The notes under the pieces were generated by a model that did not search any database, had not been told where the DNA came from, and saw only the letters and a list, made by a program, of their open reading frames with translations. This document shows positions 1 through 36,174 of a DNA stretch of 36,174 bases, piece by piece. The translations under genes were made by a program, and so were the position numbers. The stretch comes from an uncultured Ardenticatenales bacterium (GTDB lineage: Bacteria > Chloroflexota > Anaerolineae > Ardenticatenales > JAADHH01). The stretch spans positions 1 through 36,174 of the forward strand of contig CAZFFM010000001.1 in NCBI GenBank assembly GCA_964517425.1, read 5' to 3'. The stretch's first letter is position 1. The number at the start of each line of letters is the position of its first letter.

Positions 1-118
1 GGACGAGGACTTGGAGCTTCTGGAAGCCAACGTGTCACGTTTGCCTCAATGCGTTTGAACGTTGGCCCGTTTCATGTTCTCCCCTACTCCTTACTCCCGA
101 CTCCATTACTCCCTCGAT

Positions 119-1087
119 TCATCGTTTCGCCGTCGCTCCGCCCCATATCTCCAACACCGTCTCGTATGCGCGGCGCCGGGATTGCCACGTCGTTTTGTCC
201 AGTTCGCCACGCGCGGTGCGAGCGCGGTCTTGCCGCATCTGCCGGCGTATACCGGCGCGCACGATCTGCCGGGCCAGCCAGTTCGTCAGCGGGCCGTGGT
301 GACGGGCATAGAGTCGCCGCCGGCTGCGCCACAAGGCTACAAACATCGCCTCACGGAATTGGGCCGTGCTGCGCCCCTCGTGGTGAACGATTTGCGCACG
401 CGGCACACAATGGGTCGCCCAGCCGGCCTTCCGCATACGCCAGCACCAGTCCACTTCTTCGCCGTACATAAAGAACCCTTCGTCCAGCAACCCCACCTGC
501 TCGATGACCGGCCGGCGCACCATCAGTGCCGCCCCCAGGGGATGGCCGACGGCAAAAGGCACGCCTGCCGCATACCACCGGCGCGGGTAGCGCCCGTTCA
601 GCCGCGACTCGGTCAGCCGGCCGTGCAGCGGGAACAAATCCAGGAACAGTTGGGCCAGTCCCGGAAAGGCAAAGGCACTGTGCTGAAATTGCCCGTCGGG
701 GTAGAGCAGCGCCGGCCCGACCGCCCCGACTTCGGCGTGCAGCTCCAGGTATTCTACCATCAGTTGCAGCGCCGCCCCGAGCACCTCCGTGTCCGGGTTC
801 AGCAGCAAAACGTAGTCCGGCGTGTCGTCCTGCAGAAGCCGGCGCAGGGCCTGGTTGTTGGCCGCCGCGAACCCGCGATTCTCATCGTTCGCGATCAGGC
901 GCACGTCCGGGAAACGCCGGCGGACCATTTCCGCGCTGCCATCCGTCGAGGCATTGTCCACGACCCAAACGCCGGCGGGCACTGGCGGCTGGCCACTGGC
1001 GACTGACTCCAGGCATCGAGCCAGCAGGTCCCGCACCTGGTAGCTGACGACGATCACGGCCAGACGAGCTTGGTTCCCCTGGTTCAT
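119..1087 (-). CDS. Family-2 glycosyltransferase (rhamnosyltransferase-like)
   Basis: ORF 119..1132 with the GT2 motifs VVSYQ, VVDNASTDGS, NRGFAAANN and GEEVDWCWR. The ATG at 1087 (MNQGNQARLAVIVV) is preferred because the extension to 1132 runs into an inverted-repeat element. Confidence 0.8.
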   Translation of the reverse strand: MNQGNQARLAVIVVSYQVRDLLARCLESVASGQPPVPAGVWVVDNASTDGSAEMVRRRFPDVRLIANDENRGFAAANNQALRRLLQDDTPDYVLLLNPDTEVLGAALQLMVEYLELHAEVGAVGPALLYPDGQFQHSAFAFPGLAQLFLDLFPLHGRLTESRLNGRYPRRWYAAGVPFAVGHPLGAALMVRRPVIEQVGLLDEGFFMYGEEVDWCWRMRKAGWATHCVPRAQIVHHEGRSTAQFREAMFVALWRSRRRLYARHHGPLTNWLARQIVRAGIRRQMRQDRARTARGELDKTTWQSRRRAYETVLEIWGGATAKR

Positions 1088-1120
1088 TCGTGTTTCAAAT
1101 CGCCCGATGGATAAGCAAGA

Positions 1121-1202
1121 ATATCTCACCACAAGGACACAAAGGCACGAAGAAAAGAACGCCTTTCGTTCTCAGGGCCTTGGAGTCTTTGTGGTGAAAT
1201 AT
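1121..1202. repeat. 82-bp MITE-like element, copy A, with 18-bp terminal inverted repeats
   Basis: The arm atatctcaccacaaggac (1121-1138) pairs with gtctttgtggtgaaatat (1185-1202) at 16 of 18 positions. The core acaaaggcacgaagaaaagaac recurs at 24936-24957 (19 of 22). On the minus strand it contains a short gaacg/cgttc hairpin followed by a T-run, downstream of the 1275..2504 gene. Confidence 0.6.
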
Positions 1203-1274
1203 CTTGTTCGGTTGTTTGCATGAGTCGTGCCCACATTGCAAGAAGAGTATCTTGGCCAAGTCCTGGCCGCAGCC

Positions 1275-2504
1275 TCAATAATCAATGTTGATCTGTTGGG
1301 GGTCTACTTTATCTTCCACTTTGCGAACACCTTCGTGTAACAGTCCAAGCCAGAAATAGGGTTTGGTGCGCGGTGGGGCGTCAAGGAGGCGCAGGTGGCC
1401 GGAGATGGTGACAGATTGACCCGGTTGCAAATATTTCTCTCCATCGACAACGGTCAGTTCGTCATCCCGGCCCAATTGCCAGCGGTAGGGATACTCGCGA
1501 CCGATGCTGTTGCCCTCGTAATCGAGTCCCAGGCGGAAGGCGCCGTCGGACGTGGGGTAGCCCTTGCTCGTGTAGGTTTCGCGTGTGGTGTAGGTGGTGC
1601 CGGGAGGCGGGCCGAACGTGCGGATCGCCACGTGGCCGATGTTCTCCACCGTGGCCGTGAAGGTGAGCGTATCGCCGAGGGCCACTGTGTCCGTGTTCCA
1701 CAACACGTGGGAGCGCACGATCCAGGCGCGGGGTACGCCGCCATCCTGGATGGTAACGGCAGCGCGGACCACGTCGCGATTGCCGGCCGCGTCCACGGCC
1801 TCGACGACCACGGTGTAGTCACCGTCCGGCGGAGGTTCCGCGCCGAGGTCTACGCCACCGTGATAGACATGTTCATGGCGGCCGGCGGCGGTGGACTTCC
1901 GTATCTGGTCTTCGGGGAGGGGGTAACGCGTGCCGTCGCCGGCGAGCAGATAGGCGTCCACCCGCGCGGCCTCTTCGGCCAGCGAATAGCCGACCGTGAT
2001 GCGATCATCCACGCCATCGCGATTGGGCGTGAAGACCGGCGGGTAAACCGACAGGTTCTCGATGGTGGGCACACCGTTATCGGCATTCTCGATCGTCAGG
2101 GAGCGCTCCATCTGCACCGGCGCACCCCGATCCAGCGGGCGGGCTTCGATGAGCAGGCGGTAATGGCCATTGGGCAACACGCGGTCTTTGATCACACCGC
2201 CGAACCAGGCTTCATAGTCACCGGCGGCCCGTCGCCGGTCTTCGCGGAAAGCGTGTTGATTGCCCTGTTCGTCTACCAAATAGATGGAGACCTTGCTTGT
2301 ATGGCGCAGGGTGTAGAAAATGCGCGCGACATCATCCACGCCATCGGCGTTGGGGGAGATTACCTCCGGTTTGACCCGCACATTCTCCAGCACAGGGCGG
2401 TTTAAGGCACAGCCCACCCCGGTAGCAGCCAGCAGGAAGAGCAAAAAAAGGGCGCTGGCCTTGGCGACCGGTTGGCGGGTACATCTGTATTTCGTCTGTT
2501 TCAT
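1275..2504 (-). CDS. Secreted or lipoprotein-like protein with tandem FlgD-Ig-like repeats
   Basis: 409-aa ORF. The N-terminal signal peptide (LFLLFLLAATGVGC) has a possible lipobox Cys. Repeated motifs SPNADGVDD and TPNRDGVDD are typical of FlgD-Ig/CHU_C-type beta-sandwich domains. Confidence 0.7.
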   Translation of the reverse strand: MKQTKYRCTRQPVAKASALFLLFLLAATGVGCALNRPVLENVRVKPEVISPNADGVDDVARIFYTLRHTSKVSIYLVDEQGNQHAFREDRRRAAGDYEAWFGGVIKDRVLPNGHYRLLIEARPLDRGAPVQMERSLTIENADNGVPTIENLSVYPPVFTPNRDGVDDRITVGYSLAEEAARVDAYLLAGDGTRYPLPEDQIRKSTAAGRHEHVYHGGVDLGAEPPPDGDYTVVVEAVDAAGNRDVVRAAVTIQDGGVPRAWIVRSHVLWNTDTVALGDTLTFTATVENIGHVAIRTFGPPPGTTYTTRETYTSKGYPTSDGAFRLGLDYEGNSIGREYPYRWQLGRDDELTVVDGEKYLQPGQSVTISGHLRLLDAPPRTKPYFWLGLLHEGVRKVEDKVDPQQINIDY

Positions 2505-2552
2505 GATGGAGGTATTATAACGTCGTAGTGTACTGGAGTCAATTGGCGCTGC

Positions 2553-3371
2553 TCACTTCTTGTGCAGCATGAAACCCCATGCCCGGGGAGGGCGATTGGA
2601 GCGAGGAGCATCAGGGGGCAGGCCCCAACTGTAATCATTCGCCACACCATGTTCGGTCACTTCCCACGGGGCAAACAGAGAAACTAACTCGTCCAGGCTG
2701 CGAAGTTTCAAGTCAATACCCATTTTCTCATTCTGGGCCAGGATTTCGATCAGTGCGGGATCGCTGCGCCATTCGGTTCCGCCCAAAGATAAAACGATCA
2801 TGTGTGAACCGGGATCTGCCCACTCATACAACGTGCGGGCCGCATGTTTCAAATCCGCAGATTCCATGAAATGTGCCAATAGCGTAAAACCGATGCCCAC
2901 CCTGTGGTCATCTCCGAAGAACTCTTTGGCTTCTTCCGACTCCAGTACAGTTTCGGGGTATGCCGCATCACACCACAAATAGCGGACATTCGCTACACCC
3001 ACCAGAATCTCGTGGCTGTAGCGGACCGTAAGAGGATCAACGTCGCTATAAATGATGCGAATACTCGGATCAATTGCGTGGGCCACCTGATGGGTGTTAT
3101 TGCACGTAGGAAGGCTGGAGCCAAAATCAACGATTTGCTTCAGCCCCAATTCGCGAACAAAATAGGTAACGCTGCGACCTAGCACATTACGTTGCGCGAA
3201 GACATATTTCGTCATTATGGGCGCAATCTTTTTCAGACGACTGGCCATGAGGCGGTCGATCTCAAAGTTGTGTGTGCCCCCCAACAAATAGTCCTGAATT
3301 CGTCCGGCGCTTGGTTTGGTCAGATCGATATGTCCGCGCGATACCACGTTCGTACGTATACCTCCCAGCAA
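2553..3371 (-). CDS. SAM-dependent methyltransferase, DUF574-like
   Basis: 272-aa ORF. The N-terminal motif IDLTKPSAGRIQDYLLGGTHNFEIDR matches the family signature (I D x x x P x x A R x Y D Y x L G G K x N) as I remember it. GC is visibly lower than in neighbouring genes. Confidence 0.7.
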   Translation of the reverse strand: MLGGIRTNVVSRGHIDLTKPSAGRIQDYLLGGTHNFEIDRLMASRLKKIAPIMTKYVFAQRNVLGRSVTYFVRELGLKQIVDFGSSLPTCNNTHQVAHAIDPSIRIIYSDVDPLTVRYSHEILVGVANVRYLWCDAAYPETVLESEEAKEFFGDDHRVGIGFTLLAHFMESADLKHAARTLYEWADPGSHMIVLSLGGTEWRSDPALIEILAQNEKMGIDLKLRSLDELVSLFAPWEVTEHGVANDYSWGLPPDAPRSNRPPRAWGFMLHKK

Positions 3372-3514
3372 CTATTTCGGGGGATGAAACGCTCGCCCTT
3401 CATGCCCCCGTTTTCAGGTTCACCTGTGGAGCTGGCAACACACCCGTTTCCTTCGAAATGGTGCGGGTATTATACCATGAACGGCAGCATGAGGCAAAAC
3501 AGGTGCAGGTCAAA

Positions 3515-3715
3515 TCAGAACGAAGTCCAATTCGTACCCGTAAGAATCGAACAGGCAAACAGAACAAACAGCACCAGCAGGATGAGGCCGCAGCCACACC
3601 CGGAACATGAGCACCCTTTCCCAAAACCAAAGCGAGACTCCAGCCAATCGAACAAGGCCGAAAGCAGCACCAACTGAAGCATACCCCCCAGACAACCAGG
3701 TTCTCTTCTTTGCAT
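3515..3715 (-). CDS. Small cysteine-rich membrane protein (66 aa), hypothetical
   Basis: The ATG at 3715 is preceded by GGAGG with 7-nt spacing (rc of 3716-3730). There are two hydrophobic segments flanking GCSCSGCGCG. I recognise no homology. Confidence 0.4.
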   Translation of the reverse strand: MQRREPGCLGGMLQLVLLSALFDWLESRFGFGKGCSCSGCGCGLILLVLFVLFACSILTGTNWTSF

Positions 3716-3789
3716 ACAGGACCTCCGAATCTACGAGACTTTGGGCTTCCCGCGGCCTACGCGGAAAGCTTTGCGAATGCACGGCTTTG

Positions 3790-3825
3790 AAAAAAAAGCG
3801 AATCAGCGCATCGGTCGCGCTCGAC
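3790..3825 (-). terminator. Possible intrinsic terminator after the radical-SAM gene
   Basis: On the minus strand, a GC-rich dyad (agcgc-gaccgat-gcgct, or alternatively gcga..tcgc) is followed by a run of 8 U (A8 at 3790-3797 on the plus strand). The stem is weak. Confidence 0.3.
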
Positions 3826-3940
3826 GCCATTTTCATCCCTGCCTGCCCGTGTACGCAGGCCGTGGCGGTTCATTGTTTGCGGGAGGGCGAGGTGCCGTGC
3901 AAGAAAATGATGGACACCCGTAGAAAGAGACACTCTTCAT

Positions 3941-5197
3941 TCAAAACAACCGAAGCTGTGTGGCCGGACGATGTCCATCCAGCAAGATAAACTCGGCCGA
4001 CCGCTTGGCAGAGACGCCGGCGGCCCGCACATCATGCAATGAACGAAGCGTGCCCTGTCGCCGGGCACGCAAGATCGCATCGGCGCTCTTGGGCCCAATA
4101 CCCGGAACGCGCAGGAGCTGCCGGCGGACGGCTGTGTTCAGCTCAACCGGCTCGGGCAGCAAATGGGCGCGCGCCCAGGCCAGCTTGGGGTCTTCATCCA
4201 GGGGCAGATTGCCGGCCGGCCCAAAGGGCATCTCCTCCAAGTCGAACCCGTAATCGCGGAAAAGGAAGAAGGCCTGGTACAAACGATGCTCGCGCAGCGG
4301 ATCAGCAGCCGGCACGTTTTCCATCGGCGTATCCGAGATCGGCGAGAAACGCGAAAAGTAGGTGCGGGTCAGGTGCAATTGCTGGACCAGGGACTGCGTC
4401 GTCTGCAACAGTTCCAGGTCGGACTCGCCGGCTGCCCCCACCACAAACTGGGTGACGGTGGAGGGCCAACGCCCGTTGAAGGTCTGTCGGGCCGGCTGCG
4501 TCTGCCGGATCTCCTCGGCCCAGCGGAGGGGCTGGAGCAGCTCCGCAAGGTAGCGTTTTGTGGGCGATAGTTTGGCCAGCCGGGTACCGTTCGGAGCCTC
4601 CAGGTTGATCGAGACCCGGTCGGCCAACTGCATGGCGCGGAACACCTGGTCTCGCTCGGCACCGGGCATCACTTTCAGGTGCAAATAGCCCCGGTAGCCG
4701 TACTTGTGCCGCAGCAATTCGGCCGTATCAATCAGCTTGTCCTGCGTGGAGATGCCGCCGGCCACCACGCCAGAACTCAGGAATAGTCCTTGCACCAATC
4801 TGGCCCGTAGCATCCGGTCGAACAGAGCAGCCATCTCGTCCGGTTGAAACGTCGCCCGGCGATAGTCCCGCCCGCTGCGGAAGGGGCAGTAGTAGCAGTT
4901 GCGTTCGCAGACCGATGTGAGCATCGTCTTAAGCAGTGGTGCGCGCCGTCCCCCCGGCATCACAGCGTCGCGAATGCCCAGGGCGTGGGCCTTGCGTTCC
5001 AGCGCACGGCCGCGCAGTCCCCGATCGGCCAGAGTCTGCCTGGCAATGGCCACCACAGCCTGCTCCCGATCAGGGCGATTCGCTTGCTGCCTTTCCGCGA
5101 AGTCACACGCTACCACCGGCCCGGCAGCGCCGATCTCTTCGGCGGCCTCCAGGTCTGCATCAACAGCGATCGTTCGGAGTTTGGACAAAGAATCCAT
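3941..5197 (-). CDS. Putative DNA modification/repair radical SAM protein (TIGR03916-like) with C-terminal helix-hairpin-helix
   Basis: Contains the CxxxCxxC motif CERNCYYC, plus GLFLSSGV, GYLHLKVMPGA, ADRVSINLEAP and a C-terminal LLRVPGIGPKSADAIL HhH. The ATG at 5197 sits 7 nt downstream of a consensus -10. Confidence 0.85.
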   Translation of the reverse strand: MDSLSKLRTIAVDADLEAAEEIGAAGPVVACDFAERQQANRPDREQAVVAIARQTLADRGLRGRALERKAHALGIRDAVMPGGRRAPLLKTMLTSVCERNCYYCPFRSGRDYRRATFQPDEMAALFDRMLRARLVQGLFLSSGVVAGGISTQDKLIDTAELLRHKYGYRGYLHLKVMPGAERDQVFRAMQLADRVSINLEAPNGTRLAKLSPTKRYLAELLQPLRWAEEIRQTQPARQTFNGRWPSTVTQFVVGAAGESDLELLQTTQSLVQQLHLTRTYFSRFSPISDTPMENVPAADPLREHRLYQAFFLFRDYGFDLEEMPFGPAGNLPLDEDPKLAWARAHLLPEPVELNTAVRRQLLRVPGIGPKSADAILRARRQGTLRSLHDVRAAGVSAKRSAEFILLDGHRPATQLRLF

Positions 5198-5204
5198 GAC
5201 TCCA

Positions 5205-5233
5205 ATTATAGAACAGATGTTTCTGTCTGTCAA
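5205..5233 (-). promoter_or_regulatory. Consensus sigma70-type promoter TTGACA-17-TATAAT driving a leaderless radical-SAM mRNA
   Basis: Rc of 5228-5233 is TTGACA, the spacer is 17 nt, and rc of 5205-5210 is TATAAT. Exactly 7 nt separate the -10 from the A of the ATG at 5197. Confidence 0.6.
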
Positions 5234-5258
5234 ATTGAGGTGGCGTAAATGTCCCTAC

Positions 5259-5957
5259 TCAGATCACCTTCAGCTCTCGGAGGACATCCAGCACGCGTGG
5301 CAACGGCTCCTGCCATAGCCAGTCTACCGTCAGCCAGAACCCCTCCAGCACGGCCGAGTGATAGCGTCCCTCTGCATCCGGTTCCACCAGCCGGTATCGT
5401 CCCTCCTCCAGCCGGTAAAACTCCGCCCGCTCCCGCTCCGGATCGATCAACCAGTACTCGCGCACCCCCGCCGCTTCGTACTCGTAGAACTTCTCCCCCC
5501 GGTCGCGTCCCATGCTCTCCGGTGAGACGATCTCCACCGCCAGGTCCGCCGGCCCATCCAGGTACGTCTTCCGCAACCGGTCCAGGTGCTCCTGGGCCAC
5601 GAACAGCAGGTCCGGCTCGCGGCCGGCATCGGCCAGTCTCATCTGGAAGGGCGCGGGGCGAATCACGCCCCCCGCAGACGTTTCCACGAACACGCTCAAC
5701 ACCGCTGTCAAGAAACGTACCAAGTCTTGGTGTCGATCATTTGCCGGGCTCATCATGATGATTTCTCCATCCACCCATTCTGCGTAGGTATCTTCGTCCG
5801 CCCAGGCGAGGAACTCCTCGTAGCTCATCCGTTCCGTCACCGCTGGCTCGAGCAGCACTTCCAGCACCCGCCGGCGCAGCGCCTCTTCCTCCAGCGTGCT
5901 CGCCGGCAAAATGTTCTGTATCGCTTCCGGTAAGATCGATTTGGTCAACACTGTCAT
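5259..5957 (-). CDS. Uma2 family (DUF820) PD-(D/E)xK endonuclease
   Basis: 232 aa. Motifs YAEWVDGEIIMMSPA, EPDLLFV, PADLAVEIVSPES and YEAAGVREYWLIDPE are typical of Uma2. RBS AGGAGG lies upstream. Confidence 0.85.
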   Translation of the reverse strand: MTVLTKSILPEAIQNILPASTLEEEALRRRVLEVLLEPAVTERMSYEEFLAWADEDTYAEWVDGEIIMMSPANDRHQDLVRFLTAVLSVFVETSAGGVIRPAPFQMRLADAGREPDLLFVAQEHLDRLRKTYLDGPADLAVEIVSPESMGRDRGEKFYEYEAAGVREYWLIDPERERAEFYRLEEGRYRLVEPDAEGRYHSAVLEGFWLTVDWLWQEPLPRVLDVLRELKVI

Positions 5958-5978
5958 TACCCTTCACCTCCTGCATCC

Positions 5979-6007
5979 ATGATAGCACAGCTCGTGAAAA
6001 GAGGCAA
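5979..6007 (-). promoter_or_regulatory. Candidate promoter TTGCCT-17-TATCAT for the Uma2 gene
   Basis: Rc of 6002-6007 is TTGCCT, the spacer is 17 nt, and rc of 5979-5984 is TATCAT. The element is followed by an AGGAGG RBS and the ATG at 5957. Confidence 0.4.
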
Positions 6008-6072
6008 GAAACAACCCGACCAGGTAAGCATTCAGGTACCCAGAAAATGGAACGCTGGTAGCGCTGATTACC

Positions 6073-6135
6073 CGCAGATAAACGCAGATAATTTCAAGAA
6101 GTCAACGAAAATCTGCGTTATCTGCGTTATCTGCG
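6073..6135. repeat. Inverted arrays of a 9-10-nt unit (CGCAGATAA / TTATCTGCG) forming a long hairpin
   Basis: cgcagataaacgcagataa (6073-6091) faces atctgcgtt x2.8 (6111-6135) across a 19-nt loop. The element lies 40 nt downstream of the purD stop, with no U-run. Confidence 0.6.
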
Positions 6136-6174
6136 TCCTATTCACGGGGGGGGGCTGAACGGATACGTGTGGTT

Positions 6175-7503
6175 TCAACCGCCAGTATACCCCTCGCCAA
6201 TATCCGTCCGGTAGCGCACCCCATTGAATCGAATCTTCTCGATCTCCCGGTAGGCCGCGCGACGGGCCTCCGCCAAGGTGGGCCGGCCGGCGACCACGGC
6301 CAGCACGCGCCCACCCTGCACGCGAAAGCAGCCGGCCTCCTCGTCCCACCGCGTGCCGGCGTGAAACAGCAGCACGTCGTCGTCCACTTCTTCCAGGCCG
6401 GAAATCGGCTGGCCGATCCGGTAGCGCCCGGGATAGCCCTTGTACCACCCCTTTTTGCCGCGAAGCCGCCCCGACGTGGCGCACACGCAGAGGTAGTGGT
6501 CGTCGGACCAGTCGAGGCGCAGATTGCCCAAGGCCCCGTCCGTGCAGGCCCAGGCGATCTCGGCCAGGTCCGTTTGCAGGCGCGGGTAGATGACTTGCGC
6601 TTCCGGATCGCCCATGCGTACGTTGATTTCCAGAACATAAGGGTTCAGTTCGCCCGCTTCCTCCACCAGCATCAGGCCGATGTACAGAATGCCGCGATAG
6701 GCAGTACCCTCCCGCTCGGCCAGACCGTGTACCAGCGGCAGGGCAATACGCTGCATGATCTTCTCGACCAGCGTCGGGTCCATCTCGTCGTTGGGGGAAT
6801 AGCCGCCCATGCCGCCGGTGTTCGGGCCTTCGTCCCCATCGAAGGCCTGCTTGTAATCACGCGCCCAGGCCATCGGACGGATCGTGTGGCCGTCCGTGAA
6901 GCAGAAGAACGAAGCCTCCGTGCCATACAACCGCTTCTCCACGACGACGCAGTTGCCGGCATCGCCGAATCGCTTCTCGACCATGAGCGTATCCACCGCC
7001 TGCAACGCCTGGGCGGTATCATCGCAGACCAGCGAGCCTTTGCCGGCGGCCAGCCCGTCCGCCTTGACCACGACCGGATAGTCCAGGCCACGAATGTAGG
7101 CACGGGCCGCCTCCGGGCTGACGAAATTCCGGAACGCCGGCACGGGAACGCCGAGCGCGTGCATCAGCTCCTTCGCATACGCCTTGCTCGATTCCAGTCG
7201 CGCCGCCGCCTGGGTCGGCCCGAAGATGCGCAGCCCGGCGGCCCGGAACCGGTCCACCAGGCCGGCAGAGAGGGGCTTTTCGGGACCGACAAAGGTCAGG
7301 TCCACGCCTTCGTCCTCGGCAAAGCGCTGCAAGTCGTCCGCAGCGTCGAGCGGCACGAGCTGGACGCGGGGATCGTTCCAGGACATCGCCAGGATACCGG
7401 CGTTCCCCGGCGCCACCGTCAGCCGCTTCACCTGTGGGCTCTGCGCAAACTTCCAGGCCGTCACATGCTCCCGTCCCCCCGAACCAACGATCAAAATGTG
7501 CAT
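6175..7503 (-). CDS. purD: Phosphoribosylamine--glycine ligase
   Basis: MHILIVGSGGREH N-terminus and an ATP-grasp core conserved along the full length. The ATG at 7503 is preferred over the ORF-track start at 7602. Confidence 0.95.
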   Translation of the reverse strand: MHILIVGSGGREHVTAWKFAQSPQVKRLTVAPGNAGILAMSWNDPRVQLVPLDAADDLQRFAEDEGVDLTFVGPEKPLSAGLVDRFRAAGLRIFGPTQAAARLESSKAYAKELMHALGVPVPAFRNFVSPEAARAYIRGLDYPVVVKADGLAAGKGSLVCDDTAQALQAVDTLMVEKRFGDAGNCVVVEKRLYGTEASFFCFTDGHTIRPMAWARDYKQAFDGDEGPNTGGMGGYSPNDEMDPTLVEKIMQRIALPLVHGLAEREGTAYRGILYIGLMLVEEAGELNPYVLEINVRMGDPEAQVIYPRLQTDLAEIAWACTDGALGNLRLDWSDDHYLCVCATSGRLRGKKGWYKGYPGRYRIGQPISGLEEVDDDVLLFHAGTRWDEEAGCFRVQGGRVLAVVAGRPTLAEARRAAYREIEKIRFNGVRYRTDIGEGYTGG

Positions 7504-7528
7504 CAATGAGTCCTCCTGCGTAGTGAAG

Positions 7529-7840
7529 CTATTTCTCGATGTCGGCGCGCCGAGCAGCCAGACGATAGGCTTCGAACCGCGCTCTCTTCGCGATGGCCAC
7601 AACGGCTACTTCCTGAACGTCTTCATTCACGCGGTAGACAACACGGAAACGCTTGCCGGAAAAAGGCAATGCACGGTATCCGGTCAAATCGTAACCCGCT
7701 CTGTGACCCAGTGTTTTTCCGGCCATCGGGTGCATTGCCAGCTTACGCAACTGTTTGACAGCTTGGTGCTGCACCCCCTTGTCCAATCTGGTCAGATCAG
7801 ACCGGACCTCCGGATGAAGTTTTACCCGATAGGAAGCCAT
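7529..7840 (-). CDS. RelE/ParE family toxin
   Basis: 103 aa. YRVKLHPEVRSDL...FRVVYRVNEDVQEVAVVAIAKR is a typical RelE/ParE layout. The gene begins 4 nt after the antitoxin gene ends. Confidence 0.8.
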   Translation of the reverse strand: MASYRVKLHPEVRSDLTRLDKGVQHQAVKQLRKLAMHPMAGKTLGHRAGYDLTGYRALPFSGKRFRVVYRVNEDVQEVAVVAIAKRARFEAYRLAARRADIEK

Positions 7841-7844
7841 TTTG

Positions 7845-8132
7845 CTACCCTTCGATACCTAACTCTTGAAGTACTTCATCCAGATCCCGATATGCCTCTT
7901 CCCCCACCTGTTCCCTTTCTTCGATGAGCCGTCCAAGCATCAAGTGATCCACAAGTTCTTCCAGCTCCAGCAAACGTTTGTATTCCTCAAGACTGGTGAG
8001 CACGGCTTCGATCTTGCCATGCCGCTGGATGAACCAGCGGTGCTCGGATAGGTCGTCCAGTAGTTTGGCGAATTGAGCAGTGGCTTTCGTGCTGGTAATC
8101 AATTCATTAGGAGAAAGGAGAATTTCAGCCAT
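7845..8132 (-). CDS. Phd/YefM-type antitoxin
   Basis: 95 aa. The N-terminal pattern (TKATAQFAKLLDDL....IQRHGKIEAVLTSLEEYKRL) resembles Phd/YefM, and the gene lies upstream of the RelE-like gene. Confidence 0.75.
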   Translation of the reverse strand: MAEILLSPNELITSTKATAQFAKLLDDLSEHRWFIQRHGKIEAVLTSLEEYKRLLELEELVDHLMLGRLIEEREQVGEEAYRDLDEVLQELGIEG

Positions 8133-8157
8133 AATAATACCCCCTTAAATGTATGTT

Positions 8158-8200
8158 TTTATCCGGATAAAAGTATAGCCGAGGTTCAGGGGTTTGTCAA
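8158..8200 (-). promoter_or_regulatory. TA-module promoter TTGACA-17-TATACT with an adjacent perfect 14-bp palindrome
   Basis: Rc of 8195-8200 is TTGACA, the spacer is 17 nt, and rc of 8172-8177 is TATACT. The palindrome TTTATCCGGATAAA at 8158-8171 lies immediately downstream of the -10. Confidence 0.6.
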
Positions 8201-8263
8201 TTCGGCACTCCCCGCTGGGTGCCCGTCAATTTTTTTACGCAGGCTATACGGCGAGCACCTTAC

Positions 8264-8353
8264 CATTTCGACCAGCGGCACCCTGTCATTTCGACCAGCG
8301 GGAGAAATCTACCCTACGCGCCAGGCAAGATTTCTCGCTGCGCTCGAAATGAC
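8264..8353. repeat. Direct repeat plus long imperfect hairpin element
   Basis: catttcgaccagcgg occurs at 8264-8278 and again at 8287-8301. The arm gtcatttcga..gagaaatct (8285-8310) pairs with agatttctc..tcgaaatgac (8328-8353), with outer 10-bp and inner 9-bp helices. Confidence 0.5.
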
Positions 8354-8434
8354 AAAACATGCCCAGACGCCCTCTGCTCCTTTCTGCATACATGGTCCCG
8401 CTGCAGGGTCGCTCCACGCTCCACGTTCCCCACT

Positions 8435-9817
8435 TTACCCCTCAAATGCTTCCTTGCCCGCTTGCTCACCCAGATCCAGCGGGTACCGGCCGGTGAAGCA
8501 GGCGTTGCAATATGCCTCGCTTGCCTCGCCAATGGCCCGCATCATCCCCGCCTGTGAAAGATAGGCCAGGCTGTCGCAGCCCAGGTGCTGCTTGATTTCC
8601 GGCACGGTCATGCGGCTGGCGATCAGCTCGCCATGCCCGGCCATGTCCACGCCCATGAAGCAGGGGTGGCGGATGGGGGGCGACGACACGCGGATGTGTA
8701 CCTCGGCCGCCCCCGATTGTCGCAAGAGCTGCACGAGCGGCCCGCTGGTCGTACCGCGCACGATGGAATCGTCCACCAGAATGACCCGCTTGCCGGCCAG
8801 GTTGTCGGTCAGCGGGTTGAACTTGAGGGCCACACCGGCGCGCCGCAGGCGGTCACTCGGCTGGATGAAGGTGCGTCCGATGTAGCGGTTCTTGATCAGC
8901 CCCTCGGTGAAGGGAATGCCCGATTCCAGCGCGTAACCGATCGCGGCCGGGATCGCCGAATCGGGCACGGCAACCACCACGTCGCCGGCCACCGGGTGTT
9001 CGCGAGCCACTTCGCGTCCCAACGCCTGGCGCACCTGGTGGATGACGTGTCCGTCGAACAGGCTATCGGGTCGCGCGAAGTAGATGTGCTCGAAGGTGCA
9101 GAGCGAGCGCTTCTCCGGCGGCCGGCCCTGCAGCGTGCGCAAGCCGTGATCATCCACGCTGATGATTTCCCCCGGCTCGATCTCGCGCACGTACTCCGCG
9201 CCGATCGTATCGAGCGCGCACGATTCGGAGGCAATCGCCCAGCCGCCGCCCAGCCGGCCGTAGCAGAGCGGGCGGAAGCCCCACGGGTCGCGCACGGCAT
9301 AGACCGCCTCGCGGGTGAGGATCACCAGCGAATAGGCCCCTTCTGCGCGCCACATGAAGGACGCGATCCGCGCTTCCCACGTCTCCCCCTTGCACCCGGC
9401 CAGGGCCTGCGTGATCACCTCGCTATCGGACGAGGAACGCAGGCCCACGCCACTTTGCAAGAGGTCACGGCGCAGCGAGGCGGCGTTGGTCAAGTTGCCG
9501 TTGTGCGCCACCGCCAGCGGACCGTGCCACGTCTCGATCAGGTAGGGCTGCGCGTTTTGCAACTTCGAGCTCCCACTCGTCGAATAGCGCGTGTGGCCGA
9601 CGGCGATATGTCCCTGCAAGGGGTGCAGGTTCTCTTCGGTGAAGACCTGGGCGACCATGCCCATGGCCTTATAGACGTTGGCAATGTGCCCATCGCTGGT
9701 GGCAATGCCGGCGCTCTCCTGCCCCCGGTGCTGCAACGAGTAGAGCGCAAAGTACGTCAGGCGGGCCACATCCTCTTCCGGCGCGTAAATCCCTACAACA
9801 CCACACGATTCTTTCAA
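8435..9817 (-). CDS. purF: Amidophosphoribosyltransferase
   Basis: CGVVGIY catalytic N-terminal Cys, an Ntn-amidotransferase domain and a PRT domain (VILVDDSIVRGTT). The likely start is the TTG at 9817 (M-K-E-S-C), with GGAGGT 3-4 nt upstream. The ORF-track start at 9925 lies in a heptad array. Confidence 0.9.
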   Translation of the reverse strand: MKESCGVVGIYAPEEDVARLTYFALYSLQHRGQESAGIATSDGHIANVYKAMGMVAQVFTEENLHPLQGHIAVGHTRYSTSGSSKLQNAQPYLIETWHGPLAVAHNGNLTNAASLRRDLLQSGVGLRSSSDSEVITQALAGCKGETWEARIASFMWRAEGAYSLVILTREAVYAVRDPWGFRPLCYGRLGGGWAIASESCALDTIGAEYVREIEPGEIISVDDHGLRTLQGRPPEKRSLCTFEHIYFARPDSLFDGHVIHQVRQALGREVAREHPVAGDVVVAVPDSAIPAAIGYALESGIPFTEGLIKNRYIGRTFIQPSDRLRRAGVALKFNPLTDNLAGKRVILVDDSIVRGTTSGPLVQLLRQSGAAEVHIRVSSPPIRHPCFMGVDMAGHGELIASRMTVPEIKQHLGCDSLAYLSQAGMMRAIGEASEAYCNACFTGRYPLDLGEQAGKEAFEG

Positions 9818-9887
9818 GATACCTCCGGTTTGAATTAGACAGCTCCAAATGTGCGCCCTTGGGCCAAACGGTTTTGAAAACGGACAA

Positions 9888-9936
9888 CGTGTTGCGTGCT
9901 GCGTATTGCGTCGCTCCACGCTCACCGCTCCACGCC
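9888..9936. repeat. Heptanucleotide array, 7 in-register units
   Basis: The units are cgtgttg cgtgctg cgtattg cgtcgct ccacgct caccgct ccacgcc, in the purF leader. Confidence 0.8.
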
Positions 9937-9982
9937 ATCTCTACTTGGTGAAGGTCTCCTGACCAAGCCCTGTTCGGTTCGG

Positions 9983-10642
9983 TCAGGAGACCTCGGCGAG
10001 CGAGCGGAGAGATCTCCCGATAGAATCAATCATTGCTGTGGCCTTTGCTCGAAACTCGTTGGCTCTCATCTCTGGACACATCTTGGCCAATGCCCCCAAC
10101 GATAAACTCTTTTGGTCAAGCTGTTCGATATCTAATCGAGTCATCAAGTAAAATCGCCACTGATCGAGGTCGAGTGCATCCCATCTATCAGGGTCTTTCT
10201 CAATTTGCACGCAAAACACGTAAATGTCCGCGTTGTACGTTGCAGTACGAGCATACTGATTCGTCCGCGTATTCAACCTCCGTCCCTTCAAGCCGGCGAA
10301 GACGATACGTGAGGGTTGCTTCTGTGCCCAGGCCTGCAAATACGCAGAAGTCTTGACTTCGATCCTTACTCCGCCTCGTGCCACCAGATCACACTCGCCC
10401 CAAGAATCACGCATGCTTAACGGTATGTCAAGCAACTTGGCAACCATCCACTCAGCAAAGACGCCGCGAACGTCGTTCATCTGTAAGTTGCTGAAAGCCC
10501 AACTCCAGAAATCCAGAACTGTGACATTTTCTAAAGACTCAATCGAACTATGACTATGTAGTCGTTCATTCCCCGTGAACATAACGAGTGGTGTAGTCCC
10601 TTTTGCATCTCTTTGAAAGTCGCTACTTCGAAACTCGATCAT
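9983..10642 (-). CDS. Hypothetical protein with a PD-(D/E)xK nuclease-like motif
   Basis: 219 aa and AT-richer than its flanks. The candidate catalytic core is FAEWMVAKLL ... ECDLVARGGVRIEVKTS (D-x10-E-x-K). The start lacks its own SD, but a 6-codon mini-ORF with GGAGGG ends in an ATGA overlap on it. Confidence 0.55.
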   Translation of the reverse strand: MIEFRSSDFQRDAKGTTPLVMFTGNERLHSHSSIESLENVTVLDFWSWAFSNLQMNDVRGVFAEWMVAKLLDIPLSMRDSWGECDLVARGGVRIEVKTSAYLQAWAQKQPSRIVFAGLKGRRLNTRTNQYARTATYNADIYVFCVQIEKDPDRWDALDLDQWRFYLMTRLDIEQLDQKSLSLGALAKMCPEMRANEFRAKATAMIDSIGRSLRSLAEVS

Positions 10643-10788
10643 TCTGCTGACCAGAACATCTGCCCAAACCCTCCAAAATACCTATCGCAACCTGGCGGAG
10701 TTTGCCGACCGGCCCAAATAGCCACAACAGCACACGATTCTTTCGCGATATCTCCTGGTTACAGAGTATCTCTCTGCTCCATTTCGTG

Positions 10789-11484
10789 TTAGCAACCATA
10801 CTTCTCAAAATGCGCCTTATTTCTGCCGATAGGTGAGTCAAAGACGATGGACGTAAACTCATTTTGGTCAAGATTTTCCATCACCAATGCCAACCCATCA
10901 AGAGCCTGAATAGCCTCCTTCGCTTTCTCCAAGAGAGTGTGGCTAAACCGGAACTTGTTTTGCGCAGCATCACTTACTACAACGTCAGAAGATCTTTTGT
11001 CCCACACAAGAAACTTAACTGACTTATAGTGGACAACGTGGTTTCGATTTCTTATGAGTTTCCTTAACAATTGATATGCATTTTCGTCCTTGGGAAAATC
11101 TTTTCGTGTTACCAATCTCGTTATCACGACCCATTTGCTAACAACATCCAGTTTGTCAAGGTGTGCCTTTACAAAGCTATCAGTAAGGTTCCGGGCGGCA
11201 TAATCGTAGATATAACTCTCTACGGCCAAGGCAGAGAAAACGATAGCGATTAAACAACTATCGTCTTCCTCATGCTGAAGGGGTGACATTTCTAGATGTT
11301 GAAAGGCCGCTGCTTGATCACCTGTCAAGGTGTCTAGCTCCTTGCTTAGACTGTTTAGCTTCTCCCTGCACACCAAGGCATAGTTAAGCTTCCTACGAGC
11401 TATTCTTGCATAACTCGAAGCTGCAGTAATACGCGCATCCCATTGTGGATTCACCTCAATCTGGTCGTCTGACGTCTTGATCAT
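10789..11484 (-). CDS. HEPN-like protein (canonical RNxxxH motif), hypothetical
   Basis: The start at ATG 11484 (MIKTSDD) has GGAGGG upstream. The longer ORF to 11649 overlaps purE in another frame. The motif is LRKLIRNRNHVVHYK, preceded by the helix IAIVFSALAVESYIYDY. The gene is AT-rich and overlaps the purE 3-prime end by 29 nt. Confidence 0.6.
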   Translation of the reverse strand: MIKTSDDQIEVNPQWDARITAASSYARIARRKLNYALVCREKLNSLSKELDTLTGDQAAAFQHLEMSPLQHEEDDSCLIAIVFSALAVESYIYDYAARNLTDSFVKAHLDKLDVVSKWVVITRLVTRKDFPKDENAYQLLRKLIRNRNHVVHYKSVKFLVWDKRSSDVVVSDAAQNKFRFSHTLLEKAKEAIQALDGLALVMENLDQNEFTSIVFDSPIGRNKAHFEKYGC

Positions 11485-12028
11485 CCCTCCCGAGCTGCCC
11501 ACCCTGATCCCGCTGCATGGCCGCCACCCGTTCGCGGATCGCCTCGTCGGCCAGACCGAGCATCTTCGCGGCGAGCAGGGCCGCGCCGGCCGGCGCCAGC
11601 ACGACGGCCGGGGCCACGCCCGACGGCATACGCAGCGAGGAGAAGACATCCACCATCGCCCAGTCCGGCGACAGCGGCGGACAGGCGATGACCGGCGCAG
11701 TCACGTTCGCGTCCACCAGCCCGGACAGCGCGTTCGACCGCCCGGCCACGGTGATGTACACCTTGCGGCGCGGGTCTGCCTCGTACGCCGCCAACATGTC
11801 CAGCAAATGTCGCACGCTCTTGTGCGCGGAAGCCACCCGCAGCTCGCACGGCACACCGAACTCCTCTAGCGCCGCCGCGATCTGCTCCCCGTGCTCCCGA
11901 TCCGACACCGACCCCATGATGATGGGAACGATACAGCCGTTTCGATTTTGGATTTTGGATTTTGGATTTTGGATTTTTCGATTCCCCGCTTCCTGATACG
12001 CATCGCGTGTTGCGTAATCCGTTGACAA
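11456..12028 (-). CDS. purE: N5-carboxyaminoimidazole ribonucleotide mutase
   Basis: Conserved core IVPIIMGSVSD...ASAHK...AGRSNALSG. The only canonical in-frame start upstream of the core is the TTG at 12028, inside a heptad array, so the start is uncertain. Confidence 0.85.
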   Translation of the reverse strand: MSTDYATRDAYQEAGNRKIQNPKSKIQNRNGCIVPIIMGSVSDREHGEQIAAALEEFGVPCELRVASAHKSVRHLLDMLAAYEADPRRKVYITVAGRSNALSGLVDANVTAPVIACPPLSPDWAMVDVFSSLRMPSGVAPAVVLAPAGAALLAAKMLGLADEAIRERVAAMQRDQGGQLGRDDQDVRRPD

Positions 12029-12062
12029 TTGATCACTGATCGTTGACCAATTGACAATTGCC
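11944..12062. repeat. Composite heptad array, 17 in-register units (119 nt)
   Basis: (gattttg)x4, gattttt, ... gtgttgc gtaatcc gttgaca attgatc actgatc gttgacc aattgac aattgcc. The array fills the whole nadB-purE junction and extends into the purE ORF. Confidence 0.85.
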
Positions 12063-13634
12063 TTACTCCCGGTAATGACACCCCATACTCACCTTGTTCT
12101 CCCAAGCCGCAGAGGCGACGACCAACGCCGCTTGCACGGCATTGCGCAGGCCGACCAGCCCGTCGGTGAGCCGCGTCACCCGGTAAAACTGCTCGATTCC
12201 GGCCCGCAGGTTCCGCAGGTCGCGCAAGGCGCGTTCCAGGCGCGGGGTGGTACGCACCAGGCCGACATAGTTCCACATGATGTGCTGAATCGAGCTCATG
12301 TCCTGGGCGATGAGCGCGGGGTCCGGCTCCTCGTAGCCGGCATCGCTCCAGGGGGGAATCTCGGTCGAGTCGGGAACGGGGCTATCCACCAGCGTGCGGC
12401 GAACGTGCTCCGCCGACCGGTATCCCCACACCAACCCTTCGAGCAGCGACGTACTGGCCAGGCGGTTGGCACCATGCACGCCCGTACAGGCAACCTCGCC
12501 CACAGCGTACAAACATTCGAGCGTCGTCTGCCCCCATTCGTCCACCCATACCCCCCCACAGGCATAATGGGCCGCCGGCACAACCGGCACCAGATCACGC
12601 GTGATGTCCACACCGTAGGCCAGACAATCCTCGTAGATGTTCGGAAAATGCTCCAGAATTGTCTGCTCTGCCATGTAGGAACGCAGGTCCAAATAGACAT
12701 GGGAGACGTCGTGGAGCAACATCTCCTGGTGGATACTCCGCGCTACCACATCGCGCGGGGCCAGGTCTTGCCACTCCGGATCGTATTTCTGCATGAACGG
12801 CTCGCCGTCCGCGTGAACCAGCCGTGCACCCGCCCCACGCACAGCCTCGGAAATCAAAAAGTTCGGCGCGTTCTGGTGGGCAAAGGTCGTCGGGTGAAAT
12901 TGCACGAATTCGTTGTTGATCACCCGCGCGCCGGCACGATAGGCCATCGCCAGGCCGTCGCCCCGTGCGCCGGGCGGATTGCACGTCCGCAGGTAGAGTT
13001 GGCCCAGGCCGCCGGTCGCCAGGATCGTCTTCTTGGCCATGCAGCGCACCACCTGCCCGCTCTCCTGGTCGAGCACGTAAGCACCCACACACGACCGTGG
13101 GTCGTACACCACCAGACGGTTGAGCGAATGGTGCGACGGCGTCAACAGGTCTACGGCCGTGTGCCCGGCCAGCAAAGTGACTTGTGGGTGACTCTGTAAC
13201 TTGTTGAGCAAGGCGATCTCGATGGCCCGGCCGGTGGCATCGGTGGTGTGGACAATGCGCGGCATAGCGTGGGCACCCTCGCGCGCCAGCGACAGCGTGC
13301 CGTCCGCAGTCCGGTCGAAGGGCACACCGACCCTTTCGATCAAGATGTCCCGCACCAACTGCGGCCCCTGTTCCGCCAGAATCGCCACCGCCTTCGGATT
13401 GCAATGGCCGGCGCCGGCCCGGAGCACATCTTCCTCCCGCAACGCCGGCGAATCGTCAACACCTTCGTGGACAATCCCCCCTTGCGCATACAGCGTGTTC
13501 GATTCTTCCGGTTCCCGCGCGCGCGTCACGACCGTGACCGCCACGCCGGCATCGGCAAGCTGCAACGCCGCCACGCCGCCGGCAATGCCACAGCCAATGA
13601 CCAGCACTTCCGTTTCCAGACACTCTCCTGTCAT
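12063..13634 (-). CDS. nadB: L-aspartate oxidase
   Basis: FAD-binding motif VLVIGCGIAGG, plus GGLGQLY and HYxCGG. The start is either ATG 13634 (AGGAG 7 nt upstream) or ATG 13649 (ATGA overlap with the nadA stop). Confidence 0.9.
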   Translation of the reverse strand: MTGECLETEVLVIGCGIAGGVAALQLADAGVAVTVVTRAREPEESNTLYAQGGIVHEGVDDSPALREEDVLRAGAGHCNPKAVAILAEQGPQLVRDILIERVGVPFDRTADGTLSLAREGAHAMPRIVHTTDATGRAIEIALLNKLQSHPQVTLLAGHTAVDLLTPSHHSLNRLVVYDPRSCVGAYVLDQESGQVVRCMAKKTILATGGLGQLYLRTCNPPGARGDGLAMAYRAGARVINNEFVQFHPTTFAHQNAPNFLISEAVRGAGARLVHADGEPFMQKYDPEWQDLAPRDVVARSIHQEMLLHDVSHVYLDLRSYMAEQTILEHFPNIYEDCLAYGVDITRDLVPVVPAAHYACGGVWVDEWGQTTLECLYAVGEVACTGVHGANRLASTSLLEGLVWGYRSAEHVRRTLVDSPVPDSTEIPPWSDAGYEEPDPALIAQDMSSIQHIMWNYVGLVRTTPRLERALRDLRNLRAGIEQFYRVTRLTDGLVGLRNAVQAALVVASAAWENKVSMGCHYRE

Positions 13635-13645
13635 CTCGTTCTCCT

Positions 13646-14692
13646 TCATCCGATGGCGATCATGCGCTCGACCGACCGCGCTGCACGCACCCGGACATCT
13701 TCCGGCACCTCTATCACGTAGCGGTTGTACTTCAGCGCGTTGAGCGTATCCTCCATCGTGATCTGGTTCATGTGCGGGCAACGCACGCTGCACAAGCGCA
13801 ACATCTCCTTGTCCGGATTCTCTGCCGCGACGTTGTCGCCCATCGCACACTCGGTGAGCAGCAGGTAGCGGGGTGCCGCCGTCTCTTCGACATAGCGGAT
13901 CATCGCCGAAGTGCTCCCCGAGAAATCGGACGCTGCCACCACTTCCGGGCTGCACTCCGGGTGGGCCAGGATCACCACGTCGGGAAACTGGGCCCGCACG
14001 TTGGCGATGTCCTCGGTGGTGAACTTTTCGTGTACCTCACAGCGGCCCTGCCAGCCGATGATTTGATAATCCAGGTCTACGTCGGCTGTGCCAGCTCCCT
14101 TCGGAATTTTCGTTGGGAAAATGATGTGCTTACCGGTCTCCTGGGCCACGTTCCGTGCCAGGTACTCATCGGGGACGAAGATCACCGTGTCGCTGTGCAG
14201 TGACTCGACCACGGCCGCCGCATTGCTCGACGTGCAGCAGATGTCACACTCCGCCTTCACATCGGCATAGGTGTTGACGTAGGTGACGACCGGCACACCG
14301 GGGAATCGCGCCCGCAGGTCGCGCACATCCTCGGCGGTGATACTTTCCGCCAACGAGCAGCCCGCTTTTTCCGCCGGCAACAGCACGGTCTTCTGCGGGT
14401 TCAGAATCTTGGCCGTCTCCGCCATGAACCTCACCCCACAGAAGACGATGATGTCCTTGTCCGTCTCGGCCGCTTTGCGACTGAGACCCAGTGAATCCCC
14501 CTTGTAATCGGGAATCGAGTAGTACAACGCCGGTTCCATGTAATTGTGCCCCAAGATCACCGCGTTCTTTTCGACCTTGAGGCGATTGATTTCAACGGCC
14601 AACTCCGCTTTGTAGCGCAGCTCAAAATCGGGAACCACGTCATGGAGTTTGGCCTTCATGTCTTGATAGACTTCTTCCACTTCCTCTGACAT
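13646..14692 (-). CDS. nadA: Quinolinate synthase
   Basis: 348 aa resembling NadA along the full length (ILGHNYM, VFCGVRFMAE, ILAHPEC). Confidence 0.9.
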   Translation of the reverse strand: MSEEVEEVYQDMKAKLHDVVPDFELRYKAELAVEINRLKVEKNAVILGHNYMEPALYYSIPDYKGDSLGLSRKAAETDKDIIVFCGVRFMAETAKILNPQKTVLLPAEKAGCSLAESITAEDVRDLRARFPGVPVVTYVNTYADVKAECDICCTSSNAAAVVESLHSDTVIFVPDEYLARNVAQETGKHIIFPTKIPKGAGTADVDLDYQIIGWQGRCEVHEKFTTEDIANVRAQFPDVVILAHPECSPEVVAASDFSGSTSAMIRYVEETAAPRYLLLTECAMGDNVAAENPDKEMLRLCSVRCPHMNQITMEDTLNALKYNRYVIEVPEDVRVRAARSVERMIAIG

Positions 14693-14716
14693 TTTTCCTG
14701 TCCTCTCGTACGAACC

Positions 14717-14749
14717 AGACCTGACAGGTTTTGAAAACCTGTCAGGTCT
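14717..14749. promoter_or_regulatory. Perfect 33-nt palindrome (16-bp arms) overlapping the nadC stop codon
   Basis: agacctgacaggtttt-g-aaaacctgtcaggtct. It sits in the 49-nt nadC-nadA spacer and is not followed by a U-run. Confidence 0.6.
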
Positions 14750-15587
14750 TAGCTTCTACCACCAAACTAACATCCAACGCCCGTGCCGAATGCGTCAGCA
14801 TCCCTACGGAAATATAGTCCACGCCGGTCGCGGCCACTGCGGCGACGTTCTCCAGCGTGACGTTGCCGGATGCTTCGAGCGGCACCCGGCCGCCGGCCAG
14901 TCGCACCGCCTCGGCCATCTCGTCCGGGGTCATGTTGTCGAGCAGAATGCGGTCCACGTCCAGACCAATGGCTTCCCGCAATTCAGCCAGCGTGCGTACT
15001 TCAACCTCGATGGCTCGTTTGCGCTCATCTCCTTTCCGCACCCGTTGTACCGCCTCGCTGACTCCGCCAGCAGCGGCGATGTGATTGTCCTTGATCAGCA
15101 CCATGTCGTACAGGCCGAAGCGGTGATTCTGCCCGCCGCCTAGCCGCACGGCCCATTTGTCGAAGAGTCGCAGGCAGGGGGCCGTTTTGCGTGTATCGAG
15201 GATGACGGCGGACGTCCCCCGCACGGCATCCACAAAGCGCCGCGTGAGCGTCGCAATCCCGGACATGCGTTGCAAGAAGTTCAGCGCCACCCGTTCGCCG
15301 CTGAGCAGTGCCCGCCCCGGGCCGGCGATCGTGGCAATCGTTCGGCCGGCCGGCACAGAATCACCGTCGGCGACAAGCGGGGTGATCCGCACCCGCGCAT
15401 CGAGTTGCGCAAAGGTCAGCCGTGCCACCTCCAGTCCGGCAATCACGCCGGCCTCCTTGGCCACGAACTCGCCGGCGAGCATCGCGCCGGCCGGCACCGT
15501 GCAGTCCGTCGTCACATCCCCGTCGCCGATGTCCTCGGCGAGGGCGTGGCGGATGATCTGCGAAATTTCAGGTAGTCTGTCGTCCAT
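14742..15587 (-). CDS. nadC: Nicotinate-nucleotide diphosphorylase (carboxylating)
   Basis: QPRTase motifs (EDIGDGDVTT, RKTAPCLR, DNHI). The start at ATG 15587 (MDDRLPE) has GAGG upstream. The ORF-track start at 15650 lies in a heptad array. Confidence 0.9.
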   Translation of the reverse strand: MDDRLPEISQIIRHALAEDIGDGDVTTDCTVPAGAMLAGEFVAKEAGVIAGLEVARLTFAQLDARVRITPLVADGDSVPAGRTIATIAGPGRALLSGERVALNFLQRMSGIATLTRRFVDAVRGTSAVILDTRKTAPCLRLFDKWAVRLGGGQNHRFGLYDMVLIKDNHIAAAGGVSEAVQRVRKGDERKRAIEVEVRTLAELREAIGLDVDRILLDNMTPDEMAEAVRLAGGRVPLEASGNVTLENVAAVAATGVDYISVGMLTHSARALDVSLVVEAKT

Positions 15588-15606
15588 TATGCCTCGCTGT
15601 GTAACC

Positions 15607-15718
15607 CGTGTTGCGTATTGCGTATTGCGTATTGCGTGTTGCGTTTTCACGTTTCACGTCTTTGCGTTCCCTATCTCTATCTCCACCCTCTATCTTCCAC
15701 CGTTCATCATTCATCACA
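15607..15718. repeat. Heptad array, about 16 in-register drifting units
   Basis: cgtgttg (cgtattg)x3 cgtgttg cgttttc acgtttc acgtctt tgcgttc cctatct ctatctc caccctc tatcttc caccgtt catcatt catcaca. Confidence 0.8.
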
Positions 15719-15800
15719 TTTTGCATTCATCGGTTGCTCTACAGGCTTGCCAGCTCGAACGCCCGACCATTAGCCCGCAAGCGGCGATTTCAATTGCTCA

Positions 15801-16160
15801 CTACATGGGCAAGTATAGGTATTCTGGTCCCTTTTCGGCCAACAACGCTTCCCGCGTTCCTTGAATCCGCTCGCGCAGTCCGCGTACAAACTCCGGCGGA
15901 TTGCGCTGCTGCTCCTGCCAAGATTCTTCGGAAAACGCTCGCCACCGGGACAGGTAAGCATCCACCTCTTCTTGGTAATGCAGATAATAGGTAATGGTCG
16001 CGTAGACCTGTTCCAGGGTCAGCGTGCGATAGCGCGCCACGATCTCCTCAGGGCTGGCGACTGTCAAGTAGTCATCCAACACTGTCTCAATACCCACCCG
16101 TGTCCCTTTGATGCGAATGTCATCCGGGCTCACAAAGTCAAAGTAACTCTCCATCACCAT
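15801..16160 (-). CDS. DUF433 domain protein (orphan antitoxin-like)
   Basis: The start at ATG 16160 has GGGAGGTGG upstream. The motif is IRIKGTRVGIETVLDDYL..SPEEIVARYRTLTLEQVYATITYY. The gene overlaps the purC 3-prime end by 23 nt and has no PIN/DUF5615 partner. Confidence 0.7.
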   Translation of the reverse strand: MVMESYFDFVSPDDIRIKGTRVGIETVLDDYLTVASPEEIVARYRTLTLEQVYATITYYLHYQEEVDAYLSRWRAFSEESWQEQQRNPPEFVRGLRERIQGTREALLAEKGPEYLYLPM

Positions 16161-17100
16161 ATTCCACCTCCCAATCGTCTCCGGCTGTCGCCGGCTCAAA
16201 CTCCTTCCCGATGATTCTTTCGTAGACGGCGATGTAACGCTGGGCCGCCTGTACGGCCAGCGCCGGCGGCATGGGCGGCGGTTCCCCCGCGCCGCGATAG
16301 CCGCGTGCCGCATACCACAAACGGACGAACTCTTTGTCGAAGTTTTCCGGCTCCTCGCCGGCGGCCAACTGGGACTCGTAGCTATCGGCTCGCCAGAAGC
16401 GGCTGGAATCGGGCGTGTGAATCTCGTCAATCAGGGTCAGTTGGCCGTCGAGATCGCCGAACTCGTATTTCGTGTCCACCAGGACGAGGCCGCCCCGCGC
16501 GCAAACTTCTGTGCCCCGTGCGAAGAGGGCCAGGGCCACGCGCTGCATCTCCGCCCACGTATCAGCGGGCACGAGACCGCGCGCCACCACCTCGTCGCCG
16601 GTGATGCGCTCGTCGTGCGCGCCGCCGGTCGCCTTCGTCGTCGGCGTGATCAGCGGCTGCGGCAATCGCTCGTTCTTGCGCAACCCGTCGGGCAGGCGGT
16701 GGCCGTACAGCTCGCGCACACCCCGTTCGTAGTGATACCACAGGCTCGTCGTCGTCACTCCGGTGATGTAGCCGCGCACGATCACCTCCACCGGGTAGGG
16801 CCGGCAGACGTGCACGAGCGCAGCGTTCGGCTGCGGTACGTCCAGCAGGTGGTTGGGCACAATGTCCGCCGTCTGCTCGAACCAGAAGGCGGCTAGTTGA
16901 TTGAGCACCTGCCCTTTGTACGGCACCAAGCCCAGCACGCGATCGAACGCACTCAGCCGGTCGGTGGTGATCAGCAAGCGCCGGCCCTCCGGCAGGTCAT
17001 ACCAATCGCGCACCTTGCCGCGTCCCCGCTCGCCTAGCGCCAGGTCTACGCCGGCGAGGGCGTGCGGTAAGGCTTCGTGCAGTTGTGATTTGGTTAGCAT
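16138..17100 (-). CDS. purC: Phosphoribosylaminoimidazole-succinocarboxamide synthase
   Basis: 320 aa, long-form SAICAR synthetase (GKVRDWY, TDRLSAFD, LVDTKYEFG). Confidence 0.9.
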   Translation of the reverse strand: MLTKSQLHEALPHALAGVDLALGERGRGKVRDWYDLPEGRRLLITTDRLSAFDRVLGLVPYKGQVLNQLAAFWFEQTADIVPNHLLDVPQPNAALVHVCRPYPVEVIVRGYITGVTTTSLWYHYERGVRELYGHRLPDGLRKNERLPQPLITPTTKATGGAHDERITGDEVVARGLVPADTWAEMQRVALALFARGTEVCARGGLVLVDTKYEFGDLDGQLTLIDEIHTPDSSRFWRADSYESQLAAGEEPENFDKEFVRLWYAARGYRGAGEPPPMPPALAVQAAQRYIAVYERIIGKEFEPATAGDDWEVEYGDGELL

Positions 17101-17111
17101 GGGTCGTCTCC

Positions 17112-17146
17112 GTTGAGCGGTGAGCGTGGAGCGTGAGACGTGGAAC
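17112..17146. repeat. Heptad array, 5 units, inverted orientation
   Basis: The units are gttgagc ggtgagc gtggagc gtgagac gtggaac, in the purC leader. Confidence 0.7.
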
Positions 17147-17163
17147 GAGCATGCCGTTTCAGA

Positions 17164-17568
17164 CTACACGACCATCGTGATCAACTCAAGTTCCTCAATG
17201 ATCTCAAAATCAGAGGGGTTGTGAGTAATGAGTGGGAGACGATACTGAAGAGCCGTCGCTGCTATCCAGGCATCCTGTGGAGAAATGGGGTGCCCTGCAG
17301 CACGGCAGTTGGCTCGAATATCTCCCCACAAACGACACAGCGCAATATCAAAAGGTAAGACAACGAAGTTGTGGAGGCTTGCCTCTAACCGACGTCTCCG
17401 AAGCACTCCCCAATTGCGTACGGCAGCCCATTGAAACAGCTCGGCCACAGTCATAAAGGAAATCGCCAACCTTCGATTCTCCAGATAGGGCGCATAGGAT
17501 TCTGCACGGCTATCCCCCTTGAACAAGAAAGAAACGATGTTCGTATCGAGCAGAACCGTGTCCATCAA
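17164..17568 (-). CDS. vapC: PIN-domain toxin, VapC family
   Basis: 134 aa with VLLDTNIV and other PIN acidic residues. There is a 4-nt ATGA overlap with the upstream antitoxin gene. Confidence 0.85.
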   Translation of the reverse strand: MMDTVLLDTNIVSFLFKGDSRAESYAPYLENRRLAISFMTVAELFQWAAVRNWGVLRRRRLEASLHNFVVLPFDIALCRLWGDIRANCRAAGHPISPQDAWIAATALQYRLPLITHNPSDFEIIEELELITMVV

Positions 17569-17858
17569 TTCGACCGATCTTCCTGTCGTTGCTGATACAC
17601 ATACTCGATGAAGTCATCAACTGACTCACTTTCGGGCCAAAAATCTACCCGTAAGCTCGCAATGTCCGTGAGTGGTTCGATTTGCTGCGTTTGCACGAAC
17701 TGTTCGAGCGTTCGCGGTTGCCAAAAATCTCCCTCTGGCCCTACAGCAGGATGATAGCTGCGATACAAAGAGTGAGAGATAACCCGTATAAGATTCAACT
17801 GTTCCAGTGGCGATAGTTCTTGCGTTGCTTCAATCATGGTTTGTAGTTTTGTGGTCAT
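17565..17858 (-). CDS. Antitoxin partner of VapC (family not recognised)
   Basis: 97 aa, translationally coupled to vapC, with GGGAGGA RBS and its own promoter and operator upstream. Confidence 0.65.
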   Translation of the reverse strand: MTTKLQTMIEATQELSPLEQLNLIRVISHSLYRSYHPAVGPEGDFWQPRTLEQFVQTQQIEPLTDIASLRVDFWPESESVDDFIEYVYQQRQEDRSN

Positions 17859-17911
17859 TCATCCTCCCATTTTCAATCTGAGACCGATGACACGATACGG
17901 CTTTCCCCATT

Positions 17912-17940
17912 ACTATAGCACAAACAGTTTGTACTTGCAA
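17912..17940 (-). promoter_or_regulatory. TA-module promoter TTGCAA-17-TATAGT with a palindrome in the spacer
   Basis: The -35 is at 17935-17940 and the -10 is rc of 17912-17917. The palindrome acaaac-a-gtttgt at 17920-17932 lies inside the 17-nt spacer. Confidence 0.55.
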
Positions 17941-18170
17941 TAGTTTACCAGCCACGGGCCTCTCGGGCCGAACCTAGCACATACTCGGAGAATCGAACTT
18001 GGTCTTTGCGAGAACAACGGCCATATCCCTCGGCAATGTTCGCACCAACTGAGCCAACGGCCCTGTAAAACCGGTCAGGCAAACTGAAGGTACGCCTGTC
18101 CCGAATCAGTTTGGACACGTCGCGCTAAGCGAGGTCTCCAGCAAAGATAACCAGAAAGCACTGTCTCCGT

Positions 18171-18254
18171 CACGCACCACGCACCACGCTCCACGCCCTA
18201 CGCCCCACGCCCTACGCCCCACGCCCTACGCCCCACGCCCTACGCCCCACGCCC
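18171..18254. repeat. Heptad array, 12 in-register units (CACGCCC/TACGCCC alternation)
   Basis: cacgcac x2, cacgctc, then (cacgccc tacgccc)x4.5. The array supplies the last 8 codons and the TAG stop of purB. Confidence 0.85.
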
Positions 18255-19617
18255 CGGCCCGCTCCGGCGCGTTGCCCACGTAGCCTTCCACGGTCATCAG
18301 CGCCAGGACATCGCCGTCCGGCAGATAGGCAGTGATTCGCTCGTCGGCCGCCAGCCGGTCGGCCAGCGGGTTCGGCTCGCCGCGTCGTACGGCTGCCCAC
18401 GCAGCCAGGCTGTGCTCGCGGATCACCTCGTGCATCGCCTGGCGGTCGGCGCCGGCGCGGGCCAGGGCCATCAGCAGCGGCTCCGTGGCCGCAAAGGGGC
18501 CGTAGGTCGCCAGATTTTGCGCCATGCGATCCTCGTCAACCACCAATCCCTCGACGATTCGCCGAGCGCAGCGCAACATCTCGTCGGTGGCCAGGAACGC
18601 CTGCGGCAGAATCACGCGCCGGTTCGCCGAATCGTCCAGCGTGCGCTCCAGCAGCGAGTTGGCGGCGTTGTCCCAGGCGACCGCCGGCAGATCGCGCACC
18701 AGCCGCGCCAGCGAACAGATTTTCTCAGCGGTGATCGGATTGCGCTTGAAGGGCATGGCGGACGAGCCGACCTGCTTCGCGCCGAACGGCTCGCTCCATT
18801 CGCCAAAGGGGGGTGACTGCAACAGCCGCAGGTCGAACGCCAGCTTGTGCAGCGACGCGGCCGCCCCGGCCAGCGCGCTCAGCACCTGCCAGTCCTGCCG
18901 GCGGGGATAGACCTGGGAAGTCACCGGCCACGCCTCCAGGCCCAAATCGGCCATCACCTGCGCTTCCATTTCAGCAGCGGACATCCCCGTCCCCTCGAGC
19001 AGTTTCGTGTACGAGGCTGCCGTACCGACCGCGCCCTTCAGTCCCTTGCCGCGCACGTCATCCCGCGCACGGGCGACGGCCTGCCGGTCGGCCAGCAAGT
19101 CCTGTGCATAGAGGGCCAGGCGGTAGCCGAGCGTGGTCGGCTCCGCCGGCTGGATGTGCGTGTAGGCCAGGCAAGGCGTCTTGGCGTAGCGCTCGATCTG
19201 TGCGGCCAGCGCTTCGAGCAGCGCGTCCAGCCCGGCCAGGATCAGGTCGAGCGAATCGCGCAGACGCAGGGCATCGGCGTTGTCCTCGATGTCCATGCTG
19301 GTCGCGCCGAGGTGCAGCTTGCCGCCGCCGGTCGGGCACTGCTCGGCGAAGGTGCGCAGCTCGGCCATCAGGTCGTGGTGGATTTCGGCCTCGATCTCCT
19401 GCGCCCGCTCGAAATCCACGTCATCCTGGTGCGCCTGCAAATCGGCCAGCTCGTCCGCTGAGATCAGACCGGCGTGGTGCTGCGCTGCCGCCAGTGCCAC
19501 CCAAACGCGTCGCCAGAGTCGCCGCTTGTTGGTCTCGCTCCACACCCTGCGCATCTCCGGCGAACCGTAGCGCCAGGTGAAGGGGGACAGAAATGTATCG
19601 TGTGTGTAAGAATTCAT
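18226..19617 (-). CDS. purB: Adenylosuccinate lyase
   Basis: 463 aa with HLGATSMDI and the GSSAMPFKRNP signature. GGAGG RBS lies upstream of the ATG at 19617. Confidence 0.95.
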   Translation of the reverse strand: MNSYTHDTFLSPFTWRYGSPEMRRVWSETNKRRLWRRVWVALAAAQHHAGLISADELADLQAHQDDVDFERAQEIEAEIHHDLMAELRTFAEQCPTGGGKLHLGATSMDIEDNADALRLRDSLDLILAGLDALLEALAAQIERYAKTPCLAYTHIQPAEPTTLGYRLALYAQDLLADRQAVARARDDVRGKGLKGAVGTAASYTKLLEGTGMSAAEMEAQVMADLGLEAWPVTSQVYPRRQDWQVLSALAGAAASLHKLAFDLRLLQSPPFGEWSEPFGAKQVGSSAMPFKRNPITAEKICSLARLVRDLPAVAWDNAANSLLERTLDDSANRRVILPQAFLATDEMLRCARRIVEGLVVDEDRMAQNLATYGPFAATEPLLMALARAGADRQAMHEVIREHSLAAWAAVRRGEPNPLADRLAADERITAYLPDGDVLALMTVEGYVGNAPERAGAWGVGRGA

Positions 19618-19626
19618 GGGCCTCCG

Positions 19627-19780
19627 GATTTTGGAATTTAGATTTTGGATTTTGGATTTCCGTGATATGTTTGCGCGTTGAAACGTTCCAACGTTTCACG
19701 TCCTCATGCTCCCCGCTCACCGCTCTACGCCCTCCGCTCCACGCTCCACGCTCTCCGCTCCACGCTCGGCGCTCTACGCG
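19627..19780. repeat. Heptad array, 22 in-register units filling the purQ-purB spacer
   Basis: gattttg gaattta gattttg gattttg gatttcc ... cacgtcc tcatgct ccccgct caccgct ctacgcc ctccgct ccacgct x2 ... A further 5 units at 19812-19846 lie inside the purQ 3-prime end. Confidence 0.85.
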
Positions 19781-20535
19781 CAGCCTACCGCACTCCGAAA
19801 CAGCCGCAACCCCACGCCCTCCGCTCCCCGCTCCACGCCCTCCGCCGAATGTGTCCAGGCCGGGTGTTGGTAGGGGGAGACGAAGCGTTCGGGGTGGGGC
19901 ATTAGGCCGAGAACGTTGCCGGCGGCGTTGCAGATTCCGGCGACCGCGTCCAGCGAGCCGTTCGGGTTGGCCGGATAGTCCGCTGCCGGACGGCCGTCGG
20001 GGGCAGCGTAGGTGAAGGCAATCTGCCCCTGCTCACGCCAGCAGGGCAGGTCACCCGCATCGGCGGGCACGAACTTCCCCTCGCCGTGGGCCACCGGCAA
20101 GGTGATCACCTCCGGCAGGTCTGCCGTCCACAGCGAGCGGCTTCGGTCCACGCGCAGGTGTACCCAGCGGCACTCGAATCGCCCGGAGTCGTTGGCCGTC
20201 AGCGTGGCCGCGGGGAGCAGGCCGGCCTTCACCAGCACCTGGAACCCGTTGCAGACGCCGAGCACCGGCTTGCCCGATTCGACGAAGCGCCACAGCGGTT
20301 CGCGCAGACGGTACACCAGGTCCACGGCGAGCAACTTGCCCGCGCCGAGTGCGTCGCCGTAGGTGAAGCCGCCGGGGATGGTCAGGATTTGGTAATCGTC
20401 CAGCCGCCGCTCCTCTCGCAGCAACTGGTTGACATGCACCAGTTCCGGCTCCGCGCCGGCCAGCCGCCACGCCTCTGCCGTCTCCCGGTCGCAATTCGAG
20501 CCGGGGCCTTGCAACACCAACACACGAGGTTTCAT
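19774..20535 (-). CDS. purQ: Phosphoribosylformylglycinamidine synthase, glutaminase subunit
   Basis: GVCNGFQ catalytic Cys, plus HGEG and MPHPER. The start is ATG 20535 (MKPRVLVLQ) or 20541. Confidence 0.9.
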   Translation of the reverse strand: MKPRVLVLQGPGSNCDRETAEAWRLAGAEPELVHVNQLLREERRLDDYQILTIPGGFTYGDALGAGKLLAVDLVYRLREPLWRFVESGKPVLGVCNGFQVLVKAGLLPAATLTANDSGRFECRWVHLRVDRSRSLWTADLPEVITLPVAHGEGKFVPADAGDLPCWREQGQIAFTYAAPDGRPAADYPANPNGSLDAVAGICNAAGNVLGLMPHPERFVSPYQHPAWTHSAEGVERGAEGVGLRLFRSAVGCA

Positions 20536-20550
20536 GGTCATTTTCGTTTC

Positions 20551-20579
20551 TTGTCACCTGTCACGAGCTGTAGTATAAT
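20551..20579 (+). promoter_or_regulatory. Promoter TTGTCA-17-TATAAT abutting the start of the 20583 ORF
   Basis: The -35 is at 20551-20556 and the -10 at 20574-20579. ATG codons lie at 20583 and 20589, which suggests a leaderless or near-leaderless transcript. Confidence 0.5.
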
Positions 20580-20582
20580 TGA

Positions 20583-21101
20583 ATGACAATGGAGACTCTA
20601 AAGGTTTCTGAAAGACCCTTAGGGCCTGGACAAAGGAGTTTTGACATGGCTAGAGCAATTATTGATAAACCTTTCCCTCTGACCCCACGCATCAGTGCCG
20701 ATAAAGCGTGTGCAGAGGCCACAAGTTTTCTGTTGGACCACGTAGGCACACAGCTCGTGGCGGCACAACCTTACCTGATGGTTTCGGCAGTGCGGGCTAC
20801 ATGGATTGTTCCTGTGCAACTGGCCTACATCCACAGCGGCTCGTTGGGTGGCGTTGGTGTCGTGGCCGTGGACGAAGAAACAGGACACGTCATTGCCTGG
20901 ACACCGATCGAGCAAATGAAGTCAGCCAGCCGGAAGCTACGGAACGCTCACGAACCAGAGCTTTCTGAACGGTTCCAAGCATTCATGGCCACACACAGCC
21001 GAGAGTCAAGCGAGTCTGCCGACTTTGCAAACGCGCTTGTCTCAAATGAATACGATGACTACTTAATTCAATTGGCCATGACGAACACTGACGAGACGTA
21101 A
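20583..21101 (+). CDS. Hypothetical protein
   Basis: 172-aa ORF with no motif I recognise. It is AT-richer than its flanks and is the first gene of a plus-strand trio inserted between purQ and purSL. Confidence 0.5.
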   Translation: MTMETLKVSERPLGPGQRSFDMARAIIDKPFPLTPRISADKACAEATSFLLDHVGTQLVAAQPYLMVSAVRATWIVPVQLAYIHSGSLGGVGVVAVDEETGHVIAWTPIEQMKSASRKLRNAHEPELSERFQAFMATHSRESSESADFANALVSNEYDDYLIQLAMTNTDET

Positions 21102-21117
21102 TGACCAGGCACGAACC

Positions 21118-21576
21118 ATGAAACGAACCACATCGGGCGAGACCGATTTCGCGAGCTACCGCAAGGCCTGGCGACAGCGTTGGCGTCATGCCGAAGAACG
21201 CCGTCGAGAAAAGGCTTCCCGCGCACGCGCAGCAGCCGAATCTTGTGCACGTTTCCTTATCAAGACCTATCACGTTCACCGTGTCTACCTCTTTGGTTCA
21301 TTGGCCGGCTGGAGTCCCCTGCACGACCGGTCTGACATTGACTTGGCCGTGGAAGGACTGCCTCCCGGCCATGCTTACATTCAAGCCCTCACCCAACTAT
21401 GGCCACTCCTCCCACCTGGCATAGACCTGGACCTGGTTCCGATCGAAGACGCTCACCCCGACTTGGCGGAACGAATTCAAAGAGAAGGGATTTTGCTTTA
21501 TGATGGCACGACATTTTACCCCGCTATGCGCGGATATAGACCGCGAACTGAGCAACCTGAAACAATTGACCATTGA
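21118..21576 (+). CDS. Nucleotidyltransferase-domain protein (MNT-type antitoxin)
   Basis: Polymerase-beta-like NTase signature LFGSLAGWSPLHDRSDIDLAV (G-S ... D-x-D). Confidence 0.75.
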   Translation: MKRTTSGETDFASYRKAWRQRWRHAEERRREKASRARAAAESCARFLIKTYHVHRVYLFGSLAGWSPLHDRSDIDLAVEGLPPGHAYIQALTQLWPLLPPGIDLDLVPIEDAHPDLAERIQREGILLYDGTTFYPAMRGYRPRTEQPETIDH

Positions 21577-21976
21577 AGCCGAAGAAACCCTCGACGGAGC
21601 ACGACGGCAAGTCACTTTCCTGGAGCTGCGGGCTGCGGGTAGTATACTGCATGACTTCTACAGCGGTATCGAAAAGATATTTCGACGCATTGCCCTCGAA
21701 GTGGACGGGAGTTTGCCCGCAGGACCCGATTGGCACCTCCAACTGCTTCTTCGGATGGCCTCCCCCCTCCAAGAAGCACGCCCGGCAGTCATCAACGAAG
21801 ACCTGAAAAACCGGTTGGGCGAATACCTTCGTTTCCGACATCTCATACGCAACATTTACGGGTTTGAACTGCAATGGGATCGTTGCCATGACTTGCTGTA
21901 TGACCTCTTCGATCTGTTCGCCGACCTTTCCGCACAACTACAACGCTTTCAACAGTTCTTGCTCTCCCTCGAATGA
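21500..21976 (+). CDS. HEPN-like partner of the MNT protein (putative toxin)
   Basis: 158 aa and helical. The motif is YLRFRHLIRNIYGFEL, as I remember it from HEPN partners of MNT genes. It overlaps the MNT gene by 77 nt (an alternative TTG start lies at 21566). Its 3-prime end overlaps the convergent purSL 3-prime end by 39 nt. Confidence 0.55.
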   Translation: MMARHFTPLCADIDRELSNLKQLTIEAEETLDGARRQVTFLELRAAGSILHDFYSGIEKIFRRIALEVDGSLPAGPDWHLQLLLRMASPLQEARPAVINEDLKNRLGEYLRFRHLIRNIYGFELQWDRCHDLLYDLFDLFADLSAQLQRFQQFLLSLE

Positions 21977-24862
21977 CACCATCCCCTCCCCCCCCAGCAC
22001 CTCCCCCACCTGCGCCAACGGACAGCCGGCCAGCGCGGCCTCGAAGTTCGCGGCGTCCTCCGGGCGCACTTCCACCAGGAAGCGTCCGTTCGACTCGCTG
22101 AAGAGGATCGTGTCGGGGCGGGTCACGTCGGCGTCGCGCGGCACGCGGGCGAGGTCGAGCCGCAGGCCCAGCCGGCCGGCACGCGCCATCTCCGCGGCAG
22201 CCACGCCCAGTCCCCCGTCCGAGAGGTCGTGGCAGGCACGCACCAGCCCGTCGCGCATGGCGCGGTGCAGCGCGCGTACGGTCCGCGGCCCGCCCTCGGC
22301 CAACCCCGGCGCGCGTCGCCCAACAAATCCCTTTGCTTTGTAATACAGAGACCCGCCCATCTCATTGCGCGTCTGCCCGATGAGGTAGAGCCGATTTCCC
22401 GCTTCCTTTAGATCCATCGTCACCGCCCTACGCACATCCGGCACAATGCCCACTGCGGAGATGAGCAGTGTGCCCGGAATCGGGCGACGTTTGCCGGTCG
22501 CGTCCGCGTATTCGTTGTTCAGGCTGTCCTTGCCGGAGATGAAGGGCAAGCGGTAGGGCACGGCCCCGTCGTAGCACCCTTGCGCCGCGTGCAACAGCCC
22601 CCCCAGCCGGTCGGGGCGGCTCGGGTCGCCCCAGCAGAAATTGTCGAGGATCGCCACCCTCTCCGGGTCGGCACCGACAGCGACGACGTTGCGCAGCGCC
22701 TCGTCCACCGCCGAGACGGCCATCGCCCAGGGGTCAAGCGTGCCATAGCGCGGGTTGATGCCGCAACCGACGGCCACGCCACGCCAGCCGTTCGCCTCCA
22801 GCGGCTTGATCACCGCCCCGTCCGAGGGGCCGTCGCCGTGTGGCCCGACCAGCGGCTTGACCACCGTGCCCCCCTGTACCTCGTGGTCGTACCGGCGAAC
22901 GATGTCCGCCCGGCTGCGGACCGTGGGATGGGCCAGCAGCGCCTCCACCTCGCTGACCAGATCGTCCGGGCAGGGAAAATCGGGTTCGGGAAAATCGGGC
23001 GGTTCCCACGTGGCCTGCAAGTGACGGCGGGGACAGCCGCCGTGCAAGAACGTCACGCCCAACGCGCCGGCCGTCTTCCCATCGTAGCGCAGCGTCAATC
23101 GCCCGTCGCCGGTGAACTGGCCGATGACCGTGGCCTCCACATCCAGGTCGGCGCAGATCCGGATCACGCGTTCCACGTTCGCTGGCGGCACGGCCAGGAT
23201 CATCCGCTCCTGTGCTTCGGAGAGCCAGATTTCCCAGGGGGCCAGGCCCTGGTACTTGAGCGGCACACGTTCCAGGTGTACCGTTGCGCCGAGCTCGGCG
23301 GCCATTTCGCCGACGGATGAAGAGAGGCCGCCGCCGCCGCAATCGGTGATCGCGCTGTAGAGGCCGGCGTCACGTGCGACGAGGATCGCCTCCAGCATCT
23401 TCTTCTCGGTGATTGGGTCGCCAATCTGCACGGCGCTGCCGGCGATTTCGCCCGTCTCGTGGGTCAGCTCCAGCGAGGAGAAGGTCGCGCCGCGCAGCCC
23501 GTCCCGTCCGGTACGCCCACCGACCAGGACGATTTTGTCGCCGGCGCGCGGGTTCGTGCGGTGCAGGCCCTTCGGCGCAATGCCCAGGCAGCCGCAGTAG
23601 ACCAACGGGTTGCCGATGTAGCCTTCGTCATAGAGGATTGCGCCGTTGACCACCGGCACGCCCAGCTTGTTGCCGTAGTCTTCGATTCCGTGAACGACCC
23701 CGCTTTCGATCCGGCGGGGGTGCAGCACGCCGGCCGGCAAGTCGGCGAAGTCCAGGTCTTGCGGGCCGAAGCAGAGGACGTCGGTGGCGGCGAGGGGGCG
23801 CGCGGAGACCCCGATGATGTCGCGCACCACACCCCCCACGCCGGTGTTCGCGCCGCCGAAGGGTTCGATGGCCGAGGGGTGGTTGTGCGTCTCCACTTTG
23901 AAGGAAAGCTCCAGCTCGTCATCGAAATCGATCATGCCGGCGTTGTCCACGAAGGCGGAACGCACCCAGGGGCGGGCCGCTTGCGCAGTGGCCTGGCGGA
24001 TGTAGTCGAGCAGAGACCAGTCGCGCCCGTCGTCCAACGCGGGCGACCGGCGGGCGATCCGTCCGCGGAACGTCTTGTGCCCGCAGTGTTCGGACCAGGT
24101 CTGGGCCAGGGTTTCCAGTTCCAGGTCGGTGGGGTCGCGGCCCGCGTCGCGGAAGTAGGCCCGGATGGCCTGCATCTCGGCCAAGTCGAGCGAGAGGCGG
24201 CGTTCCGCGCTGATTTGTTCCAGGTCTGCATTCGACGCCTGGCGCAGGGGGACGATCTGCACATACCCCACCTGGCTGAGGTCCGGCGGTGCAAAGCCGG
24301 GTTGGGCCGCTCCTAACGTGTAGGTCTGGATGGCGTCGTTGCAGAGGAGGCGACGGGCAATGCGGTGGACCTGCGCTTCGCTCAGGTCGCCGGCCAGCTC
24401 GTAGCGCAGCCCTGTGCGCACCTGTCGCAGTCCCGTCACGCCGATGACCTGCGTGCCGTGGAGCAGCGCTTCCGCCTGTGCGTCGGTCACTCCGGGGCGG
24501 AGGGTGACTTCTACGGAATGCGTTTCGGTATTTCGATTTTGGATTTTGGATTTTGGATTTTGGATTGCTGTGTTGCCTATTGCGGGTTGTGGATCACGTT
24601 TCACGCTCCACGCTCCACGCTCGACGCTCCACGCTCCACGTGCCACGTGCCACGTCGTCTGCGTGACCGGATCGGCCAGCAGAGCGCGACAGATTGTTTC
24701 AACGTCGCCCTCTGTCAAACCACCGCGAAGGAAATAGAGATCGCAAACAACGACATTCTTTACCCCTGCGATTCCCAAATCGCGAATGGCGCGAGACACG
24801 GCATTTCCACGTGGATCGAACTGACCTTCCGAAAGGCACACATCGACGCGAAACGTTTTCAT
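21938..24862 (-). CDS. purL: Phosphoribosylformylglycinamidine synthase, PurS-PurS-PurL fusion
   Basis: One uninterrupted frame. It contains a PurS-like domain (MKTFRVDVCLSEGQFDPRGNAV...), a heptad-encoded linker, a second PurS-like domain (VEVTLRPGVTDAQAEA...), and then the PurL core (WSEHCGHKTF and two AIR-synthase-like repeats). The start is ATG 24862. Confidence 0.85.
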   Translation of the reverse strand: MKTFRVDVCLSEGQFDPRGNAVSRAIRDLGIAGVKNVVVCDLYFLRGGLTEGDVETICRALLADPVTQTTWHVARGAWSVERGAWSVKRDPQPAIGNTAIQNPKSKIQNRNTETHSVEVTLRPGVTDAQAEALLHGTQVIGVTGLRQVRTGLRYELAGDLSEAQVHRIARRLLCNDAIQTYTLGAAQPGFAPPDLSQVGYVQIVPLRQASNADLEQISAERRLSLDLAEMQAIRAYFRDAGRDPTDLELETLAQTWSEHCGHKTFRGRIARRSPALDDGRDWSLLDYIRQATAQAARPWVRSAFVDNAGMIDFDDELELSFKVETHNHPSAIEPFGGANTGVGGVVRDIIGVSARPLAATDVLCFGPQDLDFADLPAGVLHPRRIESGVVHGIEDYGNKLGVPVVNGAILYDEGYIGNPLVYCGCLGIAPKGLHRTNPRAGDKIVLVGGRTGRDGLRGATFSSLELTHETGEIAGSAVQIGDPITEKKMLEAILVARDAGLYSAITDCGGGGLSSSVGEMAAELGATVHLERVPLKYQGLAPWEIWLSEAQERMILAVPPANVERVIRICADLDVEATVIGQFTGDGRLTLRYDGKTAGALGVTFLHGGCPRRHLQATWEPPDFPEPDFPCPDDLVSEVEALLAHPTVRSRADIVRRYDHEVQGGTVVKPLVGPHGDGPSDGAVIKPLEANGWRGVAVGCGINPRYGTLDPWAMAVSAVDEALRNVVAVGADPERVAILDNFCWGDPSRPDRLGGLLHAAQGCYDGAVPYRLPFISGKDSLNNEYADATGKRRPIPGTLLISAVGIVPDVRRAVTMDLKEAGNRLYLIGQTRNEMGGSLYYKAKGFVGRRAPGLAEGGPRTVRALHRAMRDGLVRACHDLSDGGLGVAAAEMARAGRLGLRLDLARVPRDADVTRPDTILFSESNGRFLVEVRPEDAANFEAALAGCPLAQVGEVLGGEGMVSFEGEQELLKAL
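24535..24653. repeat. Composite heptad array, 17 in-register units (119 nt), inside the purSL ORF
   Basis: (gattttg)x4 gattgct gtgttgc ctattgc gggttgt ggatcac gtttcac (gctccac)x2 gctcgac (gctccac)x2 (gtgccac)x2. Confidence 0.85.
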
Positions 24863-25131
24863 GCGGCTGCCCCTGCAACGAAATTGGCACGTTGCAGATT
24901 GCTTTGCTTCACGCGTAACGACAAACCACAAAAGCGCAAAGGCACGAAGGAAAAAACTTTTTTGATACTTTGTAGCTTGGTGACTTTGTGGTGAGAAATC
25001 CCGTTTGGGTTCGGTTTGGGTAGGGGGAACATGACCGCGCGGGAAGACAACCGCTTCCTGGCAACAGTTGACAGATGGCGATGGTTCCAGAGGGACAGGT
25101 TTCCTCCGGAACCATAATTTGGCAAGATCAT
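24859..25131 (-). CDS. Possible 90-aa upstream ORF translationally coupled to purSL
   Basis: The ATG at 25131 has AGGAGG 7 nt upstream, and the stop forms an ATGA overlap with the purSL start. The product is basic, low-complexity and unrecognisable, and the ORF runs across repeat copy B. Confidence 0.25.
   Translation of the reverse strand: MILPNYGSGGNLSLWNHRHLSTVARKRLSSRAVMFPLPKPNPNGISHHKVTKLQSIKKVFSFVPLRFCGLSLRVKQSNLQRANFVAGAAA
24918..24999. repeat. MITE-like element, copy B (degenerate left arm)
   Basis: The core gcaaaggcacgaaggaaaaaac (24936-24957) and the right arm gactttgtggtgagaaat (24982-24999) match copy A at 1121-1202. Confidence 0.5.
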
Positions 25132-25347
25132 GGTGCCAACCTCCTGTATGGTTTGAAACCGATTTTGCCGGCCTTCACCTTCGAGGCAATGCTCCAGACT
25201 CGCCTGGTCTGACTTCACGCCACAAACGGGGTGGCAAAAAGAAGTATAGCACAGTTTGTCAGAAACAGCAATTGCAGCCGACGACGAACCTGCCAACGGA
25301 GAAAGCAGCTTCGCCGGCAGCTCGCAGCAACGAACCGGCCATGCGAT

Positions 25348-25376
25348 TTGCCTATCGGGGGAAACGCTGGCATAAT
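25348..25376 (+). promoter_or_regulatory. Promoter TTGCCT-17-CATAAT, 6 nt upstream of the mutY ATG
   Basis: The -35 is at 25348-25353 and the -10 at 25371-25376. The ATG is at 25383 with no SD, so a leaderless mutY transcript is plausible. Confidence 0.45.
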
Positions 25377-25382
25377 GGCCGC

Positions 25383-26453
25383 ATGAACGAACGTGAGTCT
25401 CAAATTCGCCGGCGACTGATGGATTGGTACGACCGGCGGCAGCGGGATATGCCTTGGCGTGGCGCAGGTGATCCGTACGCTGTCTGGGTCGCCGAGGTCA
25501 TGCTCCAGCAGACCCGTGTGGAGACGGTGCGGCCCTACTACCGTCGCTGGATGGAACGTTTCCCGACGGTGTTCGAGTTGGCCGCTGCTGCCACCGACGA
25601 CGTACTGAAGGCATGGGAAGGCCTGGGCTATTACGCACGCGCCCGCAATTTGCACAGGGCGGCGCAACAGCTTGTCCGCGACCACAGGGGAAAGCTTCCC
25701 GACAACTGGGATGACCTGCGAGCGCTGCCGGGGATCGGTGATTACACCGCCGGCGCGGTGCTCAGCATTGCCTTCGGCAAGCCGTTTCCGGCCGTAGATG
25801 GCAACGCGCGGCGTGTACTCGCCCGCCTCTTCGCCATAGACGCCCCCATTCGCCGCTCCGCCGTCCAGCGGCAGATGTACGACCTCGCCGCCCGCATGAT
25901 CCCCGCCGAGCGGCCCGGCGACTTCAACCAGGCGCTGATGGACCTGGGTGCAGAGGTCTGCCTGCCCCGTACGCCCGACTGCGATTCGTGCCCTCTGACC
26001 GGAGAATGTCTGGCTTTCCAGCAGGACCGGCAAGCCGATTTTCCCTACCGGAAGACACCTCACAAACTGCCCCACTACGAAATGACGGCCGGCGTTATTT
26101 GGGGGCCGCAACGCAAGGTGTTGATGGCACGCCGGCCCTGGAAAGGTTTGCTCGGTGGACTTTGGGGCTTCCCCGGCAGCAAACAGATCACGGGCGAAAC
26201 CCTGGAGGCCAGTTTGCGCCGGGGAATCCGTGCGACGCTTGGCGTGCGCGTTGCGATAGAAGAACCCATCGTGACCATCGAGCACGCGTACACCCACTTT
26301 CGCATTACACTGCACGCATTCCATTGCCGGTATCTGAGCGGAGACCCACAAACTATCGGTTGTGCAGAATGGAAATGGATAGTACCTGAAGAAATTCAGA
26401 AACTAGCGCTGCCACGCACGGACCAAAAAATCTTAAAGGCGATAGATAGGTGA
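25383..26453 (+). CDS. mutY: A/G-specific adenine DNA glycosylase
   Basis: HhH-GPD core (VWVAEVMLQQTRV, LPGIGDYTAGAV), an Fe-S cluster loop (CLPRTPDCDSCPLTGEC) and a C-terminal MutT-like domain. The start at 25383 is preferred over the ORF-track start at 25068. Confidence 0.9.
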   Translation: MNERESQIRRRLMDWYDRRQRDMPWRGAGDPYAVWVAEVMLQQTRVETVRPYYRRWMERFPTVFELAAAATDDVLKAWEGLGYYARARNLHRAAQQLVRDHRGKLPDNWDDLRALPGIGDYTAGAVLSIAFGKPFPAVDGNARRVLARLFAIDAPIRRSAVQRQMYDLAARMIPAERPGDFNQALMDLGAEVCLPRTPDCDSCPLTGECLAFQQDRQADFPYRKTPHKLPHYEMTAGVIWGPQRKVLMARRPWKGLLGGLWGFPGSKQITGETLEASLRRGIRATLGVRVAIEEPIVTIEHAYTHFRITLHAFHCRYLSGDPQTIGCAEWKWIVPEEIQKLALPRTDQKILKAIDR

Positions 26454-26486
26454 ATAATAGCGTACTGTTGCAGCACACTTCTACGT

Positions 26487-26515
26487 TTGCCTTTGAGGGG
26501 AGGATGTATTATAAT
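26487..26515 (+). promoter_or_regulatory. Promoter TTGCCT-17-TATAAT upstream of lepB
   Basis: The -35 is at 26487-26492 and the -10 at 26510-26515, about 150 nt upstream of the lepB start. Confidence 0.5.
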
Positions 26516-26663
26516 CTAAGGAGTCAATATGAGCGTATGCTCCGCTTTCCTGATGTTGGATTGTTGGGGTAATGCGAAACGTGACGTTTGAGGACTGCCA
26601 TCTAGCGACTGACGTCTGGCGTCTGAAGCAGATTGGACGCATGAGAATAAGGAGACAAGTATC

Positions 26664-27491
26664 TTGAGTTTGACTGACGAGGATCGTCGAATGGCGGCGA
26701 GCGAAACGGACGACAATCCGTTGATAACTACTTCGACAGAAGGGGCGTTCCCGGCTGTACCTGGCGATGGACAAGTTTTGAACGAAGAAGAAGCGACTTT
26801 TCAGGGGGTCGAAATCCCGGTTTCTGAGTGGGCCTGGACTCCCGCTATTCCGACAAACTCCGACACCTATACGCCTGTGCCCGTCTCTGTGGATTGGGGA
26901 ACAACGCCCTCTACCCCCCCAGACGCAACAGAACCAAAGCCATCGTTGTGGGATACGATACGCCCGCTGCTTCGCGAGACCGTAGAGACGCTCATCCTAA
27001 CCGCGATTATCTTTGTCCTGATCCGTTCCGTGGCCCAAAACTTTCGCATCGAAGGGTACAGCATGGAGCCGAATTTTCACGACGGCCAATATCTCATCGT
27101 GAACAAAATCAGCTACCATCTTCACGATCTGGAACGCGGAGACGTCATTGTTTTCCAGTATCCCCGCGCTCCAAAGCGAGATTTCATCAAGCGCGTCATC
27201 GGCCTGCCCGGAGAAAAGGTAGAAATTCGACGCGGTACGGTCTACGTCAACGACGAGCAGATGAAGGAGCCGTATGATCCCAACCCGGGGACGTATTCTT
27301 GGGGGCCACAGACCGTACCGGAGGGAGAGTACTTTGTTCTGGGAGACAACCGCAATAATTCCAGCGACTCGCACACGTGGGGCATGTTGCCGCGTGGCAA
27401 TGTGGTGGGTAAAGCCTGGGGCATCTATTGGCCGCCAAGTACCTGGGGCTTAGTCCAATACTTGCGCCCCAGCCTTGCGGCAGTGCAATAA
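26664..27491 (+). CDS. lepB: Signal peptidase I
   Basis: S26 motifs GYSMEPNF, GDVIVF, RDFIKRVIGLPGE and VLGDNRNNSSDS. The start is TTG 26664, with AGGAG 9 nt upstream. Confidence 0.9.
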   Translation: MSLTDEDRRMAASETDDNPLITTSTEGAFPAVPGDGQVLNEEEATFQGVEIPVSEWAWTPAIPTNSDTYTPVPVSVDWGTTPSTPPDATEPKPSLWDTIRPLLRETVETLILTAIIFVLIRSVAQNFRIEGYSMEPNFHDGQYLIVNKISYHLHDLERGDVIVFQYPRAPKRDFIKRVIGLPGEKVEIRRGTVYVNDEQMKEPYDPNPGTYSWGPQTVPEGEYFVLGDNRNNSSDSHTWGMLPRGNVVGKAWGIYWPPSTWGLVQYLRPSLAAVQ

Positions 27492-27503
27492 CGTGGACGT
27501 TCT

Positions 27504-27629
27504 GATTTTGGATTTTAGATTTGCGATTTTGGATTGGTGGGAAACGTGGTACGTATTGCGTGATGCGTGTTGCGTCTGACGCATCACGCATCACGTTTTA
27601 CCTGACACGTGACACTTGACACCTGACAC
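27504..27629. repeat. Composite heptad array, 18 in-register units (126 nt)
   Basis: gattttg gatttta gatttgc gattttg gattggt gggaaac gtggtac gtattgc gtgatgc gtgttgc gtctgac gcatcac x2 gttttac ctgacac gtgacac ttgacac ctgacac. Confidence 0.9.
27559..27600 (+). terminator. Intrinsic terminator of lepB, built from inverted heptads
   Basis: An 18-bp stem pairs cgtgatgcgtgttgcgtc with gacgcatcacgcatcacg, with one mismatch. It is followed by TTTT and lies 68 nt after the lepB stop. Confidence 0.6.
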
Positions 27630-27656
27630 CTTATTTCCATAACAGCAGCGGGAGCC

Positions 27657-28394
27657 GTGATGGACGAAGCAAGTATCCGTGCCCTTGTCCGGCGTGTACT
27701 GGATGAAATGGGAGACTCAAAGCCCACCGGGCCAATGAATGATGGCAGAGGGGAACCGCTTGTTTCTGCTCCCCTCGCGCTGGTCACCCAAGCGGACGTG
27801 GAAGCGTTGCCGCCGGGCGGGCAACTGCTCATCGCCGCGAAGGCCATCATCACGCCGCTGGCCCGAGACGTGGCCAAAGAGCGGCGCGTGACTCTCGTTC
27901 GTACGGCGGCGCCGGCGCAACCGGAAGACCGCGCGCCGGAGCGGCCCGCCCGCGTCGCCATCGGCGCGGACCACGGCGGGTATGCGCTGAAGGAAATCTT
28001 GCGCCGTTACTTGCAAGACCAAGGCTACGACGTGCGCGATTGCGGCACGCACGGCACGCAGTCGGTGGACTACCCTGACATCGCTTTTCAGGTCGCTCGC
28101 CTGGTCGCCGAAGGGGCGGTGGACCGGGGCATCATGATCGATGGCGCGGGAATCGGCTCCTGCATGGCAGCGAACAAAGTGCCCGGCGTGCGGGCCAGCC
28201 TCTGCTACGACGTTTCCAGCGCGCGGAACGCCCGCGAACACAACGACGCCAACGTCCTCACCCTGGGGGGCAAGCTGATCGGCGAAGCATTGGCCAAGCA
28301 AATCATCAAGACCTGGCTGGAGATGCCCTTCGCCGGCGGTCGCCATGCCGGTCGCGTGGAAAAGATCATGGCTGTGGAGAAACAATGGCAGTAG
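27657..28394 (+). CDS. rpiB: RpiB/LacAB-family sugar-phosphate isomerase with an approximately 100-aa N-terminal extension (BMC-targeted)
   Basis: RpiB core ([14 protein letters not shown] ... [10 protein letters not shown] ... HNDANVL). The N-terminal amphipathic helix [15 protein letters not shown] resembles a BMC encapsulation peptide. Confidence 0.85.
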
Positions 28395-29257
28395 ACATCG
28401 AGCAACTGGTCGCCCTGATCACCAAAGAGGTCATGGTCAAGCTGCGCACGCAGGAGGCGGAAGAGCGCGGCGACCTGCCGGTCTTCCGCTGCTACGACTG
28501 CAGCCAGGGGCGGTGTGCCTGGACCTGCACCGACAAGGTGCGCCGGGTGATGGATGCCGGCGCGACACGCATCGCTGCATCGCTCGGTGCCGGCGGCGTG
28601 GCCACCGACATTGCCCGCATCATTGATCACACGCTGCTCAAGGCGGACGCCACGCCAGCGCAGATCGCCCAGCTTTGCTACGAGGCACAGAAGTACGGGT
28701 TCGCGTCCGTCTGCATCAACCCCGGCTACGCTGCGCTGGCCGCGCAGTTGCTGGCCGGTTCGCCGGTGAAGGTCTGCACCGTTGTGGGGTTTCCGCTGGG
28801 TGCCACCAGCACGGAGGCCAAAGTGGCCGAGACGGTGCAGGCGCTGGACGACGGGGCCACGGAGATTGACATGGTGATCAACATCGGTGCGCTGAAGGCG
28901 GGCGACTACGAGCTGGTGGAGCGAGACATCGCCGCCATCGTGCGTGCGGCACACGGGCGGGGCGCACTCGTCAAGGTGATCATCGAGGCAGCGCTGTTGA
29001 CCGACGAAGAGAAGGTGAAGGCGTGTACGCTGGCCAAAGCGGCGGGGGCCGACTACGTGAAAACCTCGACCGGTTTTGGGCCGGGCGGCGCGACGACACA
29101 CGACGTGGCCCTCATGCGCCAGACGGTGGGCGCGGGTATGGGTGTCAAGGCGGCCGGCGGGATCGGCACCCTAGAGAAGGCGCGCGAGATGGTCCATGCC
29201 GGCGCCACACGCATCGGGGCCAGCGCCGGTGTGCGCATCGTGGCACAGGGGACGTAG
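28385..29257 (+). CDS. deoC: Deoxyribose-phosphate aldolase with N-terminal encapsulation-peptide-like helix
   Basis: DERA core ([36 protein letters not shown] Schiff-base Lys region, VKAAGGI). The N-terminus is [17 protein letters not shown]. Confidence 0.9.
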
Positions 29258-29299
29258 GGCGGGAAGCATGGATCGCCAAGATGAGAACAGGAGTGTCCA

Positions 29300-29578
29300 G
29301 TGCGTGCAGTCCCTCCGTATCTCTTGACGGATCATGCACGAATGGAGATGGCTCGCCGCCAGATCAAAGAGTCAGATATTGCTAGAATCTTGGCCTTACC
29401 TGAGCAAACTGAAAGGGTACGTGAGGGGCGCATGGTCTACCAATCTCGGATAAAGTGTGGAAATCCTCCTAAACTACACCTGCTCAGGGTATTTGTGGAT
29501 GTCGACAGGGATCCCCCGGAGGTCGTAACGGCATACCGGACCAGCAAGGTTAAAAAGTACTGGAGAACTGAACAGTGA
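29300..29578 (+). CDS. DUF4258-like toxin
   Basis: 92 aa with the motif LTDHARMEMARRQIKESDI. The GTG start has AGGAG 6 nt upstream, and there is a GTGA overlap with the next gene. Confidence 0.65.
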   Translation: MRAVPPYLLTDHARMEMARRQIKESDIARILALPEQTERVREGRMVYQSRIKCGNPPKLHLLRVFVDVDRDPPEVVTAYRTSKVKKYWRTEQ

Positions 29579-29781
29579 GAGTCATTTACGACCCCGCGAC
29601 AGATACGTTGACGGTCATCCTGGCTGAAACGCAAGTCGCTGAAAGCGACGAGGATAAACCCGGCGTGATCCTAGACTACGATGCGGGAGGAAGTCTTGTA
29701 TCTCTCGAGATTCTTGACGCCTCTCACCGTGTGGCAGTACCAACCGGCATAGAGTATCAGGTCATGCAAAGAGTCGCATAG
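29575..29781 (+). CDS. DUF2283-like antitoxin
   Basis: 68 aa. YDPATDTLTVIL ... GVILDYDAGGSLVSLEILDAS is the typical DUF2283 pattern. Confidence 0.65.
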   Translation: MRVIYDPATDTLTVILAETQVAESDEDKPGVILDYDAGGSLVSLEILDASHRVAVPTGIEYQVMQRVA

Positions 29782-29805
29782 GGAATGTAGTCGCACACGC
29801 ACGCG

Positions 29806-29874
29806 ATGGTACACGCCGGTGCCACGCGCATCGGGGCCAGCGCCGGTGTGCGCATCGTGGCGCAGGGGGCGTAG
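29806..29874 (+). pseudogene. Duplicated deoC 3-prime end, copy 2
   Basis: Encodes [22 protein letters not shown]-stop. It shows 63 of 69 nt identity to 29189-29257, and 5 of the 6 differences are synonymous. Confidence 0.85.
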
Positions 29875-29892
29875 CGCGAAGGGAGAAGGTGG

Positions 29893-30123
29893 ATGACCAG
29901 TACAGCGATCACACAACAACTTAACGAACAAATTGTACAACTTCCGCTTGGGCTTCAACAAAGGGTTCTTGATTTTGCACAAGCGCTGGTGATTTCTTCT
30001 CCCAAAGGAATCCCGGGAAAGCAACTGCTTCGCTTTGCAGGCACCATGGACCATGATGATATTCGGGCAATCGAACAAGCCATCGAAGCCGGGTGCGAGA
30101 AAGTAGACGTGAATGAATGGTAG
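29893..30123 (+). CDS. Antitoxin partner of VapC (family not recognised)
   Basis: 76 aa, with GGAGAAGG RBS and an 11-nt overlap with the PIN gene. Confidence 0.6.
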   Translation: MTSTAITQQLNEQIVQLPLGLQQRVLDFAQALVISSPKGIPGKQLLRFAGTMDHDDIRAIEQAIEAGCEKVDVNEW

Positions 30124-30502
30124 ATTCCTCTTGGATACAAATGTAATCATTGCGCTTTTTGCGGGAGAGGCCGGCCTTCGGAACCAATTGGAGCAGGCAA
30201 AGGAAGTCTTTGTGCCCACGATTGCACTAGGAGAACTCTACTTCGGAGCTGGAAAGTCCGGACGAGCAAAAGAGAATCTGGGACGGCTGGATGAATTTGC
30301 AGTTAGCGCTTCTGTCCTTGCCTGTGACTTGGGCACGGCGAGAGAGTACGGCGTCATTAAGAACTCATTACGAGAGAAGGGCAGGCCCATCCCCGAGAAT
30401 GACATTTGGATCGCGGCCATTGCCAGGCAGTACGGGTTGACTCTGGTCACCCGAGATGCGCATTTTGACGGAATCAGTGAACTGGCAATGGAGGCCTGGT
30501 AG
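30113..30502 (+). CDS. vapC: PIN-domain toxin, VapC family
   Basis: 129 aa with FLLDTNVIIAL, ENDIWIAA and LVTRDAHF. Confidence 0.85.
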   Translation: MNGRFLLDTNVIIALFAGEAGLRNQLEQAKEVFVPTIALGELYFGAGKSGRAKENLGRLDEFAVSASVLACDLGTAREYGVIKNSLREKGRPIPENDIWIAAIARQYGLTLVTRDAHFDGISELAMEAW

Positions 30503-30543
30503 TCCACGCCGGTTCCACGCGCATCGGGGCGCAGGGGGCGTAG
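30502..30543 (+). pseudogene. Duplicated deoC 3-prime end, copy 3 (with in-frame 24-nt deletion)
   Basis: Encodes VHAGSTRIGAQGA-stop and starts at the last base of the vapC stop codon. Confidence 0.8.
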
Positions 30544-30548
30544 GGCGA

Positions 30549-30604
30549 ATGTCAATTGTCAACGATCAACTTTCAATGGCTAACGTAACACGTAACACGC
30601 AACA
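30549..30604. repeat. Heptad array, 8 units, inverted relative to 11944-12062
   Basis: atgtcaa ttgtcaa cgatcaa ctttcaa tggctaa cgtaaca cgtaaca cgcaaca. The array runs directly into the eutN RBS (GAGGAG). Confidence 0.8.
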
Positions 30605-30615
30605 CGAGGAGCCCC

Positions 30616-30906
30616 ATGCTCATTTGTCGTGTCGTAGGATCGGCGGTTTCGACCGTCAAAGATGAAAAGTTGAAAGGGCTGAAGCTGCTCATTGTCCGTG
30701 AGGTGACGGTGCGCAACCGGCTGGTGGGCAAGCCGCTGGTCGCCGTCGACTCGGTCGGCGCGGGCGAGGGGGAGCTGGTCTTCGTCGCCCAGGGCAGTTC
30801 CGCCCGTCAGACCCACCTGACGCAGAGCGCGCCGGTAGACGCCACGATCATGGCCATCGCCGACTCGTTGGAGGTGGGAGGGAAAGTGACGTATCGTAAG
30901 GCGTAG
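30616..30906 (+). CDS. eutN: BMC vertex (pentamer) protein, EutN/CcmL/PduN family
   Basis: 96 aa with the BMC-P signature MLICRVVGSAVSTVKDEKLKGLKLLIV ... [13 protein letters not shown]. Confidence 0.9.
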   Translation: MLICRVVGSAVSTVKDEKLKGLKLLIVREVTVRNRLVGKPLVAVDSVGAGEGELVFVAQGSSARQTHLTQSAPVDATIMAIADSLEVGGKVTYRKA

Positions 30907-30917
30907 AGGACTGTGAT

Positions 30918-31787
30918 ATGAGTTTCAAAAAGTACACCTCAGGCCAACATACGATCTACCATGGCGATGCTTTGAACGTCCTGCCAACCTTGCAGGACGA
31001 AAGCGTTGACCTGATTTTTGCTGATCCACCATACAACATAGGAAAGCAATTTGCGAGCTTTACTGATAGGTGGTCATCAAATGAAGCTTATGTTGAATGG
31101 TGTAGAAAATGGATCGACCTTTGTGTTCAGAAATTGAACACGACTGGGACAATGTACATAATGGCAAGCACGCAAGGTATGCCCTATATTGACATGCACC
31201 TTCGTGACAAAGTCACAATTCTTTCGCGAATAGTTTGGCACTACGACAGTTCTGGTGTTCAGGCAAGAAGATGTTTTGGTTCCCTGTACGAGCCTATTCT
31301 GCATTGTGTGAAAGACCCTAAAGAGTACACTTTTAATGCCGACCAGATTTTAGTTGAAGCCAGAACAGGCGCAAAAAGGGAACTCGTTGACTATCGAAAA
31401 GTCCCCCCAGTGCTTTATAATACCAAGAAGGTACCTGGTAACGTTTGGTACTTCCCCCGCGTACGCTACCGAATGCCGGAGTATGAGAAGCACCCTTCAC
31501 AGAAACCTGAAGCATTGCTTGAGCGAATCATCGCTGCCAGCAGCAATCCAGGCGATCTAGTCCTGGATCCGTTTGCAGGAACGTTTACAACTTGTGCCGT
31601 CGCAAAGCGTATGGGAAGAACATCAATTGGAATAGAAATCCAGGAGGAATTCATCAAAATCGGTTTGCGAAGGGTTGGCGTGGCCACAACTTACAATGGG
31701 GAAAAACTTAAACCCCCTCAGAAGAACTTCATCCACCGCGCAAAGAAGTCCACACCCCATTCGGTACAACTAGAGCTTGGGGTCTAA
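30918..31787 (+). CDS. Beta-class N6-adenine or N4-cytosine DNA methyltransferase
   Basis: Motif IV FADPPYN precedes motif I LDPFAGTFTT (the beta-class order). The gene is AT-rich and starts 11 nt after the eutN stop. Confidence 0.85.
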   Translation: MSFKKYTSGQHTIYHGDALNVLPTLQDESVDLIFADPPYNIGKQFASFTDRWSSNEAYVEWCRKWIDLCVQKLNTTGTMYIMASTQGMPYIDMHLRDKVTILSRIVWHYDSSGVQARRCFGSLYEPILHCVKDPKEYTFNADQILVEARTGAKRELVDYRKVPPVLYNTKKVPGNVWYFPRVRYRMPEYEKHPSQKPEALLERIIAASSNPGDLVLDPFAGTFTTCAVAKRMGRTSIGIEIQEEFIKIGLRRVGVATTYNGEKLKPPQKNFIHRAKKSTPHSVQLELGV

Positions 31788-32907
31788 GTTTGTGAAAGAG
31801 CATAGCTTTACGCCTGTAATCAGGCAGATACTGTCCGAGGAATTCGGCCCTGCGTATGAAGAAATCTTCAAACAGAGTGAATTGTTGCAGTATCTCAATG
31901 TAAAGACGATCTCAGCCTCTCGTGGGTCAAAGGCCCGTGGTTCATTCGGAAACATCTATGCAATCTACGTGCTGGTCGAGGATTATGTGAGGCGTGGTTT
32001 TCACATTCGTGGGGATTATGAAGATGCCGAGGGAGCACAGTTTTCCGCTCTCTTCAAACGTCAGAGGGGTTTGCCCTTTGGGAGCAGACTCCAAAACCAT
32101 GCTCTCAACCATCGTCTTAATCAGGAATTCAGAAAGTGCTTTCCAATAGCCAATATTCAACCAATACTGCGCGATGCCGAGACTCGCCAGTATTGGATAA
32201 ACGAACACTTGTTAGCGGTCGAGGTACATGAACGAGAGTACAACCTTGCAGAGGCTGTAATCAGAATAATCGATGCTTACGCCGACGCTAAGCAAGAAGC
32301 TTTCAATTCGTTCATTCGCGATTGCGTGAAAATGCAGCACATATCGGACGAAAGCCCTGAAGCAGTGGTAGACTTCATCGCCAATCTGCTGAGGCCCAAA
32401 GTTGATGCACGGATTTTTGAGATTGTGAGCTTCGCAATTTTGAAGGCACATTACGGAGACAAGTCGTTCTTTTGGGGATGGGATATAGACAGCATAGAAG
32501 AAGAAAAGCTCGCTCTATACAAAACGGGGCGTACCAACGCGAACGATGGAGGAATTGACTTTGTGATGCGCCCCCTAGGACGATTCTTCCAAGTGACTGA
32601 AACGCTTGATGTGAGGAAGTATTTCTTGGATATTGACAAAGTACAGAAGTATCCAATCACATTTGTAGTGAAAACAGAAATGGGGATGCCTGAGATAAAG
32701 CAAACCATTGAGAAGCAGGCCGAAGAGCAGTACCCTGTACGTGCTATCGTCAGGCGGTATATGGAATGTATAGAGGAAACCATAAATATACCGACATTGC
32801 TAGAACGGCTGCAAGAAGTTGTGGAGGCAGGAGACCTAAATACAGTCATAAAAGAAATCGTAACGCATAGCAAGGTAGAGTTCAATATGATTGACCAAAA
32901 GACGTAA
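31777..32907 (+). CDS. Putative type II restriction endonuclease
   Basis: 376 aa, AT-rich, and overlapping the methyltransferase gene (TTG 31777, or GTG 31792). The DGGIDFVMRP...QVTETLDVRK segment resembles Mrr-cat/PD-(D/E)xK. The call rests mainly on context. Confidence 0.6.
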   Translation: MGSKFVKEHSFTPVIRQILSEEFGPAYEEIFKQSELLQYLNVKTISASRGSKARGSFGNIYAIYVLVEDYVRRGFHIRGDYEDAEGAQFSALFKRQRGLPFGSRLQNHALNHRLNQEFRKCFPIANIQPILRDAETRQYWINEHLLAVEVHEREYNLAEAVIRIIDAYADAKQEAFNSFIRDCVKMQHISDESPEAVVDFIANLLRPKVDARIFEIVSFAILKAHYGDKSFFWGWDIDSIEEEKLALYKTGRTNANDGGIDFVMRPLGRFFQVTETLDVRKYFLDIDKVQKYPITFVVKTEMGMPEIKQTIEKQAEEQYPVRAIVRRYMECIEETINIPTLLERLQEVVEAGDLNTVIKEIVTHSKVEFNMIDQKT

Positions 32908-33228
32908 CACGCAGGCGGAGGAGGAACTCGTGCCTGTTCAGATGGTAATTGAATTGAGAGAAAAACAGGGAATCCAACCAATTCTTCAATCTATCGAATC
33001 GTACAAAGTGCAACTCACGGCCAGTATCGAGCGCGGCAAACGTCACCTTCGTCAATTTGAGCAACAATACGGCGTGGGTACAAGCTCACTTCTTGCAAGC
33101 GATGACGGCCGAAGACCTGGAAGGTGGTGACCTGGAATACGTAGAATGGGCGGGGGAAGCCAAACTGCTGGAAGCACTGAAAGCTGGGTTGTTGGAACTA
33201 GAGTATGCCAAGTATCACCTTCCCTGAA
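32891..33228 (+). pseudogene. Frameshifted small antitoxin-like gene
   Basis: Frame 1 gives ...RHLRQFEQQYGVGTS and then nonsense. Another frame continues [47 protein letters not shown]-stop. The shift lies near 33077-33085. Confidence 0.5.
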
Positions 33229-33263
33229 TACGCTCAACGGATTGAGCACATTTTGAATCATGT

Positions 33264-33417
33264 GGTCGGCGCGGGCGAGGGGGAGCTGGTCGCCGTCGCT
33301 CAAGGTAGTTCCGCCCGCCAGACCCACCTGACGCAGAGTGCGCCGGTAGACGCCACGATCATGGCCATTGCCGACTCGCTGAAGGTGGGAGGGACCGTGA
33401 CGTATCGTAAGGCGTAA
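33264..33417 (+). pseudogene. Duplicated eutN 3-prime end (51 codons)
   Basis: 141 of 154 nt are identical to 30753-30906 with no indels. It encodes [50 protein letters not shown]-stop. The ORF-track entry 33205..33417 is a chimeric read-in. Confidence 0.85.
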
Positions 33418-33420
33418 TGC

Positions 33421-33765
33421 TTGGGGGAGATGATCGTGATTACTCTTGAGAGGGCAAAAGAAATGATCTCTTCGATGACCCGTGCCGAAAAGGCTCAGGT
33501 TCTACAGTGGGTAGCCCGCGACTTTGGGGAAGCGTTTCCAGGCATCGAGAGCTCACCGCAAGTATCTGGCGGCGAGGCTCACATCGTGCGCACCCGCATT
33601 CCGGTTTGGGTGTTGGTGCAAGCCATGAAGTTGGGAGCAAGCGAAGCAGACTTGCTTAGAATGTACCCAACATTACGTGCAGAGGACTTGGTCAACGCAT
33701 GGGCCTATTATCGCTCGCATCGGGACGAGATTGAGCGACAAATCGTTGAGAATGAAGCGGCGTGA
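33421..33765 (+). CDS. DUF433 antitoxin-like protein
   Basis: The motif is AHIVRTRIPVWVLVQAMKLGASEADLLRMYPTLRAEDLVNAWAYY. The start is ambiguous (TTG 33421, ATG 33430 or GTG 33436). Confidence 0.75.
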   Translation: MGEMIVITLERAKEMISSMTRAEKAQVLQWVARDFGEAFPGIESSPQVSGGEAHIVRTRIPVWVLVQAMKLGASEADLLRMYPTLRAEDLVNAWAYYRSHRDEIERQIVENEAA

Positions 33766-33768
33766 GAC

Positions 33769-34137
33769 ATGGCCCGACTGTTTGCAGACGAGAATTCCCC
33801 CTTGCCTGTTGTCGAAGAACTGCGCCGGCTCGGACACGATGTGCTCACAGTACAGGAAGTCGGCATGGCCAATCAAATGGTTCCAGATAAATCGGTATTA
33901 GACTTTGGGACTGCTGACAATCGAATCGTGTTAACACTCAACCGCAAGCACTTCGTCCACTTGCACAGAAGGTCGTCGGAGCATGAAGGTATTATCGTGT
34001 GCACAGTCGATCTCGACTTCGCCGGTCAGGCCTTGCGCATTCATGAAGCTGTTGGATCGCAGGAGTCGTTGCCTGGAGAACTGATCCGGGTGAACCGGCC
34101 TCGTCAAGGTGGCGAAGTAATTCCGAAGAGGTCGTGA
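33769..34137 (+). CDS. DUF5615 (PIN-like, Mut7-C-related) toxin-like protein
   Basis: The N-terminus RLFADENSPLPVVEELRRLGHDV is typical of DUF5615 partners of DUF433. Confidence 0.7.
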   Translation: MARLFADENSPLPVVEELRRLGHDVLTVQEVGMANQMVPDKSVLDFGTADNRIVLTLNRKHFVHLHRRSSEHEGIIVCTVDLDFAGQALRIHEAVGSQESLPGELIRVNRPRQGGEVIPKRS

Positions 34138-34139
34138 TT

Positions 34140-35627
34140 ATGTCCGCAACGTATGACAAGGACTTGCAGTCCATCCAGGAAGCGCGGCAGCTGGCCGTGG
34201 CTTGCCGCAACGCGCAACGCGAATTCGCCCACTTCTCGCAGGAAGAGGTGGACCGCGTGGTGGCCGCCATGGCCGACGCCGGCTACCGCGCCGCCGAGCG
34301 GCTGGGAGTCATGGCCCACGACGAGACCGGCTACGGCGTGCCCAGCCATAAGAAGCTGAAGAACGAATTCGCCAGCCGCACGGTGTGGGAATCGATCCGC
34401 GACGTGAAGACCGCCGGCGTGATCCGCCGCGACGACGCGCGCGGCATCGTCGAGATCGGCTGGCCGGTGGGCGTCATCGTCGGCCTGACGCCGAGCACGA
34501 ACCCGACATCCACGATCCTGTACAAATCGCTGATCGCCCTCAAAGCGCGCAACGGCATCGTCTTTGCGCCGCACCCTTCGGCCGTGAAGTGCTCGCTGGA
34601 GACGACACGCATCATGGCCGAAGCCGCCCAACACGCCGGCGCACCGGCCGGGCTGCTCGCCTGCATGTCGAAAATCTCCCTGCCCGGTACGCACGAGCTG
34701 ATGGGCCACTGGGCAGTGAACCTGATCCTGGCCACCGGCGGCGCGGCGATGGTGAAGGCCGCGCACAGCGCCGGCAAGCCGGCCTATGGCGTGGGACCGG
34801 GCAACGTCCCGGTCTACGTGGACCGCAGCGCGGATGTGCCCCAGGCCGCCTTCGACATCGTCAACAGCAAATCGTTCGATTGCAGCGTCATCTGCTCGTC
34901 GGAGCAGGCGGTGGTGGCCGACCGCCCCATCGCCGCCCAACTGCGGCGGGAAATGGAGCGCAACGGCGCATACTTCGTGGACCAGGCCCGCGCCGACGCC
35001 CTGGGCCGGCGACTCTTCCGGCCGGACGGCACGAACTGGCCCGAAGTCGTCGGCAAGACACCGCAGCAGTTGGCCGAGATGAGCGGCATTCAGGTGCCGG
35101 GCGACGCGCGCGCCCTGGTCGCCGACCTGAACGCGGTCGGGCCGGAACACCCGCTGTCACGCGAGAAGCTGACCACCGTCCTCGGCTTCTACGAAGAGGA
35201 GGGCTGGATCAAGGGGTGCGAGCGATGCATCGAGCTGCTCAAGTTCGGCGGCGACGGGCACACGCTGGCCATCCACGCGCAGGACGAAGAGGTGATCATG
35301 GCCTTTGGGTTGGAGAAGCCGGCCTTCCGCATCGTGGTCAACACGGCAGCCACCGCCGGCGCCATCGGCCTGACCACCGACCTTGATCCGGCCATGACCC
35401 TGGCCACGGGAGGCATGGGCGGCGGCATCAGCAGCGACAACATAACGGTACGCCACCTGCTGAACACCAAGCGGCTGGCCTACGGCCGGCGTCCCTGGCC
35501 GCTGAAAGCCGAAGCAAAGCGGAGACCGCAAGCGACGAGACCGGCACCAACGGCAACCGGCGGCTATTCCGAGGCCGAGGTCGAGGCCATCGTCCGCCGC
35601 GTGGTGCGGGAGTTAAGAGGGGGATAG
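34140..35627 (+). CDS. Acylating (CoA-dependent) aldehyde dehydrogenase, EutE/PduP-like, with C-terminal encapsulation-peptide-like helix
   Basis: The catalytic region SFDCSVICSSEQAVV can be compared with FDNGxICASEQ. The C-terminus has a Pro/Ala-rich linker and then SEAEVEAIVRRVVRELRGG-stop. The start is ATG 34140 (or GTG 34134). Confidence 0.85.
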   Translation: MSATYDKDLQSIQEARQLAVACRNAQREFAHFSQEEVDRVVAAMADAGYRAAERLGVMAHDETGYGVPSHKKLKNEFASRTVWESIRDVKTAGVIRRDDARGIVEIGWPVGVIVGLTPSTNPTSTILYKSLIALKARNGIVFAPHPSAVKCSLETTRIMAEAAQHAGAPAGLLACMSKISLPGTHELMGHWAVNLILATGGAAMVKAAHSAGKPAYGVGPGNVPVYVDRSADVPQAAFDIVNSKSFDCSVICSSEQAVVADRPIAAQLRREMERNGAYFVDQARADALGRRLFRPDGTNWPEVVGKTPQQLAEMSGIQVPGDARALVADLNAVGPEHPLSREKLTTVLGFYEEEGWIKGCERCIELLKFGGDGHTLAIHAQDEEVIMAFGLEKPAFRIVVNTAATAGAIGLTTDLDPAMTLATGGMGGGISSDNITVRHLLNTKRLAYGRRPWPLKAEAKRRPQATRPAPTATGGYSEAEVEAIVRRVVRELRGG

Positions 35628-35912
35628 TTGGCAGGCAATACTATTGTGATCGTGTGGACCGAGTACTTGAGATACAGGGCCAAACTGCGCAAATTCGACC
35701 TTGCCAAAGTGGAGGAAGTTGTGCGGCACTCAACTGAACGGTATCTCGACACGGCAACAGGCCGTTTCGTCGTCGTGGATCGACATGAAAACATGCTGGT
35801 GATGATCCCGTATGAGACAGATGTAGATTCCATGATACCGATAACTATCCATGCAACGACAAGGCAGCAGATTAGATTCCGGCTTAAAACAGGGAGGCTC
35901 ACCTATGTATGA
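35628..35912 (+). CDS. Putative toxin partner of a DUF2283 protein (family uncertain)
   Basis: 94 aa. The TTG start comes directly after the aldehyde dehydrogenase stop, with GAGGGGG upstream. There is an 8-nt overlap with the next gene. Confidence 0.5.
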   Translation: MAGNTIVIVWTEYLRYRAKLRKFDLAKVEEVVRHSTERYLDTATGRFVVVDRHENMLVMIPYETDVDSMIPITIHATTRQQIRFRLKTGRLTYV

Positions 35913-36132
35913 CAAAAACAAAACCCATTTGGTATACTTTGAAAAAGAGGACGTGTTACACCTGGCAATCTCTGACGAGCCTGAGGCCAAGAGCGTTGAA
36001 CTCAGTCCGAACGTGACGGCGGAACTGAACAAGAAAGGGGAATTGATCGGCGTTGAGATCCTCAATGCCAGTACTTTCATGCGGGATTCCATTCTCGATT
36101 CGGTACAAGCAAAGATGTTACAACTGGCTTGA
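35905..36132 (+). CDS. DUF2283-like antitoxin
   Basis: The start at ATG 35905 has GGGAGG upstream. The pattern is EKEDVLHLAISDEPEAKSVELSPNVTAELNKKGELIGVEILNAS. Confidence 0.6.
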   Translation: MYDKNKTHLVYFEKEDVLHLAISDEPEAKSVELSPNVTAELNKKGELIGVEILNASTFMRDSILDSVQAKMLQLA

Positions 36133-36174
36133 AAGTAGTAGCTTCACGACGAATAATACGAAAGGAGCTTCATA

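Follow-up and report, generated by a model that had tools for sequence, protein, structure and literature searches.

The intercistronic DNA of an Anaerolineae-related member of the Chloroflexota, known from metagenomes and of ~60% G+C, carries in-register tandem arrays of heptanucleotides that are oriented with respect to the genes they adjoin: in the mRNA sense, those just past stop codons consist of G-rich units and those ahead of start codons of A/C-rich ones. Among the units are AAAATCC, AAYACGC, AAACGTG, and AGCGTGG. The original prediction for the stretch of 36,174 nt analyzed here (the window) likened such arrays to the STRR repeats of cyanobacteria, and that likeness in kind is supported. 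They are STRR-like heptanucleotide simple-sequence repeats, a class already known but with different units, and this lineage is new for the heptamer class of long simple-sequence repeats (LSSRs). On balance, we favor a reading in which these are lineage-specific SSRs, born of slippage in low-constraint DNA, upon which selection for unstructured, G-poor leaders has acted.

The period-7 signal itself is robust. All nine arrays first listed are present, at the positions given or a few bases off, with TRF rows at 9888–9935, 11940–11977, 15607–15659, 17111–17144, 18171–18255, 19626–19659, 19708–19779, 24531–24566, 24602–24655, 27504–27631, and 30583–30606. The period-7 arrays contain 0% indels, the one exception being 9% in a period-14 row at 17111. 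Lag-7 coverage in the window comes to 693 nt (11.2%) of non-coding versus 118 nt (0.4%) of coding sequence, with all other lags from 4 to 12 giving ~0–1%. Within the spacers, 681 nt are period-7, whereas 300 dinucleotide-preserving shuffles of the window's spacers average 4.1 nt (sd 9) and never exceed 45; an excess over shuffled controls, whose genome-wide absence had been named as grounds for refutation, is thus seen within the window. Neighboring units in regular stretches differ at just one or two positions. The drift zones outside the strict sub-arrays show 52, 47, and 46% identity at lags 7, 14, and 21, respectively, and ~26% at the remaining lags, a phase coherence that bears out the claim that the register is kept while the units drift. 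It was an overstatement, on the other hand, that the spacers are built almost entirely of arrays, because period 7 is absent from 17 of the 30 spacers that are 10 nt or longer; the description is true of only two or three (purE|nadB, 89% filled; purB|purQ, 94%; lepB|rpiB, 76%).

As the window is metagenome data, in which repeats can be mis-assembled, the arrays might be artefacts of low-complexity reads, the other refutation envisaged at the outset. This explanation is exceedingly improbable. The arrays are identical in four independent sample assemblies (JGI 3300023444, JGI 3300023548, SRR9849951, and SRR9849936), and a related MAG (L002), assembled independently, has arrays in the same spacers. 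At 35–154 nt, moreover, they are no longer than typical short reads (a general figure rather than one for these samples), and the reading frames of the flanking genes are intact. Since the four consensus sequences are identical, no short-term length variation is seen.

The arrays abut stop codons and Shine-Dalgarno sequences, as originally described, and two of them supply or overlap the stop codons. Two others lie outside the range first surveyed. A TACTCCN array (3.9 copies, 82–113; TRF, Pfam) sits just past the stop of a minus-strand glycosyltransferase gene (119–1132), on whose sense strand it is G-rich (GGAGTAA-type), and a CGCTCCA array of 2.9 units (8410–8429; TRF, Pfam) lies 5 nt beyond the purF stop (8435–8437), reading AACGTGG AGCGTGG in sense. 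In the purF 5' region, the composite array at 9888–9936 (TRF, Pfam) joins GCGTGTT-type units (9888–9911) to CGCTCCA units (9912–9935), that is, AGCGTGG-type then ACGCAAY-type on the sense (minus) strand; next come a repeat-free leader of ~70 nt, GGAGG, and a TTG start at ~9817. The nadB-purE spacer is occupied by a composite array (11940–12062) made up of (GGATTTT) x5.4 (11940–11977), GCGTGTT-type units (~12004–12020), and a palindromic TTGACAA/CAATTG module (~12021–12062) able to pair into a hairpin immediately past the nadB stop. The array's sense-strand order is therefore hairpin, ACGCAAC, (AAAATCC)5, purE. Upstream of nadC (ATG 15589–15587), the composite array at 15607–15718 (TRF; gene calls in L001) begins with (GCGTATT/GCGTGTT) x5.4 (15607–15644) and (CACGTTT) x2 (15645–15659); the 7-nt register is lost past ~15660, and a TCTATCT/CCACC repeat of period 13–14 occupies 15675–15701. 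Five units, in sense the C-rich CCACGCT-type form, span the distance from the vapC stop to the purC Shine-Dalgarno/start (17111–17146; ATG 17100).

The most regular array, (CACGCCC/TACGCCC) x12.1 at 18171–18255 (TRF), encodes at 18226–18255 the non-conserved 10-aa tail and stop codon of purB, and its sense (minus) strand, GGGGCGT/GGGCGTA, matches a G-quadruplex motif. In the purQ-purB spacer (19626–19780), one reads in sense from the purQ TAG (19776–19774) through (AGCGTGG/AGCGGAG)n, AAACGTT/AAACGTG, (AAAATCC) x5, and GGAGGCCC to the purB ATG (19617); array-like 21-nt periodicity carries on into the purQ 3' coding end (19781–19846), with a 21-nt duplication in purQ. On the plus strand, the composite array of the lepB-rpiB spacer (27504–27631) starts with (GGATTTT) x4.6, the only GGATTTT array of the window with its T-rich strand as the sense strand, continues with GCGTRWT inverted against ACGCATC units to give a hairpin (27558–27598) and then UUUU, and ends with (CTGACAC) x4.6 ahead of the rpiB Shine-Dalgarno. 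The array upstream of a eutN-like gene (30549–30606, plus strand; ATG 30616) runs from TTGTCAA-type units to (ACGTAAC/ACGCAAC) x3.4 and into a GAGGAG Shine-Dalgarno; it is identical in the four assemblies and matches the array downstream of nadB in L002 at 80%. This array and that of the nadB-purE spacer have the same family order on opposite DNA strands, so the order follows gene orientation.

The orientation rule can be put in numbers, with the caution that within-window samples are small. In nine co-directional spacers that carry arrays, G-C on the sense strand stands at +0.14 close to the stop and at -0.12 close to the start, where A-T is +0.15; no such trend appears in ten array-free spacers. 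Of the window's four AAAATCC arrays, three are directed toward a start codon or N-terminus. Against the rule stand the lepB-rpiB AAAATCC array and the purC CCACGCT array, both of opposite orientation. Among 80 metagenome loci (82 cases per strand), (AAAATCC)n stands no more than 11 nt from a long ORF's ATG in 16 of 82 cases in sense, compared with 2 of 82 on the other strand (p = 7e-4). A Pfam scan of 10 of those 16 ORFs finds eight recognizable genes (argG, der, tilS-like, and others), in most of which the domain begins within ~30 residues of the N-terminus, and two without a match; one contig with the repeat at an ATG belongs to the Planctomycetota. Heptamer arrays also occur upstream of purB at 4 of 77 other Chloroflexota loci, all A/C-rich in sense, as are those of all five lineages when the present one is included.

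Comparison with L002 (~93% identity to the window over aligned genes, 85% at 4-fold sites) shows how the arrays change. Units and copy number differ at nadC, the purB tail, and purQ|purB; the array-encoded tail of purB is 10 aa in one genome and 27 aa in the other; and the nadC|nadA spacer has an array in L002 and a plain hairpin in the window. Array lengths differ in several orthologous spacers, but not for AAAATCC at purE, with five units in both genomes. Such turnover has been published for the heptamers of Xanthomonas (PMC4692102). Other segments have changed little: by manual count, the non-coding stretch that follows the nadB stop and holds its 3' hairpin is identical in 56 of 57 columns, the purE leader array is ~94% identical, and the 3' 27 nt of the 17111–17146 array are identical. 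The nadB hairpin and the purE leader array thus exceed the 85% of neutral sites, an alignment-based indication of some constraint.

These data bear on whether the arrays are a pure mutational by-product, that is, functionless slippage microsatellites tolerated in low-constraint DNA, with composition and order arising from strand-asymmetric mutation or chance. Polymerase slippage is the default explanation in the literature, and the rapid turnover of units and copy number in several spacers, the spilling of arrays into ORF tails and one coding linker, and the many array-free spacers are all in keeping with it. We nonetheless consider this unlikely as the whole account: (AAAATCC)n is orientation-specific at true ATG starts on unrelated contigs, the change from G-rich to A/C-rich is confined to array-bearing spacers, the arrays upstream of purB are A/C-rich in sense in five of five lineages, and two segments are more conserved than 4-fold sites.

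In the favored account, which combines slippage with selection, arrays most likely lengthen, shorten, and diversify through replication slippage in register or through unequal exchange. Units with point mutations are re-amplified into blocks of related units that drift yet stay in 7-nt phase, and arrays accumulate where constraint is low, in intercistronic spacers, 5' leaders, ORF tails, and one interdomain linker, with only lengths divisible by three surviving within coding DNA. Selection would then sort which unit goes where on the mRNA-sense strand: G-rich AGCGTGG and GGGGCGT just past stop codons, and the A/C-rich, G-poor AAYACGC, AAAATCC, ACGTAAC, and CTGACAC just ahead of the Shine-Dalgarno or start codon. 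Because a G-poor leader could not fold, the initiation region would stay accessible, and the leader might also serve as an S1-type standby or enhancer site. We infer these leader and terminator roles from the sequence.

The folding calculations accord in part with what was first proposed, namely that inverted sub-arrays make strong hairpins. This holds after lepB, the lepB-rpiB spacer folding at -49.9 kcal/mol (z = -3.85 versus shuffled sequence), but not as a general property, since shuffled sequence folds as well as, or better than, eight of the nine arrays (z -0.84 to +1.56). The stem-loops formed by inverted sub-arrays at the lepB and nadB 3' ends probably terminate or stabilize the transcript; a terminator scan did not detect that of lepB-rpiB. 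Sites of Rho utilization (rut) have C in excess of G and are unstructured. The start-proximal arrays, with C>G on the sense strand and no structure over 40–100 nt, could be such sites. Lying as they do between pur and nad cluster genes that run in the same direction, they would then impose polarity on transcription from one cistron to the next whenever the downstream gene goes untranslated. We think this very doubtful, because the stop-proximal arrays are G-rich, the reverse of rut, each AAAATCC unit contains just two C, and the same arrays occur on metagenome contigs at the start codons of possible first cistrons.

What slippage alone does not predict is the recurrence of unit families in distant lineages: CACGTTT, AATACGC, and GCGTGAT in distant Chloroflexota, and AAAATCC in the Planctomycetota contig and in unassigned metagenome contigs of G+C 0.30 to 0.71. 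A sequence-specific reader or generator could account for this. One such proposal has the arrays serve as platforms for a reader protein whose footprint on single-stranded RNA or DNA is 7 nt (for instance ribosomal protein S1, an OB-fold protein of the cold-shock type, or a new factor), different unit families recruiting different factors that control termination, processing, or translation. The same families do occur at many loci, several of them have a CACGC core in common in both orientations, and the arrays are unstructured and hence accessible. There is precedent in CspB, one molecule of which binds each heptamer of a heptamer repeat (reviewed in PMC4679880), and a partner protein has been postulated for the heptamers of Nostoc. 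On the other hand, the window encodes no candidate protein, the arrays have no match in Rfam, the same families appear in translated sequence, and free drift of units by 1–2 bases within arrays fits poorly with a sequence-specific reader; we regard the proposal as a long shot, if a less distant one than rut function.

The recurring order of sub-families that was originally noted holds for each of the window's seven multi-family arrays, and for the array upstream of purE in L002, the one comparable multi-family array read there. The further suggestion of a discrete composite element of ~120 nt is rejected, as there is no shared unique core, the arrays vary from 35 nt up to 154 nt, and several orthologous ones in L002 are of different length. 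In its mobile form, each array would be a copy of a MITE-, REP-, or BIME-like mosaic inserting between genes. The shared order speaks for this, as do a 36-nt identity between 11940–11975 and 24531–24566 that includes a non-repeat end, accessory cassettes in which the window and L002 differ precisely where spacers bear arrays, and a vapBC cassette flanked by inverted arrays. It is nevertheless highly improbable: spacer-versus-spacer BLAST gives only unit-level similarity of at most 36 nt, neither terminal inverted repeats nor target duplications were found for the arrays, the window has no RAYT or transposase domain, and 119 and 126 nt are no more than multiples of 7 (17 and 18 hand-counted units). 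Enterobacterial BIME/REP elements are likewise intergenic mosaics with conserved sub-motif order and orientation, at gene 3' ends or between cistrons, whose stem-loops can stabilize mRNA. REP units, however, are imperfect palindromes of ~35–40 nt spread by RAYT transposases, while the units here are of 7 nt and mostly direct, without discrete element boundaries. On the slippage-and-selection reading, the recurring order reflects compositional polarity rather than a mobile composite.

The array in which the full order is clearest was wrongly called intergenic. It lies at 24531–24655 (minus strand) inside a continuous 974-aa PurS-PurS-PurL ORF (21938–24862), where it is translated as a linker between the two PurS domains that has ~27 residues (…ARGAWSVERGAWSVK…IQNPKSKIQNRN…) more than in Anaerolineae homologues. 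Its sub-arrays, of 36 nt (24531–24566) and 54 nt (24602–24655), are both divisible by 3. As leader and terminator logic should not apply in a coding linker, this array favors a mutational or copy-paste cause of the order.

Among known systems, the STRRs of Calothrix, Anabaena, and Nostoc are similar in having tandem 7-nt units in a few to ~20 copies, several unit families per genome, and mostly non-coding, gene-adjacent positions, also within operons. The arrays described here differ in unit sequence, in their host (Chloroflexota, ~60% G+C), in the in-register concatenation of families in a recurrent polar order, and in that some are translated. Membership in STRR proper is rejected, as canonical STRR1–3 units do not occur in tandem in the window and the host is no heterocystous cyanobacterium. 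The broader class is that of the prokaryotic heptanucleotide LSSRs surveyed by Mrázek and colleagues, which takes in GGGAATC arrays in Xanthomonas and GGGGAYT arrays in Nostoc. As summarized in PMC4679880 and PMC4692102, heptamers are an over-represented, intergenic SSR class, the same spacers are occupied in relatives with extensive variation in length and sequence, and inverted arrays can form stem-loops, all as here. Those Xanthomonas and Nostoc arrays are G-quadruplex-capable, as is one array here (18171–18255, minus strand); most of our units do not form G4, and several families are chained per spacer.

That the arrays abut housekeeping genes was originally thought surprising, but this position is already described for the heptamers of Beggiatoaceae (PMC4679880), Nostoc (bioRxiv 10.1101/2022.06.06.494920), and Xanthomonas (PMC4692102). 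The TAACTGA direct repeats of marine Beggiatoaceae, some cyanobacteria, and Bacteroidetes (MacGregor 2015, PMC4679880) and the TTTTGAA/TTCAAAA repeats close to start codons in Nostoc (bioRxiv 10.1101/2022.06.06.494920) parallel the leader arrays in being orientation-specific, directly upstream of start codons, scattered over phyla, often mixed with other heptamers, and likewise proposed to act in translation. Here, in contrast, the unit is AAAATCC, and the leader arrays belong to longer polar composites, which take in the stretch immediately following the upstream stop as well. Within the same phylum, satellites derived from (GATAGRA)n are likewise scattered in the intergenic DNA of Chloroflexus aurantiacus (Subirana & Messeguer 2019, PMC6749651). 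That organism belongs to the class Chloroflexia, one unit dominates there as against at least five families here, and no polarity or order is described for it (PMC6749651). A trace of the GATAGRA unit is present in the window, as the TCTATCT of 15675–15701.

Heptamer arrays are found at every one of the nine places where the original prediction had put them, both by Tandem Repeats Finder (TRF) and by direct reading of all nine regions, cut into 7-mers at the predicted coordinates. TRF reports period 7 at 9888-9935, 11940-11977, 15607-15659, 18171-18255 (12.1 copies), 27504-27631 and 30583-30606 and for the array pairs 19626-19659 with 19708-19779 and 24531-24566 with 24602-24655, all as head-to-tail 7-nt tandems with 0% indels; at 17111-17144 it reports period 14 with 9% indels, and two further arrays (82-113 and 8410-8429) lie outside the range first described. 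Upon scanning the window for lag-k identity, lag 7 covers 693 nt (11.2%) of non-coding as opposed to 118 nt (0.4%) of coding DNA, and against this 11.2% the lags 4-6 and 8-12 reach ~0-1% coverage. The period-7 signal of 681 nt compares with a mean of 4.1 nt (sd 9, max 45) in 300 dinucleotide-preserving shuffles of 28 spacers, an excess over composition expectation of the kind that marks 5-11-nt unit tandems as long simple-sequence repeats (SSRs).

The 7-nt register had been said to survive drift of the unit sequence, and over the 476 nt of the predicted arrays outside strict sub-arrays identity at lags 7, 14 and 21 is indeed 52%, 47% and 46%, as against ~26% at other lags. Between unrelated families (GGATTTT versus CCACGCT) similarity in phase does not exceed that at other shifts; what informs on the register is the coherence at lags 7, 14 and 21. 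That the arrays might be an assembly artefact is contradicted by contigs from four independent assemblies (JGI 3300023444, JGI 3300023548, SRR9849951 and SRR9849936), which match the window at 100% identity in every array that they span; the sole difference among the four-sample contigs is one base, outside the arrays. These four consensus contigs display no length polymorphism among samples, the consensus level being a weak test. The extent of the arrays had been overstated in the description of spacers as built almost entirely from them: 17 of 30 spacers (≥10 nt) carry no period-7 signal, and the 13 that do amount to 11% of non-coding DNA, with a similar signal in 15 kb of a related Chloroflexota MAG (contig JAADHH010000029, hereafter L002). 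The array fills 94% of the purB-purQ spacer, 89% of purE-nadB and 76% of lepB-rpiB, 30-56% of most other array spacers and 15% of vapB-purB.

Array lengths of 119 and 126 nt had been taken as a hint of a discrete composite element of about 120 nt; these are merely 17 and 18 hand-counted units, and all-against-all BLAST of the spacers returns unit-level matches only, ≤36 nt long. Lengths in fact span 35-154 nt, and several arrays have an L002 orthologue of another length. The same BLAST rules out a REP, BIME or MITE element with defined ends, a palindromic or terminal-inverted-repeat unit and near-identical dispersed copies, and Pfam scans of window ORFs turned up no RAYT or transposase domain.

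Among the long SSRs of bacteria, heptamers are the class most strongly over-represented, and to our knowledge nobody knows their function, thirty-five years after the short tandemly repeated repetitive (STRR) heptanucleotides of heterocystous cyanobacteria were described. The likeness to STRRs that had been proposed for the present arrays extends to their 7-nt head-to-tail build, but not to the units or the host: tandem dimers of STRR1 CCCCAGT, STRR2 TTGGTCA and STRR3 CAACAGT number 0 on either strand of the window. TAACTGA occurs once singly and never as a tandem dimer in the window, and an assignment to TAACTGA, GGGAATC or GGGGAYT repeats fails on the unit sequences. The (GATAGRA)n unit that forms satellites in Chloroflexus aurantiacus (Subirana and Messeguer, 2019, PMC6749651) leaves only a trace, at 15675-15701. 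Among published systems, Xanthomonas heptamers occupy the same spacers across species with extensive variation in length and sequence (Rehm, 2015, PMC4692102), and a passage of MacGregor (2015, PMC4679880) summarises the survey of heptamer SSRs by Mrázek and colleagues. The arrays are heptanucleotide repeats of the long-SSR or STRR-like class, which had not been described from this lineage. A literature search for (GGATTTT)n or (AAAATCC)n returned only unrelated primer and sequence matches, and we have not found in the open literature unit families chained in polar order, arrays translated as a linker or tail, or a cross-phylum (AAAATCC)n-ATG junction.

By Pfam, the minus strand of the window carries purD, purF, purE, nadB, nadA, nadC, purC, purB, purQ and a purS-purL ORF, and the plus strand mutY, lepB, rpiB, deoC, a eutN-like gene and an aldehyde dehydrogenase gene, the last two belonging to a microcompartment locus. 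Five unit families can be told apart, given here as plus-strand sequences: GGATTTT (F1), GCGTRTT (F2), CACGTTT (F3), CCACGCT, CACGCCC and CACGTGC (F4), and TTGACAA and TGACACC (F5). The claim that their order recurs is borne out in the window, where F1, F2, F3, then F4 or F5 fits seven of seven multi-family arrays; the order upstream of purE in L002 is as in the window. The array at 30549-30606 displays the reverse-complement order on the plus strand ahead of a plus-strand gene and resembles the array downstream of nadB in L002, and orientation therefore follows the gene. In sense, the usual layout runs from the stop codon through G-rich units (AGCGTGG, GGGGCGT), AAACGTG, AAYACGC and AAAATCC (the reverse complement of GGATTTT) to the Shine-Dalgarno sequence and the start.

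Consistent with this layout, sense G-C in nine array-bearing co-directional spacers goes from +0.14 near the stop to -0.12 near the start, where A-T is +0.15; ten array-free spacers have no such trend. Forward arrays directly upstream of starts, as with TAACTGA-type repeats, are found for AAAATCC, which immediately precedes the purB start and abuts the N-terminus at purE and at the second PurS domain. Two arrays break the rule, the purC leader being CCACGCT in sense and the GGATTTT half of the lepB-rpiB array T-rich in sense, which speaks against reading the arrays as purely functional.

Inverted sub-arrays had been expected to form strong hairpins. This holds for the lepB-rpiB spacer (-49.9 kcal/mol, z = -3.85; 0 of 200 shuffles fold as well), in which GCGUGAUGCGUGUUGCG pairs with CGCAUCACGCAUCACG, but not for the other eight arrays, whose sense RNA folds at best as well as shuffles, or worse (z -0.84 to +1.56). 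The hairpin at 27558-27598 is a stable G+C-rich 3' stem-loop of ~17 pairs lying ~65 nt past the lepB stop; a U-tract of ≥5 U after the stem is absent (UUUU only), and the hairpin went unreported by a consensus terminator scan. That promoter and terminator scan, over 9800-29700, gave 13 terminator-like sites as against 16.7 expected by shuffle and, in the same range, reported no array except for weak stems adjoining GGATTTT arrays. A smaller second hairpin, with a palindromic TTGTCAA/CAATTG module, lies directly past the nadB stop. Rfam at gathering thresholds matches no family in the whole window. Inverted arrays of similar design and different period (9-10 nt) occupy 6073-6136 in the Uma2-purD spacer, with two copies of CGCAGATAA, a 19-nt gap and three of TTATCTGCG. 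On the sense strand, G-rich arrays stand directly past stops at 18171-18255 (GGGGCGT/GGGCGTA, 12 copies) and 30526-30545 (GGGGCGCAG, 2.2 copies). A potential G-quadruplex motif (≥4 runs of G3+, loops 1-7 nt) occurs only in the array at 18171-18255, on the minus strand with matches at 18219-18260; the units there differ from those of the GGGAATC/GGGGAYT SSRs.

The observation is robust and its first interpretation broadly right in kind; besides the composite element and the extent of coverage, that interpretation is wrong on the location of one array. The array at 24531-24655 is not intergenic but lies inside a 974-aa ORF (21938-24862, minus strand), which opens at the ATG at 24862 and matches a JGI gene call of equal length. 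In one frame the ORF comprises PurS domain 1, the array, PurS domain 2 and PurL, and PurS domain 2 lacks both a start triplet (ATG, GTG or TTG) and a Shine-Dalgarno sequence of its own. A tandem of this kind is reminiscent of large PurL with its double PurS-like N-terminal domain. Homologues from Anaerolineae (39-44% identity, 99% query coverage) are PurS-PurS fusions too, with a short linker; the linker in the window is ~27 residues longer because of the heptamer arrays, the added stretch being exactly the array (…ARGAWSVERGAWSVK…IQNPKSKIQNRN…), with sub-arrays of 36 and 54 nt, each divisible by three. In at least this one case, then, the arrays are truly translated, and the best full-order composite, sitting as it does in a coding linker, again argues against a purely functional reading. 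The peptide NPKSKIQNRN ahead of PurS domain 2 would also be read at the purE N-terminal region.

Here, too, belong the purB tail, which is array-encoded beyond the conserved …APERA (10 aa in the window versus 27 aa in L002), and purQ, in which a 21-nt duplication of three units (AEGVERG/AEGVG) is present in the window and missing from L002; intragenic array lengths are 21, 36 and 54 nt. As in other heptanucleotide long SSRs, the intergenic bias is strong, since a unit of seven is not divisible by three. For annotation, the lesson is that gene callers lengthen or fuse ORFs across these arrays because several frames lack stop codons. Freedom from stop codons is not a general rule of the units, as AAACGTG, ACGTAAC, CTGACAC and GGGCGTA all contain stop triplets.

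The closest genome is L002, whose purB product is 95% identical at the amino acid level; further purB relatives are ≤69% identical, and almost every one is annotated as belonging to Anaerolineae, Caldilineae or another Chloroflexota group. L002 is syntenic with the window, at ~93% identity over aligned genes and 85% at 4-fold degenerate sites, and so close a relative separates conserved arrays from those turning over. Arrays in the same spacers vary in unit number and sequence between the two, as long SSRs do: at the nadC leader, the purB tail and the purQ-purB spacer both units and copy numbers differ. Between nadC and nadA, a plain hairpin formed by the perfect inverted repeat GACCTGACAGG…CCTGTCAGGTC (14693-14741) stands in the window, and a direct heptamer array (CTGACGA/GACAGAT)n with a related unit in L002 (7487-7569); it would seem that arrays and hairpins can turn into one another. 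On the other hand, the non-coding stretch past the nadB stop (hairpin plus ACGCAAC units) is identical at 56 of 57 positions by our own count (hand-calculated binomial P ~0.001), the purE leader, ~94% identical (again our count), keeps five AAAATCC units in each of the two genomes, and the purC leader array is identical over its 3' 27 nt. All three exceed the 4-fold-site value of 85%, which argues from alignment that some arrays are constrained, just as the unit and copy-number differences point to fast turnover of others.

The purE leader raises a further question of initiation. Next to the conserved N-terminus …NGCIVPIIMGSVSD (strand IVPIIMGS; window 11929-12062, minus strand) there is no canonical start or Shine-Dalgarno sequence. 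In L002 purE (13100-13225) an in-frame TGA precedes the Met by 29 codons with no ATG, GTG or TTG between them, which forces a non-canonical start in that genome. In both genomes a Shine-Dalgarno-like GGAAGCNGGGGAA lies 6-9 nt before an in-frame ATC that heads the AAAATCC array, 19 codons from the purE Met, and this ATC is possibly a candidate start, from which the array would be translated.

At other purB-relative loci the arrays are sparse. Perfect heptamer arrays ≥19 nt number 0.22 per kb in the window and 0.26 per kb in L002, and 0.015 per kb across 79 other purB-relative loci, mostly of Anaerolineae. A few heptamer-rich loci among these (e.g., in MAGs of Litorilinea aerophila and of a Caldilineaceae member, and in Anaerolineae W31_78) re-use CACGTTT, AATACGC and GCGTGAT, and arrays ≤160 nt upstream of purB occur at 4 of 77 loci, all A/C-rich in sense. 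An exact (GGATTTT)3 scan of metagenome contigs yields at least 80 loci among the matches listed, and among these the G+C content ranges from 0.30 to 0.71; many of the 80 listed also have heptamer arrays of other units (0.16 per kb) or pair (GGATTTT)n with (AAAATCC)n in inverted arrangement. In 16 of 82 cases among the matches listed, a long ORF has its ATG ≤11 nt from the AAAATCC strand, versus 2 of 82 for the opposite strand (Fisher p = 7e-4), often leaving no space for a Shine-Dalgarno sequence, as in …AAAATCCAAAATGG…. The last ATC of the array is not preferentially in frame with the ATG (6 of 16 when derived by hand, against a chance expectation of ~1/3). When 10 of the 16 adjoining ORFs were scanned with Pfam, eight proved to be recognisable genes (argG, der/engA, PP-loop tilS-like, ABC ATPase, ABC-2 permease, inositol monophosphatase, DUF255 thioredoxin-like and epimerase), most domains beginning ≤~30 residues from the N-terminus, and two had no match. 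One such contig is from Planctomycetota (Der 86% identical), and AAAATCC thus adjoins real starts that lack a Shine-Dalgarno sequence in one further phylum at least. A purely neutral reading of the arrays sits poorly with this association of AAAATCC with start codons and with the recurrence of identical units across loci and lineages.

Inverted pairs, (GGATTTT)n and (AAAATCC)n separated by a 20-60-nt loop, occur at the metagenome loci L091, L092, L095, L100, L101, L114 and L116, and such pairs also at L125, L132, L133, L150-L152 and L156. In several (e.g., L091, L100, L101, L116 and L152) the start codon stands at the 3' foot of a predicted A-U-rich stem, and such a pair could be a candidate translational switch, possibly a temperature-sensitive one.

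The arrays are in-register heptamer tandems without indels whose unit variants are amplified in blocks; they occupy low-constraint DNA, including ORF tails and, at lengths divisible by three only, a coding linker, and at several orthologous spacers close relatives have different arrays. Such features are signatures of slippage-driven microsatellites and match published heptamer SSRs. Upon this background, unit composition would be shaped by selection according to position, as the orientation statistics, the missing structure and the above-neutral conservation at two arrays (the purE leader and the nadB hairpin) suggest. Start-proximal leaders, being G-poor, A/C-rich and unstructured, would provide accessible or S1-type initiation regions, and inverted sub-arrays would serve as 3' stem-loops. 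A translational role has also been proposed for TAACTGA repeats (MacGregor, 2015, PMC4679880) and for Nostoc heptamers, for which deletion of the repeat altered reporter output (bioRxiv 10.1101/2022.06.06.494920).

A sequence-specific binder with heptad periodicity is a possible alternative, and part of the material reviewed in PMC4679880 has CspB binding one heptamer per protein. Bolder, and in our estimation improbable, is the idea that the heptamer families make up a modular cis-code that depends on orientation and is common to different phyla (Chloroflexota and Planctomycetota). Under such a code (AAAAUCC)n may be a Shine-Dalgarno-independent leader for translation initiation and may even let translation begin at an in-frame AUC of its own, which is considered because L002 purE offers no canonical start between the in-frame stop and the conserved N-terminus. 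CACGC-type and G-rich families may likewise be read by heptad-periodic single-strand-binding proteins, which may set termination, processing or cistron coupling, and unit number may be an evolvable tuning knob. If the leader function of AAAATCC is real, it would be a simple, portable translation element, with a bearing on Shine-Dalgarno-poor initiation in under-studied phyla. Whichever reading is preferred, the window is a compact natural test set, with at least five unit families in consistent polarity to stops and starts.

The cumulative GC-skew minimum falls at 22-24 kb of the window, and at 24.9-25.3 kb, where the largest spacer lies, genes switch from the minus to the plus strand; the skew may just track the gene strand. 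A replication origin near 23-25 kb is unsupported, because a search for a DnaA-box cluster revealed none (6 one-mismatch matches versus 3.9 expected).

Accessory cassettes (by Pfam, PIN/VapC, DUF433, DUF5615, HepT/MNT, DUF4258 and a DNA methylase) are interspersed among the genes of the window, and they differ between the window and L002 precisely at array-bearing spacers. Between purB and purC (window 17101-18255) the window has vapBC and L002 a gene of ~125 aa (5120-5620); inverted AGCGTGG and CCACGCT arrays bracket the cassette in both genomes, an arrangement that looks like insertion into the loop of an inverted-array hairpin. On reading its sequence, the ~125-aa gene product is a putative four-helix-bundle or 23S rRNA IVS-type protein, and a paralogue lies between purQ and purB (L002 3250-3800). 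A 2.9-kb insert splits the nadB-purE array in L002, and a DUF433 gene and hypothetical genes differ as well. Inside the oppositely oriented purQ-purL cassette (orf172 and adjoining NTase/HepT-like ORFs), a 388-nt segment (window 20623-21010; L002 1884-2271) is 99.2% identical as against 80-93% for the flanking genes, which suggests that this cassette was recently exchanged between the two lineages. Elsewhere in the window, the DNA methylase gene and a 376-aa ORF lie between 92%-identical eutN segments (30753-30905 and 33264-33416), and DUF4258 and DUF2283 genes between 89%-identical 81-nt copies of the deoC 3' end (29181-29261 and 29798-29878); these flanking partial gene duplications look like the footprint of cassette insertion into the microcompartment locus.

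Follow-up and report, generated by a model that had tools for sequence, protein, structure and literature searches.

The systems closest to the two genes considered here fall into two groups. Among HEPN proteins, the RiboL-PSP-HEPN family (PF18735) has been described with an L-PSP fusion and a ParB operon (PMC3710099), and the family of PDB 3JRT, reported from Gammaproteobacteria, consists of stand-alone HEPN proteins carried as integron gene cassettes, for which a role as stress or dormancy RNases has been proposed (PMC3710099). The HEPN-MNT (HepT/MntA) type II/VII toxin-antitoxin systems pair an Rx4-6H RNase with an MNT nucleotidyltransferase antitoxin. Among PD-(D/E)xK endonucleases, the BisI family (NhoI, Eco15I; PMC11347163) groups modification-dependent restriction enzymes of Type IV, which depend on 5mC and have a methyl-binding (H/R)(V/I/T/M) motif, PvuII is the closest Type II relative of the BisI fold group (PMC11347163), and I-Ssp6803I (PDB 2OST) represents the homing endonucleases built on this fold.

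In the window, that is, the whole stretch of 36,174 nucleotides analysed here, one gene of each kind (A, HEPN; B, PD-(D/E)xK) is found between purE and purF. Both genes belong to already known kinds. The original prediction took them for a candidate defence or abortive-infection pair. Our analysis points to a different origin, and we consider it likely that A and B are two independent accessory nuclease genes, carried by single-gene mobile cassettes that have been stacked in an insertion hotspot. Each of them may work alone as a toxin or in defence, functions that are at present putative.

The two genes lie in a low-GC insert of 1,672 bp (9831..11502, no strand assigned), delimited by blastn against a related genome (L172) and by the GC profile. 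Homology between this relative and the window (~93% nucleotide identity) ends at 11503 and restarts at 9830, and the relative has ~100 bp in the purE-purF gap where the window carries the insert. GC content is 0.43-0.51 across 10000-11400, as opposed to 0.63-0.68 in the flanking purE and purF genes. The AT-richness perceived from the sequence is hence real, and the GC profile and the absence of the segment from L172 both support a horizontally acquired island. A second metagenome sample (L170) contains the same locus, with 1 mismatch in ~2 kb. Comparison of purE C-termini and junction DNA with three relatives (L172, L173 and L175) indicates that the insertion rewrote the 3' end of purE (11456..11502, minus strand): its final 15 codons and stop codon are island sequence and stand in place of the 11-codon tail of L172. 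On the other side of the island, an intact purF ribosome-binding site and start (TTG 9817, MKESCGVVGI) are found at 9787..9831 on the minus strand, where they form the second copy of a direct repeat bracketing the B segment; TTG 9817 is most likely the purF start, rather than 9925. Terminators and promoters in the island are no more numerous than in shuffled sequence, and its coding strand shows no promoter-like site. Since A and B share the orientation of purE and purF and neither has an evident promoter, they are probably transcribed together with the pur operon, and the expression from the pur transcript that had been put forward for them is plausible.

Gene A (10789..11484, minus strand) encodes 231 amino acids from ATG 11484, and translation, motif conservation, sub-threshold PF18735 matches and an AlphaFold2 model jointly describe its product as a divergent HEPN-domain protein and predicted metal-independent RNase. 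The gene had been reported to start inside the 3' end of purE. ATG 11484 does overlap purE, but homologues begin ~9 codons after it and match an alternative start, GTG 11457, which lies beyond purE, one base past its stop codon. The HEPN motif itself (IRNRNHVVHYK, with R147-x4-H152) is present as first read, and its conservation shows that it is not a chance occurrence. The key residues are E89, D94, K117, R147, N148, H152 and K154; of 93 homologues, 91-92 retain R147, N148, H152 and K154, and 90 retain E89 and D94. The Rx4H motif is found in 92 of the 93 locus homologues and, among 135 diverse representatives, in at least 90%. The family is a large one, amounting to ~1,550 clusters at 50% identity, and its sole recurrent Pfam match is PF18735 (HEPN_RiboL-PSP), detected below threshold in 14 of 33 and 22 of 135 members. 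These matches have a best E-value of ~1e-5 and span the Rx4H region, with other HEPN families ranking behind; no A relative reaches the gathering cut-off of 28.4 bits (best 24.4), and the window protein itself has no match.

In the AlphaFold2 model of A (pLDDT 93.8), R147..H152 mark the end of helix 135-151, helix 55-100 contains E89 and D94, and additional helices (102-126) run between the two. The Rx4H motif therefore falls where helix 3 passes into the following loop, with the conserved acidic residues in helix 2, and this helix topology and motif placement are those of the published HEPN description (PMC3710099). Foldseek searches of the model against PDB and BFVD returned generic helical bundles only, none of them significant; the best HEPN structure in PDB was HepT 6m6u (6m6u_G), with a non-significant E-value of 0.6, and a search of the A HMM against PDB sequences gave no match. 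Taken together, the motif, the sub-threshold profile matches and the predicted helix topology indicate that A is most probably a HEPN protein, if a divergent one.

The comparison with described HEPN systems yields both likenesses and differences. A shares with the RiboL-PSP-HEPN family (PF18735; PMC3710099) the HEPN topology and an Rx4H motif with a conserved polar residue after it, but has a long N-terminal helical hairpin, and neither an L-PSP fusion nor a ParB operon appears in the A neighbourhoods examined. The predicted toxin chemistry of an Rx4-6H RNase is common to A and the HEPN-MNT systems, yet A is adjoined by no MNT nucleotidyltransferase and by no other conserved small partner: the island contains no ORF for an MNT nucleotidyltransferase antitoxin, and there is no conserved partner in the window clade of A. 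The 3JRT family resembles the close relatives of A in its genetic context, since in both a HEPN protein stands alone in an integron gene cassette (PMC3710099), although neither sequence searches nor Foldseek linked A to 3JRT.

The close relatives of A are promoterless gene cassettes of integrons, with attC sites on either side. The A cassette array that could be resolved (L001) contains at least nine attC-like repeats (RYYYAAC...GTTRRRY), with a compensatory change, and according to a covariance model attC directly flanks A in L001, L168, L005-7, L009 and L011. In contrast to the 3JRT family, the resolved array belongs to an Anaerolineales genome, and the window copy of A lies outside any integron; no attC was found in the window at E up to 1 with model R1, which is specific to one attC type, and the A stop codon lies only ~28 nt from the purF remnant described below. 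These observations give a context to a large, unannotated HEPN family that travels as integron cassettes outside Proteobacteria. A would be a stand-alone metal-independent RNase and, by likeness to other cassette-borne HEPN proteins, might act as a growth-arresting or abortive-infection toxin, in which case its toxicity would be held in check inside its own polypeptide, through the long N-terminal hairpin, or by its dimer state.

Gene B (9983..10642, minus strand; 219 amino acids from ATG 10642) is predicted from translation, conservation, AlphaFold2 modelling and Foldseek to encode a solitary PD-(D/E)xK endonuclease; a start at ATG 10582 (M21), giving 199 amino acids, is more likely in view of the gene caller and of homologue lengths. 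The nuclease-like core previously noted, ECDLVARGGVRIEVK, is indeed present, but its spacing is D85-x9-E95-x-K97 instead of x10. Conservation is nearly complete among 165 homologues (E64 in 162, D85 in 163, E95 in all 165 and K97 in 163), so that the catalytic motifs of both proteins stand as conserved (90-92 of 93 homologues for A, 162-165 of 165 for B). The AlphaFold2 model (pLDDT 90.7) places the ExK on strand 93-100, and its leading Foldseek matches in PDB are I-Ssp6803I, the Eco15I N-terminal domain, NhoI and PvuII. The top 15 matches, all of them PD-(D/E)xK endonucleases, have probabilities that fall from 1.0 to 0.28 (the first 11 at 0.82-1.0), E-values between 2e-3 and 1.5e-1 and TM-scores on the target of 0.44-0.54, except for the last, SfiI (0.24). 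B is accordingly placed, on its motif and modelled structure, as a PD-(D/E)xK endonuclease of the PvuII/BisI-like fold class. The initial reading of A as HEPN-like and B as PD-(D/E)xK-like is thus sustained by family-library, profile and Foldseek searches, and so is the remark that neither is recognisable as a named family, as neither reaches the threshold of one: the two window proteins have no significant match in Pfam, NCBIfam, PHROGs or PADLOC. B homologues carry a precomputed Pfam family, PF26887, of which no mention was found in the literature.

B resembles the BisI family in several respects. Both have the PD-(D/E)xK fold, with Foldseek probabilities of 0.82-1.0 over the chains listed, the helix glutamate, the aspartate and the (E/Q)xK of the two are in register, and an AEWLV-like helix motif is common to both (in the HMM alignment with Eco15I, at E 0.29, the E / D / ExK of B correspond to E / AD / QIK). 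NhoI is of similarly small size (chains of 151-168 residues), and B has no cognate methyltransferase, like a modification-dependent enzyme. The fold match to BisI-family enzymes is borderline by E-value, however (~2e-3; TM 0.33-0.54), sequence similarity is not significant (E 0.29 for the Eco15I HMM), B has E-V-K in place of the Q(V/I)K that marks BisI members, and it carries ~50 extra residues at each end. By sequence and motif, then, B falls outside the BisI family proper. Unlike PvuII, which is also among its Foldseek matches, B has no partner methyltransferase and shows no significant sequence similarity to that enzyme. The island holds no DNA methyltransferase partner for B, and the 25 families common to most of the 149 immediate neighbours of B relatives include a sole DNA methyltransferase domain, one Type I N6_Mtase. 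B would presumably cut incoming DNA alone, and its most likely target might be DNA bearing a modification absent in the host, as expected of a Type IV-like, BisI-like enzyme.

Relatives of B occur in temperate phages, beside tRNA genes and on plasmids. There are 98 of them in IMG/VR. CI repressor/HTH proteins and integrases are over-represented among the neighbours of B relatives, and in phage FP_Brigit the relative gp02 sits between integrase and repressor. A tRNA gene lies at most 450 nt away in 7 of 80 genome loci, and in one locus (L110) a 26-nt duplication of the tRNA-Leu 3' end brackets a ~1-kb insert containing B only. The family also has 15 plasmid matches and is spread across many phyla, phages and plasmids, its neighbours being heterogeneous and including no conserved partner. 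Repeats flanking the gene exceed control level in only 3 of 74 B loci, and in two A loci, and hence do not constitute a family-wide rule. A large unannotated family is in this manner given a context, that of a solitary restriction-like nuclease kept by temperate phages in their lysogeny module. On a bolder view, the ~1-kb B-only inserts with target duplications would constitute a minimal mobile unit, mobilised either in trans or by the nuclease that they encode.

A two-gene system for defence or abortive infection that is specific to this lineage, in which a HEPN RNase and a DNase act together, would account for the adjacency of A and B, their common orientation and low GC, the intact catalytic residues of both predicted nucleases and an arrangement that is stable in two samples. 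We nevertheless regard such a system as very improbable. Conserved co-occurrence in other genomes had been set beforehand as a test of the pair, and the survey found none: B is absent from all 91 other A loci (0/91), 34 of which extend less than 900 nt downstream of A, too short to reveal a neighbour on the B side, and A is absent from all 163 other B loci (0/163). Only the second sample of the same locus holds both genes, and neither the closest B homologue (L171, 79% identity) nor the closest A homologues have a partner of the other family. A 214-aa gene downstream of an A homologue (L165) was considered as a hidden B relative and ruled out (hhalign probability 0.6%). Nor is there a known defence model for A or B in PADLOC (PADLOC-DB v2, E up to 1). 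Further evidence comes from the A-B spacer, where alignment with the purF 5' ends of relatives reveals a decayed version of the purF start region (ribosome-binding site and first codons; 10716..10760, minus strand). This insertion scar is one copy of direct repeat D1, which spans 45 nt and matches 9787-9831 at 80% identity; its score of 20 compares with a mean of 8.4 (sd 1.0, maximum 11) in 300 dinucleotide shuffles (z ~11). Because the spacer is a purF 5' remnant, the A-B junction arose by insertion and does not represent the junction of an operon, and the two genes entered by separate events. Their contexts of mobility also differ, with A relatives in integron cassettes and B relatives in prophage lysogeny modules, next to tRNA genes and on plasmids. 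Separate arrival and the lack of any such neighbourhood elsewhere argue for two stacked single-gene cassettes and not for a new two-gene defence system, although a local functional interaction between A and B may be possible despite their lack of co-occurrence elsewhere. A false lead is thereby removed, for the side-by-side nuclease genes of this AT-rich islet would be an accident of hotspot stacking, in which the scar of the second insertion can still be read.

B could be a selfish homing-type endonuclease gene, a single-gene element of ~0.9-1 kb that spreads by cutting conserved targets (gene 5' ends, tRNA 3' ends) and has no part in defence. Its top structural match is indeed the homing endonuclease I-Ssp6803I (E 1.8e-3, probability 1.0, TM 0.50 on target), its family spans many phyla, phages and plasmids, and ~1-kb B-only inserts with target duplications are found in the window (purF 5' end), in L110 (tRNA-Leu 3' end) and in L145. 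A target duplication is not a normal outcome of homing, however, and a duplicated tRNA 3' end usually points to insertion by an integrase, so that the very duplications that define these inserts, as well as the integrases among B neighbours and the scarcity of flanking repeats above control (3/74 loci), tell against this origin. Unlike I-Ssp6803I, moreover, B is not intron-encoded and lies outside any intron or intein, sequence similarity between the two is not significant, and a place between integrase and repressor fits a function expressed in the lysogen. We therefore find a homing origin unlikely. Also unlikely is the notion that A serves in housekeeping or nucleic-acid metabolism, and not as a toxin or defence RNase, and has hitch-hiked neutrally to this locus. 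It draws on a more distant A subclade that heads a conserved operon with SSB, DUF3467, Translin-like and nucleoside 2-deoxyribosyltransferase-like proteins, on which nothing relevant was found in the literature (HEPN-SSB-DUF3467-Translin), and on the lack, within the window clade, of any adjacent gene resembling an antitoxin. That clade, by contrast, is patchy and cassette-borne, with attC sites flanking the gene, and A itself has a low GC content and is missing from the closest relative, a pattern that fits an accessory rather than a core gene; the proposal of HEPN integron cassettes as stress or dormancy RNases (PMC3710099) weighs in the same direction. More tentatively, each gene alone could be an uncharacterised single-protein immunity module, A from a family of partner-less HEPN RNases (~1,550 clusters) circulating as integron cassettes in Chloroflexota and other phyla, and B from widespread, distantly BisI-like nucleases carried by temperate phages between integrase and repressor to protect lysogens, in which case the modification recognised may be other than the Gm5CNGC of known BisI specificity. 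Both families could be tested at little cost as candidates for single-gene defence or toxicity.

The purE-purF gap of this Chloroflexota (Anaerolineae-like) genome would be an insertion hotspot that has gained, on two separate occasions, unrelated accessory cassettes of one gene each, and A and B would not need each other. The same gap holds a TumE-like/DUF433 module in L175, and L172 lacks the Phd/ParE insert of the window but has a different 2.9-kb insert between nadB and purE. More generally, intergenic gaps of the core nad-pur cluster in Chloroflexota can be landing pads for toxin-antitoxin and nuclease cargo. Rfam and tRNA scans detected no RNA genes in the window. A repeat search did reveal an inverted repeat (18-nt arms, 6-nt loop; 9952..9993, no strand assigned), which overlaps the B stop codon; it has no T-run, no intrinsic terminator is called there, and it may represent a candidate transcript-stabilising or attenuating hairpin.

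The families to which the HEPN-like gene A (10789-11484) and the PD-(D/E)xK-like gene B (9983-10642) belong occupy distinct mobile contexts, neither with a partner gene, and catalytic residues have been kept in both. The original prediction had joined the two in a defence or abortive-infection pair and staked that reading on conserved co-occurrence. Family HMMs for A (A1) and B (A2) were run against the six-frame ORFs of all fetched loci. GTDB species genomes and IMG/VR supplied 80 B loci each, IMG/VR also gave 2 A loci, another 84 A loci came from metagenomes and look-ups, and extra look-up loci completed the set. Apart from L170, which is the window locus in a second metagenome sample, A and B occurred together in none of the 91 other A loci (57 of which extend 900 nt or more towards the position expected for B) and in none of the 163 other B loci (157 of which extend as far towards that of A), and the proposed pair is therefore withdrawn; the HEPN-like and PD-(D/E)xK-like domain assignments stand. 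The nearest A homologues are solitary amid unrelated genes, and the nearest B homologue (L171, 79% identity) lies between a sulfotransferase and a Schlafen/AlbA_2 gene. The main by-products of the analysis are the link of the HEPN family to integrons, the place of the nuclease family in lysogeny modules and a legible insertion scar between A and B.

The minus strand of this part of the window reads nadC, nadA, nadB, purE (11456-12028), A, B, purF, a Phd/ParE pair and purD. Both predicted ORFs and their quoted motifs are found by translation; the nuclease-like core of B holds, but its spacing is D-x9-E-x-K rather than x10. GC content is 0.63-0.68 in the pur genes versus 0.43-0.51 over 10000-11400, and the recurrence of the locus in L170, with a single mismatch over about 2 kb, indicates that it is not an assembly artefact. 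The window purE is closest to sequences from Chloroflexota/Anaerolineae, and empty or alternative states of the site were read from three related contigs. L172, a metagenome-assembled Chloroflexi genome with DNA about 93% identical to the window, has the layout purE, 100 bp, purF, 95 bp, purD. Homology to it ends at 11503 and restarts at 9830, which delimits an insert of 1,672 bp (9831-11502); this insert has altered the 3' end of purE, with 15 island-derived codons in place of the 11-codon tail seen in L172. In two related pur loci, L173 and L174, purE and purF overlap by 4 nt, and in a third, L175 (about 82% identity), their gap holds other cargo (6443-7617; a TumE-like gene, an 80-aa ORF and a DUF433 gene on the opposite strand). 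Between its nadB and purE, L172 has a 2.9-kb stretch of its own (L172 3116-5812) that is absent from the window and holds a gene for a DUF4258 protein, an ORF of 107 aa and one for an unknown protein of 654 aa. Given these differing cargo and empty states in the window, L172 and L175, the gaps of the conserved nad-pur cluster are landing pads for small accessory cargo, and the predicted island is borne out by its GC drop and by sites that are empty or otherwise filled in relatives.

The junction between A and B preserves a record of how it arose. Alignment with relatives places the true purF start (MKESCGVVGI) at TTG 9817, which lies 165 nt beyond the end of B; the longest purF ORF begins at GTG 9925. 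Within the 146-nt spacer between A and B, a 45-nt stretch (10716-10760) shares 80% identity with the part of purF that spans its ribosome-binding site and initial codons (9787-9831) and can also be aligned to the purF starts of L172, L173 and L175, the start codon having been lost from this copy. This match scored 20, whereas 300 shuffles of the island with dinucleotides preserved averaged 8.4 (sd 1.0, maximum 11). The 5' end of purF thus formerly lay directly downstream of A, and two copies of purF 5' sequence flank the B segment (about 9832-10715). Since a purF remnant separates the two genes, their junction was made by insertion and is not an inherited operon junction, whichever the order of events; A and B came in by two separate insertions in a hotspot.

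Library scans of the window A protein returned no significant match. A family profile search over 1.84 billion representative proteins gathered 1,553 proteins at E up to 1e-3, 221 of them at E up to 1e-30. Of 93 locus homologues, 91-92 retain each of R147, N148, H152 and K154, as do at least 90% of a diverse set of 135 representatives, and E89, D94 and K117 are conserved as well. HEPN_RiboL-PSP (PF18735) is the only Pfam family matched repeatedly (14/33 and 22/135 members), with a best E of about 1e-5 and scores that never reached the gathering cut-off, and other HEPN families gave scattered matches behind it. The confident AlphaFold2 model (pLDDT 93.8) comprises a long hairpin of helices (13-50/55-100), extra helices (102-126), a helix (135-151) ending at Rx4H, a beta-hairpin and final helices; Foldseek searches with it yielded no significant solved HEPN structure. 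We therefore call A a divergent HEPN protein, nearest to PF18735 yet outside it, being below its membership threshold. Unlike HEPN-MNT systems it has no MNT partner, and it would work like stand-alone or cassette-borne HEPN RNases.

The genomic context of A homologues points to integrons. In the Anaerolineales genome GCA_016721315.1 (L001), whose A homologue has 48% identity, at least nine repeats, each 130-140 nt long and set at intervals of 685-1274 nt (5830-12084), start with RYYYAAC, end with GTTRRRY and have complementary inner arms, with a compensatory change in one copy; we read them as attC sites and hence as an integron cassette array. Besides the A homologue, this array carries GNAT, SET and glyoxalase genes and small unknown ORFs, which are typical integron-array cargo; no integrase was found in the 12.6 kb fetched. 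A covariance model of L001-type sites placed an attC immediately adjoining A in L001 and in the A loci L168, L005, L006, L007, L009 and L011, and none in the window. A distant subclade of A heads a conserved six-gene operon followed by SSB (PF00436), DUF3467, a Translin-like gene, an unknown gene of about 216 aa and a nucleoside 2-deoxyribosyltransferase-like gene (PF05014), as in locus L002 (6001-9398) and likewise in L017, L022, L023, L027, L030, L034, L036, L039, L043, L047, L048, L061, L071 and L072. SSB adjoins A in about 33 of the 84 metagenome A loci, and the full set of five partners is present in 17; a literature search on the A-SSB-DUF3467-Translin-like operon found no paper. The PDB 3JRT family offers a precedent for HEPN proteins on integron cassettes, with a proposed stress or dormancy RNase role (PMC3710099), and phage-defence genes are now known on integron cassettes, according to a preprint (10.1101/2024.07.02.601719). 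In the Cyanobacteriota locus L165 (95-5200), an array of 23 tRNA genes, one of them called as tRNA-Pyl (anticodon CTA), lies about 800 nt upstream of the A homologue, and a ParE-like toxin-antitoxin module sits just downstream.

The window B protein likewise gave no significant match in library scans; many of its homologues carry the precomputed family PF26887. B homologues form at least 239 clusters at 90% identity across many phyla, with 186 tblastn-confirmed stretches in GTDB species genomes. Among 165 homologues, viral ones included, 162-165 retain each of E64, D85, E95 and K97. The structure model is confident (pLDDT 90.7), and its best PDB matches by Foldseek are all PD-(D/E)xK endonucleases, namely I-Ssp6803I (E 1.8e-3, probability 1.0), the Eco15I N-terminal domain, NhoI and PvuII. 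Two of these, NhoI and Eco15I, are 5mC-dependent restriction enzymes of the BisI family, whose closest Type II relative is PvuII (PMC11347163). The B profile matches Eco15I at E 0.29, not significant alone, with the helix glutamate, D and ExK of B in register with E, AD and QIK. By sequence B falls outside the BisI family; it would act in the manner of a solitary restriction-type nuclease from the structural class of PvuII and BisI.

Its 149 immediate neighbours in 80 genomes are heterogeneous, many of them housekeeping genes, with four integrases and a few defence genes (GajA, AriA, Type I R-M, mad2, HEC-05), and include no recurrent partner or cognate DNA methyltransferase. A tRNA gene lies less than 450 nt from B in 7 of 80 loci. 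Two B loci hold B-only inserts of about 1 kb, one between 26-nt copies of a tRNA-Leu 3' end (L110, 5682-6719) and the other between repeats of about 100 nt with a terminator hairpin and a tRNA-like fragment (L145, 5590-6700). Fifteen plasmids carry a B gene, and IMG/VR holds 98 relatives, grouped at 80% identity into 15 clusters; encoded no more than three genes away from B are HTH_3 proteins (9), CI-repressor-type proteins (7), tyrosine integrases (4), serine recombinases (2) and endolysins. In Faecalibacterium phage FP_Brigit, the B homologue gp02 lies between integrase gp01 and HTH protein gp03, all in one orientation; a position between an integrase and a repressor-type gene is the classic place for lysogen-expressed genes.

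A would be a metal-independent RNase acting as a self-contained toxin or abortive-infection effector, and B a dimeric Mg-dependent DNA endonuclease restricting incoming DNA unaided, most plausibly DNA with foreign modification. B would need to tolerate the window genome's own N6_N4 DNA methyltransferase (30918-31787; GC 0.46), which overlaps by 11 nt a 376-aa ORF without Pfam match (31777-32907) and probably forms with it a Type II restriction-modification pair. A and B are probably transcribed together with purE and purF, since purF lies downstream of both and a search of the island coding strand found no promoter-like site. An alternative A start, GTG 11457, lies one base past the purE stop codon and would allow translational coupling of A to purE.

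Low-GC inserts of toxin-antitoxin type are scattered all over the window. The methyltransferase and its neighbouring ORF sit in a larger low-GC island (about 29400-34200), and two further small toxin-antitoxin-type islets hold a DUF5615 protein (33769-34137; islet 33421-34137) preceded by a 114-aa ORF and a PIN-domain protein (17164-17568) with a 97-aa ORF upstream (17565-17858). The Phd/ParE pair (7529-8132, minus strand), between purF and purD, is a second low-GC insert, made up of a Phd/YefM antitoxin (7845-8132) and a ParE/RelE toxin (7529-7840), and is missing from L172, where 95 bp take its place.

Follow-up and report, generated by a model that had tools for sequence, protein, structure and literature searches.

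The window, a stretch of 36,174 nt from an uncultured Ardenticatenales bacterium (Chloroflexota), carries an intact purSL open reading frame on its minus strand (21938..24862), which translates into 974 aa without an internal stop and whose product is present, letter for letter, among public gene calls. The protein consists of a PurS-like domain, a linker, a PurS domain, an FGAR-AT linker and a small-type PurL. In Pfam terms these are two PurS domains followed by FGAR-AT_linker (PF18072), AIRS (PF00586) and AIRS_C (PF02769), the last two forming the duplicated core of PurL. The PurL profile TIGR01736 matches at 8.5e-181 (602.8 bits, cut-off 525.75), and TIGR01735, TIGR01857 and NF003672 each remain under their own cut-offs.

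Domain 1 (residues 1-69; 24656..24862, minus strand) is recognised by PF02700 at 24656-24853 (36.5 bits, above cut-off) and by a phmmer match to the PurS structure 2yx5 of M. jannaschii. Its AF2 model has the beta-alpha-beta-beta-alpha fold with a pLDDT of 83-92, and its residues are under purifying selection, with F44, L62 and D64 invariant and many more near-invariant. Domain 2 (residues 114-183; 24314..24523, minus strand) matches PF02700 at 24314-24517 (47 bits, above cut-off; Pfam residues 116-182) and the PurS of PDB 8j3n, likewise forms a PurS fold in the AF2 model, and lacks a separate start codon. A profile search of this 89%-complete MAG revealed no PurS domain besides these two. Two PurS-like domains N-terminal to PurL in a single ORF are the arrangement of a PurSL-type FGAM synthase, and the same two modules precede the FGAR-AT linker and duplicated AIRS/AIRS_C core in the large PurL (Salmonella 1T3T, human PFAS 9NB3). 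Unlike large PurL, however, the ORF has no GATase_5 domain according to Pfam, and the glutaminase subunit is encoded by a separate purQ (19774..20541, minus strand; PF13507 GATase_5, 6e-75).

The inter-PurS linker differs from that of the usual PurSL in being built of heptanucleotide repeats. The 17 in-register heptads that a sequence-only reading had described are confirmed by the sequence and by TRF (period 7): positions 24535-24653, read on the minus strand, are 119 nt and divide into exactly 17 phased units. From 24653 downwards these are GTGGCAC (twice), GTGGAGC (twice), GTCGAGC, GTGGAGC (twice), GTGAAAC and GTGATCC, continued to 24535 by ACAACCC, GCAATAG, GCAACAC, AGCAATC and four CAAAATC. 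The array is a composite of about eight GTGGCAC/GTGGAGC units, about five degenerate ACGCAAC-like units and 4.6 units of ATCCAAA, to which two decayed units are added down to 24521. TRF reports the GTGGCAC/GTGGAGC part at 24602..24655 (minus strand; period 7, scores 71 and 40; encoding (T)WHVARGAWSVERGAWSV) and the ATCCAAA part at 24531..24566 (minus strand; period 7, 5.1 copies, 96% matches, score 65, with 4.6 perfect copies; encoding IQNPKSKIQN), both of unit families dispersed in the genome. The gap between them measures exactly 35 nt (5x7) and holds the degenerate ACGCAAC-type heptads (24567..24601, minus strand; encoding KRDPQPAIGNTA); the homologous block of a related MAG, G002 (QPAIRNT), is a clean ACGCAAT/ACGCAAC array. 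The decayed units GAAATAC and CGAAACG occupy 24521-24534, their first 4 nt being counted with the ATCCAAA part; the remaining CGAAAC-type tail (24521..24530, minus strand) encodes part of RNTET, and at its position another related MAG, G003, has clean CCGAAAC/TCGAAAC arrays.

Around nine units are exact GTGGAGC or ATCCAAA, about five others have one or two bases changed relative to GTGGAGC, and the central units are decayed; a GTCGAGC unit interrupts the GTGGAGC stretch, and the longest perfect tract is the 4.6 units of ATCCAAA. The pattern is not due to chance: allowing at most one mismatch, the window holds 8 copies of GTGGAGCGTGGAGC, where shuffles predict 0.03. Rather than being pure linker, the first two heptads (GTGGCAC) probably belong to the final strand of domain 1, because the W-H-V-A-R motif that they encode has counterparts (WCVAR, WVVER) in relatives lacking that array. 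No mRNA hairpin was found at the array (RNA fold z = 0.28).

The reading frame crosses the array without a stop (ARGAWSVERGAWSV...IQNPKSKIQNRN), and the array encodes residues ~70-110. The uninterrupted 974-aa frame agrees with the earlier statement that no stop follows domain 1 and no start precedes domain 2. The predicted sensitivity of the frame was likewise reproduced by computation, in which gain or loss of one or two heptads truncates the protein at aa 84-316, whereas gain or loss of three retains full length. The ATCCAAA, ACGCAAC and GTGGAGC unit types contain no stop trinucleotides and are open in all six frames. In the AF2 model (pLDDT 84.8, pTM 0.88) residues 70-83 and 91-111 fall below a pLDDT of 50 between two confident PurS folds, and the array-encoded residues are the sole low-confidence stretch of the N-terminal part, so that the linker is predicted to be disordered. 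The whole model resembles large PurL best (9nb3, TMq 0.85; 1t3t, 0.79), ahead of small PurL (3viu, 0.64). The proposal that the array would be translated as the linker of a PurS-PurS-PurL fusion is supported by the two Pfam PurS stretches, by the structures 2yx5 and 8j3n, and by the fusion being common to all relatives.

Every relative searched whose N-terminus is complete has the fusion. Residues 1-260 are covered by more than 4,343 homologues, of which those named belong to Chloroflexota/Anaerolineae and one JGI record bears the name 'PurSL'. The comparison of orthologues that the sequence-only reading had called for shows a linker of 34-47 aa between the anchors LLADPV and PGVTD in 40 of 51 homologues; the 67 aa found here are the second longest among the 51, and the linker exceeds the usual length by about 25-30 residues. 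Repeat-derived DNA occupies the site in four MAGs of two genera and in two metagenome relatives. Between the anchors there are 201 nt in the present genome (G000), 192 nt in G002, 162 nt in G003 and 108 nt in G001, the last being a linker of ordinary length (36 aa); all four are in frame, and their unit mixes differ. The two JGI metagenome relatives (P0003 and P0004, 81-83% identical) are likewise in frame and display relic repeats, so that the consensus is in frame in six of six. Judged from these assembled sequences, the length of the array would be homogeneous within the population. Linker evolution in clean 21-nt steps is rejected, as the relatives differ by 9, 39 and 93 nt. Two scans of metagenome contigs with the anchor patterns yielded no further alleles (no match in one scan, two unrelated chance matches in the other), and a scan of genome contigs recovered only three MAGs already in the comparison.

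The same units are dispersed throughout the genome. Periods of 7, 14 and 21 make up 680 of its 1200 TRF rows, and 264 true heptad loci were counted, of which, by gene calls from crude in-house ORF scoring, ~190 are intergenic and a minority lie within genes; 42 are at contig ends. Three successive GTGGAGC units match 53 times and three successive ATCCAAA units 36 times, against none for the reversed controls. At least four other proteins carry in-frame arrays inside Pfam domains, with the alignments spanning the array: a GT4/GT1 glycosyltransferase (in four loops), a Cu-oxidase_4 protein, a CCG-domain protein and the HATPase_c domain of a histidine kinase. The arrays are strongly polar relative to flanking genes, with sense to antisense ratios of 18:0 for GTGGAGC, 8:1 for ATCCAAA and 35:7 for ACGCAAC, and the order GTGGAGC, ACGCAAC, ATCCAAA/CGAAAC recurs at other loci. 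With its 4.6 perfect copies, the ATCCAAA tract of purSL ranks near the 90th percentile when the genome's arrays are ordered by perfect-tract length; it is recent and not visibly purged. Compared with their intergenic counterparts, arrays in genes are neither shorter nor more degenerate, and the length of their perfect tracts does not differ (Mann-Whitney p = 0.35, n = 12 vs 232); it is therefore not demonstrated that slippage-prone tracts are selected against more strongly when they lie in genes. An enrichment for stop-free units, as expected under selection for translatability, is rejected, since 48% of the runs are stop-free on both strands compared with 69% of random genomic 7-mers.

Dispersed heptanucleotide families are known from other bacteria, namely the STRR of cyanobacteria, whose 7-bp units are of unknown function (PMC2670836), and the TAACTGA repeats of marine Beggiatoaceae, cyanobacteria and Bacteroidetes (PMC4679880). 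The present family resembles them in having 7-nt units that stand in short tandem groups, frequently together with related heptamers (PMC2670836, PMC4679880), and in its hundreds of mostly intergenic loci with an orientation bias relative to genes. Translated copies occasionally occur there in variable surface loops, e.g., in an RpoC'-like ORF (PMC4679880), and strains differ by 7-nt indel steps. The units here (GTGGAGC, ACGCAAC, ATCCAAA and others) are different, however, as is the phylum, and forward TAACTGA carries stops whereas the units here are open in six frames; a long composite of 17-19 units within a housekeeping enzyme likewise sets the purSL array apart. The host belongs to the Chloroflexota and is not a heterocystous cyanobacterium, which argues against STRR sensu stricto. 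What we take to be the STRR units are absent from the 39 heptad units listed for the genome. Another parallel are the Rickettsia palindromic elements (RPEs), mobile elements of 100-150 bp, which Ogata et al. reportedly found in 2000 to be inserted in frame in protein genes. In both cases dispersed non-coding repeat DNA would be accommodated in frame, on the surface or in a linker of an essential protein, and translated as extra peptide with function kept. In contrast to RPEs, the purSL array consists of direct tandem repeats only, with neither a palindrome nor a long hairpin at the fold z given above, and bears no sign of transposition. Literature searches for such repeats in Chloroflexi or for 'PurSL' gave nothing useful.

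We consider it likely that the array is a local copy of this genome-wide family, translated in the naturally variable, disordered linker of PurSL and tolerated there as repeat DNA. The sequence-only reading had left two options, an array that is constrained or one that acts as a slippage-prone on/off switch, and the former is the better alternative. As a contingency locus, heptad slippage would reversibly frameshift purSL and generate purine-auxotrophic OFF and prototrophic ON cells. The computed truncations and their reversal by three units fit such a switch, as does an ATCCAAA tract that is long for this genome; moreover, array content differs strongly between close relatives, and the site is therefore mutable. 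Heptanucleotide SSRs accepted or proposed as phase-variable in H. influenzae, in which a one-unit change likewise shifts the frame, lie within genes for adhesins and iron uptake or upstream of them (PMC2651432). These are perfect tracts of 8-38 units with out-of-frame alleles between strains, such as TGAAAGA x13-38 at the hmw promoters and, within ORFs, AATTTTG x14 and AACAACC x8-13 (PMC2651432). The purSL tracts, by contrast, are short and interrupted, with at most 4.6 perfect units where at least 8 are typical for units of 4-7 nt; they lie in a housekeeping gene, each of the six relatives and assemblies keeps the frame, the length differences between relatives are not simple heptad steps, and no in-frame restart codon follows the array. 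Such arrays also keep the frame within unrelated genes for enzymes and housekeeping functions and occur at the ~190 intergenic sites, therefore nothing about them is specific to purL. We regard a switch as quite unlikely.

It is likewise unlikely that the array was selected for a function in purSL, be it a tuned linker length or flexibility, or an RNA-level signal, such as a binding or processing site, common to the intergenic arrays of the pur cluster. The strong sense orientation, the recurrent tripartite unit order, the occupation of the site across two genera and the many arrays that, according to TRF, punctuate the purine cluster in the window would be consistent with such a role. Outgroups, however, function with non-repeat linkers of 34-47 aa, the G001 linker is ordinary, unit types vary between relatives and no stable RNA structure is formed, and the polarity could stem from replication strand or mutational bias, which are inseparable on MAG contigs. 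We note that the strong sense-strand polarity may point to a property linked to transcription or acting at the RNA level, for which a pure 'junk' model has no explanation. A broader version appears improbable to a similar degree. In it, the sense-oriented composite arrays would function at the RNA or DNA level in this Ardenticatenales lineage, and the purSL copy would either place its mRNA under the control exerted by the intergenic arrays of the purine cluster or shift the frame reversibly at low frequency, producing purine-auxotrophic subpopulations. Finally, the array might not be translated as one chain, owing to a non-canonical stop and restart or to a contig mis-assembled over the repeat, with the true gene being different. 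The assembly is indeed often broken at repeats, as the arrays at contig ends testify (42/264), but the ORF is continuous and in frame in four MAGs, each assembled independently, as well as in two metagenome contigs, and the more than 4,000 homologues without repeats are as a rule fused with no stop or start in between. Together with the purifying selection on domain 1, the missing start of domain 2 and an array length of 119 nt, which is shorter than typical reads, this makes either case very unlikely.

Under the preferred reading of tolerated repeat DNA, composite, sense-oriented arrays, running from GTGGAGC-type through ACGCAAC-type to ATCCAAA/CCGAAAC-type units, form a family across the genome, and one copy lies in the variable, disordered tether between the PurS-like domains of the conserved PurS'-PurS-PurL fusion. 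It would simply be translated because its units lack stop trinucleotides and the inserted length preserves the frame, adding ~25-30 hydrophilic low-complexity residues (from ARGAWSVERGAWSV to IQNPKSKIQN) to the tether, and the two tethered domains would pack against each other as in a PurS dimer or in the N-domain of large PurL. Out-of-frame length variants would be eliminated by purifying selection, while units may continually be gained, lost and replaced in frame, presumably by slippage or recombination; rapid turnover of the linker sequence between close relatives would therefore result. The array is then probably passenger DNA, tolerated without a purL-specific role. It illustrates how dispersed simple-repeat DNA can settle within an essential enzyme, given a pre-existing disordered tether and stop-free units, and stay in frame though its sequence turns over between sister genera. 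The wider pattern, hundreds of sense-oriented composite arrays with several inside Pfam domains, may be a better subject for a separate study than the purSL linker.

The dispersal of the units also affects the choice of peptides. IQNPK, which had been put forward as diagnostic of the linker, is not specific, since the genome in six-frame translation contains it 51 times, and annotators and users of proteomics should be aware that many unrelated proteins encoded there share peptides such as IQNPKSK and ERGAWSV. The linker-spanning DPQPAIGNTAIQNPK and the tryptic peptide ALLADPVTQTTWHVAR, by contrast, are each unique in the genome.

The minus-strand ORF at 21938-24862 (purSL) encodes 974 aa without interruption across the heptad array, and its product is identical in sequence to an existing public gene call. 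As read from the sequence, the array at 24653-24535 (-) measures 119 nt, which is exactly 17 heptads, in the order GTGGCAC x2, GTGGAGC x2, GTCGAGC, GTGGAGC x2, GTGAAAC, GTGATCC, ACAACCC, GCAATAG, GCAACAC, AGCAATC and CAAAATC x4. TRF recovers it as two period-7 arrays (24602-24655 and 24531-24566, both minus strand); the 35 nt (5x7) between them are a decayed ACGCAAC-type array, and two additional decayed units extend the repeat zone to 24521. Both the seventeen in-register heptads and the ORF reading through them, as proposed in the sequence-only reading, are borne out. The heptad signal is far above chance: GTGGAGCGTGGAGC was matched 8 times in the window against 0.03 expected, and periods of 7, 14 or 21 account for 680 of 1200 TRF rows genome-wide. 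W-H-V-A-R, encoded by the first two "heptads", is a motif retained in relatives that do not possess this array (WCVAR, WVVER), which suggests that the array abuts native sequence resembling GTGGAGCG and may have been seeded there.

Pfam recognises two PurS domains, FGAR-AT_linker, two AIRS and two AIRS_C domains in the purSL product, which scores 603 bits with TIGR01736 (PurL), while all large-PurL models remain under their cut-offs. Residues 6-67 match PurS chain 2yx5 and residues 114-182 PurS chain 8j3n; the 89%-complete MAG contains no other PurS domain. An AlphaFold2 model built from 66 homologues (mean pLDDT 84.8, pTM 0.88) displays two confident b-a-b-b-a PurS folds and superposes best on large PurL (TMq 0.85 for human 9nb3 and 0.79 for Salmonella 1t3t, against 0.64 for small PurL 3viu). 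Together with the domain content and a separate purQ (GATase_5, 19774-20541), this makes the protein a large-PurL-like enzyme lacking the glutaminase domain. The architecture is common to >4,343 database proteins, of which the named ones belong to Chloroflexota/Anaerolineae; "PurSL" is the name on one JGI record among the homologues. Between purQ and purSL stands an opposite-strand MntA-like nucleotidyltransferase (Polbeta) and HepT-like toxin-antitoxin pair (21118-21976, +), and a Polbeta gene likewise occupies this gap in a JGI metagenome relative (contig L026).

The translation of the array as a linker between the PurS-like domains is supported by the model and by the relatives. The array corresponds to residues ~70-110, and within the N-terminal part pLDDT falls below 50 only at residues 70-83 and 91-111. 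Some residues of domain 1 are invariant, and others nearly so, among the 66 homologues. In every relative whose N-terminus is complete, the fusion is continuous, with neither a stop after domain 1 nor a start before domain 2. The comparison of orthologous linkers it had called for gave a distance between the LLADPV and PGVTD anchors of 34-47 residues in 40 of 51 homologues and of 67, the second longest, in the window's purSL. Repeat arrays differing in length and unit mix occupy this site in four MAGs of two genera, all in frame, with 201 nt between anchors in the MAG holding the window (G000) and 192, 162 and 108 nt in its relatives G002, G003 and G001. Linkers with relic repeats, likewise in frame, are present in two metagenome relatives from JGI (81-83% overall identity). 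Homology between G000 and G002 is recognisable in the central ACGCAAC block only (QPAIGNT vs QPAIRNT), and the arrays flanking it have been replaced. The linker lengths of relatives differ by 9, 39 and 93 nt, which are not multiples of 21, and evolution by clean three-heptad steps is therefore ruled out.

In one of the JGI relatives (P0004, L026:1501-4329) the linker DNA holds an 8-nt unit, ACGYTCCN, in ~4 copies. As this unit is related to reverse-complemented GGAGCGT, it is a relic repeat of different period and opposite orientation at the same site. Repeat-derived inserts also occur in PurSL linkers from elsewhere in the Anaerolineae: that of P0044 is 129 aa long and includes duplicated blocks of 20 aa, and "NRKSQIVNRKS", "ISNLQSLISN" and "HRGGAENAE..." are found among those of P0090, P0017 and P0084. 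Across PurSL proteins, the linker between the PurS domains seems to be a hotspot of repeat DNA in frame.

The sequence-only reading further considered the array as a slippage-prone on/off switch, and its arithmetic is right: in simulation, loss or gain of one or two heptads introduces stops at aa 84-316, while a change of three leaves the protein full length. However, the longest perfect tract comprises only 4.6 units and the GTGGAGC run is interrupted, whereas the heptanucleotide tracts recognised or proposed as phase-variable run to 8-38 units and control adhesin or iron-uptake genes (PMC2651432). All six available purSL alleles are in frame, scans of metagenome and genome collections yielded no additional ones, arrays of this type also lie in many unrelated genes and spacers, and the RNA at the array has no special fold (z = 0.28). 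We consider a switch unsupported; a low-frequency form is conceivable but unlikely.

The interest of the purSL array, which we regard as moderate, lies chiefly in the genome-wide repeat pattern. The genome contains 264 true heptad loci, ~190 intergenic, 42 at contig ends and a minority in genes, the assignment to genes or spacers resting on our own crude gene calls. With 42 of 264 arrays at the ends of its 368 contigs, heptad repeats are a main cause of the fragmentation of the G000 assembly, and array lengths taken from assemblies need caution. The order GTGGAGC, ACGCAAC, ATCCAAA/CGAAAC recurs at other loci; array sites in the window include 8411, 11940-11977, 18171-18255 and 19626-19779. Stop-free units are not generally enriched (48%, vs 69% of random 7-mers); by contrast, none of the three unit types in purSL contains a stop in any of the six frames, the condition for surviving within a gene.

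Besides purSL, four G000 proteins have Pfam domain alignments running across in-frame arrays. These encode four "SKIQNPKSKI" loops in a GT4/GT1 glycosyltransferase, an insert of 37 aa in a Cu-oxidase_4 (YfiH-like) protein, two inserts in a CCG-domain protein, and the 27-aa insert "PGSVERGAWSVGAGGQGSNPKSAIQNP" in the HATPase_c domain of a histidine kinase (loci C35:10260-11552(-), C43:11405-12406(-), C187:4968-6407(-) and C31:8395-11664(+)). In-frame Rickettsia palindromic elements are a functional parallel to the purSL array, which is itself not palindromic. Among described systems, dispersed heptanucleotide repeats come closest, and the purSL array adds a new Ardenticatenales PurSL example to this kind of repeat, which is known but little understood. 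Cyanobacterial STRR are built of 7-bp units and have no function assigned to them (PMC2670836). TAACTGA repeats, which occur in Beggiatoaceae, cyanobacteria and Bacteroidetes, are oriented and lie mostly between genes; a few copies are translated in variable loops, and the authors of that study raised the possibility that modular proteins tolerate such repeats between their modules (PMC4679880).

The heptad unit families are concentrated in the family of MAGs to which the purSL host belongs, and ATCCAAA is patchily abundant elsewhere in the class. Three consecutive ATCCAAA units match 328 times in G023 (5.8 Mb, same class, other family), despite which its PurSL linker has no array, 11 times in G025 and 3 times in G009. 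Relative to co-directional flanking genes, sense and antisense arrays number 18:0 for GTGGAGC, 8:1 for ATCCAAA, 35:7 for ACGCAAC and 16:6 for the ACATCTG type, a strong sense polarity that transcription, replication strand or RNA function could cause. A TTTGGAT array at 27504-27535 is a rare antisense case: its flanking genes are plus-strand, yet in absolute terms it shares the strand of the arrays in the minus-strand gene block. It may point to replication-strand polarity.

Follow-up and report, generated by a model that had tools for sequence, protein, structure and literature searches.

Chromosomal integrons frequently contain toxin-antitoxin (TA) cassettes, as in the superintegrons of Vibrio. 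Microcompartment operons of the SPU6 type, with RpiB (PF02502) and DeoC (PF01791) as signature enzymes next to an acylating aldehyde dehydrogenase and a BMC-P protein, were reported in Anaerolineae by Sutter et al. 2021 (PMC8217296). Insertions of restriction-modification (R-M) units with long target duplications spanning start or stop codons, as well as an R-M insertion into an operon-like cluster, were described by Furuta et al. [quoted passage not shown] 2000. Kirchberger et al. 2017 (PMC5361080) put forward anchored illegitimate recombination as the origin of T6SS effector-immunity arrays with stacked modules, and discussed the Rhs orphan arrays as well.

The window, the whole stretch of DNA that was analysed (36,174 nt), is the entire contig of its source genome, and the region 27657-36174 was examined. 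Judged by its gene content and order, the locus comprises the promoter-proximal genes of a microcompartment operon of the SPU6 type from an Ardenticatenales-like Chloroflexota bacterium. The core genes, all on the + strand, are in order an rpiB-like sugar-phosphate isomerase gene (27657-28394; Pfam LacAB_rpiB at residues 100-237, NCBIfam RpiB), deoC for deoxyribose-phosphate aldolase (28385-29257; TIGR00126 at residues 76-286, 274 bits), the eutN/BMC-P pentamer shell gene (30616-30906; Pfam EutN_CcmL, 2e-29) and a gene for an acetylating (CoA-acylating) aldehyde dehydrogenase, AldDH (34134-35627; TIGR02518 EutH_ACDH, 579 bits). This set is that of the SPU6 loci and its order is the same in about 150 Chloroflexota loci, which bears out the SPU-class assignment made in a sequence-only reading of this DNA; all genes named in that reading were found where it had placed them, on the + strand. 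Its expectation of shell genes downstream holds for L001 and L002, the only two close relatives in the collections searched (all sequences being metagenome assemblies): each has, as SPU6 loci do, one BMC-H gene, one gene for a probable tandem-BMC (BMC-T) protein and two further BMC-P genes. The pduL-type phosphotransacylase gene sought at the same place was not found among the subset of downstream ORFs of L001 and L002 scanned with Pfam. Unlike in the SPU6 loci described, the source genome's own shell genes are out of view because the window is the entire contig, past whose end they would follow.

The canonical operon is compact, with junction medians of 39, 79, 29 and 157 nt in 154 non-redundant related loci, whereas the junctions here are widened to 0.5-3.2 kb. 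The deoC-eutN junction measures 1,358 nt (maximum 358 nt in 125 related loci) and the eutN-AldDH junction 3,227 nt. We found that every junction after deoC is occupied by inserted low-GC cassettes, as the sequence-only reading had claimed, but that the modules number six and not five: four TA-like pairs are intact, a fifth pair, TumA/TumE, is decayed, and the sixth module is a type II R-M pair. This selfish DNA, absent from the SPU6 scheme, makes up 60% of 27657-36174 against about 21% of the rest of the window, about three times denser. The third-position GC content (GC3) of the cassette genes is 0.45-0.6, compared to 0.74-0.88 for the core genes. All six units share the orientation of the operon and leave little or no intergenic space for promoters of their own. 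The short gaps and overlaps described earlier were confirmed for most junctions (0-42 nt or overlapping), with the exception of two gaps of 111-113 nt; both contain remnants of deoC, and the one before eutN also contains the native leader with heptamer repeats at 30583-30606, detected by tandem repeat search.

Cassette 1 consists of a DUF4258 gene (29300-29578) and a DUF2283 gene (29575-29781), both Pfam assignments, overlapping by 4 nt. In cassette 2, a VapB-like protein of 76 aa with a weak DUF2281 match only (29893-30123) precedes a PIN/VapC gene (30113-30502; Pfam PIN, 1.9e-18). Cassette 3 (30918-32907) is a type II R-M unit formed by an N6_N4 adenine methyltransferase gene (30918-31787; NF008572, 465 bits) and a gene for a 376-aa protein (31777 or 31792 to 32907), a putative restriction endonuclease by membership of a family of >6,000 proteins that the sources name 'restriction endonuclease'. 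It occupies the eutN-tumA spacer, a stretch of 15 nt in L001. Cassette 4 is represented by a tumA-like antitoxin pseudogene (32931-33227) with one extra base at about 33082. This gene had been noted before as frameshifted; its identity comes from the intact 98-aa orthologue of L001 (9341-9637; 94% nucleotide identity, single-base gap in L001), which matches NCBIfam TumA weakly and has an ORF with a TumE domain downstream. Cassette 5 contains DUF433 (33421-33765) and DUF5615 PIN-like (33769-34137) genes by Pfam; the DUF5615 protein carries a 10-aa C-terminal extension overlapping the AldDH start, its homologues being 111-113 aa long. Cassette 6 begins one base past the AldDH stop codon with a 94-aa gene (35628-35912) and ends with a DUF2283 gene (35905-36132; Pfam). 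The AlphaFold model of the 94-aa protein (pLDDT 93.9) has RelE, YoeB, MqsR and HigB toxins as top PDB matches, all weak (best E 0.04), and a RelE/ParE-like fold may be proposed from them. All these genes are on the + strand, and the toxin and restriction activities of the cassettes are predicted ones.

Comparison with the relatives showed that cassette content differs between them, in agreement with the earlier description of the modules as independent. The sister genome L001 (87-92% nucleotide identity to the window) holds cassette 1 and a deoC remnant and is devoid of VapBC, the R-M unit, DUF433/DUF5615 and cassette 6; it carries instead TumA/TumE, HicBA and an MNT-HepT ORF, five cassettes in total in its operon, and L002 has yet another set. 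At the cassette 6 junction, L001 and L002 both have HicB/HicA, and the homology of the window to both ends at the stop codon. Cassette 1 is 98-100% identical between the window and L001 (dS 0.03-0.10), far closer than its flanks (88-94%), which is evidence of gene flow, and the identity between the two loci forms a mosaic in which blocks of 100% adjoin blocks of 67-80%. Pairs of these kinds also occupy the same junctions in the Chloroflexota loci L004, L005, L081 and L129. Three of the units recur as such in unrelated contexts, the methyltransferase-endonuclease pair in two of them, DUF433/DUF5615 with an identical 3-nt gap in unrelated contigs, and the 94-aa/DUF2283 pair with its 8-nt overlap kept in one; the modules are thus mobile units. 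Decay was observed too: tumE is cut short here and carries a frameshift in L001, which has also lost the nucleotidyltransferase gene of an L002 pair and kept only the partner.

The core genes are under purifying selection, including those downstream of the shared cassette 1. The dN/dS values against L001 are 0.23 for the rpiB-like gene, 0.08 for deoC, 0.13 for eutN and 0.05 for AldDH (97% amino acid identity). No terminator-like site was detected between the genes on the + strand. Together with the tight packing, these data suggest co-transcription; the operon is probably transcribed through as a single transcript, and seems to have remained functional while the cassettes accumulated.

The previous inventory had missed two copies of the deoC 3' end and one of the eutN 3' end. 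Repeat analysis showed that the last 81 nt of deoC (29181-29261) are the template of both deoC relics. Relic 1 (29798-29878), a pseudo-copy including the stop codon, is 89% identical to this template and is also present in L001. Relic 2 (30502-30549) lacks 24 nt internally, and the native deoC-eutN spacer comes after it. Whether a deoC copy is compared with the functional gene or the copies with each other, 5 changes are synonymous and 1 is non-synonymous, a bias that rests on six differences per comparison and would be expected if the copies were sampled from functional alleles. Relic 3 (33264-33416; 92% identical to 30753-30905) lies in a chimeric ORF (33205-33417, + strand like the relics), where the first 21 codons of tumE are joined in frame to codons 47-96 of eutN at a microhomology of 28 nt in which 22 bases match. 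An origin of relic 3 as an old eutN paralogue was rejected, because the tandem EutN paralogues of other lineages are only 58-72% identical.

On balance, we favour the interpretation that a functional SPU6-type operon received six independently acquired cassettes that were stacked by anchored illegitimate recombination between strains. The short spacers would have been colonised by co-oriented selfish two-gene units, different strains of the lineage carrying different cassettes at the same junction. Incoming strain DNA would then pair through a homologous anchor in the flanking core gene and be joined on the other side by an illegitimate, microhomology-mediated event. Such an event would stack two alleles without replacing the resident cassette, separate them by a partial copy of the upstream core gene's 3' end and, in some cases, truncate a resident gene. 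We infer this route from the deoC relics and from the eutN relic fused to the truncated tumE at microhomology, which point to the stacking of alternative junction alleles. Donor alleles, such as eutN-DUF433-DUF5615-AldDH or deoC-VapBC-eutN, were not found in the collections searched; the closest DUF5615 homologue is 77% identical and in a different context. Several cassettes have no relic (the R-M unit and cassette 6 here; HicBA, MNT-HepT and TumAE in L001), therefore plain insertion or allelic replacement must operate too. As in the Rhs/CDI and T6SS orphan arrays (PMC5361080), modules from other strains pile up at one locus, anchored on conserved flanking sequence, with partial 3' fragments of a conserved gene and inactivated toxins whose partners are retained. 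The difference is that the anchors here are ordinary metabolic and shell genes with no polymorphic toxin gene, that the modules belong to unrelated TA and R-M families, and that the stacking takes place at several junctions of a single operon.

The relics could also be read as target duplications: each cassette would have entered alone by a mechanism of the kind studied by Kobayashi that duplicates 45-150 nt of target, the copies diverging in place, and no recombination between alleles would be needed. We regard this as unlikely, yet as an account to be taken seriously. Cassettes 1 and 2 do lie between direct repeats (81 nt and about 72 nt), and the site of cassette 2 is empty in L001, where the deoC relic runs directly into the eutN leader; elsewhere in the window, a low-GC cassette coding for 219 aa (9983-10642) is flanked by 45 nt duplicated from the start region of purF. 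The pattern of Furuta et al. 2010, often across start or stop codons, fits these cases, the system of PMC2853133 sharing with this locus small units without mobility genes, of lower GC than the host, at gene boundaries, with direct repeats of >30 nt across a start or stop codon and an empty site in a relative. However, the flanked units here are TA-like pairs, while no long duplication flanks the R-M unit, although the class was defined on units of that type. Furthermore, the eutN relic flanks no single insert, being joined to the truncated toxin gene of one cassette and then followed by a different one, and most differences among the repeats are synonymous, also where the two non-coding copies are compared, a bias that neutral decay in place would not produce.

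An adaptive role is improbable in our estimation. Addiction modules might protect a dispensable catabolic locus, as the sequence-only reading had considered, or couple toxin expression to microcompartment induction, and the threefold higher cassette share, the co-oriented and tight packing and the TA pairs at the same junctions in other lineages would agree with this. But the purine-biosynthesis operon of the same genome, which needs no stabilising, also has TA pairs inside, so that the cassette habit is genome-wide and a stabilising role is unsupported; in addition, >100 relatives retain the operon without any cassette, and the content turns over between close relatives while toxins decay.

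We give still less credence to an assembly artefact in which strain variants, each with a different single cassette, were run together into one contig at their shared deoC or eutN 3' sequences, so that the stacking would be unreal. The data are metagenomic, and the relics look like alleles that are functional in other strains. Over 28660-36174 the window is matched at 100% identity by L167, a JGI metagenome contig that ends at the same base and may for these reasons not be independent of it; the common break suggests a branching assembly graph. At the cassette-relic joints, though, identity with the functional genes extends over no more than 5-7 bases; a k-mer assembler would not be misled by so short a match, and the joints must therefore be covered by reads. 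The joint between cassette 1 and its relic is also found in L001, a MAG from another assembly record with five cassettes in its operon. Only a switch within relic 1 could have arisen as an artefact. Finally, the cassettes could be promoterless units captured site-specifically as in integrons, the repeated segments serving as recombination sites. This reading appears largely refuted and has almost nothing to recommend it beyond a likeness to chromosomal integron arrays (co-oriented, tight short cassettes with little promoter room, frequent TA modules and a recurring segment of about 50-80 nt). The segments derive from the coding 3' ends of deoC and eutN, show no more folding than shuffled sequence does (z-scores +0.4 and +0.7), unlike attC-like structured sites, and are absent from most cassettes. 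The window ORFs scanned with Pfam include neither an integrase nor a transposase, and essential parts of a functional operon alternate with the cassettes.

Two core proteins carry N-terminal extensions, of 75 aa in DeoC and of 98 aa in the RpiB-like protein, whose gene has a high GC3; the latter extension resembles the PduM C-terminus (Pfam PDU_like at 27-78, with a weak NCBIfam PduM match).

All of the genes named in the sequence-only reading were recovered by ORF listing and profile searches, and all lie on the + strand. The core of the operon consists of an RpiB-domain gene (27657-28394) with a 98-aa N-terminal extension like the C-terminus of PduM, deoC (28385-29257) with a 75-aa N-terminal extension, a BMC-P/EutN gene (30616-30906) and an acetylating aldehyde dehydrogenase gene (AldDH, 34134-35627), all identified with Pfam and, except for eutN, also with NCBIfam. 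The proposed membership of the SPU class was borne out, the DeoC-type aldolase (PF01791) and the RpiB-type isomerase (PF02502) scoring over the curated cut-offs of Pfam and NCBIfam; SPU loci are defined by DeoC and RpiB enzymes, and SPU6 loci have been placed in Anaerolineae (Sutter et al. 2021, PMC8217296). AldDH scored over the cut-off of Pfam Aldedh, and its best NCBIfam match was TIGR02518 with 579 bits, slightly below the equivalog cut-off of 620. We compared the operon with 80 loci from a one-genome-per-species scan and 80 from a metagenome scan, 154 being non-redundant. The order RpiB, DeoC, EutN, AldDH, BMC-H, one or two more genes, a 209-aa tandem-BMC-like protein, EutN2 and EutN3 was constant in these 154 loci, and the median junctions of related loci were 39 nt (RpiB-DeoC), 79 nt (DeoC-EutN), 29 nt (EutN-AldDH), 157 nt (AldDH-BMC-H) and 67 nt (EutN2-EutN3). 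The deoC-eutN junction measures 1,358 nt in the window versus a maximum of 358 nt among 125 other loci, and the eutN-AldDH junction 3,227 nt.

The close relatives found in the genome collection were two only, L001 (a Chloroflexota MAG) and L002 (an Ardenticatenales MAG), whose AldDH proteins share 96-97% amino acid identity with that of the window; the nearest relative in the metagenome scan was 65-66% identical, and an exact-protein look-up with AldDH gave no match. Shell genes had been expected downstream. The contig carries BMC-P but neither BMC-H nor BMC-T, and it ends 42 nt after the last cassette. The window is the whole contig, as the entry for its endonuclease gives 36,174 nt as the longest contig, so any further shell genes of its own are out of view. 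The expectation was upheld in the two relatives, where AldDH is followed by BMC-H (PF00936, 1.3e-29 in L001), a protein of 209 aa whose BMC match is below threshold, and two more BMC-P genes. The pduL-type phosphotransacylase also expected nearby did not appear, the downstream ORFs scanned (part of those in L001 and L002) giving no PTAC-family match; a pduL-type gene is not among the defining features of SPU (PMC8217296).

Cassette DNA makes up 5.1 kb (60%) of the 8.5-kb region, and the GC3 of its genes is 0.45-0.6 versus 0.74-0.88 for the core genes. Pfam searches identified a DUF4258/DUF2283 pair (cassette 1, 29300-29781), a VapB-like/PIN pair (cassette 2, 29893-30502), a DUF433/DUF5615 pair (cassette 5, 33421-34137) and the DUF2283 gene that forms cassette 6 (35628-36132) with a gene for a 94-aa protein; NCBIfam and family names identified an adenine methyltransferase and a 376-aa protein (cassette 3, 30918-32907). 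All are on the + strand. The TA-like pairs consist of two small, co-oriented, adjoining genes with overlaps or gaps of 3-11 nt, and their toxin-type families are PIN, DUF5615 (PIN-like), DUF4258 and, for the 94-aa protein, a weak RelE/ParE-like fold. DUF433/DUF5615 and 94-aa/DUF2283 are kept as units in unrelated contexts, and pairs of the same families are present in L004 and L005, two more distant Chloroflexota loci. Their families and arrangement identify the pairs as type II TA-like modules with predicted toxin and antitoxin roles. The 94-aa protein had no Pfam or NCBIfam match and no BLASTP similarity to DUF4258 proteins; each of its relatives has a DUF2283 gene as downstream partner, and its model (pLDDT 93.9) matched the RelE, YoeB, MqsR and HigB toxins weakly (best E 0.04, TM 0.46-0.58). 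Compared with homologues of 111-113 aa, the DUF5615 protein has about 10 extra residues (34108-34137), and this extension holds the likely ribosome-binding site of AldDH and overlaps the AldDH start.

The methyltransferase matched NF008572 with 465 bits versus a cut-off of 292. The 376-aa protein, a putative endonuclease with no Pfam match and no PDB sequence match, belongs to a family of >6,000 members named 'restriction endonuclease' by several sources, and the two genes recur together in two other, unrelated contexts. They form a predicted type II R-M unit, mobile as a pair. The gene behind it, described before as frameshifted, is indeed so, and was identified as a TumA-like antitoxin pseudogene (cassette 4) that has a single additional base around 33082 when compared with the intact L001 orthologue; of the two genomes, only L001 has TumA intact. 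No Rfam family and no tRNA was found in the whole window.

All genes are co-oriented, as the sequence-only reading had stated, and its tight packing applies with two exceptions: successive genes overlap or are separated by 0-42 nt, apart from two gaps of 111-113 nt, which hold relics of deoC. Given these tight gaps and the lack of any terminator-like site between the genes on the + strand, the cassettes and core genes are likely co-transcribed; a promoter scan was uninformative (6 promoter-like sites vs 3.9 expected). Relative to L001, dN/dS was 0.23 for RpiB, 0.08 for DeoC, 0.13 for EutN and 0.05 for AldDH. EutN and AldDH lie downstream of cassette 1 and are present in both genomes, as is the cassette; together with the low dN/dS, this argues that the downstream genes have been kept under selection behind it. 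Judged by its sequence, the operon is not a wreck. Balanced expression of shell and enzyme genes is considered necessary for BMC operons, and 60% of foreign DNA tolerated under purifying selection offers a natural test of how much interruption an operon can bear.

Comparison of the relatives upheld the claim of independent insertions, the cassette content differing between the window, L001 and L002. Of the inserted genes, the window and L001 have only cassette 1 and the tumA gene in common. L001 has an empty site at the VapBC position and is without the R-M unit, DUF433/DUF5615 and cassette 6; it carries instead TumA with a frameshifted TumE-domain toxin, HicB/HicA after AldDH and an MNT-HepT ORF after BMC-H. 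This ORF (L001 12402-13304) joins MNT-like nucleotidyltransferase and HepT domains between BMC-H and the next gene of the shell operon. The L001 TumE-like gene (9615-10017) has one extra base after GAATAT, giving two overlapping frames; tumE being truncated in the window, the toxin is broken in both genomes, in different ways. L002 carries HicB/HicA and a pair of a 94-aa protein and a DUF2204-like nucleotidyltransferase between EutN2 and EutN3 (3993-4866), the latter pair being reduced to its first gene in L001 (14835-15104). Homology of the window with both relatives ends at the AldDH stop codon. Downstream of its operon, L001 carries genes for an AAA_15/AAA_21 ATPase and a DUF3226 protein (18536-20340). 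In distant Chloroflexota, pairs are found at these same junctions occasionally: DUF433/DUF5615 in L004, an unnamed gene with DUF2283 in L005, DUF4160/DUF2442 in L081, and DUF7718/DUF5647 and DUF5678 with an aspartyl protease in L129. Colonisation of the operon is therefore recurrent, and extreme only in the clade of the window.

Relics of upstream core genes lie among the cassettes and had been overlooked in the sequence-only inventory, whose modules themselves were recovered. The last 81 nt of deoC (29181-29261) are repeated after cassette 1 at 29798-29878 with 89% identity, and a second deoC 3' copy with a 24-nt deletion follows cassette 2 (30502-30549), before the native spacer and the eutN leader. 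The last 153 nt of eutN are repeated at 33264-33416 with 92% identity. Alignment with L001 showed that tumE breaks off after 21 codons and continues in frame with eutN from codon 47, the join lying within 28 nt of which 22 match between the two genes; the result is a chimeric ORF (33205-33417), with DUF433 starting 3 nt on. The eutN fragment was rejected as an old tandem paralogue: such paralogues elsewhere are 58-72% identical versus 94% here, so the fragment is recent. In both genomes, the changes that set the deoC copies apart from the functional gene are few, 5 synonymous and 1 non-synonymous, and the two non-coding copies differ from each other likewise (5:1). Decay in place would lose codon phase; the copies look sampled from functional alleles. 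The eutN leader and the R-M unit's right end agree at 20 of 25 bases (repeat family D19). This likeness, tried as a leader duplication, was treated as chance, since it runs over the stop codon of the endonuclease gene and short repeats of this sort are numerous here.

The window matches L001 in a mosaic fashion, 100% blocks standing beside blocks of 67-80%; at 28373-28572 and 29273-29472, stretches of 99-100% adjoin others of 67-90%. The dS is 0.03-0.10 for cassette 1 versus 0.17-0.76 for the core genes. Read from these alignments, the pattern indicates gene flow between the two lineages and a recombination mosaic at the locus. The stacking most likely arose by anchored recombination, the simplest account. 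Strains would hold alternative cassettes at one junction, incoming DNA would pair by homology in a flanking core gene, and an illegitimate join on the other side would leave two alleles side by side, separated by part of the core gene's 3' end. The same route has been proposed for T6SS effector-immunity arrays and discussed for Rhs orphan arrays (Kirchberger et al. 2017, PMC5361080). A donor allele sought via DUF5615 homologues was not found, the best being 77% identical and in another context.

Cassettes 1 and 2 agree with a purely descriptive class, insertion with long target duplication. The class has been described for R-M units, frequently at a start or stop codon and in one case in an operon-like cluster, and is recognised by an insert of <20 kb without mobility genes, direct repeats of >30 bp and a single copy at the empty site (Furuta et al. 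2010, PMC2853133). The VapBC cassette is of this kind, lying between 29798-29878 and 30502-30549, with one copy and no cassette in L001. The eutN relic does not fit, however, as it does not bracket a single insert. Moreover, the inserts of that class have both R and M genes with the long duplication around them, whereas the flanked inserts here are TA-like pairs and the R-M unit, placed in the spacer that separates eutN from tumA (15 nt in L001), has no long duplication. The link inside the first deoC relic may stem from an assembly chimera, but the cassette-relic joints share at most 5-7 bases with functional genes, and L001, a MAG of a different assembly record, has the same joint after cassette 1. 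A 7,515-nt contig of JGI metagenome 3300023444 (Ga0256747_1005153) is 100% identical over window 28660-36174; the two end at the same base (36174 / 7515), 42 nt beyond the final cassette, and so may not be independent; the shared break hints at a repeat or at strain-level branching in assembly. An integron was rejected, as no integrase was found among the window ORFs scanned and the inter-cassette segments fold no better than shuffles.

The SPU6 locus, the TA pairs and the R-M unit are parts already known; the arrangement is new, as is the relic trail that records its assembly. If anchored recombination is taken further, one can imagine, as a bolder and less likely reading, that the conserved genes of ordinary operons in this lineage provide the homology on which a cassette array works without an integrase: TA and R-M cassettes poor in promoters would be swapped and stacked between strains at operon junctions and expressed from the promoter of the host operon. 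Such an array would be a functionally 'operon-embedded' counterpart of integrons and defence islands, and, if it exists, a diagnostic trail of partial core-gene 3' relics is expected. The relics offer a readable record of how cassettes that lack mobility genes travel between strains and accumulate. If general in Chloroflexota, the process would add an integrase-independent route for the spread of TA and defence genes, and give annotators a simple signature: a low-GC gene pair followed by a partial copy of the 3' end of the gene upstream of it.

Similar inserts were found in the rest of the window, where accessory DNA amounts to about 21% versus 60% in the operon region. The purine operon holds two co-oriented pairs of low GC3 on the - strand, a RelE-like/Phd pair between purF and purD (7529-8132) and, between purC (SAICAR synthetase) and purB, a PIN gene together with the partner upstream of it (17164-17858). 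A HepT-like gene lies at 21500-21976. Upstream of purF, a low-GC gene for a 219-aa protein without family match (9983-10642, - strand) is bracketed by a 45-nt duplicate, 80% identical (9787-9831, 10716-10760), of the purF ribosome-binding site and start region, and is, judged by these flanks, one more insert beside a long copy of a core-gene end. A gene for a Uma2-family putative endonuclease (5259-5957, - strand) and a low-GC Methyltransf_19 gene (2553-3371, - strand) lie upstream among housekeeping genes. The cassettes are a habit of the genome, not of the BMC locus. While the earlier observation as a whole was confirmed, its interpretation was supported in part, for the SPU class and the insertions; a role of the cassettes in stabilising a dispensable locus, which it had raised as a question, is argued against by the purine-operon cassettes, the large number of relatives free of cassettes and the decayed state of TumA/TumE.

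Tandem heptanucleotide repeats (TTTGGAT, CACGCCC/CACGCTC, CGTATTG, ACGTAAC) fill intergenic regions at operon starts at 11940-11977, 15607-15644, 18171-18255, 19626-19779, 24531-24655, 27504-27631 and 30583-30606, including the region upstream of rpiB and the leader directly before eutN. They are like the short tandem heptamer repeats of some cyanobacteria.

Follow-up and report, generated by a model that had tools for sequence, protein, structure and literature searches.

Duplicated gene tails in a Chloroflexota microcompartment operon: probable scars of cassette gain without a recombinase

Introduction

The closest described counterpart of the arrangement reported here is the 'insertion with long target duplication' of restriction-modification (R-M) units (Nobusato et al., 2000; Furuta, Abe & Kobayashi 2010, PMC2853133). 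In the published cases the flanking copies are mostly 93–100% identical, and a repeat-based life cycle of insertion, amplification and release has been proposed (PMC2853133). The present locus shares with this class a small selfish or defence unit devoid of transposase and integrase, bounded by variable direct repeats of more than 30 bp, of which the empty site of a related genome has just one copy. [quoted passage not shown] To our knowledge, the class has been without a mechanism since 2000.

Other systems resemble the locus in part. Integron arrays (IntI, attI, attC) often carry toxin-antitoxin (TA) cassettes. Like the array described below, they consist of small, compact cassettes that lack promoters, share one orientation and are often TA pairs; these are stacked at one site behind an upstream promoter, and new ones enter on the promoter-proximal side. 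ICESt1/3 and the CIMEs at fda integrate into the 3' end of a gene, which is thereby restored; direct repeats of a gene 3' end, gene restoration and tandem accretion are found here as well. Homology-facilitated illegitimate recombination (HFIR), reportedly described in natural transformation by de Vries and Wackernagel and by Prudhomme and co-workers in 2002, combines a homology-anchored end with a GC-rich microhomology of a few bp at the other, and foreign DNA is gained without the enzymes of mobile elements. Finally, Oliveira, Touchon and Rocha reportedly described, in 2017, integration hotspots that lie between core genes and are driven by recombination; like the present locus, they show rapid turnover of accessory and defence genes at one fixed position between conserved neighbours, ascribed to homologous exchange in the flanking sequence.

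Here we describe TA and R-M cassettes at the 3' ends of two host genes. We read the duplicated gene tails that accompany them as scars left where cassettes were gained, without a recombinase, at the 3' ends of closely packed genes of an operon, a reading to which we assign a probability of roughly 0.6.

Results

Three copies of the deoC 3' end

The window analysed is a stretch of 36,174 nt (positions 1–36,174 of contig CAZFFM010000001.1, GCA_964517425.1) from an uncultured Ardenticatenales bacterium. It was compared with close relatives, whose deoC is 82–93% identical to that of the window at the nucleotide level. The cassettes are located in the interior of a Chloroflexota microcompartment operon, of which deoC is a host gene (Table 1). 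In the GC profile the cassettes have values of 0.45–0.55, compared to 0.63–0.69 in host genes, and by this measure they appear to be foreign DNA placed within the operon. Insert sizes range from 0.33 to 2.4 kb.

Table 1. Features of the deoC–eutN region and its surroundings (coordinates refer to the window)
Feature	Position	Strand	Evidence
deoC, deoxyribose-phosphate aldolase with N-terminal extension	28385..29257	+	Pfam DeoC 1e-16
Copy 1, functional deoC 3' end (coding part 29189-29257) and 4 nt past the stop	29181..29261	+	repeat search, self-blast
Cassette TA1: leader, DUF4258 (29300-29578), DUF2283 (29575-29781), 24-nt tail	29262..29805	+	Pfam DUF4258 1.3e-8, DUF2283 4e-16
Copy 2, full-length deoC-end relic (69 coding nt, 29806-29874), stop and 4-8 nt	29798..29878	+	repeat search
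Cassette TA2: 76-aa ORF in antitoxin position (29893-30123), PIN-domain VapC (30113-30502)	29879..30502	+	Pfam PIN 1.9e-18
Copy 3, deoC-end relic with 24-nt internal deletion (coding part 30502-30543)	30502..30549	+	repeat search
Native deoC–eutN spacer, including heptad array (30583-30606) and eutN ribosome-binding site	30544..30615	+	TRF
eutN, BMC-P pentamer protein; 30753-30905 is the upstream copy of the second duplication	30616..30906	+	Pfam EutN_CcmL 2e-29
R-M cassette: N6/N4 DNA methyltransferase (30918-31787), 376-aa partner ORF (31777-32907)	30918..32907	+	Pfam N6_N4_Mtase 3e-58
Decayed TA pair: frameshifted TumA-like antitoxin gene, first ~20 codons of partner ORF	32931..33263	+	sequence match to L081
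eutN 3'-end relic, 153 nt and stop	33264..33417	+	repeat search; Pfam EutN on relic ORF 5.9e-11
Cassette DUF433 (33421-33765) / DUF5615 PIN-like (33769-34137)	33421..34137	+	Pfam DUF433 1e-17, DUF5615 1e-21
Aldehyde dehydrogenase, next host gene of the operon	34134..35627	+	Pfam Aldedh; 82-92% identical to relatives
Further cassette: 94-aa ORF and DUF2283 protein	35628..36132	+	Pfam DUF2283 7.7e-13

An earlier reading made from the sequence alone (the sequence-only reading) had placed three copies of the deoC end at 29189–29257, 29806–29874 and 30502–30543. Our repeat search recovered all three with the same positions and content, although the repeat extends slightly beyond these bounds: it comprises 81 nt (29181–29261 and 29798–29878, 89% identical; blastn E = 2e-21 for copy 2, well beyond chance), including about 4–8 nt past the stop codon. 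The coding part of copy 1 encodes 22 residues, and a recount agrees with the earlier figure of 6 differences in 69 nt between the coding parts of copies 1 and 2 (8.7%), of which five are synonymous third-position changes and the sixth is a first-position Thr>Ala exchange. The chance of at least five of six differences being synonymous is P = 0.0076. All six variants of copy 2 occur in functional deoC alleles of relatives, and the number of changes private to copy 2 is zero; older relics carry 1–2 private changes each as well as slippage deletions. Judged by its variants, copy 2 is allele-like and not decayed, which upholds the proposal that the copies are ends of functional deoC genes from different lineages. 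A second deoC-end copy was found in none of 27 distant metagenome deoC genes, each of which has a single copy.

Copy 3, 42–48 nt long after its in-frame deletion, starts with the G of the vapC TAG, the last base of that stop codon; both properties had been recognised before. The 24-nt deletion is due to slippage between two internal GCGCATCG repeats 24 nt apart, and shows no functional signal. The same vapC-TAG/TCCACGC junction recurs in the relative L085, there with a different deletion of 27 nt.

The gene-end copies might also have been generated in situ, if a single insertion duplicated 30–150 bp of the resident sequence by a break-and-fill or sister-chromosome event and the copies, identical at first, later diverged or were overwritten. 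Such an 'insertion with long target duplication' corresponds to the locus in topology and repeat class (>30 bp, variable, no mobility genes, alignable empty site; PMC2853133). Moreover, at repeat position 42 the two window copies have T and the two copies of the relative L081 have C, a pattern more easily reconciled with in-situ duplication or gene conversion than with simple donor/recipient chimeras. The 8.7% divergence of copies 1 and 2, five sixths of it synonymous, and a relic free of private changes argue in the opposite direction.

Cassettes and their alleles in relatives

The DUF4258/DUF2283 pair (TA1) lies between copies 1 and 2 and the VapB-like/VapC pair (TA2) between copies 2 and 3, the arrangement that had been proposed, and Pfam supports the DUF4258, DUF2283 and PIN assignments. 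TA1 consists of two small genes that overlap by 4 nt and is a putative TA system, an assignment which follows annotation practice; its GC content is ~0.52, compared to ~0.66 in host genes. Between the window and L081, TA1 is 98.1% identical, whereas host genes are 83–94% and the flanking repeats 91–94% identical. TA1 was thus exchanged recently, and on these figures it is both younger than its surroundings and foreign in GC. TA2, in contrast, is 85.4% identical to its counterpart in L085, which is about host level. Its 76-aa ORF overlaps vapC by 11 nt, which fits the VapBC layout of type II TA systems; the ORF has no Pfam or NCBIfam match and is an antitoxin by position only, and NCBIfam VapC models match below their cut-offs (79.8 vs 140 bits). 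The order of the cassettes matches their age, from the proximal TA1 (98.1%) over the distal VapBC (85%) to the most distal PemIK and old-TA1 remnants, which are the most decayed. We infer that the cassettes are co-transcribed with the operon.

Further downstream, the DUF433/DUF5615 cassette abuts the start of the aldehyde dehydrogenase gene. The cassette with the 94-aa ORF and the DUF2283 protein lies directly 3' of the aldehyde dehydrogenase stop codon, and the contig stops before a duplication could show.

The sequence-only reading had suggested searching relatives for empty-site and single-cassette alleles, and both exist. Empty sites, in which deoC is followed by a 64-nt spacer and eutN, are present in L114, L115, L116 and L118, and the window spacer is homologous to that of L114 and L118; for the MNT insertion of L118 the empty site is provided by L113. 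The repeat-bearing alleles at both positions can thus be aligned to an empty one. L081 contains only DUF4258/DUF2283, with two full repeats. VapBC-only alleles are found in L085, L121–L123 and L113; in L085 and L121–L123, VapBC is followed by the relic and then by a 3' remnant of a diverged DUF2283 gene. L084 and L113 have a deoC::vapB fusion. PemIK alleles occur in L117, as a VapB::PemI chimera plus PemK, and in L083, where a decayed PemIK lies between ~30-nt copies of the duplicated spacer. L082, finally, has a decayed TA1 and no relic. These empty, single-cassette, PemIK and decayed alleles bear out the earlier view of the deoC–eutN junction as a repeatedly used cassette-stacking site. The same topology of gene end, cassette and relic is seen independently in four or five places (TA1, VapBC and a truncated Tum-like pair in the window, MNT in L118, PemIK in L083), with duplication lengths of ~30, 69–81, 104 and 153 nt over three different targets. 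This points to repeated insertion of TA and R-M cassettes just 3' of deoC and eutN, each with a duplicated tail.

That every cassette arrived separately, as had been assumed, does not follow, since an ancestral stack with repeat-mediated loss would also give identical cassette–relic junctions in different lineages. Such a history would start from one stack (deoC - TA1new - VapBC - TA1old - PemIK - eutN) and derive the present alleles by deletions only, mostly repeat by repeat, with no repeated horizontal arrivals. All alleles do fit one linear cassette order, recombination between direct repeats easily gives precise loss and restores the empty site, and the divergence of VapBC and of the R-M cassette tracks that of the host. 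The 98.1% identity of TA1 between the window and L081, far above that of the host genes, speaks instead for recent exchange; the relics differ by allele-like polymorphisms, and the origin of the duplications would still require a mechanism. We consider descent from one stack quite improbable.

A second duplication at the eutN end

The last 153 nt of eutN (30753–30905) recur at 33264–33416 with 92% identity, a duplication absent from the sequence-only reading. It brackets an R-M pair and a decayed TA pair, and the differences between the copies are distributed 4/3/8 over the three codon positions. The R-M cassette has a GC content of ~0.45; the 376-aa partner ORF of its methyltransferase has no family match in Pfam or NCBIfam, and a deleted remnant of the cassette is present at the same site in L085. 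The decayed TA pair is 95.7% identical to an intact pair in L081, whose 98-aa protein shows a weak TumA match. Its frameshift is visible in the ORF list, and its partner ORF breaks off where it meets the eutN relic. This relic differs from the functional eutN end of the window at 15 of 156 sites and from other alleles at 23–37; as expected for in-situ duplication, it is closest to its own functional end. A further case is found in L118, where an MNT cassette is flanked by a 104-nt duplication of the eutN end and the functional eutN end differs from its relic at 10 of 93 sites.

Joints between cassettes and relics

At the MNT/eutN joint of L118, the MNT sequence GGACTGAC/TCAGAACG and the eutN sequence CACCTGAC/CCAGAACG have CTGAC in common. 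At the corresponding joint of the window, the partner ORF (ATGTGGTC/GGCGCGGG) and eutN (ACTCGGTC/GGCGCGGG) have GGTC in common. Only 2–7 nt of imperfect similarity are seen at the vapC/deoC and TA1/deoC joints. The right joints with 4–5-nt microhomologies look illegitimate. The right joints of vapC and MNT fall exactly at the stop codon of the cassette itself, a placement that random illegitimate joining does not predict.

In L118, a patch of ~360 nt that begins exactly at the joint has >99% identity to L113, and the flanks on either side are 7–10% diverged. At the one junction tested, the L113-like patch ends at ~4960 inside the aldehyde dehydrogenase gene, beyond which the divergence is ~10%. 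The deoC gene is mosaic as well, so that homologous exchange between these lineages is common, and we consider it probable that the host belongs to a recombining population of Chloroflexota (Anaerolineae-like) lineages.

These observations bear on two earlier claims. The recombinase-free, HFIR-type route gains plausibility for the illegitimate joint from the microhomologies and the L118 patch, with HFIR as a candidate for the specific mechanism. The downstream copies were taken to be relics of the recipient; this may not always be so, as the short patch in L118 is as much donor- as recipient-like. They also weigh against in-situ duplication, because the L118 relic and its flank are >99% like another lineage and its own functional eutN end is the more distant sequence; TA1, moreover, is far younger than the repeats that flank it in the window and L081. 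All in all, duplication in situ is unlikely, if by no means far-fetched.

Mobility genes and assembly

The earlier statement that recombinase, transposase and terminal inverted repeats are absent agrees with Pfam on the scanned ORFs and with the repeat search. Integrase or transposase domains were found in none of the Pfam-scanned window ORFs, a set that leaves out six ORFs of host-like GC at 119–2504, 3941–7602 and 8435–9925. There was no recombinase in the precomputed Pfam annotations of the relative loci that we read, and the window has no inverted repeats bracketing the cassettes. No tRNA and no Rfam family was found, nor were an att-like motif or shared core at the junctions, or promoter-like or terminator-like sites at the cassette borders. 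The repeat copies fold no better than shuffled sequence (z ~0), and five further window ORFs of low GC are without a family match.

Site-specific recombination in trans would turn the deoC and eutN ends into att sites of an integrative element located elsewhere, at which integrase-less, cis-mobilisable modules accrete in tandem, in the manner of CIMEs and ICEs. Att-site accretion typically gives tandem modules with a copy of a gene 3' end at their boundaries, and cassette–relic junctions are identical in different lineages. On the other hand, the Pfam-scanned window ORFs and the annotations of the loci read contain no integrase, three targets with at least four repeat lengths and different left ends are used, and there is no common core motif or inverted repeat. 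Furthermore, the relic follows vapC and MNT at a distance of 0–1 nt, too close for an element-borne att arm to fit in between; one joint cuts a cassette gene short, and joints carry microhomology. This explanation is very improbable. Integrase-mediated accretion of islands or CIMEs is likewise improbable, in view of the lack of a recombinase in the scanned ORFs and loci annotations and of the varying targets, repeat lengths and left ends, although a recombinase could be encoded elsewhere in the genome. An integron array is rejected: no integrase was found in the Pfam-scanned ORFs, nor were attI or attC-like hairpins, vapC ends 0 nt before the relic and the fold z is ~0.

Finally, the double stack could be an assembly artefact in which co-existing single-cassette strains were threaded via their shared deoC end. 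The window is a metagenome-assembled contig, and different alleles do co-occur in one sample (L081 and L117 are both from JGI 3300005096). However, JGI contig L119 (over 28660–36174) and Logan contig L120 (over 30053–34397) are 100% identical to the window, so that the NCBI MAG, JGI and Logan pipelines agree over the stack, which is not the artefact of a single assembler. As L119 and L120 are probably from the same sample as the window, the double stack is without an independent biological replicate. Copies 1 and 2 have no identical stretch longer than 35 nt, which is less than the length of a read, and the order repeat–cassette–repeat recurs in unrelated samples (L081, L085, L118, L121–L123). 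We give an assembly artefact next to no credence.

Discussion

With respect to the features by which long target duplications are recognised, repeats longer than 30 bp are present at deoC (81 nt), at eutN (153 nt) and in L118 (104 nt), and the inserts are shorter than 20 kb and carry no other mobility genes among the Pfam-scanned ORFs. R and M genes in the insert are also part of that definition; the deoC-end inserts are TA pairs instead, and only the eutN bracket contains a methyltransferase. The cargo here thus differs from the described class in being mostly type II TA, the sole R-M pair lying inside a larger bracket with a TA-remnant joint. Serial insertion at the same gene end with nested relics and the setting inside a Chloroflexota microcompartment operon are further differences. 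Moreover, the flanking copies are 89–92% identical and differ by synonymous polymorphisms of the inter-lineage kind, a pattern pointing to exchange between alleles and not to duplication of resident sequence.

The traits of HFIR are found in part: short-microhomology joints (CTGAC in L118, GGTC in the window) and, in L118, a switch of ancestry inside a conserved gene, the patch consisting of an illegitimate left joint, ~360 nt of other-lineage sequence and a homologous right end. HFIR, a concept that comes from experiments, usually leads to replacement or loss of DNA in the recipient, whereas the products seen here, in uncultured MAG lineages, have gained a duplicated gene end; a duplication requires that the joint lies upstream of the gene end and that an intact copy is selected for. 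In integron arrays the repeats are attC and not host coding sequence, and the joints do not vary in position as they do here. Gene-3'-end islands and CIMEs depend on a fixed att core and on a recombinase of the tyrosine or serine type, whereas one of the present joints truncates a cassette gene. From hotspots between core genes the locus differs in being an intra-operon junction of ~64 nt, with the homology of its flanks reproduced inside the array by the gene-end relics.

The pathway that we favour, and hold to be probable, is recombination between lineages without a recombinase, with a homologous exchange at one end and an illegitimate joint at the other, after which the relics support insertion, loss and stacking. 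The pathway and its polarity, the parent supplying the relic and the means of DNA transfer are elements that we infer from sequence comparisons. In a first stage, DNA from a diverged relative would bring a low-GC addiction or defence cassette adjoining deoC or eutN. One side of it would be exchanged with the resident operon homologously, and the other would be joined illegitimately inside the neighbouring host gene, guided by microhomology. Only products with one intact gene copy would survive, hence the order functional gene end, cassette, relic and older downstream content. In a second stage the relic, being a 70–150-nt direct repeat of a conserved gene end, could serve as a homology arm. 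A donor unit of gene end, cassette and relic might then enter the gene end of any relative by RecA-type recombination, whatever follows it, and new cassettes would stack beside the functional gene, displacing older ones away from it. Repeat-by-repeat recombination would remove cassettes precisely and restore empty sites, and relics would decay by point changes and slippage deletions. This explanation leaves a primary insertion a few nt past the host stop codon unaccounted for.

It is a long-standing question how small TA and R-M cassettes move when they encode neither transposase nor integrase. A single 64-nt operon junction here offers a natural allelic series of empty, single, double, reordered and decayed states. 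Since the repeats carry lineage-diagnostic synonymous polymorphisms, parentage can be read joint by joint, which makes the mechanism testable. For annotation, short ORF fragments that copy the tail of a neighbouring gene flag cassette borders. Each insertion regenerates the gene end, so that an operon can harbour a cassette hotspot in its interior and still keep its host genes. The gene-end relic may even be the working part of a mobile TA or R-M cassette that dispenses with a recombinase and uses only the host's RecA to home to the corresponding gene of any relative, restore it and stack beside earlier cassettes, an idea that we put forward tentatively and with more doubt than conviction. If true, a layered in-operon array could be read as a record of arrivals, and the locus would provide natural evidence for the 'virus-like life cycle' of R-M units, proposed but never shown, and extend it to TA systems.

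Gene-end duplications flank cassettes at two junctions of a microcompartment operon

RpiB, DeoC, EutN and an aldehyde dehydrogenase are encoded in the window within a bacterial microcompartment operon, which we take to resemble the sugar-phosphate-utilising type and which in related loci also contains BMC-H, BMC-T and further EutN genes. Host genes have a GC content of 0.63-0.69, and every junction between host genes of the operon is occupied by a cassette of 0.45-0.55. RpiB (27657-28394) has an N-terminal extension of ~95 residues that matches Pfam PDU_like (2e-7), and the N-terminal part of DeoC (28385-28600) one of ~70 residues; both are plausible microcompartment-targeting regions.

The sequence-only reading had described three diverged copies of the deoC 3' end around two toxin-antitoxin (TA) cassettes, here termed TA1 and VapBC, the third copy having a 24-nt in-frame deletion and starting on the last base of the vapC stop codon. 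Coordinates, differences and Pfam domains agree with this description. Copy 2 differs from copy 1, the functional end, by five synonymous third-position changes and one Thr to Ala replacement, and copy 3 opens with the G of the TAG that ends vapC. In a repeat search copies 1 and 2 reach 81 nt (29181-29261 and 29798-29878, 89% identical), indicating that the repeat unit takes in a few nucleotides past the stop codon. The copies are not due to chance. Copy 2 matches the deoC end with a blastn E-value of 2e-21, and a DNA-pattern scan of metagenomes for the deoC-end repeat, usable as a negative control only, yielded 27 loci, all of them distant deoC genes (~70% identity) with one copy each. The 76-aa ORF upstream of vapC matched no family in profile searches.

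A second duplication, absent from the earlier description, involves the last 153 nt of eutN, which recur with 92% identity on the far side of a DNA methyltransferase gene, its 376-aa partner ORF and a decayed TA pair. Downstream of this second eutN end, termed a relic, follow a DUF433/DUF5615 pair, the aldehyde dehydrogenase gene and another small pair.

Coordinates of the duplicated gene ends and the cassettes between them
Feature	Position	Remark
deoC	28385-29257	Pfam DeoC
deoC-end copy 1	29189-29257	last 69 nt of deoC, 22 residues
DUF4258 gene (TA1)	29300-29578	Pfam
DUF2283 gene (TA1)	29575-29781	Pfam
deoC-end copy 2	29806-29874	
PIN/VapC toxin gene	30113-30502	Pfam
deoC-end copy 3	30502-30543	24-nt in-frame gap
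eutN	30616-30906	Pfam EutN
eutN end	30753-30905	
DNA methyltransferase gene	30918-31787	between eutN copies
partner ORF of methyltransferase	31777-32907	between eutN copies
decayed TA pair	32931-33263	frameshifted TumA-like gene and ~20 codons of partner; between eutN copies
eutN relic	33264-33416	

It is highly improbable that the duplications arose as a chimera during assembly. Over the whole structure the window matches two further contigs at 100% identity, L119 from JGI and L120 from Logan, so that three assembly pipelines agree, all probably working from one sample. Moreover, the copies share no identical stretch longer than 35 nt, and the same architecture is seen again in other samples. 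The NCBI contig (36174) and the JGI contig stop at the same base, within the DUF2283 gene of the cassette after the aldehyde dehydrogenase gene, and strain variation at a further cassette junction may break assemblies at this point.

The deoC-eutN junction is occupied differently in relatives

The nearest GTDB species representative found in a genome scan encodes a DeoC that is only 66% identical and is, therefore, uninformative on alleles. The window DeoC has no exact database record, and relatives were reached by a DeoC protein homolog search and through cluster members. This recovered a tight clade with 92-97% identical DeoC proteins and readable contigs.

Alleles of two operon junctions in related loci
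Locus	Junction	Content
L114, L115, L116, L118	deoC-eutN	empty: deoC TAG, 64-nt spacer homologous to window 30544-30615, eutN
L081	deoC-eutN	deoC end, TA1, full-length second deoC end, spacer
L085, L121-L123	deoC-eutN	deoC end, VapBC, relic, 3' part of diverged DUF2283 gene
L084, L113	deoC-eutN	decaying VapBC: in-frame deoC-vapB fusion, vapB joined to mid-vapC
L117	deoC-eutN	chimeric ORF (VapB-like N-terminus, PemI-like C-terminus) and PemK
L083	deoC-eutN	decayed PemIK in spacer, flanked by ~30 nt of duplicated spacer
L082	deoC-eutN	diverged TA1 truncated by heptad repeats; no relic
L082	eutN-aldehyde dehydrogenase	empty
L081	eutN-aldehyde dehydrogenase	TumA-like pair, intact
L085	eutN-aldehyde dehydrogenase	same restriction-modification (R-M) pair as window, heavily deleted remnant
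L118	eutN-aldehyde dehydrogenase	MNT gene flanked by 104-nt eutN-end duplication

This series shows that the deoC-eutN junction is a genuine, repeatedly used cassette site. The sequence-only reading had taken it for a cassette-stacking site and had pointed to empty-site and single-cassette alleles in relatives as the comparison to make; four loci (L114, L115, L116 and L118) are empty and L081 has TA1 as its only cassette, and together with the other alleles they uphold the proposal. The relic of L085 and L121-L123 shares the junction of the window, vapC-TAG/TCCACGC, with a different deletion of 27 nt. All deoC-eutN alleles are compatible with one linear order, TA1-new, VapBC, TA1-old, PemIK.

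Several alleles are decaying. In L084 (3765-4105) and L113 (4563-5501), which form one lineage, a deletion took out the deoC stop and vapB start codons, leaving a 312-aa DeoC::VapB ORF, and a second deletion produced the joint between vapB and the middle of vapC. In L117 (1752-2496) the chimeric ORF at the antitoxin position is followed by intact PemK, and in L083 (5870-6157) the PemI-like gene is fused to the final codons of PemK; both are products of deletions between neighbouring cassettes.

In this operon cassettes also occupy additional junctions, in L081 (14192-15839), L113 (8120-9022) and L118 (6432-6844); relatives have HicAB after the aldehyde dehydrogenase gene and an ORF of ~300 aa, MNT/HepT-like, after BMC-H. 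Across the clade the whole operon is thus a sink for cassettes. When the three loci were compared with themselves, no gene-end duplications emerged at these other junctions. The same holds in the window for the other low-GC cassettes (Phd antitoxin 7845-8132, PIN pair 17164-17858, HepT-like pair 21188-21976 and others), which indicates that insertion is not always accompanied by duplication.

These islands are scattered among purine and NAD biosynthesis genes carried by the rest of the contig; low-GC ORFs also lie in 2553-3990, 9983-11649, 15608-15994 and 20583-21101, and the islands include ORFs without a family match. Many intergenic spacers are filled by 7-nt tandem arrays (TTTGGAT, CGTATTG, CACGCCC, GCTCCAC, ACGTAAC and others; 11940-11977, 15607-15644, 18171-18255, 19626-19659, 19708-19779, 24531-24566, 24602-24655, 27504-27535, 27600-27631 and 30583-30606), in which different heptads are often adjacent to each other. 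In L082 it is the DUF2283 gene that such an array truncates, suggesting that heptad arrays may grow into decaying cassettes or take their place. An 84-nt repeat (1128-1211 and 24925-25008, 71% identical) with self-complementary ends (ACCACAAAG...CTTTGTGGT) may represent either a terminator family or a small element of the REP/MITE kind. Finally, a 45-nt direct repeat (9787-9831 and 10716-10760, 80% identical) adjoins each of two neighbouring low-GC ORFs (9983-10642 and 10789-11649), neither of which has a Pfam match; paralogous genes with a duplicated leader or promoter region may explain this repeat.

Relics are allele-like and cassettes differ in age

All six differences between copies 1 and 2 are variants that other lineages carry in their functional deoC ends, and copy 2 has no private changes. 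The probability that at least five of six random changes are synonymous is 0.0076. This is what the sequence-only reading had proposed, namely that the copies are ends of functional deoC alleles from different lineages, and its main inferences, this one and the stacking site, are thus largely borne out. Private substitutions are found in other relics, two in copy 2 of L081 and one each in copy 3 of the window and of L085. Both of these third copies have in addition suffered a deletion bounded by a pair of internal direct repeats (in the window, GCGCATCG at a spacing of 24 nt; in L085, GCCGG at a spacing of 27 nt), which identifies the deletions as slippage products that keep the frame solely through coding-sequence periodicity. 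Selection on an encoded peptide was rejected as the reason, since slippage between direct repeats suffices.

Identity between the window and L081 is 81% for the signal peptidase gene, 83% for rpiB, 93% for deoC, which is mosaic, and 94% for eutN, whereas it reaches 98.1% for the TA1 cassette and is 94% and 91% for the two repeats that flank it. It follows that TA1 was exchanged recently and that this exchange ended in or at the repeats. Within deoC, a segment with a single mismatch in 256 nt (28385-28640) is followed by one with ~10% divergence over 610 nt (28643-29252), and the mosaic points to frequent homologous exchange between these lineages. Divergence is about that of host genes for VapBC, which is 85% identical to L085, and for the R-M remnant, at 90%. 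Taken together, the segment identities indicate that the proximal cassette is the youngest and that age and decay are greatest in the distal remnants. A single ancestral stack, shaped by differential loss only, would fit the fixed order of the cassettes but not the youth of TA1, and we consider it improbable.

Cassette borders reveal microhomologies and a switch of ancestry

The left borders of the cassettes lie 0-8 nt past the host stop codon (border marked by a slash: TA1, TAG GGCG/GGAAGC; VapBC, TAG CGCGAA/GGGAG; methyltransferase, TAG/AGGACTG). The right borders vary: TA1 has a 24-nt tail, the stop codons of vapC and the MNT gene are 0-1 nt ahead of the relic, and the Tum-like partner ORF is truncated. 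Two joints show microhomology to eutN, CTGAC for MNT (..GGACTGAC/TCAGAACG versus eutN ..CACCTGAC/CCAGAACG) and GGTC for the partner ORF (..ATGTGGTC/GGCGCGGG versus eutN ..ACTCGGTC/GGCGCGGG).

In L118 ancestry switches at the joint. From there onward the sequence is >99% identical to L113 across ~360 nt (3 mismatches), a patch that takes in the relic and the remnant after it and reaches 150 nt into the aldehyde dehydrogenase gene. Outside the patch the two loci differ by ~10% beyond it and by ~7.5% in the upstream eutN. Such a patch has the shape that would be expected of an exchange homologous on one side and illegitimate on the other, and either parent may have been the donor.

At position 42 of the deoC-end repeat the copies agree within a genome, while the genomes (window and L081) differ. 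At this one site the copies depart from the prediction of Campbell-type circle integration, which is the donor base in one of each genome's two copies at every site. Position 42 would suit a long target duplication made in situ and followed by recombination, as would the topology and the window eutN relic, which is nearest to its own functional copy. However, such an origin fits poorly both to the pattern of polymorphisms and to the L118 patch, and appears unlikely.

Duplication lengths vary (~30, 69-81, 104 and 153 nt), as do the targets (deoC end, eutN end and spacer). This variability, also of the joints, speaks against a recombinase acting in trans, which we regard as very improbable. The absence of a recombinase, transposase or terminal inverted repeats, noted earlier from the sequence, agrees with our searches: no integrase or transposase domains were found among the window ORFs scanned with Pfam or the called genes of related loci, and no inverted repeats bracket cassettes in the window. 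A structured RNA or attC-like hairpin in the repeats was rejected, since RNA folds of the copies were no better than those of shuffled sequence and Rfam returned no family. tRNA-linked att sites were dropped, since the window contains no tRNA. Among known plasmids and phages there was no close match to the cassettes and no phage match; a plasmid or phage vector was rejected, the only hit being to a cyanobacterial plasmid, with a VapC match of 64.5%. Between 29258 and 30615 no promoter-like or terminator-like sites were detected at cassette borders, and the cassettes are therefore likely co-transcribed with the operon.

A proposed two-stage mechanism for cassette stacking

The locus is not a new type of system. 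The defining features of an integron array and of att-site accretion were looked for and not found, and it is thus neither. The closest described phenomenon is the 'insertion with long target duplication' reported for R-M gene complexes. It features direct repeats that vary in length, exceed 30 bp and sometimes overlap the 3' end of a gene, a lack of mobility genes and an empty site in a relative, and has no established mechanism. The authors put forward a life cycle built on the repeats, of which release and re-infection were never shown (PMC2853133). The present locus has the same structural hallmarks. However, its cargo consists mostly of TA pairs, a single gene end has received serial insertions, the differences between flanking copies are synonymous polymorphisms between lineages and the site is inside an operon. 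In the limited literature searched for target duplication or homology-facilitated illegitimate recombination (HFIR), we found no report of TA cassettes in this arrangement. HFIR reportedly occurs in experiments with Acinetobacter and pneumococcus, and the present locus, as far as sequence comparison goes, would work alike. That HFIR is the specific mechanism and that the downstream copies are relics of the recipient, as the sequence-only reading suggested, we treat as hypotheses.

The most likely explanation, to which we assign a probability of about 60%, is recombination between lineages followed by use of the relic as a homology arm. In the first stage DNA of a diverged relative, in which a cassette lies beside deoC or eutN, would recombine with the resident operon, homologously on one side and through a microhomology joint inside the neighbouring gene on the other. 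Survivors would be products that keep one intact gene copy, which leaves the cassette between a functional gene end and a 3' relic from that gene. In the second stage this relic, which reproduces 70-150 nt of a conserved gene end, would serve as a homology arm, allowing the unit of gene end, cassette and relic to enter the gene end of any relative by ordinary double crossover. On the left the crossover would fall within the body of the gene, and on the right it would join relic and resident gene end; downstream content would be irrelevant. New cassettes would in this way be placed beside the functional gene, identical cassette-relic joints would come to lie in different combinations, and repeat-by-repeat recombination would remove cassettes precisely. 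Sequence comparison directly shows the anatomy of the locus, its alleles, the allele-like character of relics, the age gradient, the microhomologies and, at a single joint, the switch of ancestry; the recombination pathway and its polarity, the way in which DNA was transferred and cassette expression are inferred. The deoC-eutN junction of this clade provides a clear natural allelic series, which could bring an old mechanistic question within reach of testing.

Follow-up and report, generated by a model that had tools for sequence, protein, structure and literature searches.

The 154-bp eutN repeat around a Type II restriction-modification gene pair in a Chloroflexota microcompartment operon: a likely scar of haplotype recombination

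Homology-facilitated illegitimate recombination has reportedly been defined experimentally in naturally transformable bacteria, using unrelated foreign DNA (de Vries & Wackernagel 2002; Prudhomme et al. 2002). In integron cassette arrays, promoterless co-oriented small cassettes are stacked downstream of a fixed point, and the order and content of the cassettes vary between close relatives. For restriction-modification (R-M) genes, insertion with long target duplication has been described (Nobusato et al. 2000; Furuta, Abe & Kobayashi 2010, PMC2853133), and the screening criteria for it are the presence of R and M in the insert, an insert of less than 20 kb and a repeat of more than 30 bp (PMC2853133). 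Among the methyltransferases, E. coli YhdJ, an orphan and silent enzyme, methylates ATGCAT and protects against NsiI (PMC4444293).

In our study, the window (the whole stretch of 36,174 nucleotides that was analysed) was found to hold an Ardenticatenales-like Chloroflexota microcompartment operon with a Type II R-M gene pair between two copies of the eutN gene end; all the features given below lie on the + strand. The locus resembles R-M insertion with long target duplication in having 154-bp direct repeats of a host gene end around an insert of 2.36 kb with lower GC than the host, and in having no transposase or integrase. It differs from that model in that the repeats do not bracket R-M alone, one edge lying inside a toxin gene; a sister lineage carries R-M without repeats, repeats occur with a non-R-M cassette, and the window copies are 8% diverged. 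Moreover, no insert-free relative was found with a single repeat, collinear flanks and an insert equal to the R-M unit.

The likeness to homology-facilitated illegitimate recombination lies in a junction at 4-nt microhomology where extended identity is lacking, in a net gain of foreign DNA accompanied by loss of resident DNA (the TumE body), and in a relative (L171) whose other end is a homologous tract fading to background inside the aldehyde dehydrogenase gene. The difference is that both partners here would be alleles of one operon, and therefore the product carries a duplicated gene end. With integron arrays the locus shares the stacking of apparently promoterless, co-oriented small toxin-antitoxin (TA) and R-M cassettes downstream of a fixed point and their variation between close relatives, but the boundaries here are copies of the 3' end of the upstream gene with a variable length of 38-154 nt, which therefore points to homology-based rather than site-specific recombination. 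A search of 26000-36174 for attC-like inverted repeats bracketing the cassettes gave none, and an integron-like reading was rejected on this absence.

The R-M gene pair and its place in the operon

The intact eutN gene (30616..30906) codes for a BMC-P vertex protein of 96 aa (Pfam PF03319, E 2e-29), which shares 93-99% identity with 8 other EutN proteins (cluster P0121). The next core operon gene codes for the acylating aldehyde dehydrogenase (ALDH; 34140..35627, PF00171) and shows 92-93% nucleotide identity to its counterparts in the related lineages L005, L006 and L171. Comparison of window ALDH and eutN with relatives gave no clear mosaic breakpoint in either gene. The preliminary description placed an R-M pair within a metabolic operon, and this holds: the R-M genes are co-oriented with the operon rpiB-deoC-eutN-ALDH, and the methyltransferase ATG at 30918 lies 11 nt past the eutN stop, the distance given earlier. 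A promoter and terminator scan of the gap between eutN and the methyltransferase gene gave nothing, with counts equal to those of shuffled sequence and hence with low power. The block between the two repeat copies had been called AT-rich, and the R-M genes do have 45.7% GC against 62.9% for eutN and 67.7% for ALDH; by this base composition the R-M region is foreign. In comparison to L005, the R-M cassette is an indel of ~2.02 kb (30907..32929) in place of the ~13 nt that separate the eutN stop from the start of tumA (blastn matches of window 30520-30910 to L005 8932-9328 and of 32931-33291 to 9342-9701).

The upstream gene of the pair (30918..31787) is predicted to code for a YhdJ/M.EcoKII-like Type II beta-class N6-adenine DNA methyltransferase of 289 aa. 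It matches Pfam PF01555 (E 3e-58) and PADLOC MTase_II PDLC03299 (E 2.5e-131), and with 465.3 bits over residues 3-279 it scores above the cutoff of 292 bits for the NCBIfam equivalog NF008572, which is its likeness to the YhdJ/M.EcoKII family. The DPPY motif at aa 36-39 precedes an FxGxG-type motif (DPFAGTFTT, near aa 215), and the enzyme is therefore assigned to the beta class; its PDB relatives include CcrM, M.RsrI and M.MboIIA. Whereas E. coli YhdJ is an orphan, the window enzyme is paired with a REBASE-type Type II endonuclease. The ATGCAT specificity has been established for E. coli YhdJ alone, to which the window enzyme is likened by family score. ATGCAT occurs 2 times in the 36 kb against 3-5 expected, in a window that is too small for such a count and where many GC-rich palindromes are depleted too.

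The second gene (31792..32907) is predicted to code for a Type II restriction endonuclease of 371 aa, which matches PADLOC REase_II PDLC03455 over its full length (residues 2-368, E 3.7e-161). It has more than 6,400 homologues, part of them named 'restriction endonuclease', and these adjoin a PF01555 methyltransferase in L177, L178 and L180. The methyltransferase gene lay upstream of the endonuclease gene in both of the two unrelated contexts examined. An overlap of the two genes had been described earlier, but the endonuclease probably starts at GTG 31792, 4 nt past the methyltransferase stop, and not at TTG 31777. The GTG is favoured because the database protein P0001 has 371 aa and the gap between the homologous genes in L177 is also 4 nt. 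An exact look-up of the 376-aa ORF remained without a match, as would be expected for a true product beginning at 31792, and with this start the overlap with the methyltransferase gene disappears.

Searches for a nuclease fold in the endonuclease gave no match in Pfam, NCBIfam, PDB phmmer or a PDB profile search. Its AF2 model has a pLDDT of 85.5 (85-86 for the full-length and domain models), and the top Foldseek matches of these models were non-significant (Cap4, E 0.1; MspJI, E 0.17; Ecl18kI, E ~1). The modelled alpha-beta-beta-beta-alpha-beta core, in which E210, D252/D256, Q267 and E270 are invariant, would fit a putative PD-(D/E)XK fold. Strong purifying selection is seen on both R-M genes, and between the window methyltransferase and its L177 homologue pN is 0.12 with pS saturated. 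By their profile matches (PF01555, NF008572 and PADLOC MTase_II with REase_II) the two ORFs are a genuine Type II R-M system, in agreement with the preliminary description, and the system is probably functional, its activity being predicted from sequence. In itself it adds one more ordinary member to a large family.

The repeat copies and the junction with TumE

Copy 1 of the repeat (30753..30906) is the 3' end of the intact eutN, comprising codons 47-96 and the TAG stop, and copy 2 (33264..33417) is an orphan eutN 3' fragment at a distance of 2.36 kb. The repeat search paired 30753-30905 with 33264-33416 at 92% identity, and in the pairwise alignment the homology extends from GGTCGGC (30753/33264) to the stop (TAG 30904-30906 vs TAA 33415-33417). 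Our recount returned the same figures as the preliminary description, with 13 mismatches in 154 collinear nucleotides, comprising three amino-acid changes (TTC>GCC, F>A; GAG>AAG, E>K; AAA>ACC, K>T), the different stop (TAG>TAA) and seven synonymous third- or first-position changes. This likeness of the two copies is far beyond chance. The whole repeat structure was found 100% identical in L001 (JGI 3300023444) and L002 (Logan SRR9849951), which are independent assemblies from other samples and both span the junction.

The sequence nearest to copy 2 is the window's own copy 1 (141/153). The changes F56A, E86K and K90T of copy 2 are present in 0/9 related EutN proteins, and its synonymous variants are GCT, CAA, GGT, AGT and ATT. 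The copies differ at ~7 synonymous and 5 non-synonymous nucleotides with a pN/pS of ~0.26, which is similar to the 0.08-0.2 between functional orthologues. Of the 13 differences, ten arose on the copy-2 branch; among them are the three amino-acid changes, which fall at positions conserved in all relatives; half of the changes on this branch are synonymous transitions, and its synonymous excess is marginal (binomial estimate, p ~0.04-0.1). An excess of derived changes on the copy-2 branch would also result from duplication in place followed by decay.

Upstream of copy 2 lies the small gene that had been reported as frameshifted. The frameshift stands, as a +1 A insertion near 33082 which splits the gene into two ORFs, and the identity of the gene can be refined to a TumA-like antitoxin pseudogene with a GTG start (32930..33227), 94.5% identical in nucleotides to the intact 98-aa gene at L005:9341-9637. 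It is followed by the first 19 codons of a TumE toxin gene (33205..33263), which match the start of TumE in L005, and the remainder of this gene is deleted. The repaired TumE protein of L005 matches PF20126 (TumE) with E 9e-18. At the left edge of copy 2, TumE codon 19 is joined to eutN codon 47, and copy 2 continues the TumE head in frame as a chimeric ORF of 70 aa (33205-33417), in which PF03319 is recognized on residues 19-57. Comparison of the window with L005 TumE and eutN copy 1 showed a GGTC microhomology (33264..33267) common to L005 TumE and eutN at this illegitimate junction, within a homeologous patch (GGCGAGG..GCTGGTC) found in both parents; exact identity across the junction extends over no more than 7 nt. 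Directly 3' of copy 2 are a DUF433 antitoxin-like gene (33421..33765; PF04255, E 1e-17) and a DUF5615 PIN-like toxin gene (33769..34137; PF18480, E 1e-21). Homologues of the latter are 111-113 aa long, with 91% coverage of the query, and the last ~10 window codons extend past their ends. Just ahead of the ALDH start, the final ~30 nt are similar to the TumE tail found in L005; they were also compared with L165 and L175.

Occupancy of the eutN-ALDH junction and the origin of the repeat

The eutN-ALDH junction is a hypervariable hotspot, and the small selfish cassette that it holds differs from one related lineage to the next. Among bacteria with EutN at least 93% identical, at least seven occupancy states were counted at this junction of ~100 nt: empty, TumAE, a TumAE remnant, MNT, an R-M remnant, another cassette, and the R-M + TumA + DUF433/DUF5615 of the window. 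A search of relatives for the empty site, as suggested in the preliminary description, did find R-M-free sites, namely L005 and the near-empty sites of L175 (113 nt) and L183 (100 nt). In these insert-free relatives, TumA-TumE or a remnant of it comes next after eutN. L005 reads eutN-TumA-TumE-ALDH, with TumA and TumE immediately 3' of eutN and with neither R-M nor the repeat. In L165-170, eutN is followed by a 14-nt spacer, the initial 36 nt of the methyltransferase gene, two endonuclease fragments, the TumE tail and ALDH; here the R-M of the window, in an identical position, survives as a decayed remnant with no eutN copy, and its fragments are 89-90% identical to the window, which is the level of the flanking core genes. 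L171/L173 have eutN-MNT-eutN'(92 nt)-ALDH, with a different cassette (MNT), an independent copy of the eutN end and no R-M.

The 92-nt copy and spacer of L171/L173 are identical to the L175 allele at 207/209 nt. The L171-L175 tract is 97-100% identical for ~300-400 nt and then ~88%, the near-identity reaching ~100-200 nt into ALDH. This pattern indicates one illegitimate and one homologous end, with a copy 2 that would come from a different functional allele. The R-M pair had been thought to be acquired with its gene-end copy, but the two are independent in the relatives: the remnant in L165-170 is without the copy, L171/L173 have a copy without R-M, and L005 has TumA-TumE without either. Moreover, the left end of copy 2 is the junction inside TumE and not an R-M boundary.

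From these comparisons, the 154-bp repeat is probably a scar left when two diverged haplotypes of this operon recombined, rather than a target duplication made by R-M. Haplotype A would have read eutN-(R-M)-TumA-TumE-ALDH and haplotype B eutN'-DUF433-DUF5615-(TumE tail)-ALDH, and the two would have been joined via one illegitimate junction, from TumE codon 19 to eutN' codon 47 at GGTC within the homeologous patch, and one homologous crossover in the shared flank, possibly within ALDH. Such a junction would fit homology-facilitated illegitimate recombination of imported DNA, and equally the Campbell-type integration of a circle with a gene-end segment. As the outcome, the toxin gene would have been lost and the antitoxin retained (and later frameshifted), with two cassette sets stacked around the gene-end copy. 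The anatomy, the junction and the independence of R-M from the repeat in the relatives are observed, and haplotype B and the direction of transfer are inferred. None of the collections searched contained haplotype B, with an intact eutN' and then DUF433-DUF5615. In exact-protein look-ups, DUF5615 and the methyltransferase matched only contigs identical to the window, a metagenome scan with EutN gave nothing closer than 67%, and none of the nine proteins in the EutN 90% cluster carries the copy-2 substitutions. The closest homologue of DUF5615 shares 77% identity and is located at an unrelated locus.

It is also conceivable, if unlikely, that R-M, TumA and the TumE head entered a eutN-DUF433-DUF5615 chromosome as an R-M-driven insertion, duplicating 154 bp of the target, so that the gene-end copy would have come with R-M or been made by it. 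R and M between long direct repeats, the sizes of insert and repeat and the low GC would all agree with this, and a circle with the eutN end and R-M, integrated by a single crossover, would give an identical final map. It is opposed by the repeat boundary inside TumE, by L165-170, where this R-M occupies an identical position with no duplication, and by the similar duplication without R-M in L171/L173. A target duplication begins identical, whereas the copies are 8% apart with synonymous bias; the empty target eutN-DUF433 was found in no relative, nor was the right flank DUF433-DUF5615, and the TumA-TumE sequence of the relatives lies inside what would be the insert. Local tandem duplication from eutN codon 47 to TumE codon 19 would likewise yield a junction reading TumE head then eutN codon 47, and it accords with the closeness of copy 2 to copy 1 and with the derived changes on copy 2, including the non-synonymous ones at conserved positions. 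We consider it quite improbable, for the second cargo must then have been replaced by DUF433-DUF5615 while the orphan end decayed, an extra step needed because DUF433 after copy 2 is unrelated to the R-M/TumA after copy 1. The parallel in L171, whose copy 2 comes from the allele of another lineage with its own downstream flank, and the synonymous transitions on the copy-2 branch also speak against it.

The window is a MAG contig with extreme strain variation at the junction, and an R-M/TumAE strain could in principle have been misjoined to a DUF433/DUF5615 strain via the shared eutN end. Such a chimera is very improbable, as the TumE/eutN' join has an exact identity of only 4-7 nt, less than a k-mer assembler would need, a misjoin via the shared end would not keep both copies in one contig, and the complete structure is present at 100% identity in the independent assemblies L001 and L002.

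Gene-end copies, selfish cassettes and the deoC repeats

Taken with the haplotype recombination favoured above, the locus offers a concrete case, resolved at sequence level, of defence and addiction modules building up inside housekeeping operons without dedicated mobility genes. Copies of upstream gene ends separate the stacked cassettes, and cassette decay is visible, with toxins and R-M deleted first. This population picture is more useful than the R-M itself, which is ordinary although its context is moderately interesting. It also brings a caution, that direct repeats around R-M are not necessarily its own insertion footprint. A further and rather doubtful possibility is that gene-end copies act as portable homology arms for selfish cassettes (TA or R-M). 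The cassette and the copy of a conserved gene 3' end would form a unit, which would loop out between direct repeats and re-enter any related genome via a single crossover in the same gene end; addiction to the toxin or R-M would bias the surviving recombinants, with the antitoxin kept and the toxin deleted. If true, homology arms would be an integrase-free analogue of the integron, by which addiction modules would colonise, and be shuffled at, the junctions between genes in a conserved operon that is transcribed.

The repeat search also found three copies of the deoC 3' end: copy 1 (29181..29261), copy 2 after a DUF4258/DUF2283 cassette (29798-29878), and copy 3, with a 24-nt internal deletion, after a VapBC cassette (30502-30549). 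The same recombination process as for the eutN repeat may explain these three copies. The preliminary description had linked the eutN and deoC repeats by a common donor lineage or a common mechanism; the mechanism is plausible, but the donor lineage is not sustained. L005 has deoC copy 2 but neither VapBC nor deoC copy 3; deoC copy 2 is orthologous there while the eutN copy is absent, and the two repeats are therefore different events of different age.

The direct repeat and the restriction-modification pair

The window is an entire 36-kb MAG contig of a Chloroflexota bacterium, and the nearest relatives bear the labels Ardenticatenales or Anaerolineales. Its plus strand carries a microcompartment operon that runs from rpiB through deoC, eutN and acylating ALDH to the shell proteins. 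A repeat search of the window identified a direct repeat with 92% identity over 153 nt (30753-30906 and 33264-33417), and the homology was found by pairwise alignment to run from GGTCGGC to the stop codon. Our recount agrees with the 13 mismatches in 154 nt of the preliminary description: seven codon changes are synonymous, three are non-synonymous (TTC to GCC, F to A; GAG to AAG, E to K; AAA to ACC, K to T) and the stop codon is TAG versus TAA. Copy 1 is where an intact gene for a vertex protein of the EutN/CcmL type ends (PF03319, E 2e-29) and copy 2 is an orphan eutN fragment; the block between them has a GC content of 42-49%, against 63-70% in the core genes. An assembly artefact was ruled out, as two independent assemblies from other samples (JGI 3300023444 and Logan SRR9849951) cover the whole structure at 100% identity and the exact identity at the junction with either parent is only 4-7 nt.

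The enclosed genes were rightly described as a Type II restriction-modification (R-M) pair, as is evident from PF01555, NF008572 and the PADLOC MTase_II and REase_II matches. The beta-class N6/N4 methyltransferase (30918-31787, plus strand; PF01555, E 3e-58) reaches 465 bits against the YhdJ-type NCBIfam equivalog NF008572, well above its cutoff of 292, matches PADLOC MTase_II with E 2.5e-131 and has CcrM, M.RsrI and M.MboIIA among its PDB relatives. ATGCAT is the site methylated by E. coli YhdJ (PMC4444293); in the 36 kb of the window this motif occurs twice, with 3-5 occurrences expected, numbers too small to bear on the specificity of the present enzyme. The endonuclease ORF gave no match in Pfam, NCBIfam or PDB searches and an end-to-end match to the PADLOC Type II REase model PDLC03455 (E 3.7e-161). 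Its homologues number more than 6,400 across phyla with 57-82% identity, several of them named 'restriction endonuclease' by NCBI, and in both of the unrelated contexts examined a PF01555 methyltransferase directly precedes the homologue in the same order; the pair is a new member of an already known family. The endonuclease had been described as overlapping the methyltransferase from TTG 31777, but it probably starts at GTG 31792, since the database protein has 371 aa and the gap between the genes of a homologous pair in an unrelated context (L177) is 4 nt. Foldseek on its AF2 models (pLDDT 85.5 and 86.1) returned non-significant matches only (e.g. Cap4, MspJI, Ecl18kI and PspGI); the invariant residues and predicted topology appear compatible with PD-(D/E)XK.

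[quoted passage not shown] Co-transcription with the microcompartment operon is plausible because eutN and the methyltransferase gene share a strand, are 11 nt apart and have no promoter-like or terminator-like sequence between them in a scan whose counts equal those for shuffled sequence. In another unrelated context (L180:2008-7380) a homologous pair with 69% identity comes immediately after groES-groEL in the same orientation, with DUF2442 and PIN cassettes behind it, so docking behind a housekeeping operon beside TA modules is not unique to the window.

The eutN-ALDH junction in related loci

Related loci with 80-94% nucleotide identity were found by a scan with the ALDH protein and by looking up exact matches to proteins in the EutN 90% cluster. 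In L005, eutN is followed after 15 nt by an intact 98-aa gene, a TumE toxin gene (PF20126, E 9e-18) and ALDH, and this junction has no R-M, no eutN fragment and no DUF433/DUF5615; against it, the R-M of the window is a clean 2.02-kb indel from the eutN stop to the small gene. This 'frameshifted small gene' (32930-33227) is a TumA-like partner of TumE with 94.5% identity to the L005 gene, a GTG start and an additional A (+1) near 33082. In the L165-170 loci, eutN and a spacer of 14 nt precede the initial 36 nt of the methyltransferase gene, endonuclease pieces of 136 and 63 nt, a short TumE tail and ALDH, with no eutN copy at the junction. With 89-90% identity to the window, these R-M pieces are as diverged as the flanking core genes, and they are therefore what is left of this R-M after decay in the same position. 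A 77-aa fusion ORF in L165 (1939-2236; also in L166, L167, L169 and L170) joins the first 13 methyltransferase codons to two parts of the endonuclease, one internal and one C-terminal; the R-M of this lineage is destroyed by two internal deletions and both genes were lost together.

Among the other relatives, L171 and L173 carry eutN, an MNT nucleotidyltransferase gene, a 92-nt eutN-end copy and ALDH, and L184 has another cassette beginning 4 nt after the eutN stop. The eutN-ALDH spacer comprises 113 nt with TumA/TumE remnants in L175 and 100 nt of heptamer repeats in L183. These two near-empty sites and L005, free of both R-M and repeat, are the insert-free relatives. Taken together, the relatives show that gene-end duplication and R-M presence are uncoupled both ways. 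The proposal that the R-M was acquired with the gene-end copy is thus not upheld, as L165-170 hold the remnant without a copy and L171/L173 a copy without R-M. Different cassettes at L171:4260, L184:5296 and L175:6047 all start with ATG(A/G)TTGACA 4 nt past the eutN stop (N-termini MIDKETV, MIDIEKQ and MVDIAMA), which suggests that a brief common leader and the initial codons are preserved from one cassette replacement to the next.

Origin of the second eutN end

The ORF at 33205-33417 follows TumE for 19 codons and, at GGTC (33264-33267), continues in frame as eutN from codon 47 onwards, within a homeologous patch common to both parents (GGTC..GGCGAGG..GCTGGTC). Copy 2 has DUF433 and DUF5615 genes on its right, the latter extending 10 codons beyond its 111-113-aa homologues, and the final ~30 nt ahead of the ALDH start look like the TumE tail of L005, L165 and L175. 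With a TumE head to the left and tail-like sequence before ALDH, the block of eutN' end, DUF433 and DUF5615 occupies the former place of the TumE body. The chimeric ORF spans 70 aa (the first 19 residues of TumE and the last 51 of EutN) and retains the TumA-overlapping start.

The arrangement is most simply explained if two haplotypes of one operon with different cassettes recombined, eutN-(R-M)-TumA-TumE-ALDH and a putative eutN'-DUF433-DUF5615-(TumE tail)-ALDH. One join would be illegitimate, at microhomology, and the other homologous, in shared flanking sequence; the process is best fitted by homology-facilitated illegitimate recombination, a known mechanism of which this would be a variant. 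An equivalent outcome would follow from single-crossover integration of a circle bearing a gene-end segment. A parallel in L171 directly supports haplotype recombination: its 92-nt copy 2 and downstream spacer are identical at 207 of 209 positions to the allele of L175, a different lineage, and identity of 97-100% persists for ~300-400 nt before falling to the ~88% background inside ALDH; its own two copies differ at 7 of 90 positions. The second haplotype was not found by protein look-ups, a metagenome scan or among EutN cluster members and DUF5615 homologues. The pN/pS of ~0.26 between the window copies, close to the 0.08-0.2 between functional orthologues, fits divergence mostly at a time when both still belonged to working genes.

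A local tandem duplication with later replacement of the cargo is quite unlikely, though it is favoured by copy 2 being closest to the window's own copy 1 and by 10 of the 13 differences being derived on copy 2, among them three amino-acid substitutions at sites that do not vary across the nine related EutN proteins; because of these derived changes, copy 2 has certainly decayed partly in place. A Campbell-type event, in which a circle with the eutN end, R-M, TumA and TumE head entered a chromosome that had DUF433/DUF5615, would lead to an identical map and, if true, would vindicate joint acquisition of R-M and gene-end copy in that sense, but the L165 remnant places the R-M at the same site without duplication in a sister lineage. 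The flanking repeats are also similar to those of R-M 'insertion with long target duplication' (PMC2853133); its key test is an insert-free relative with the repeat once and both flanks collinear, a pattern that the window repeats do not follow, and this reading is unlikely. Homology-anchored illegitimate recombination in a hypervariable cassette hotspot is retained as the best fit for the scar. We know of no description of such a recombination-scar or hotspot context for microcompartment operons. The copied gene ends might serve as portable arms of homology in an integrase-free, integron-like cassette system, a speculative idea with the odds against it.

Gene-end copies, repeats and cassettes elsewhere

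The same recombination pattern also explains three copies of the deoC 3' end (29181-29261, 29798-29878 and 30502-30549), with a DUF4258/DUF2283 cassette and a VapBC cassette in the two intervals; copy 3 has lost 24 nt internally, between short repeats. In L005 copies 1 and 2 alone are present, copy 2 as an orthologue, and VapBC and copy 3 are absent. In L165, VapBC directly follows intact deoC, and then come the VapC-deoC'' junction of the window and a DUF2283 remnant; the junction is common to both, with a different neighbour on each side. Units of a cassette plus a gene end are thus gained and lost as modules.

Further low-GC TA cassettes are scattered between high-GC core genes over the whole contig, such as ParE/Phd (7529-8132, minus strand), PIN with an upstream partner (17164-17858, minus strand) and a DUF2283 pair right after ALDH (35628-36132, plus strand). 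Tandem heptamer repeats of the CACGCTC, AACACGY and ACGTGAA types fill leaders upstream of core genes (18156-18272, 19690-19799, 24580-24668, 27544-27625 and 30575-30610), and in L183 (5292-5391) they form the whole empty eutN-ALDH spacer, abutting a truncated DUF2283 gene. A 45-nt direct repeat with 80% identity (9787-9831 and 10716-10760) brackets a low-GC ORF (9983-10642, minus strand); since the reverse complement of the repeat contains GGAGG and then GTG, the repeat resembles a second copy of the leader and start belonging to the minus-strand gene downstream, the mirror image of the gene-end copies. An 84-nt repeat with 71% identity at two distant intergenic sites (1128-1211 and 24925-25008) has internal dyad symmetry (ACCACAAAG...CTTTGTGGT) and may be a small repetitive extragenic element.
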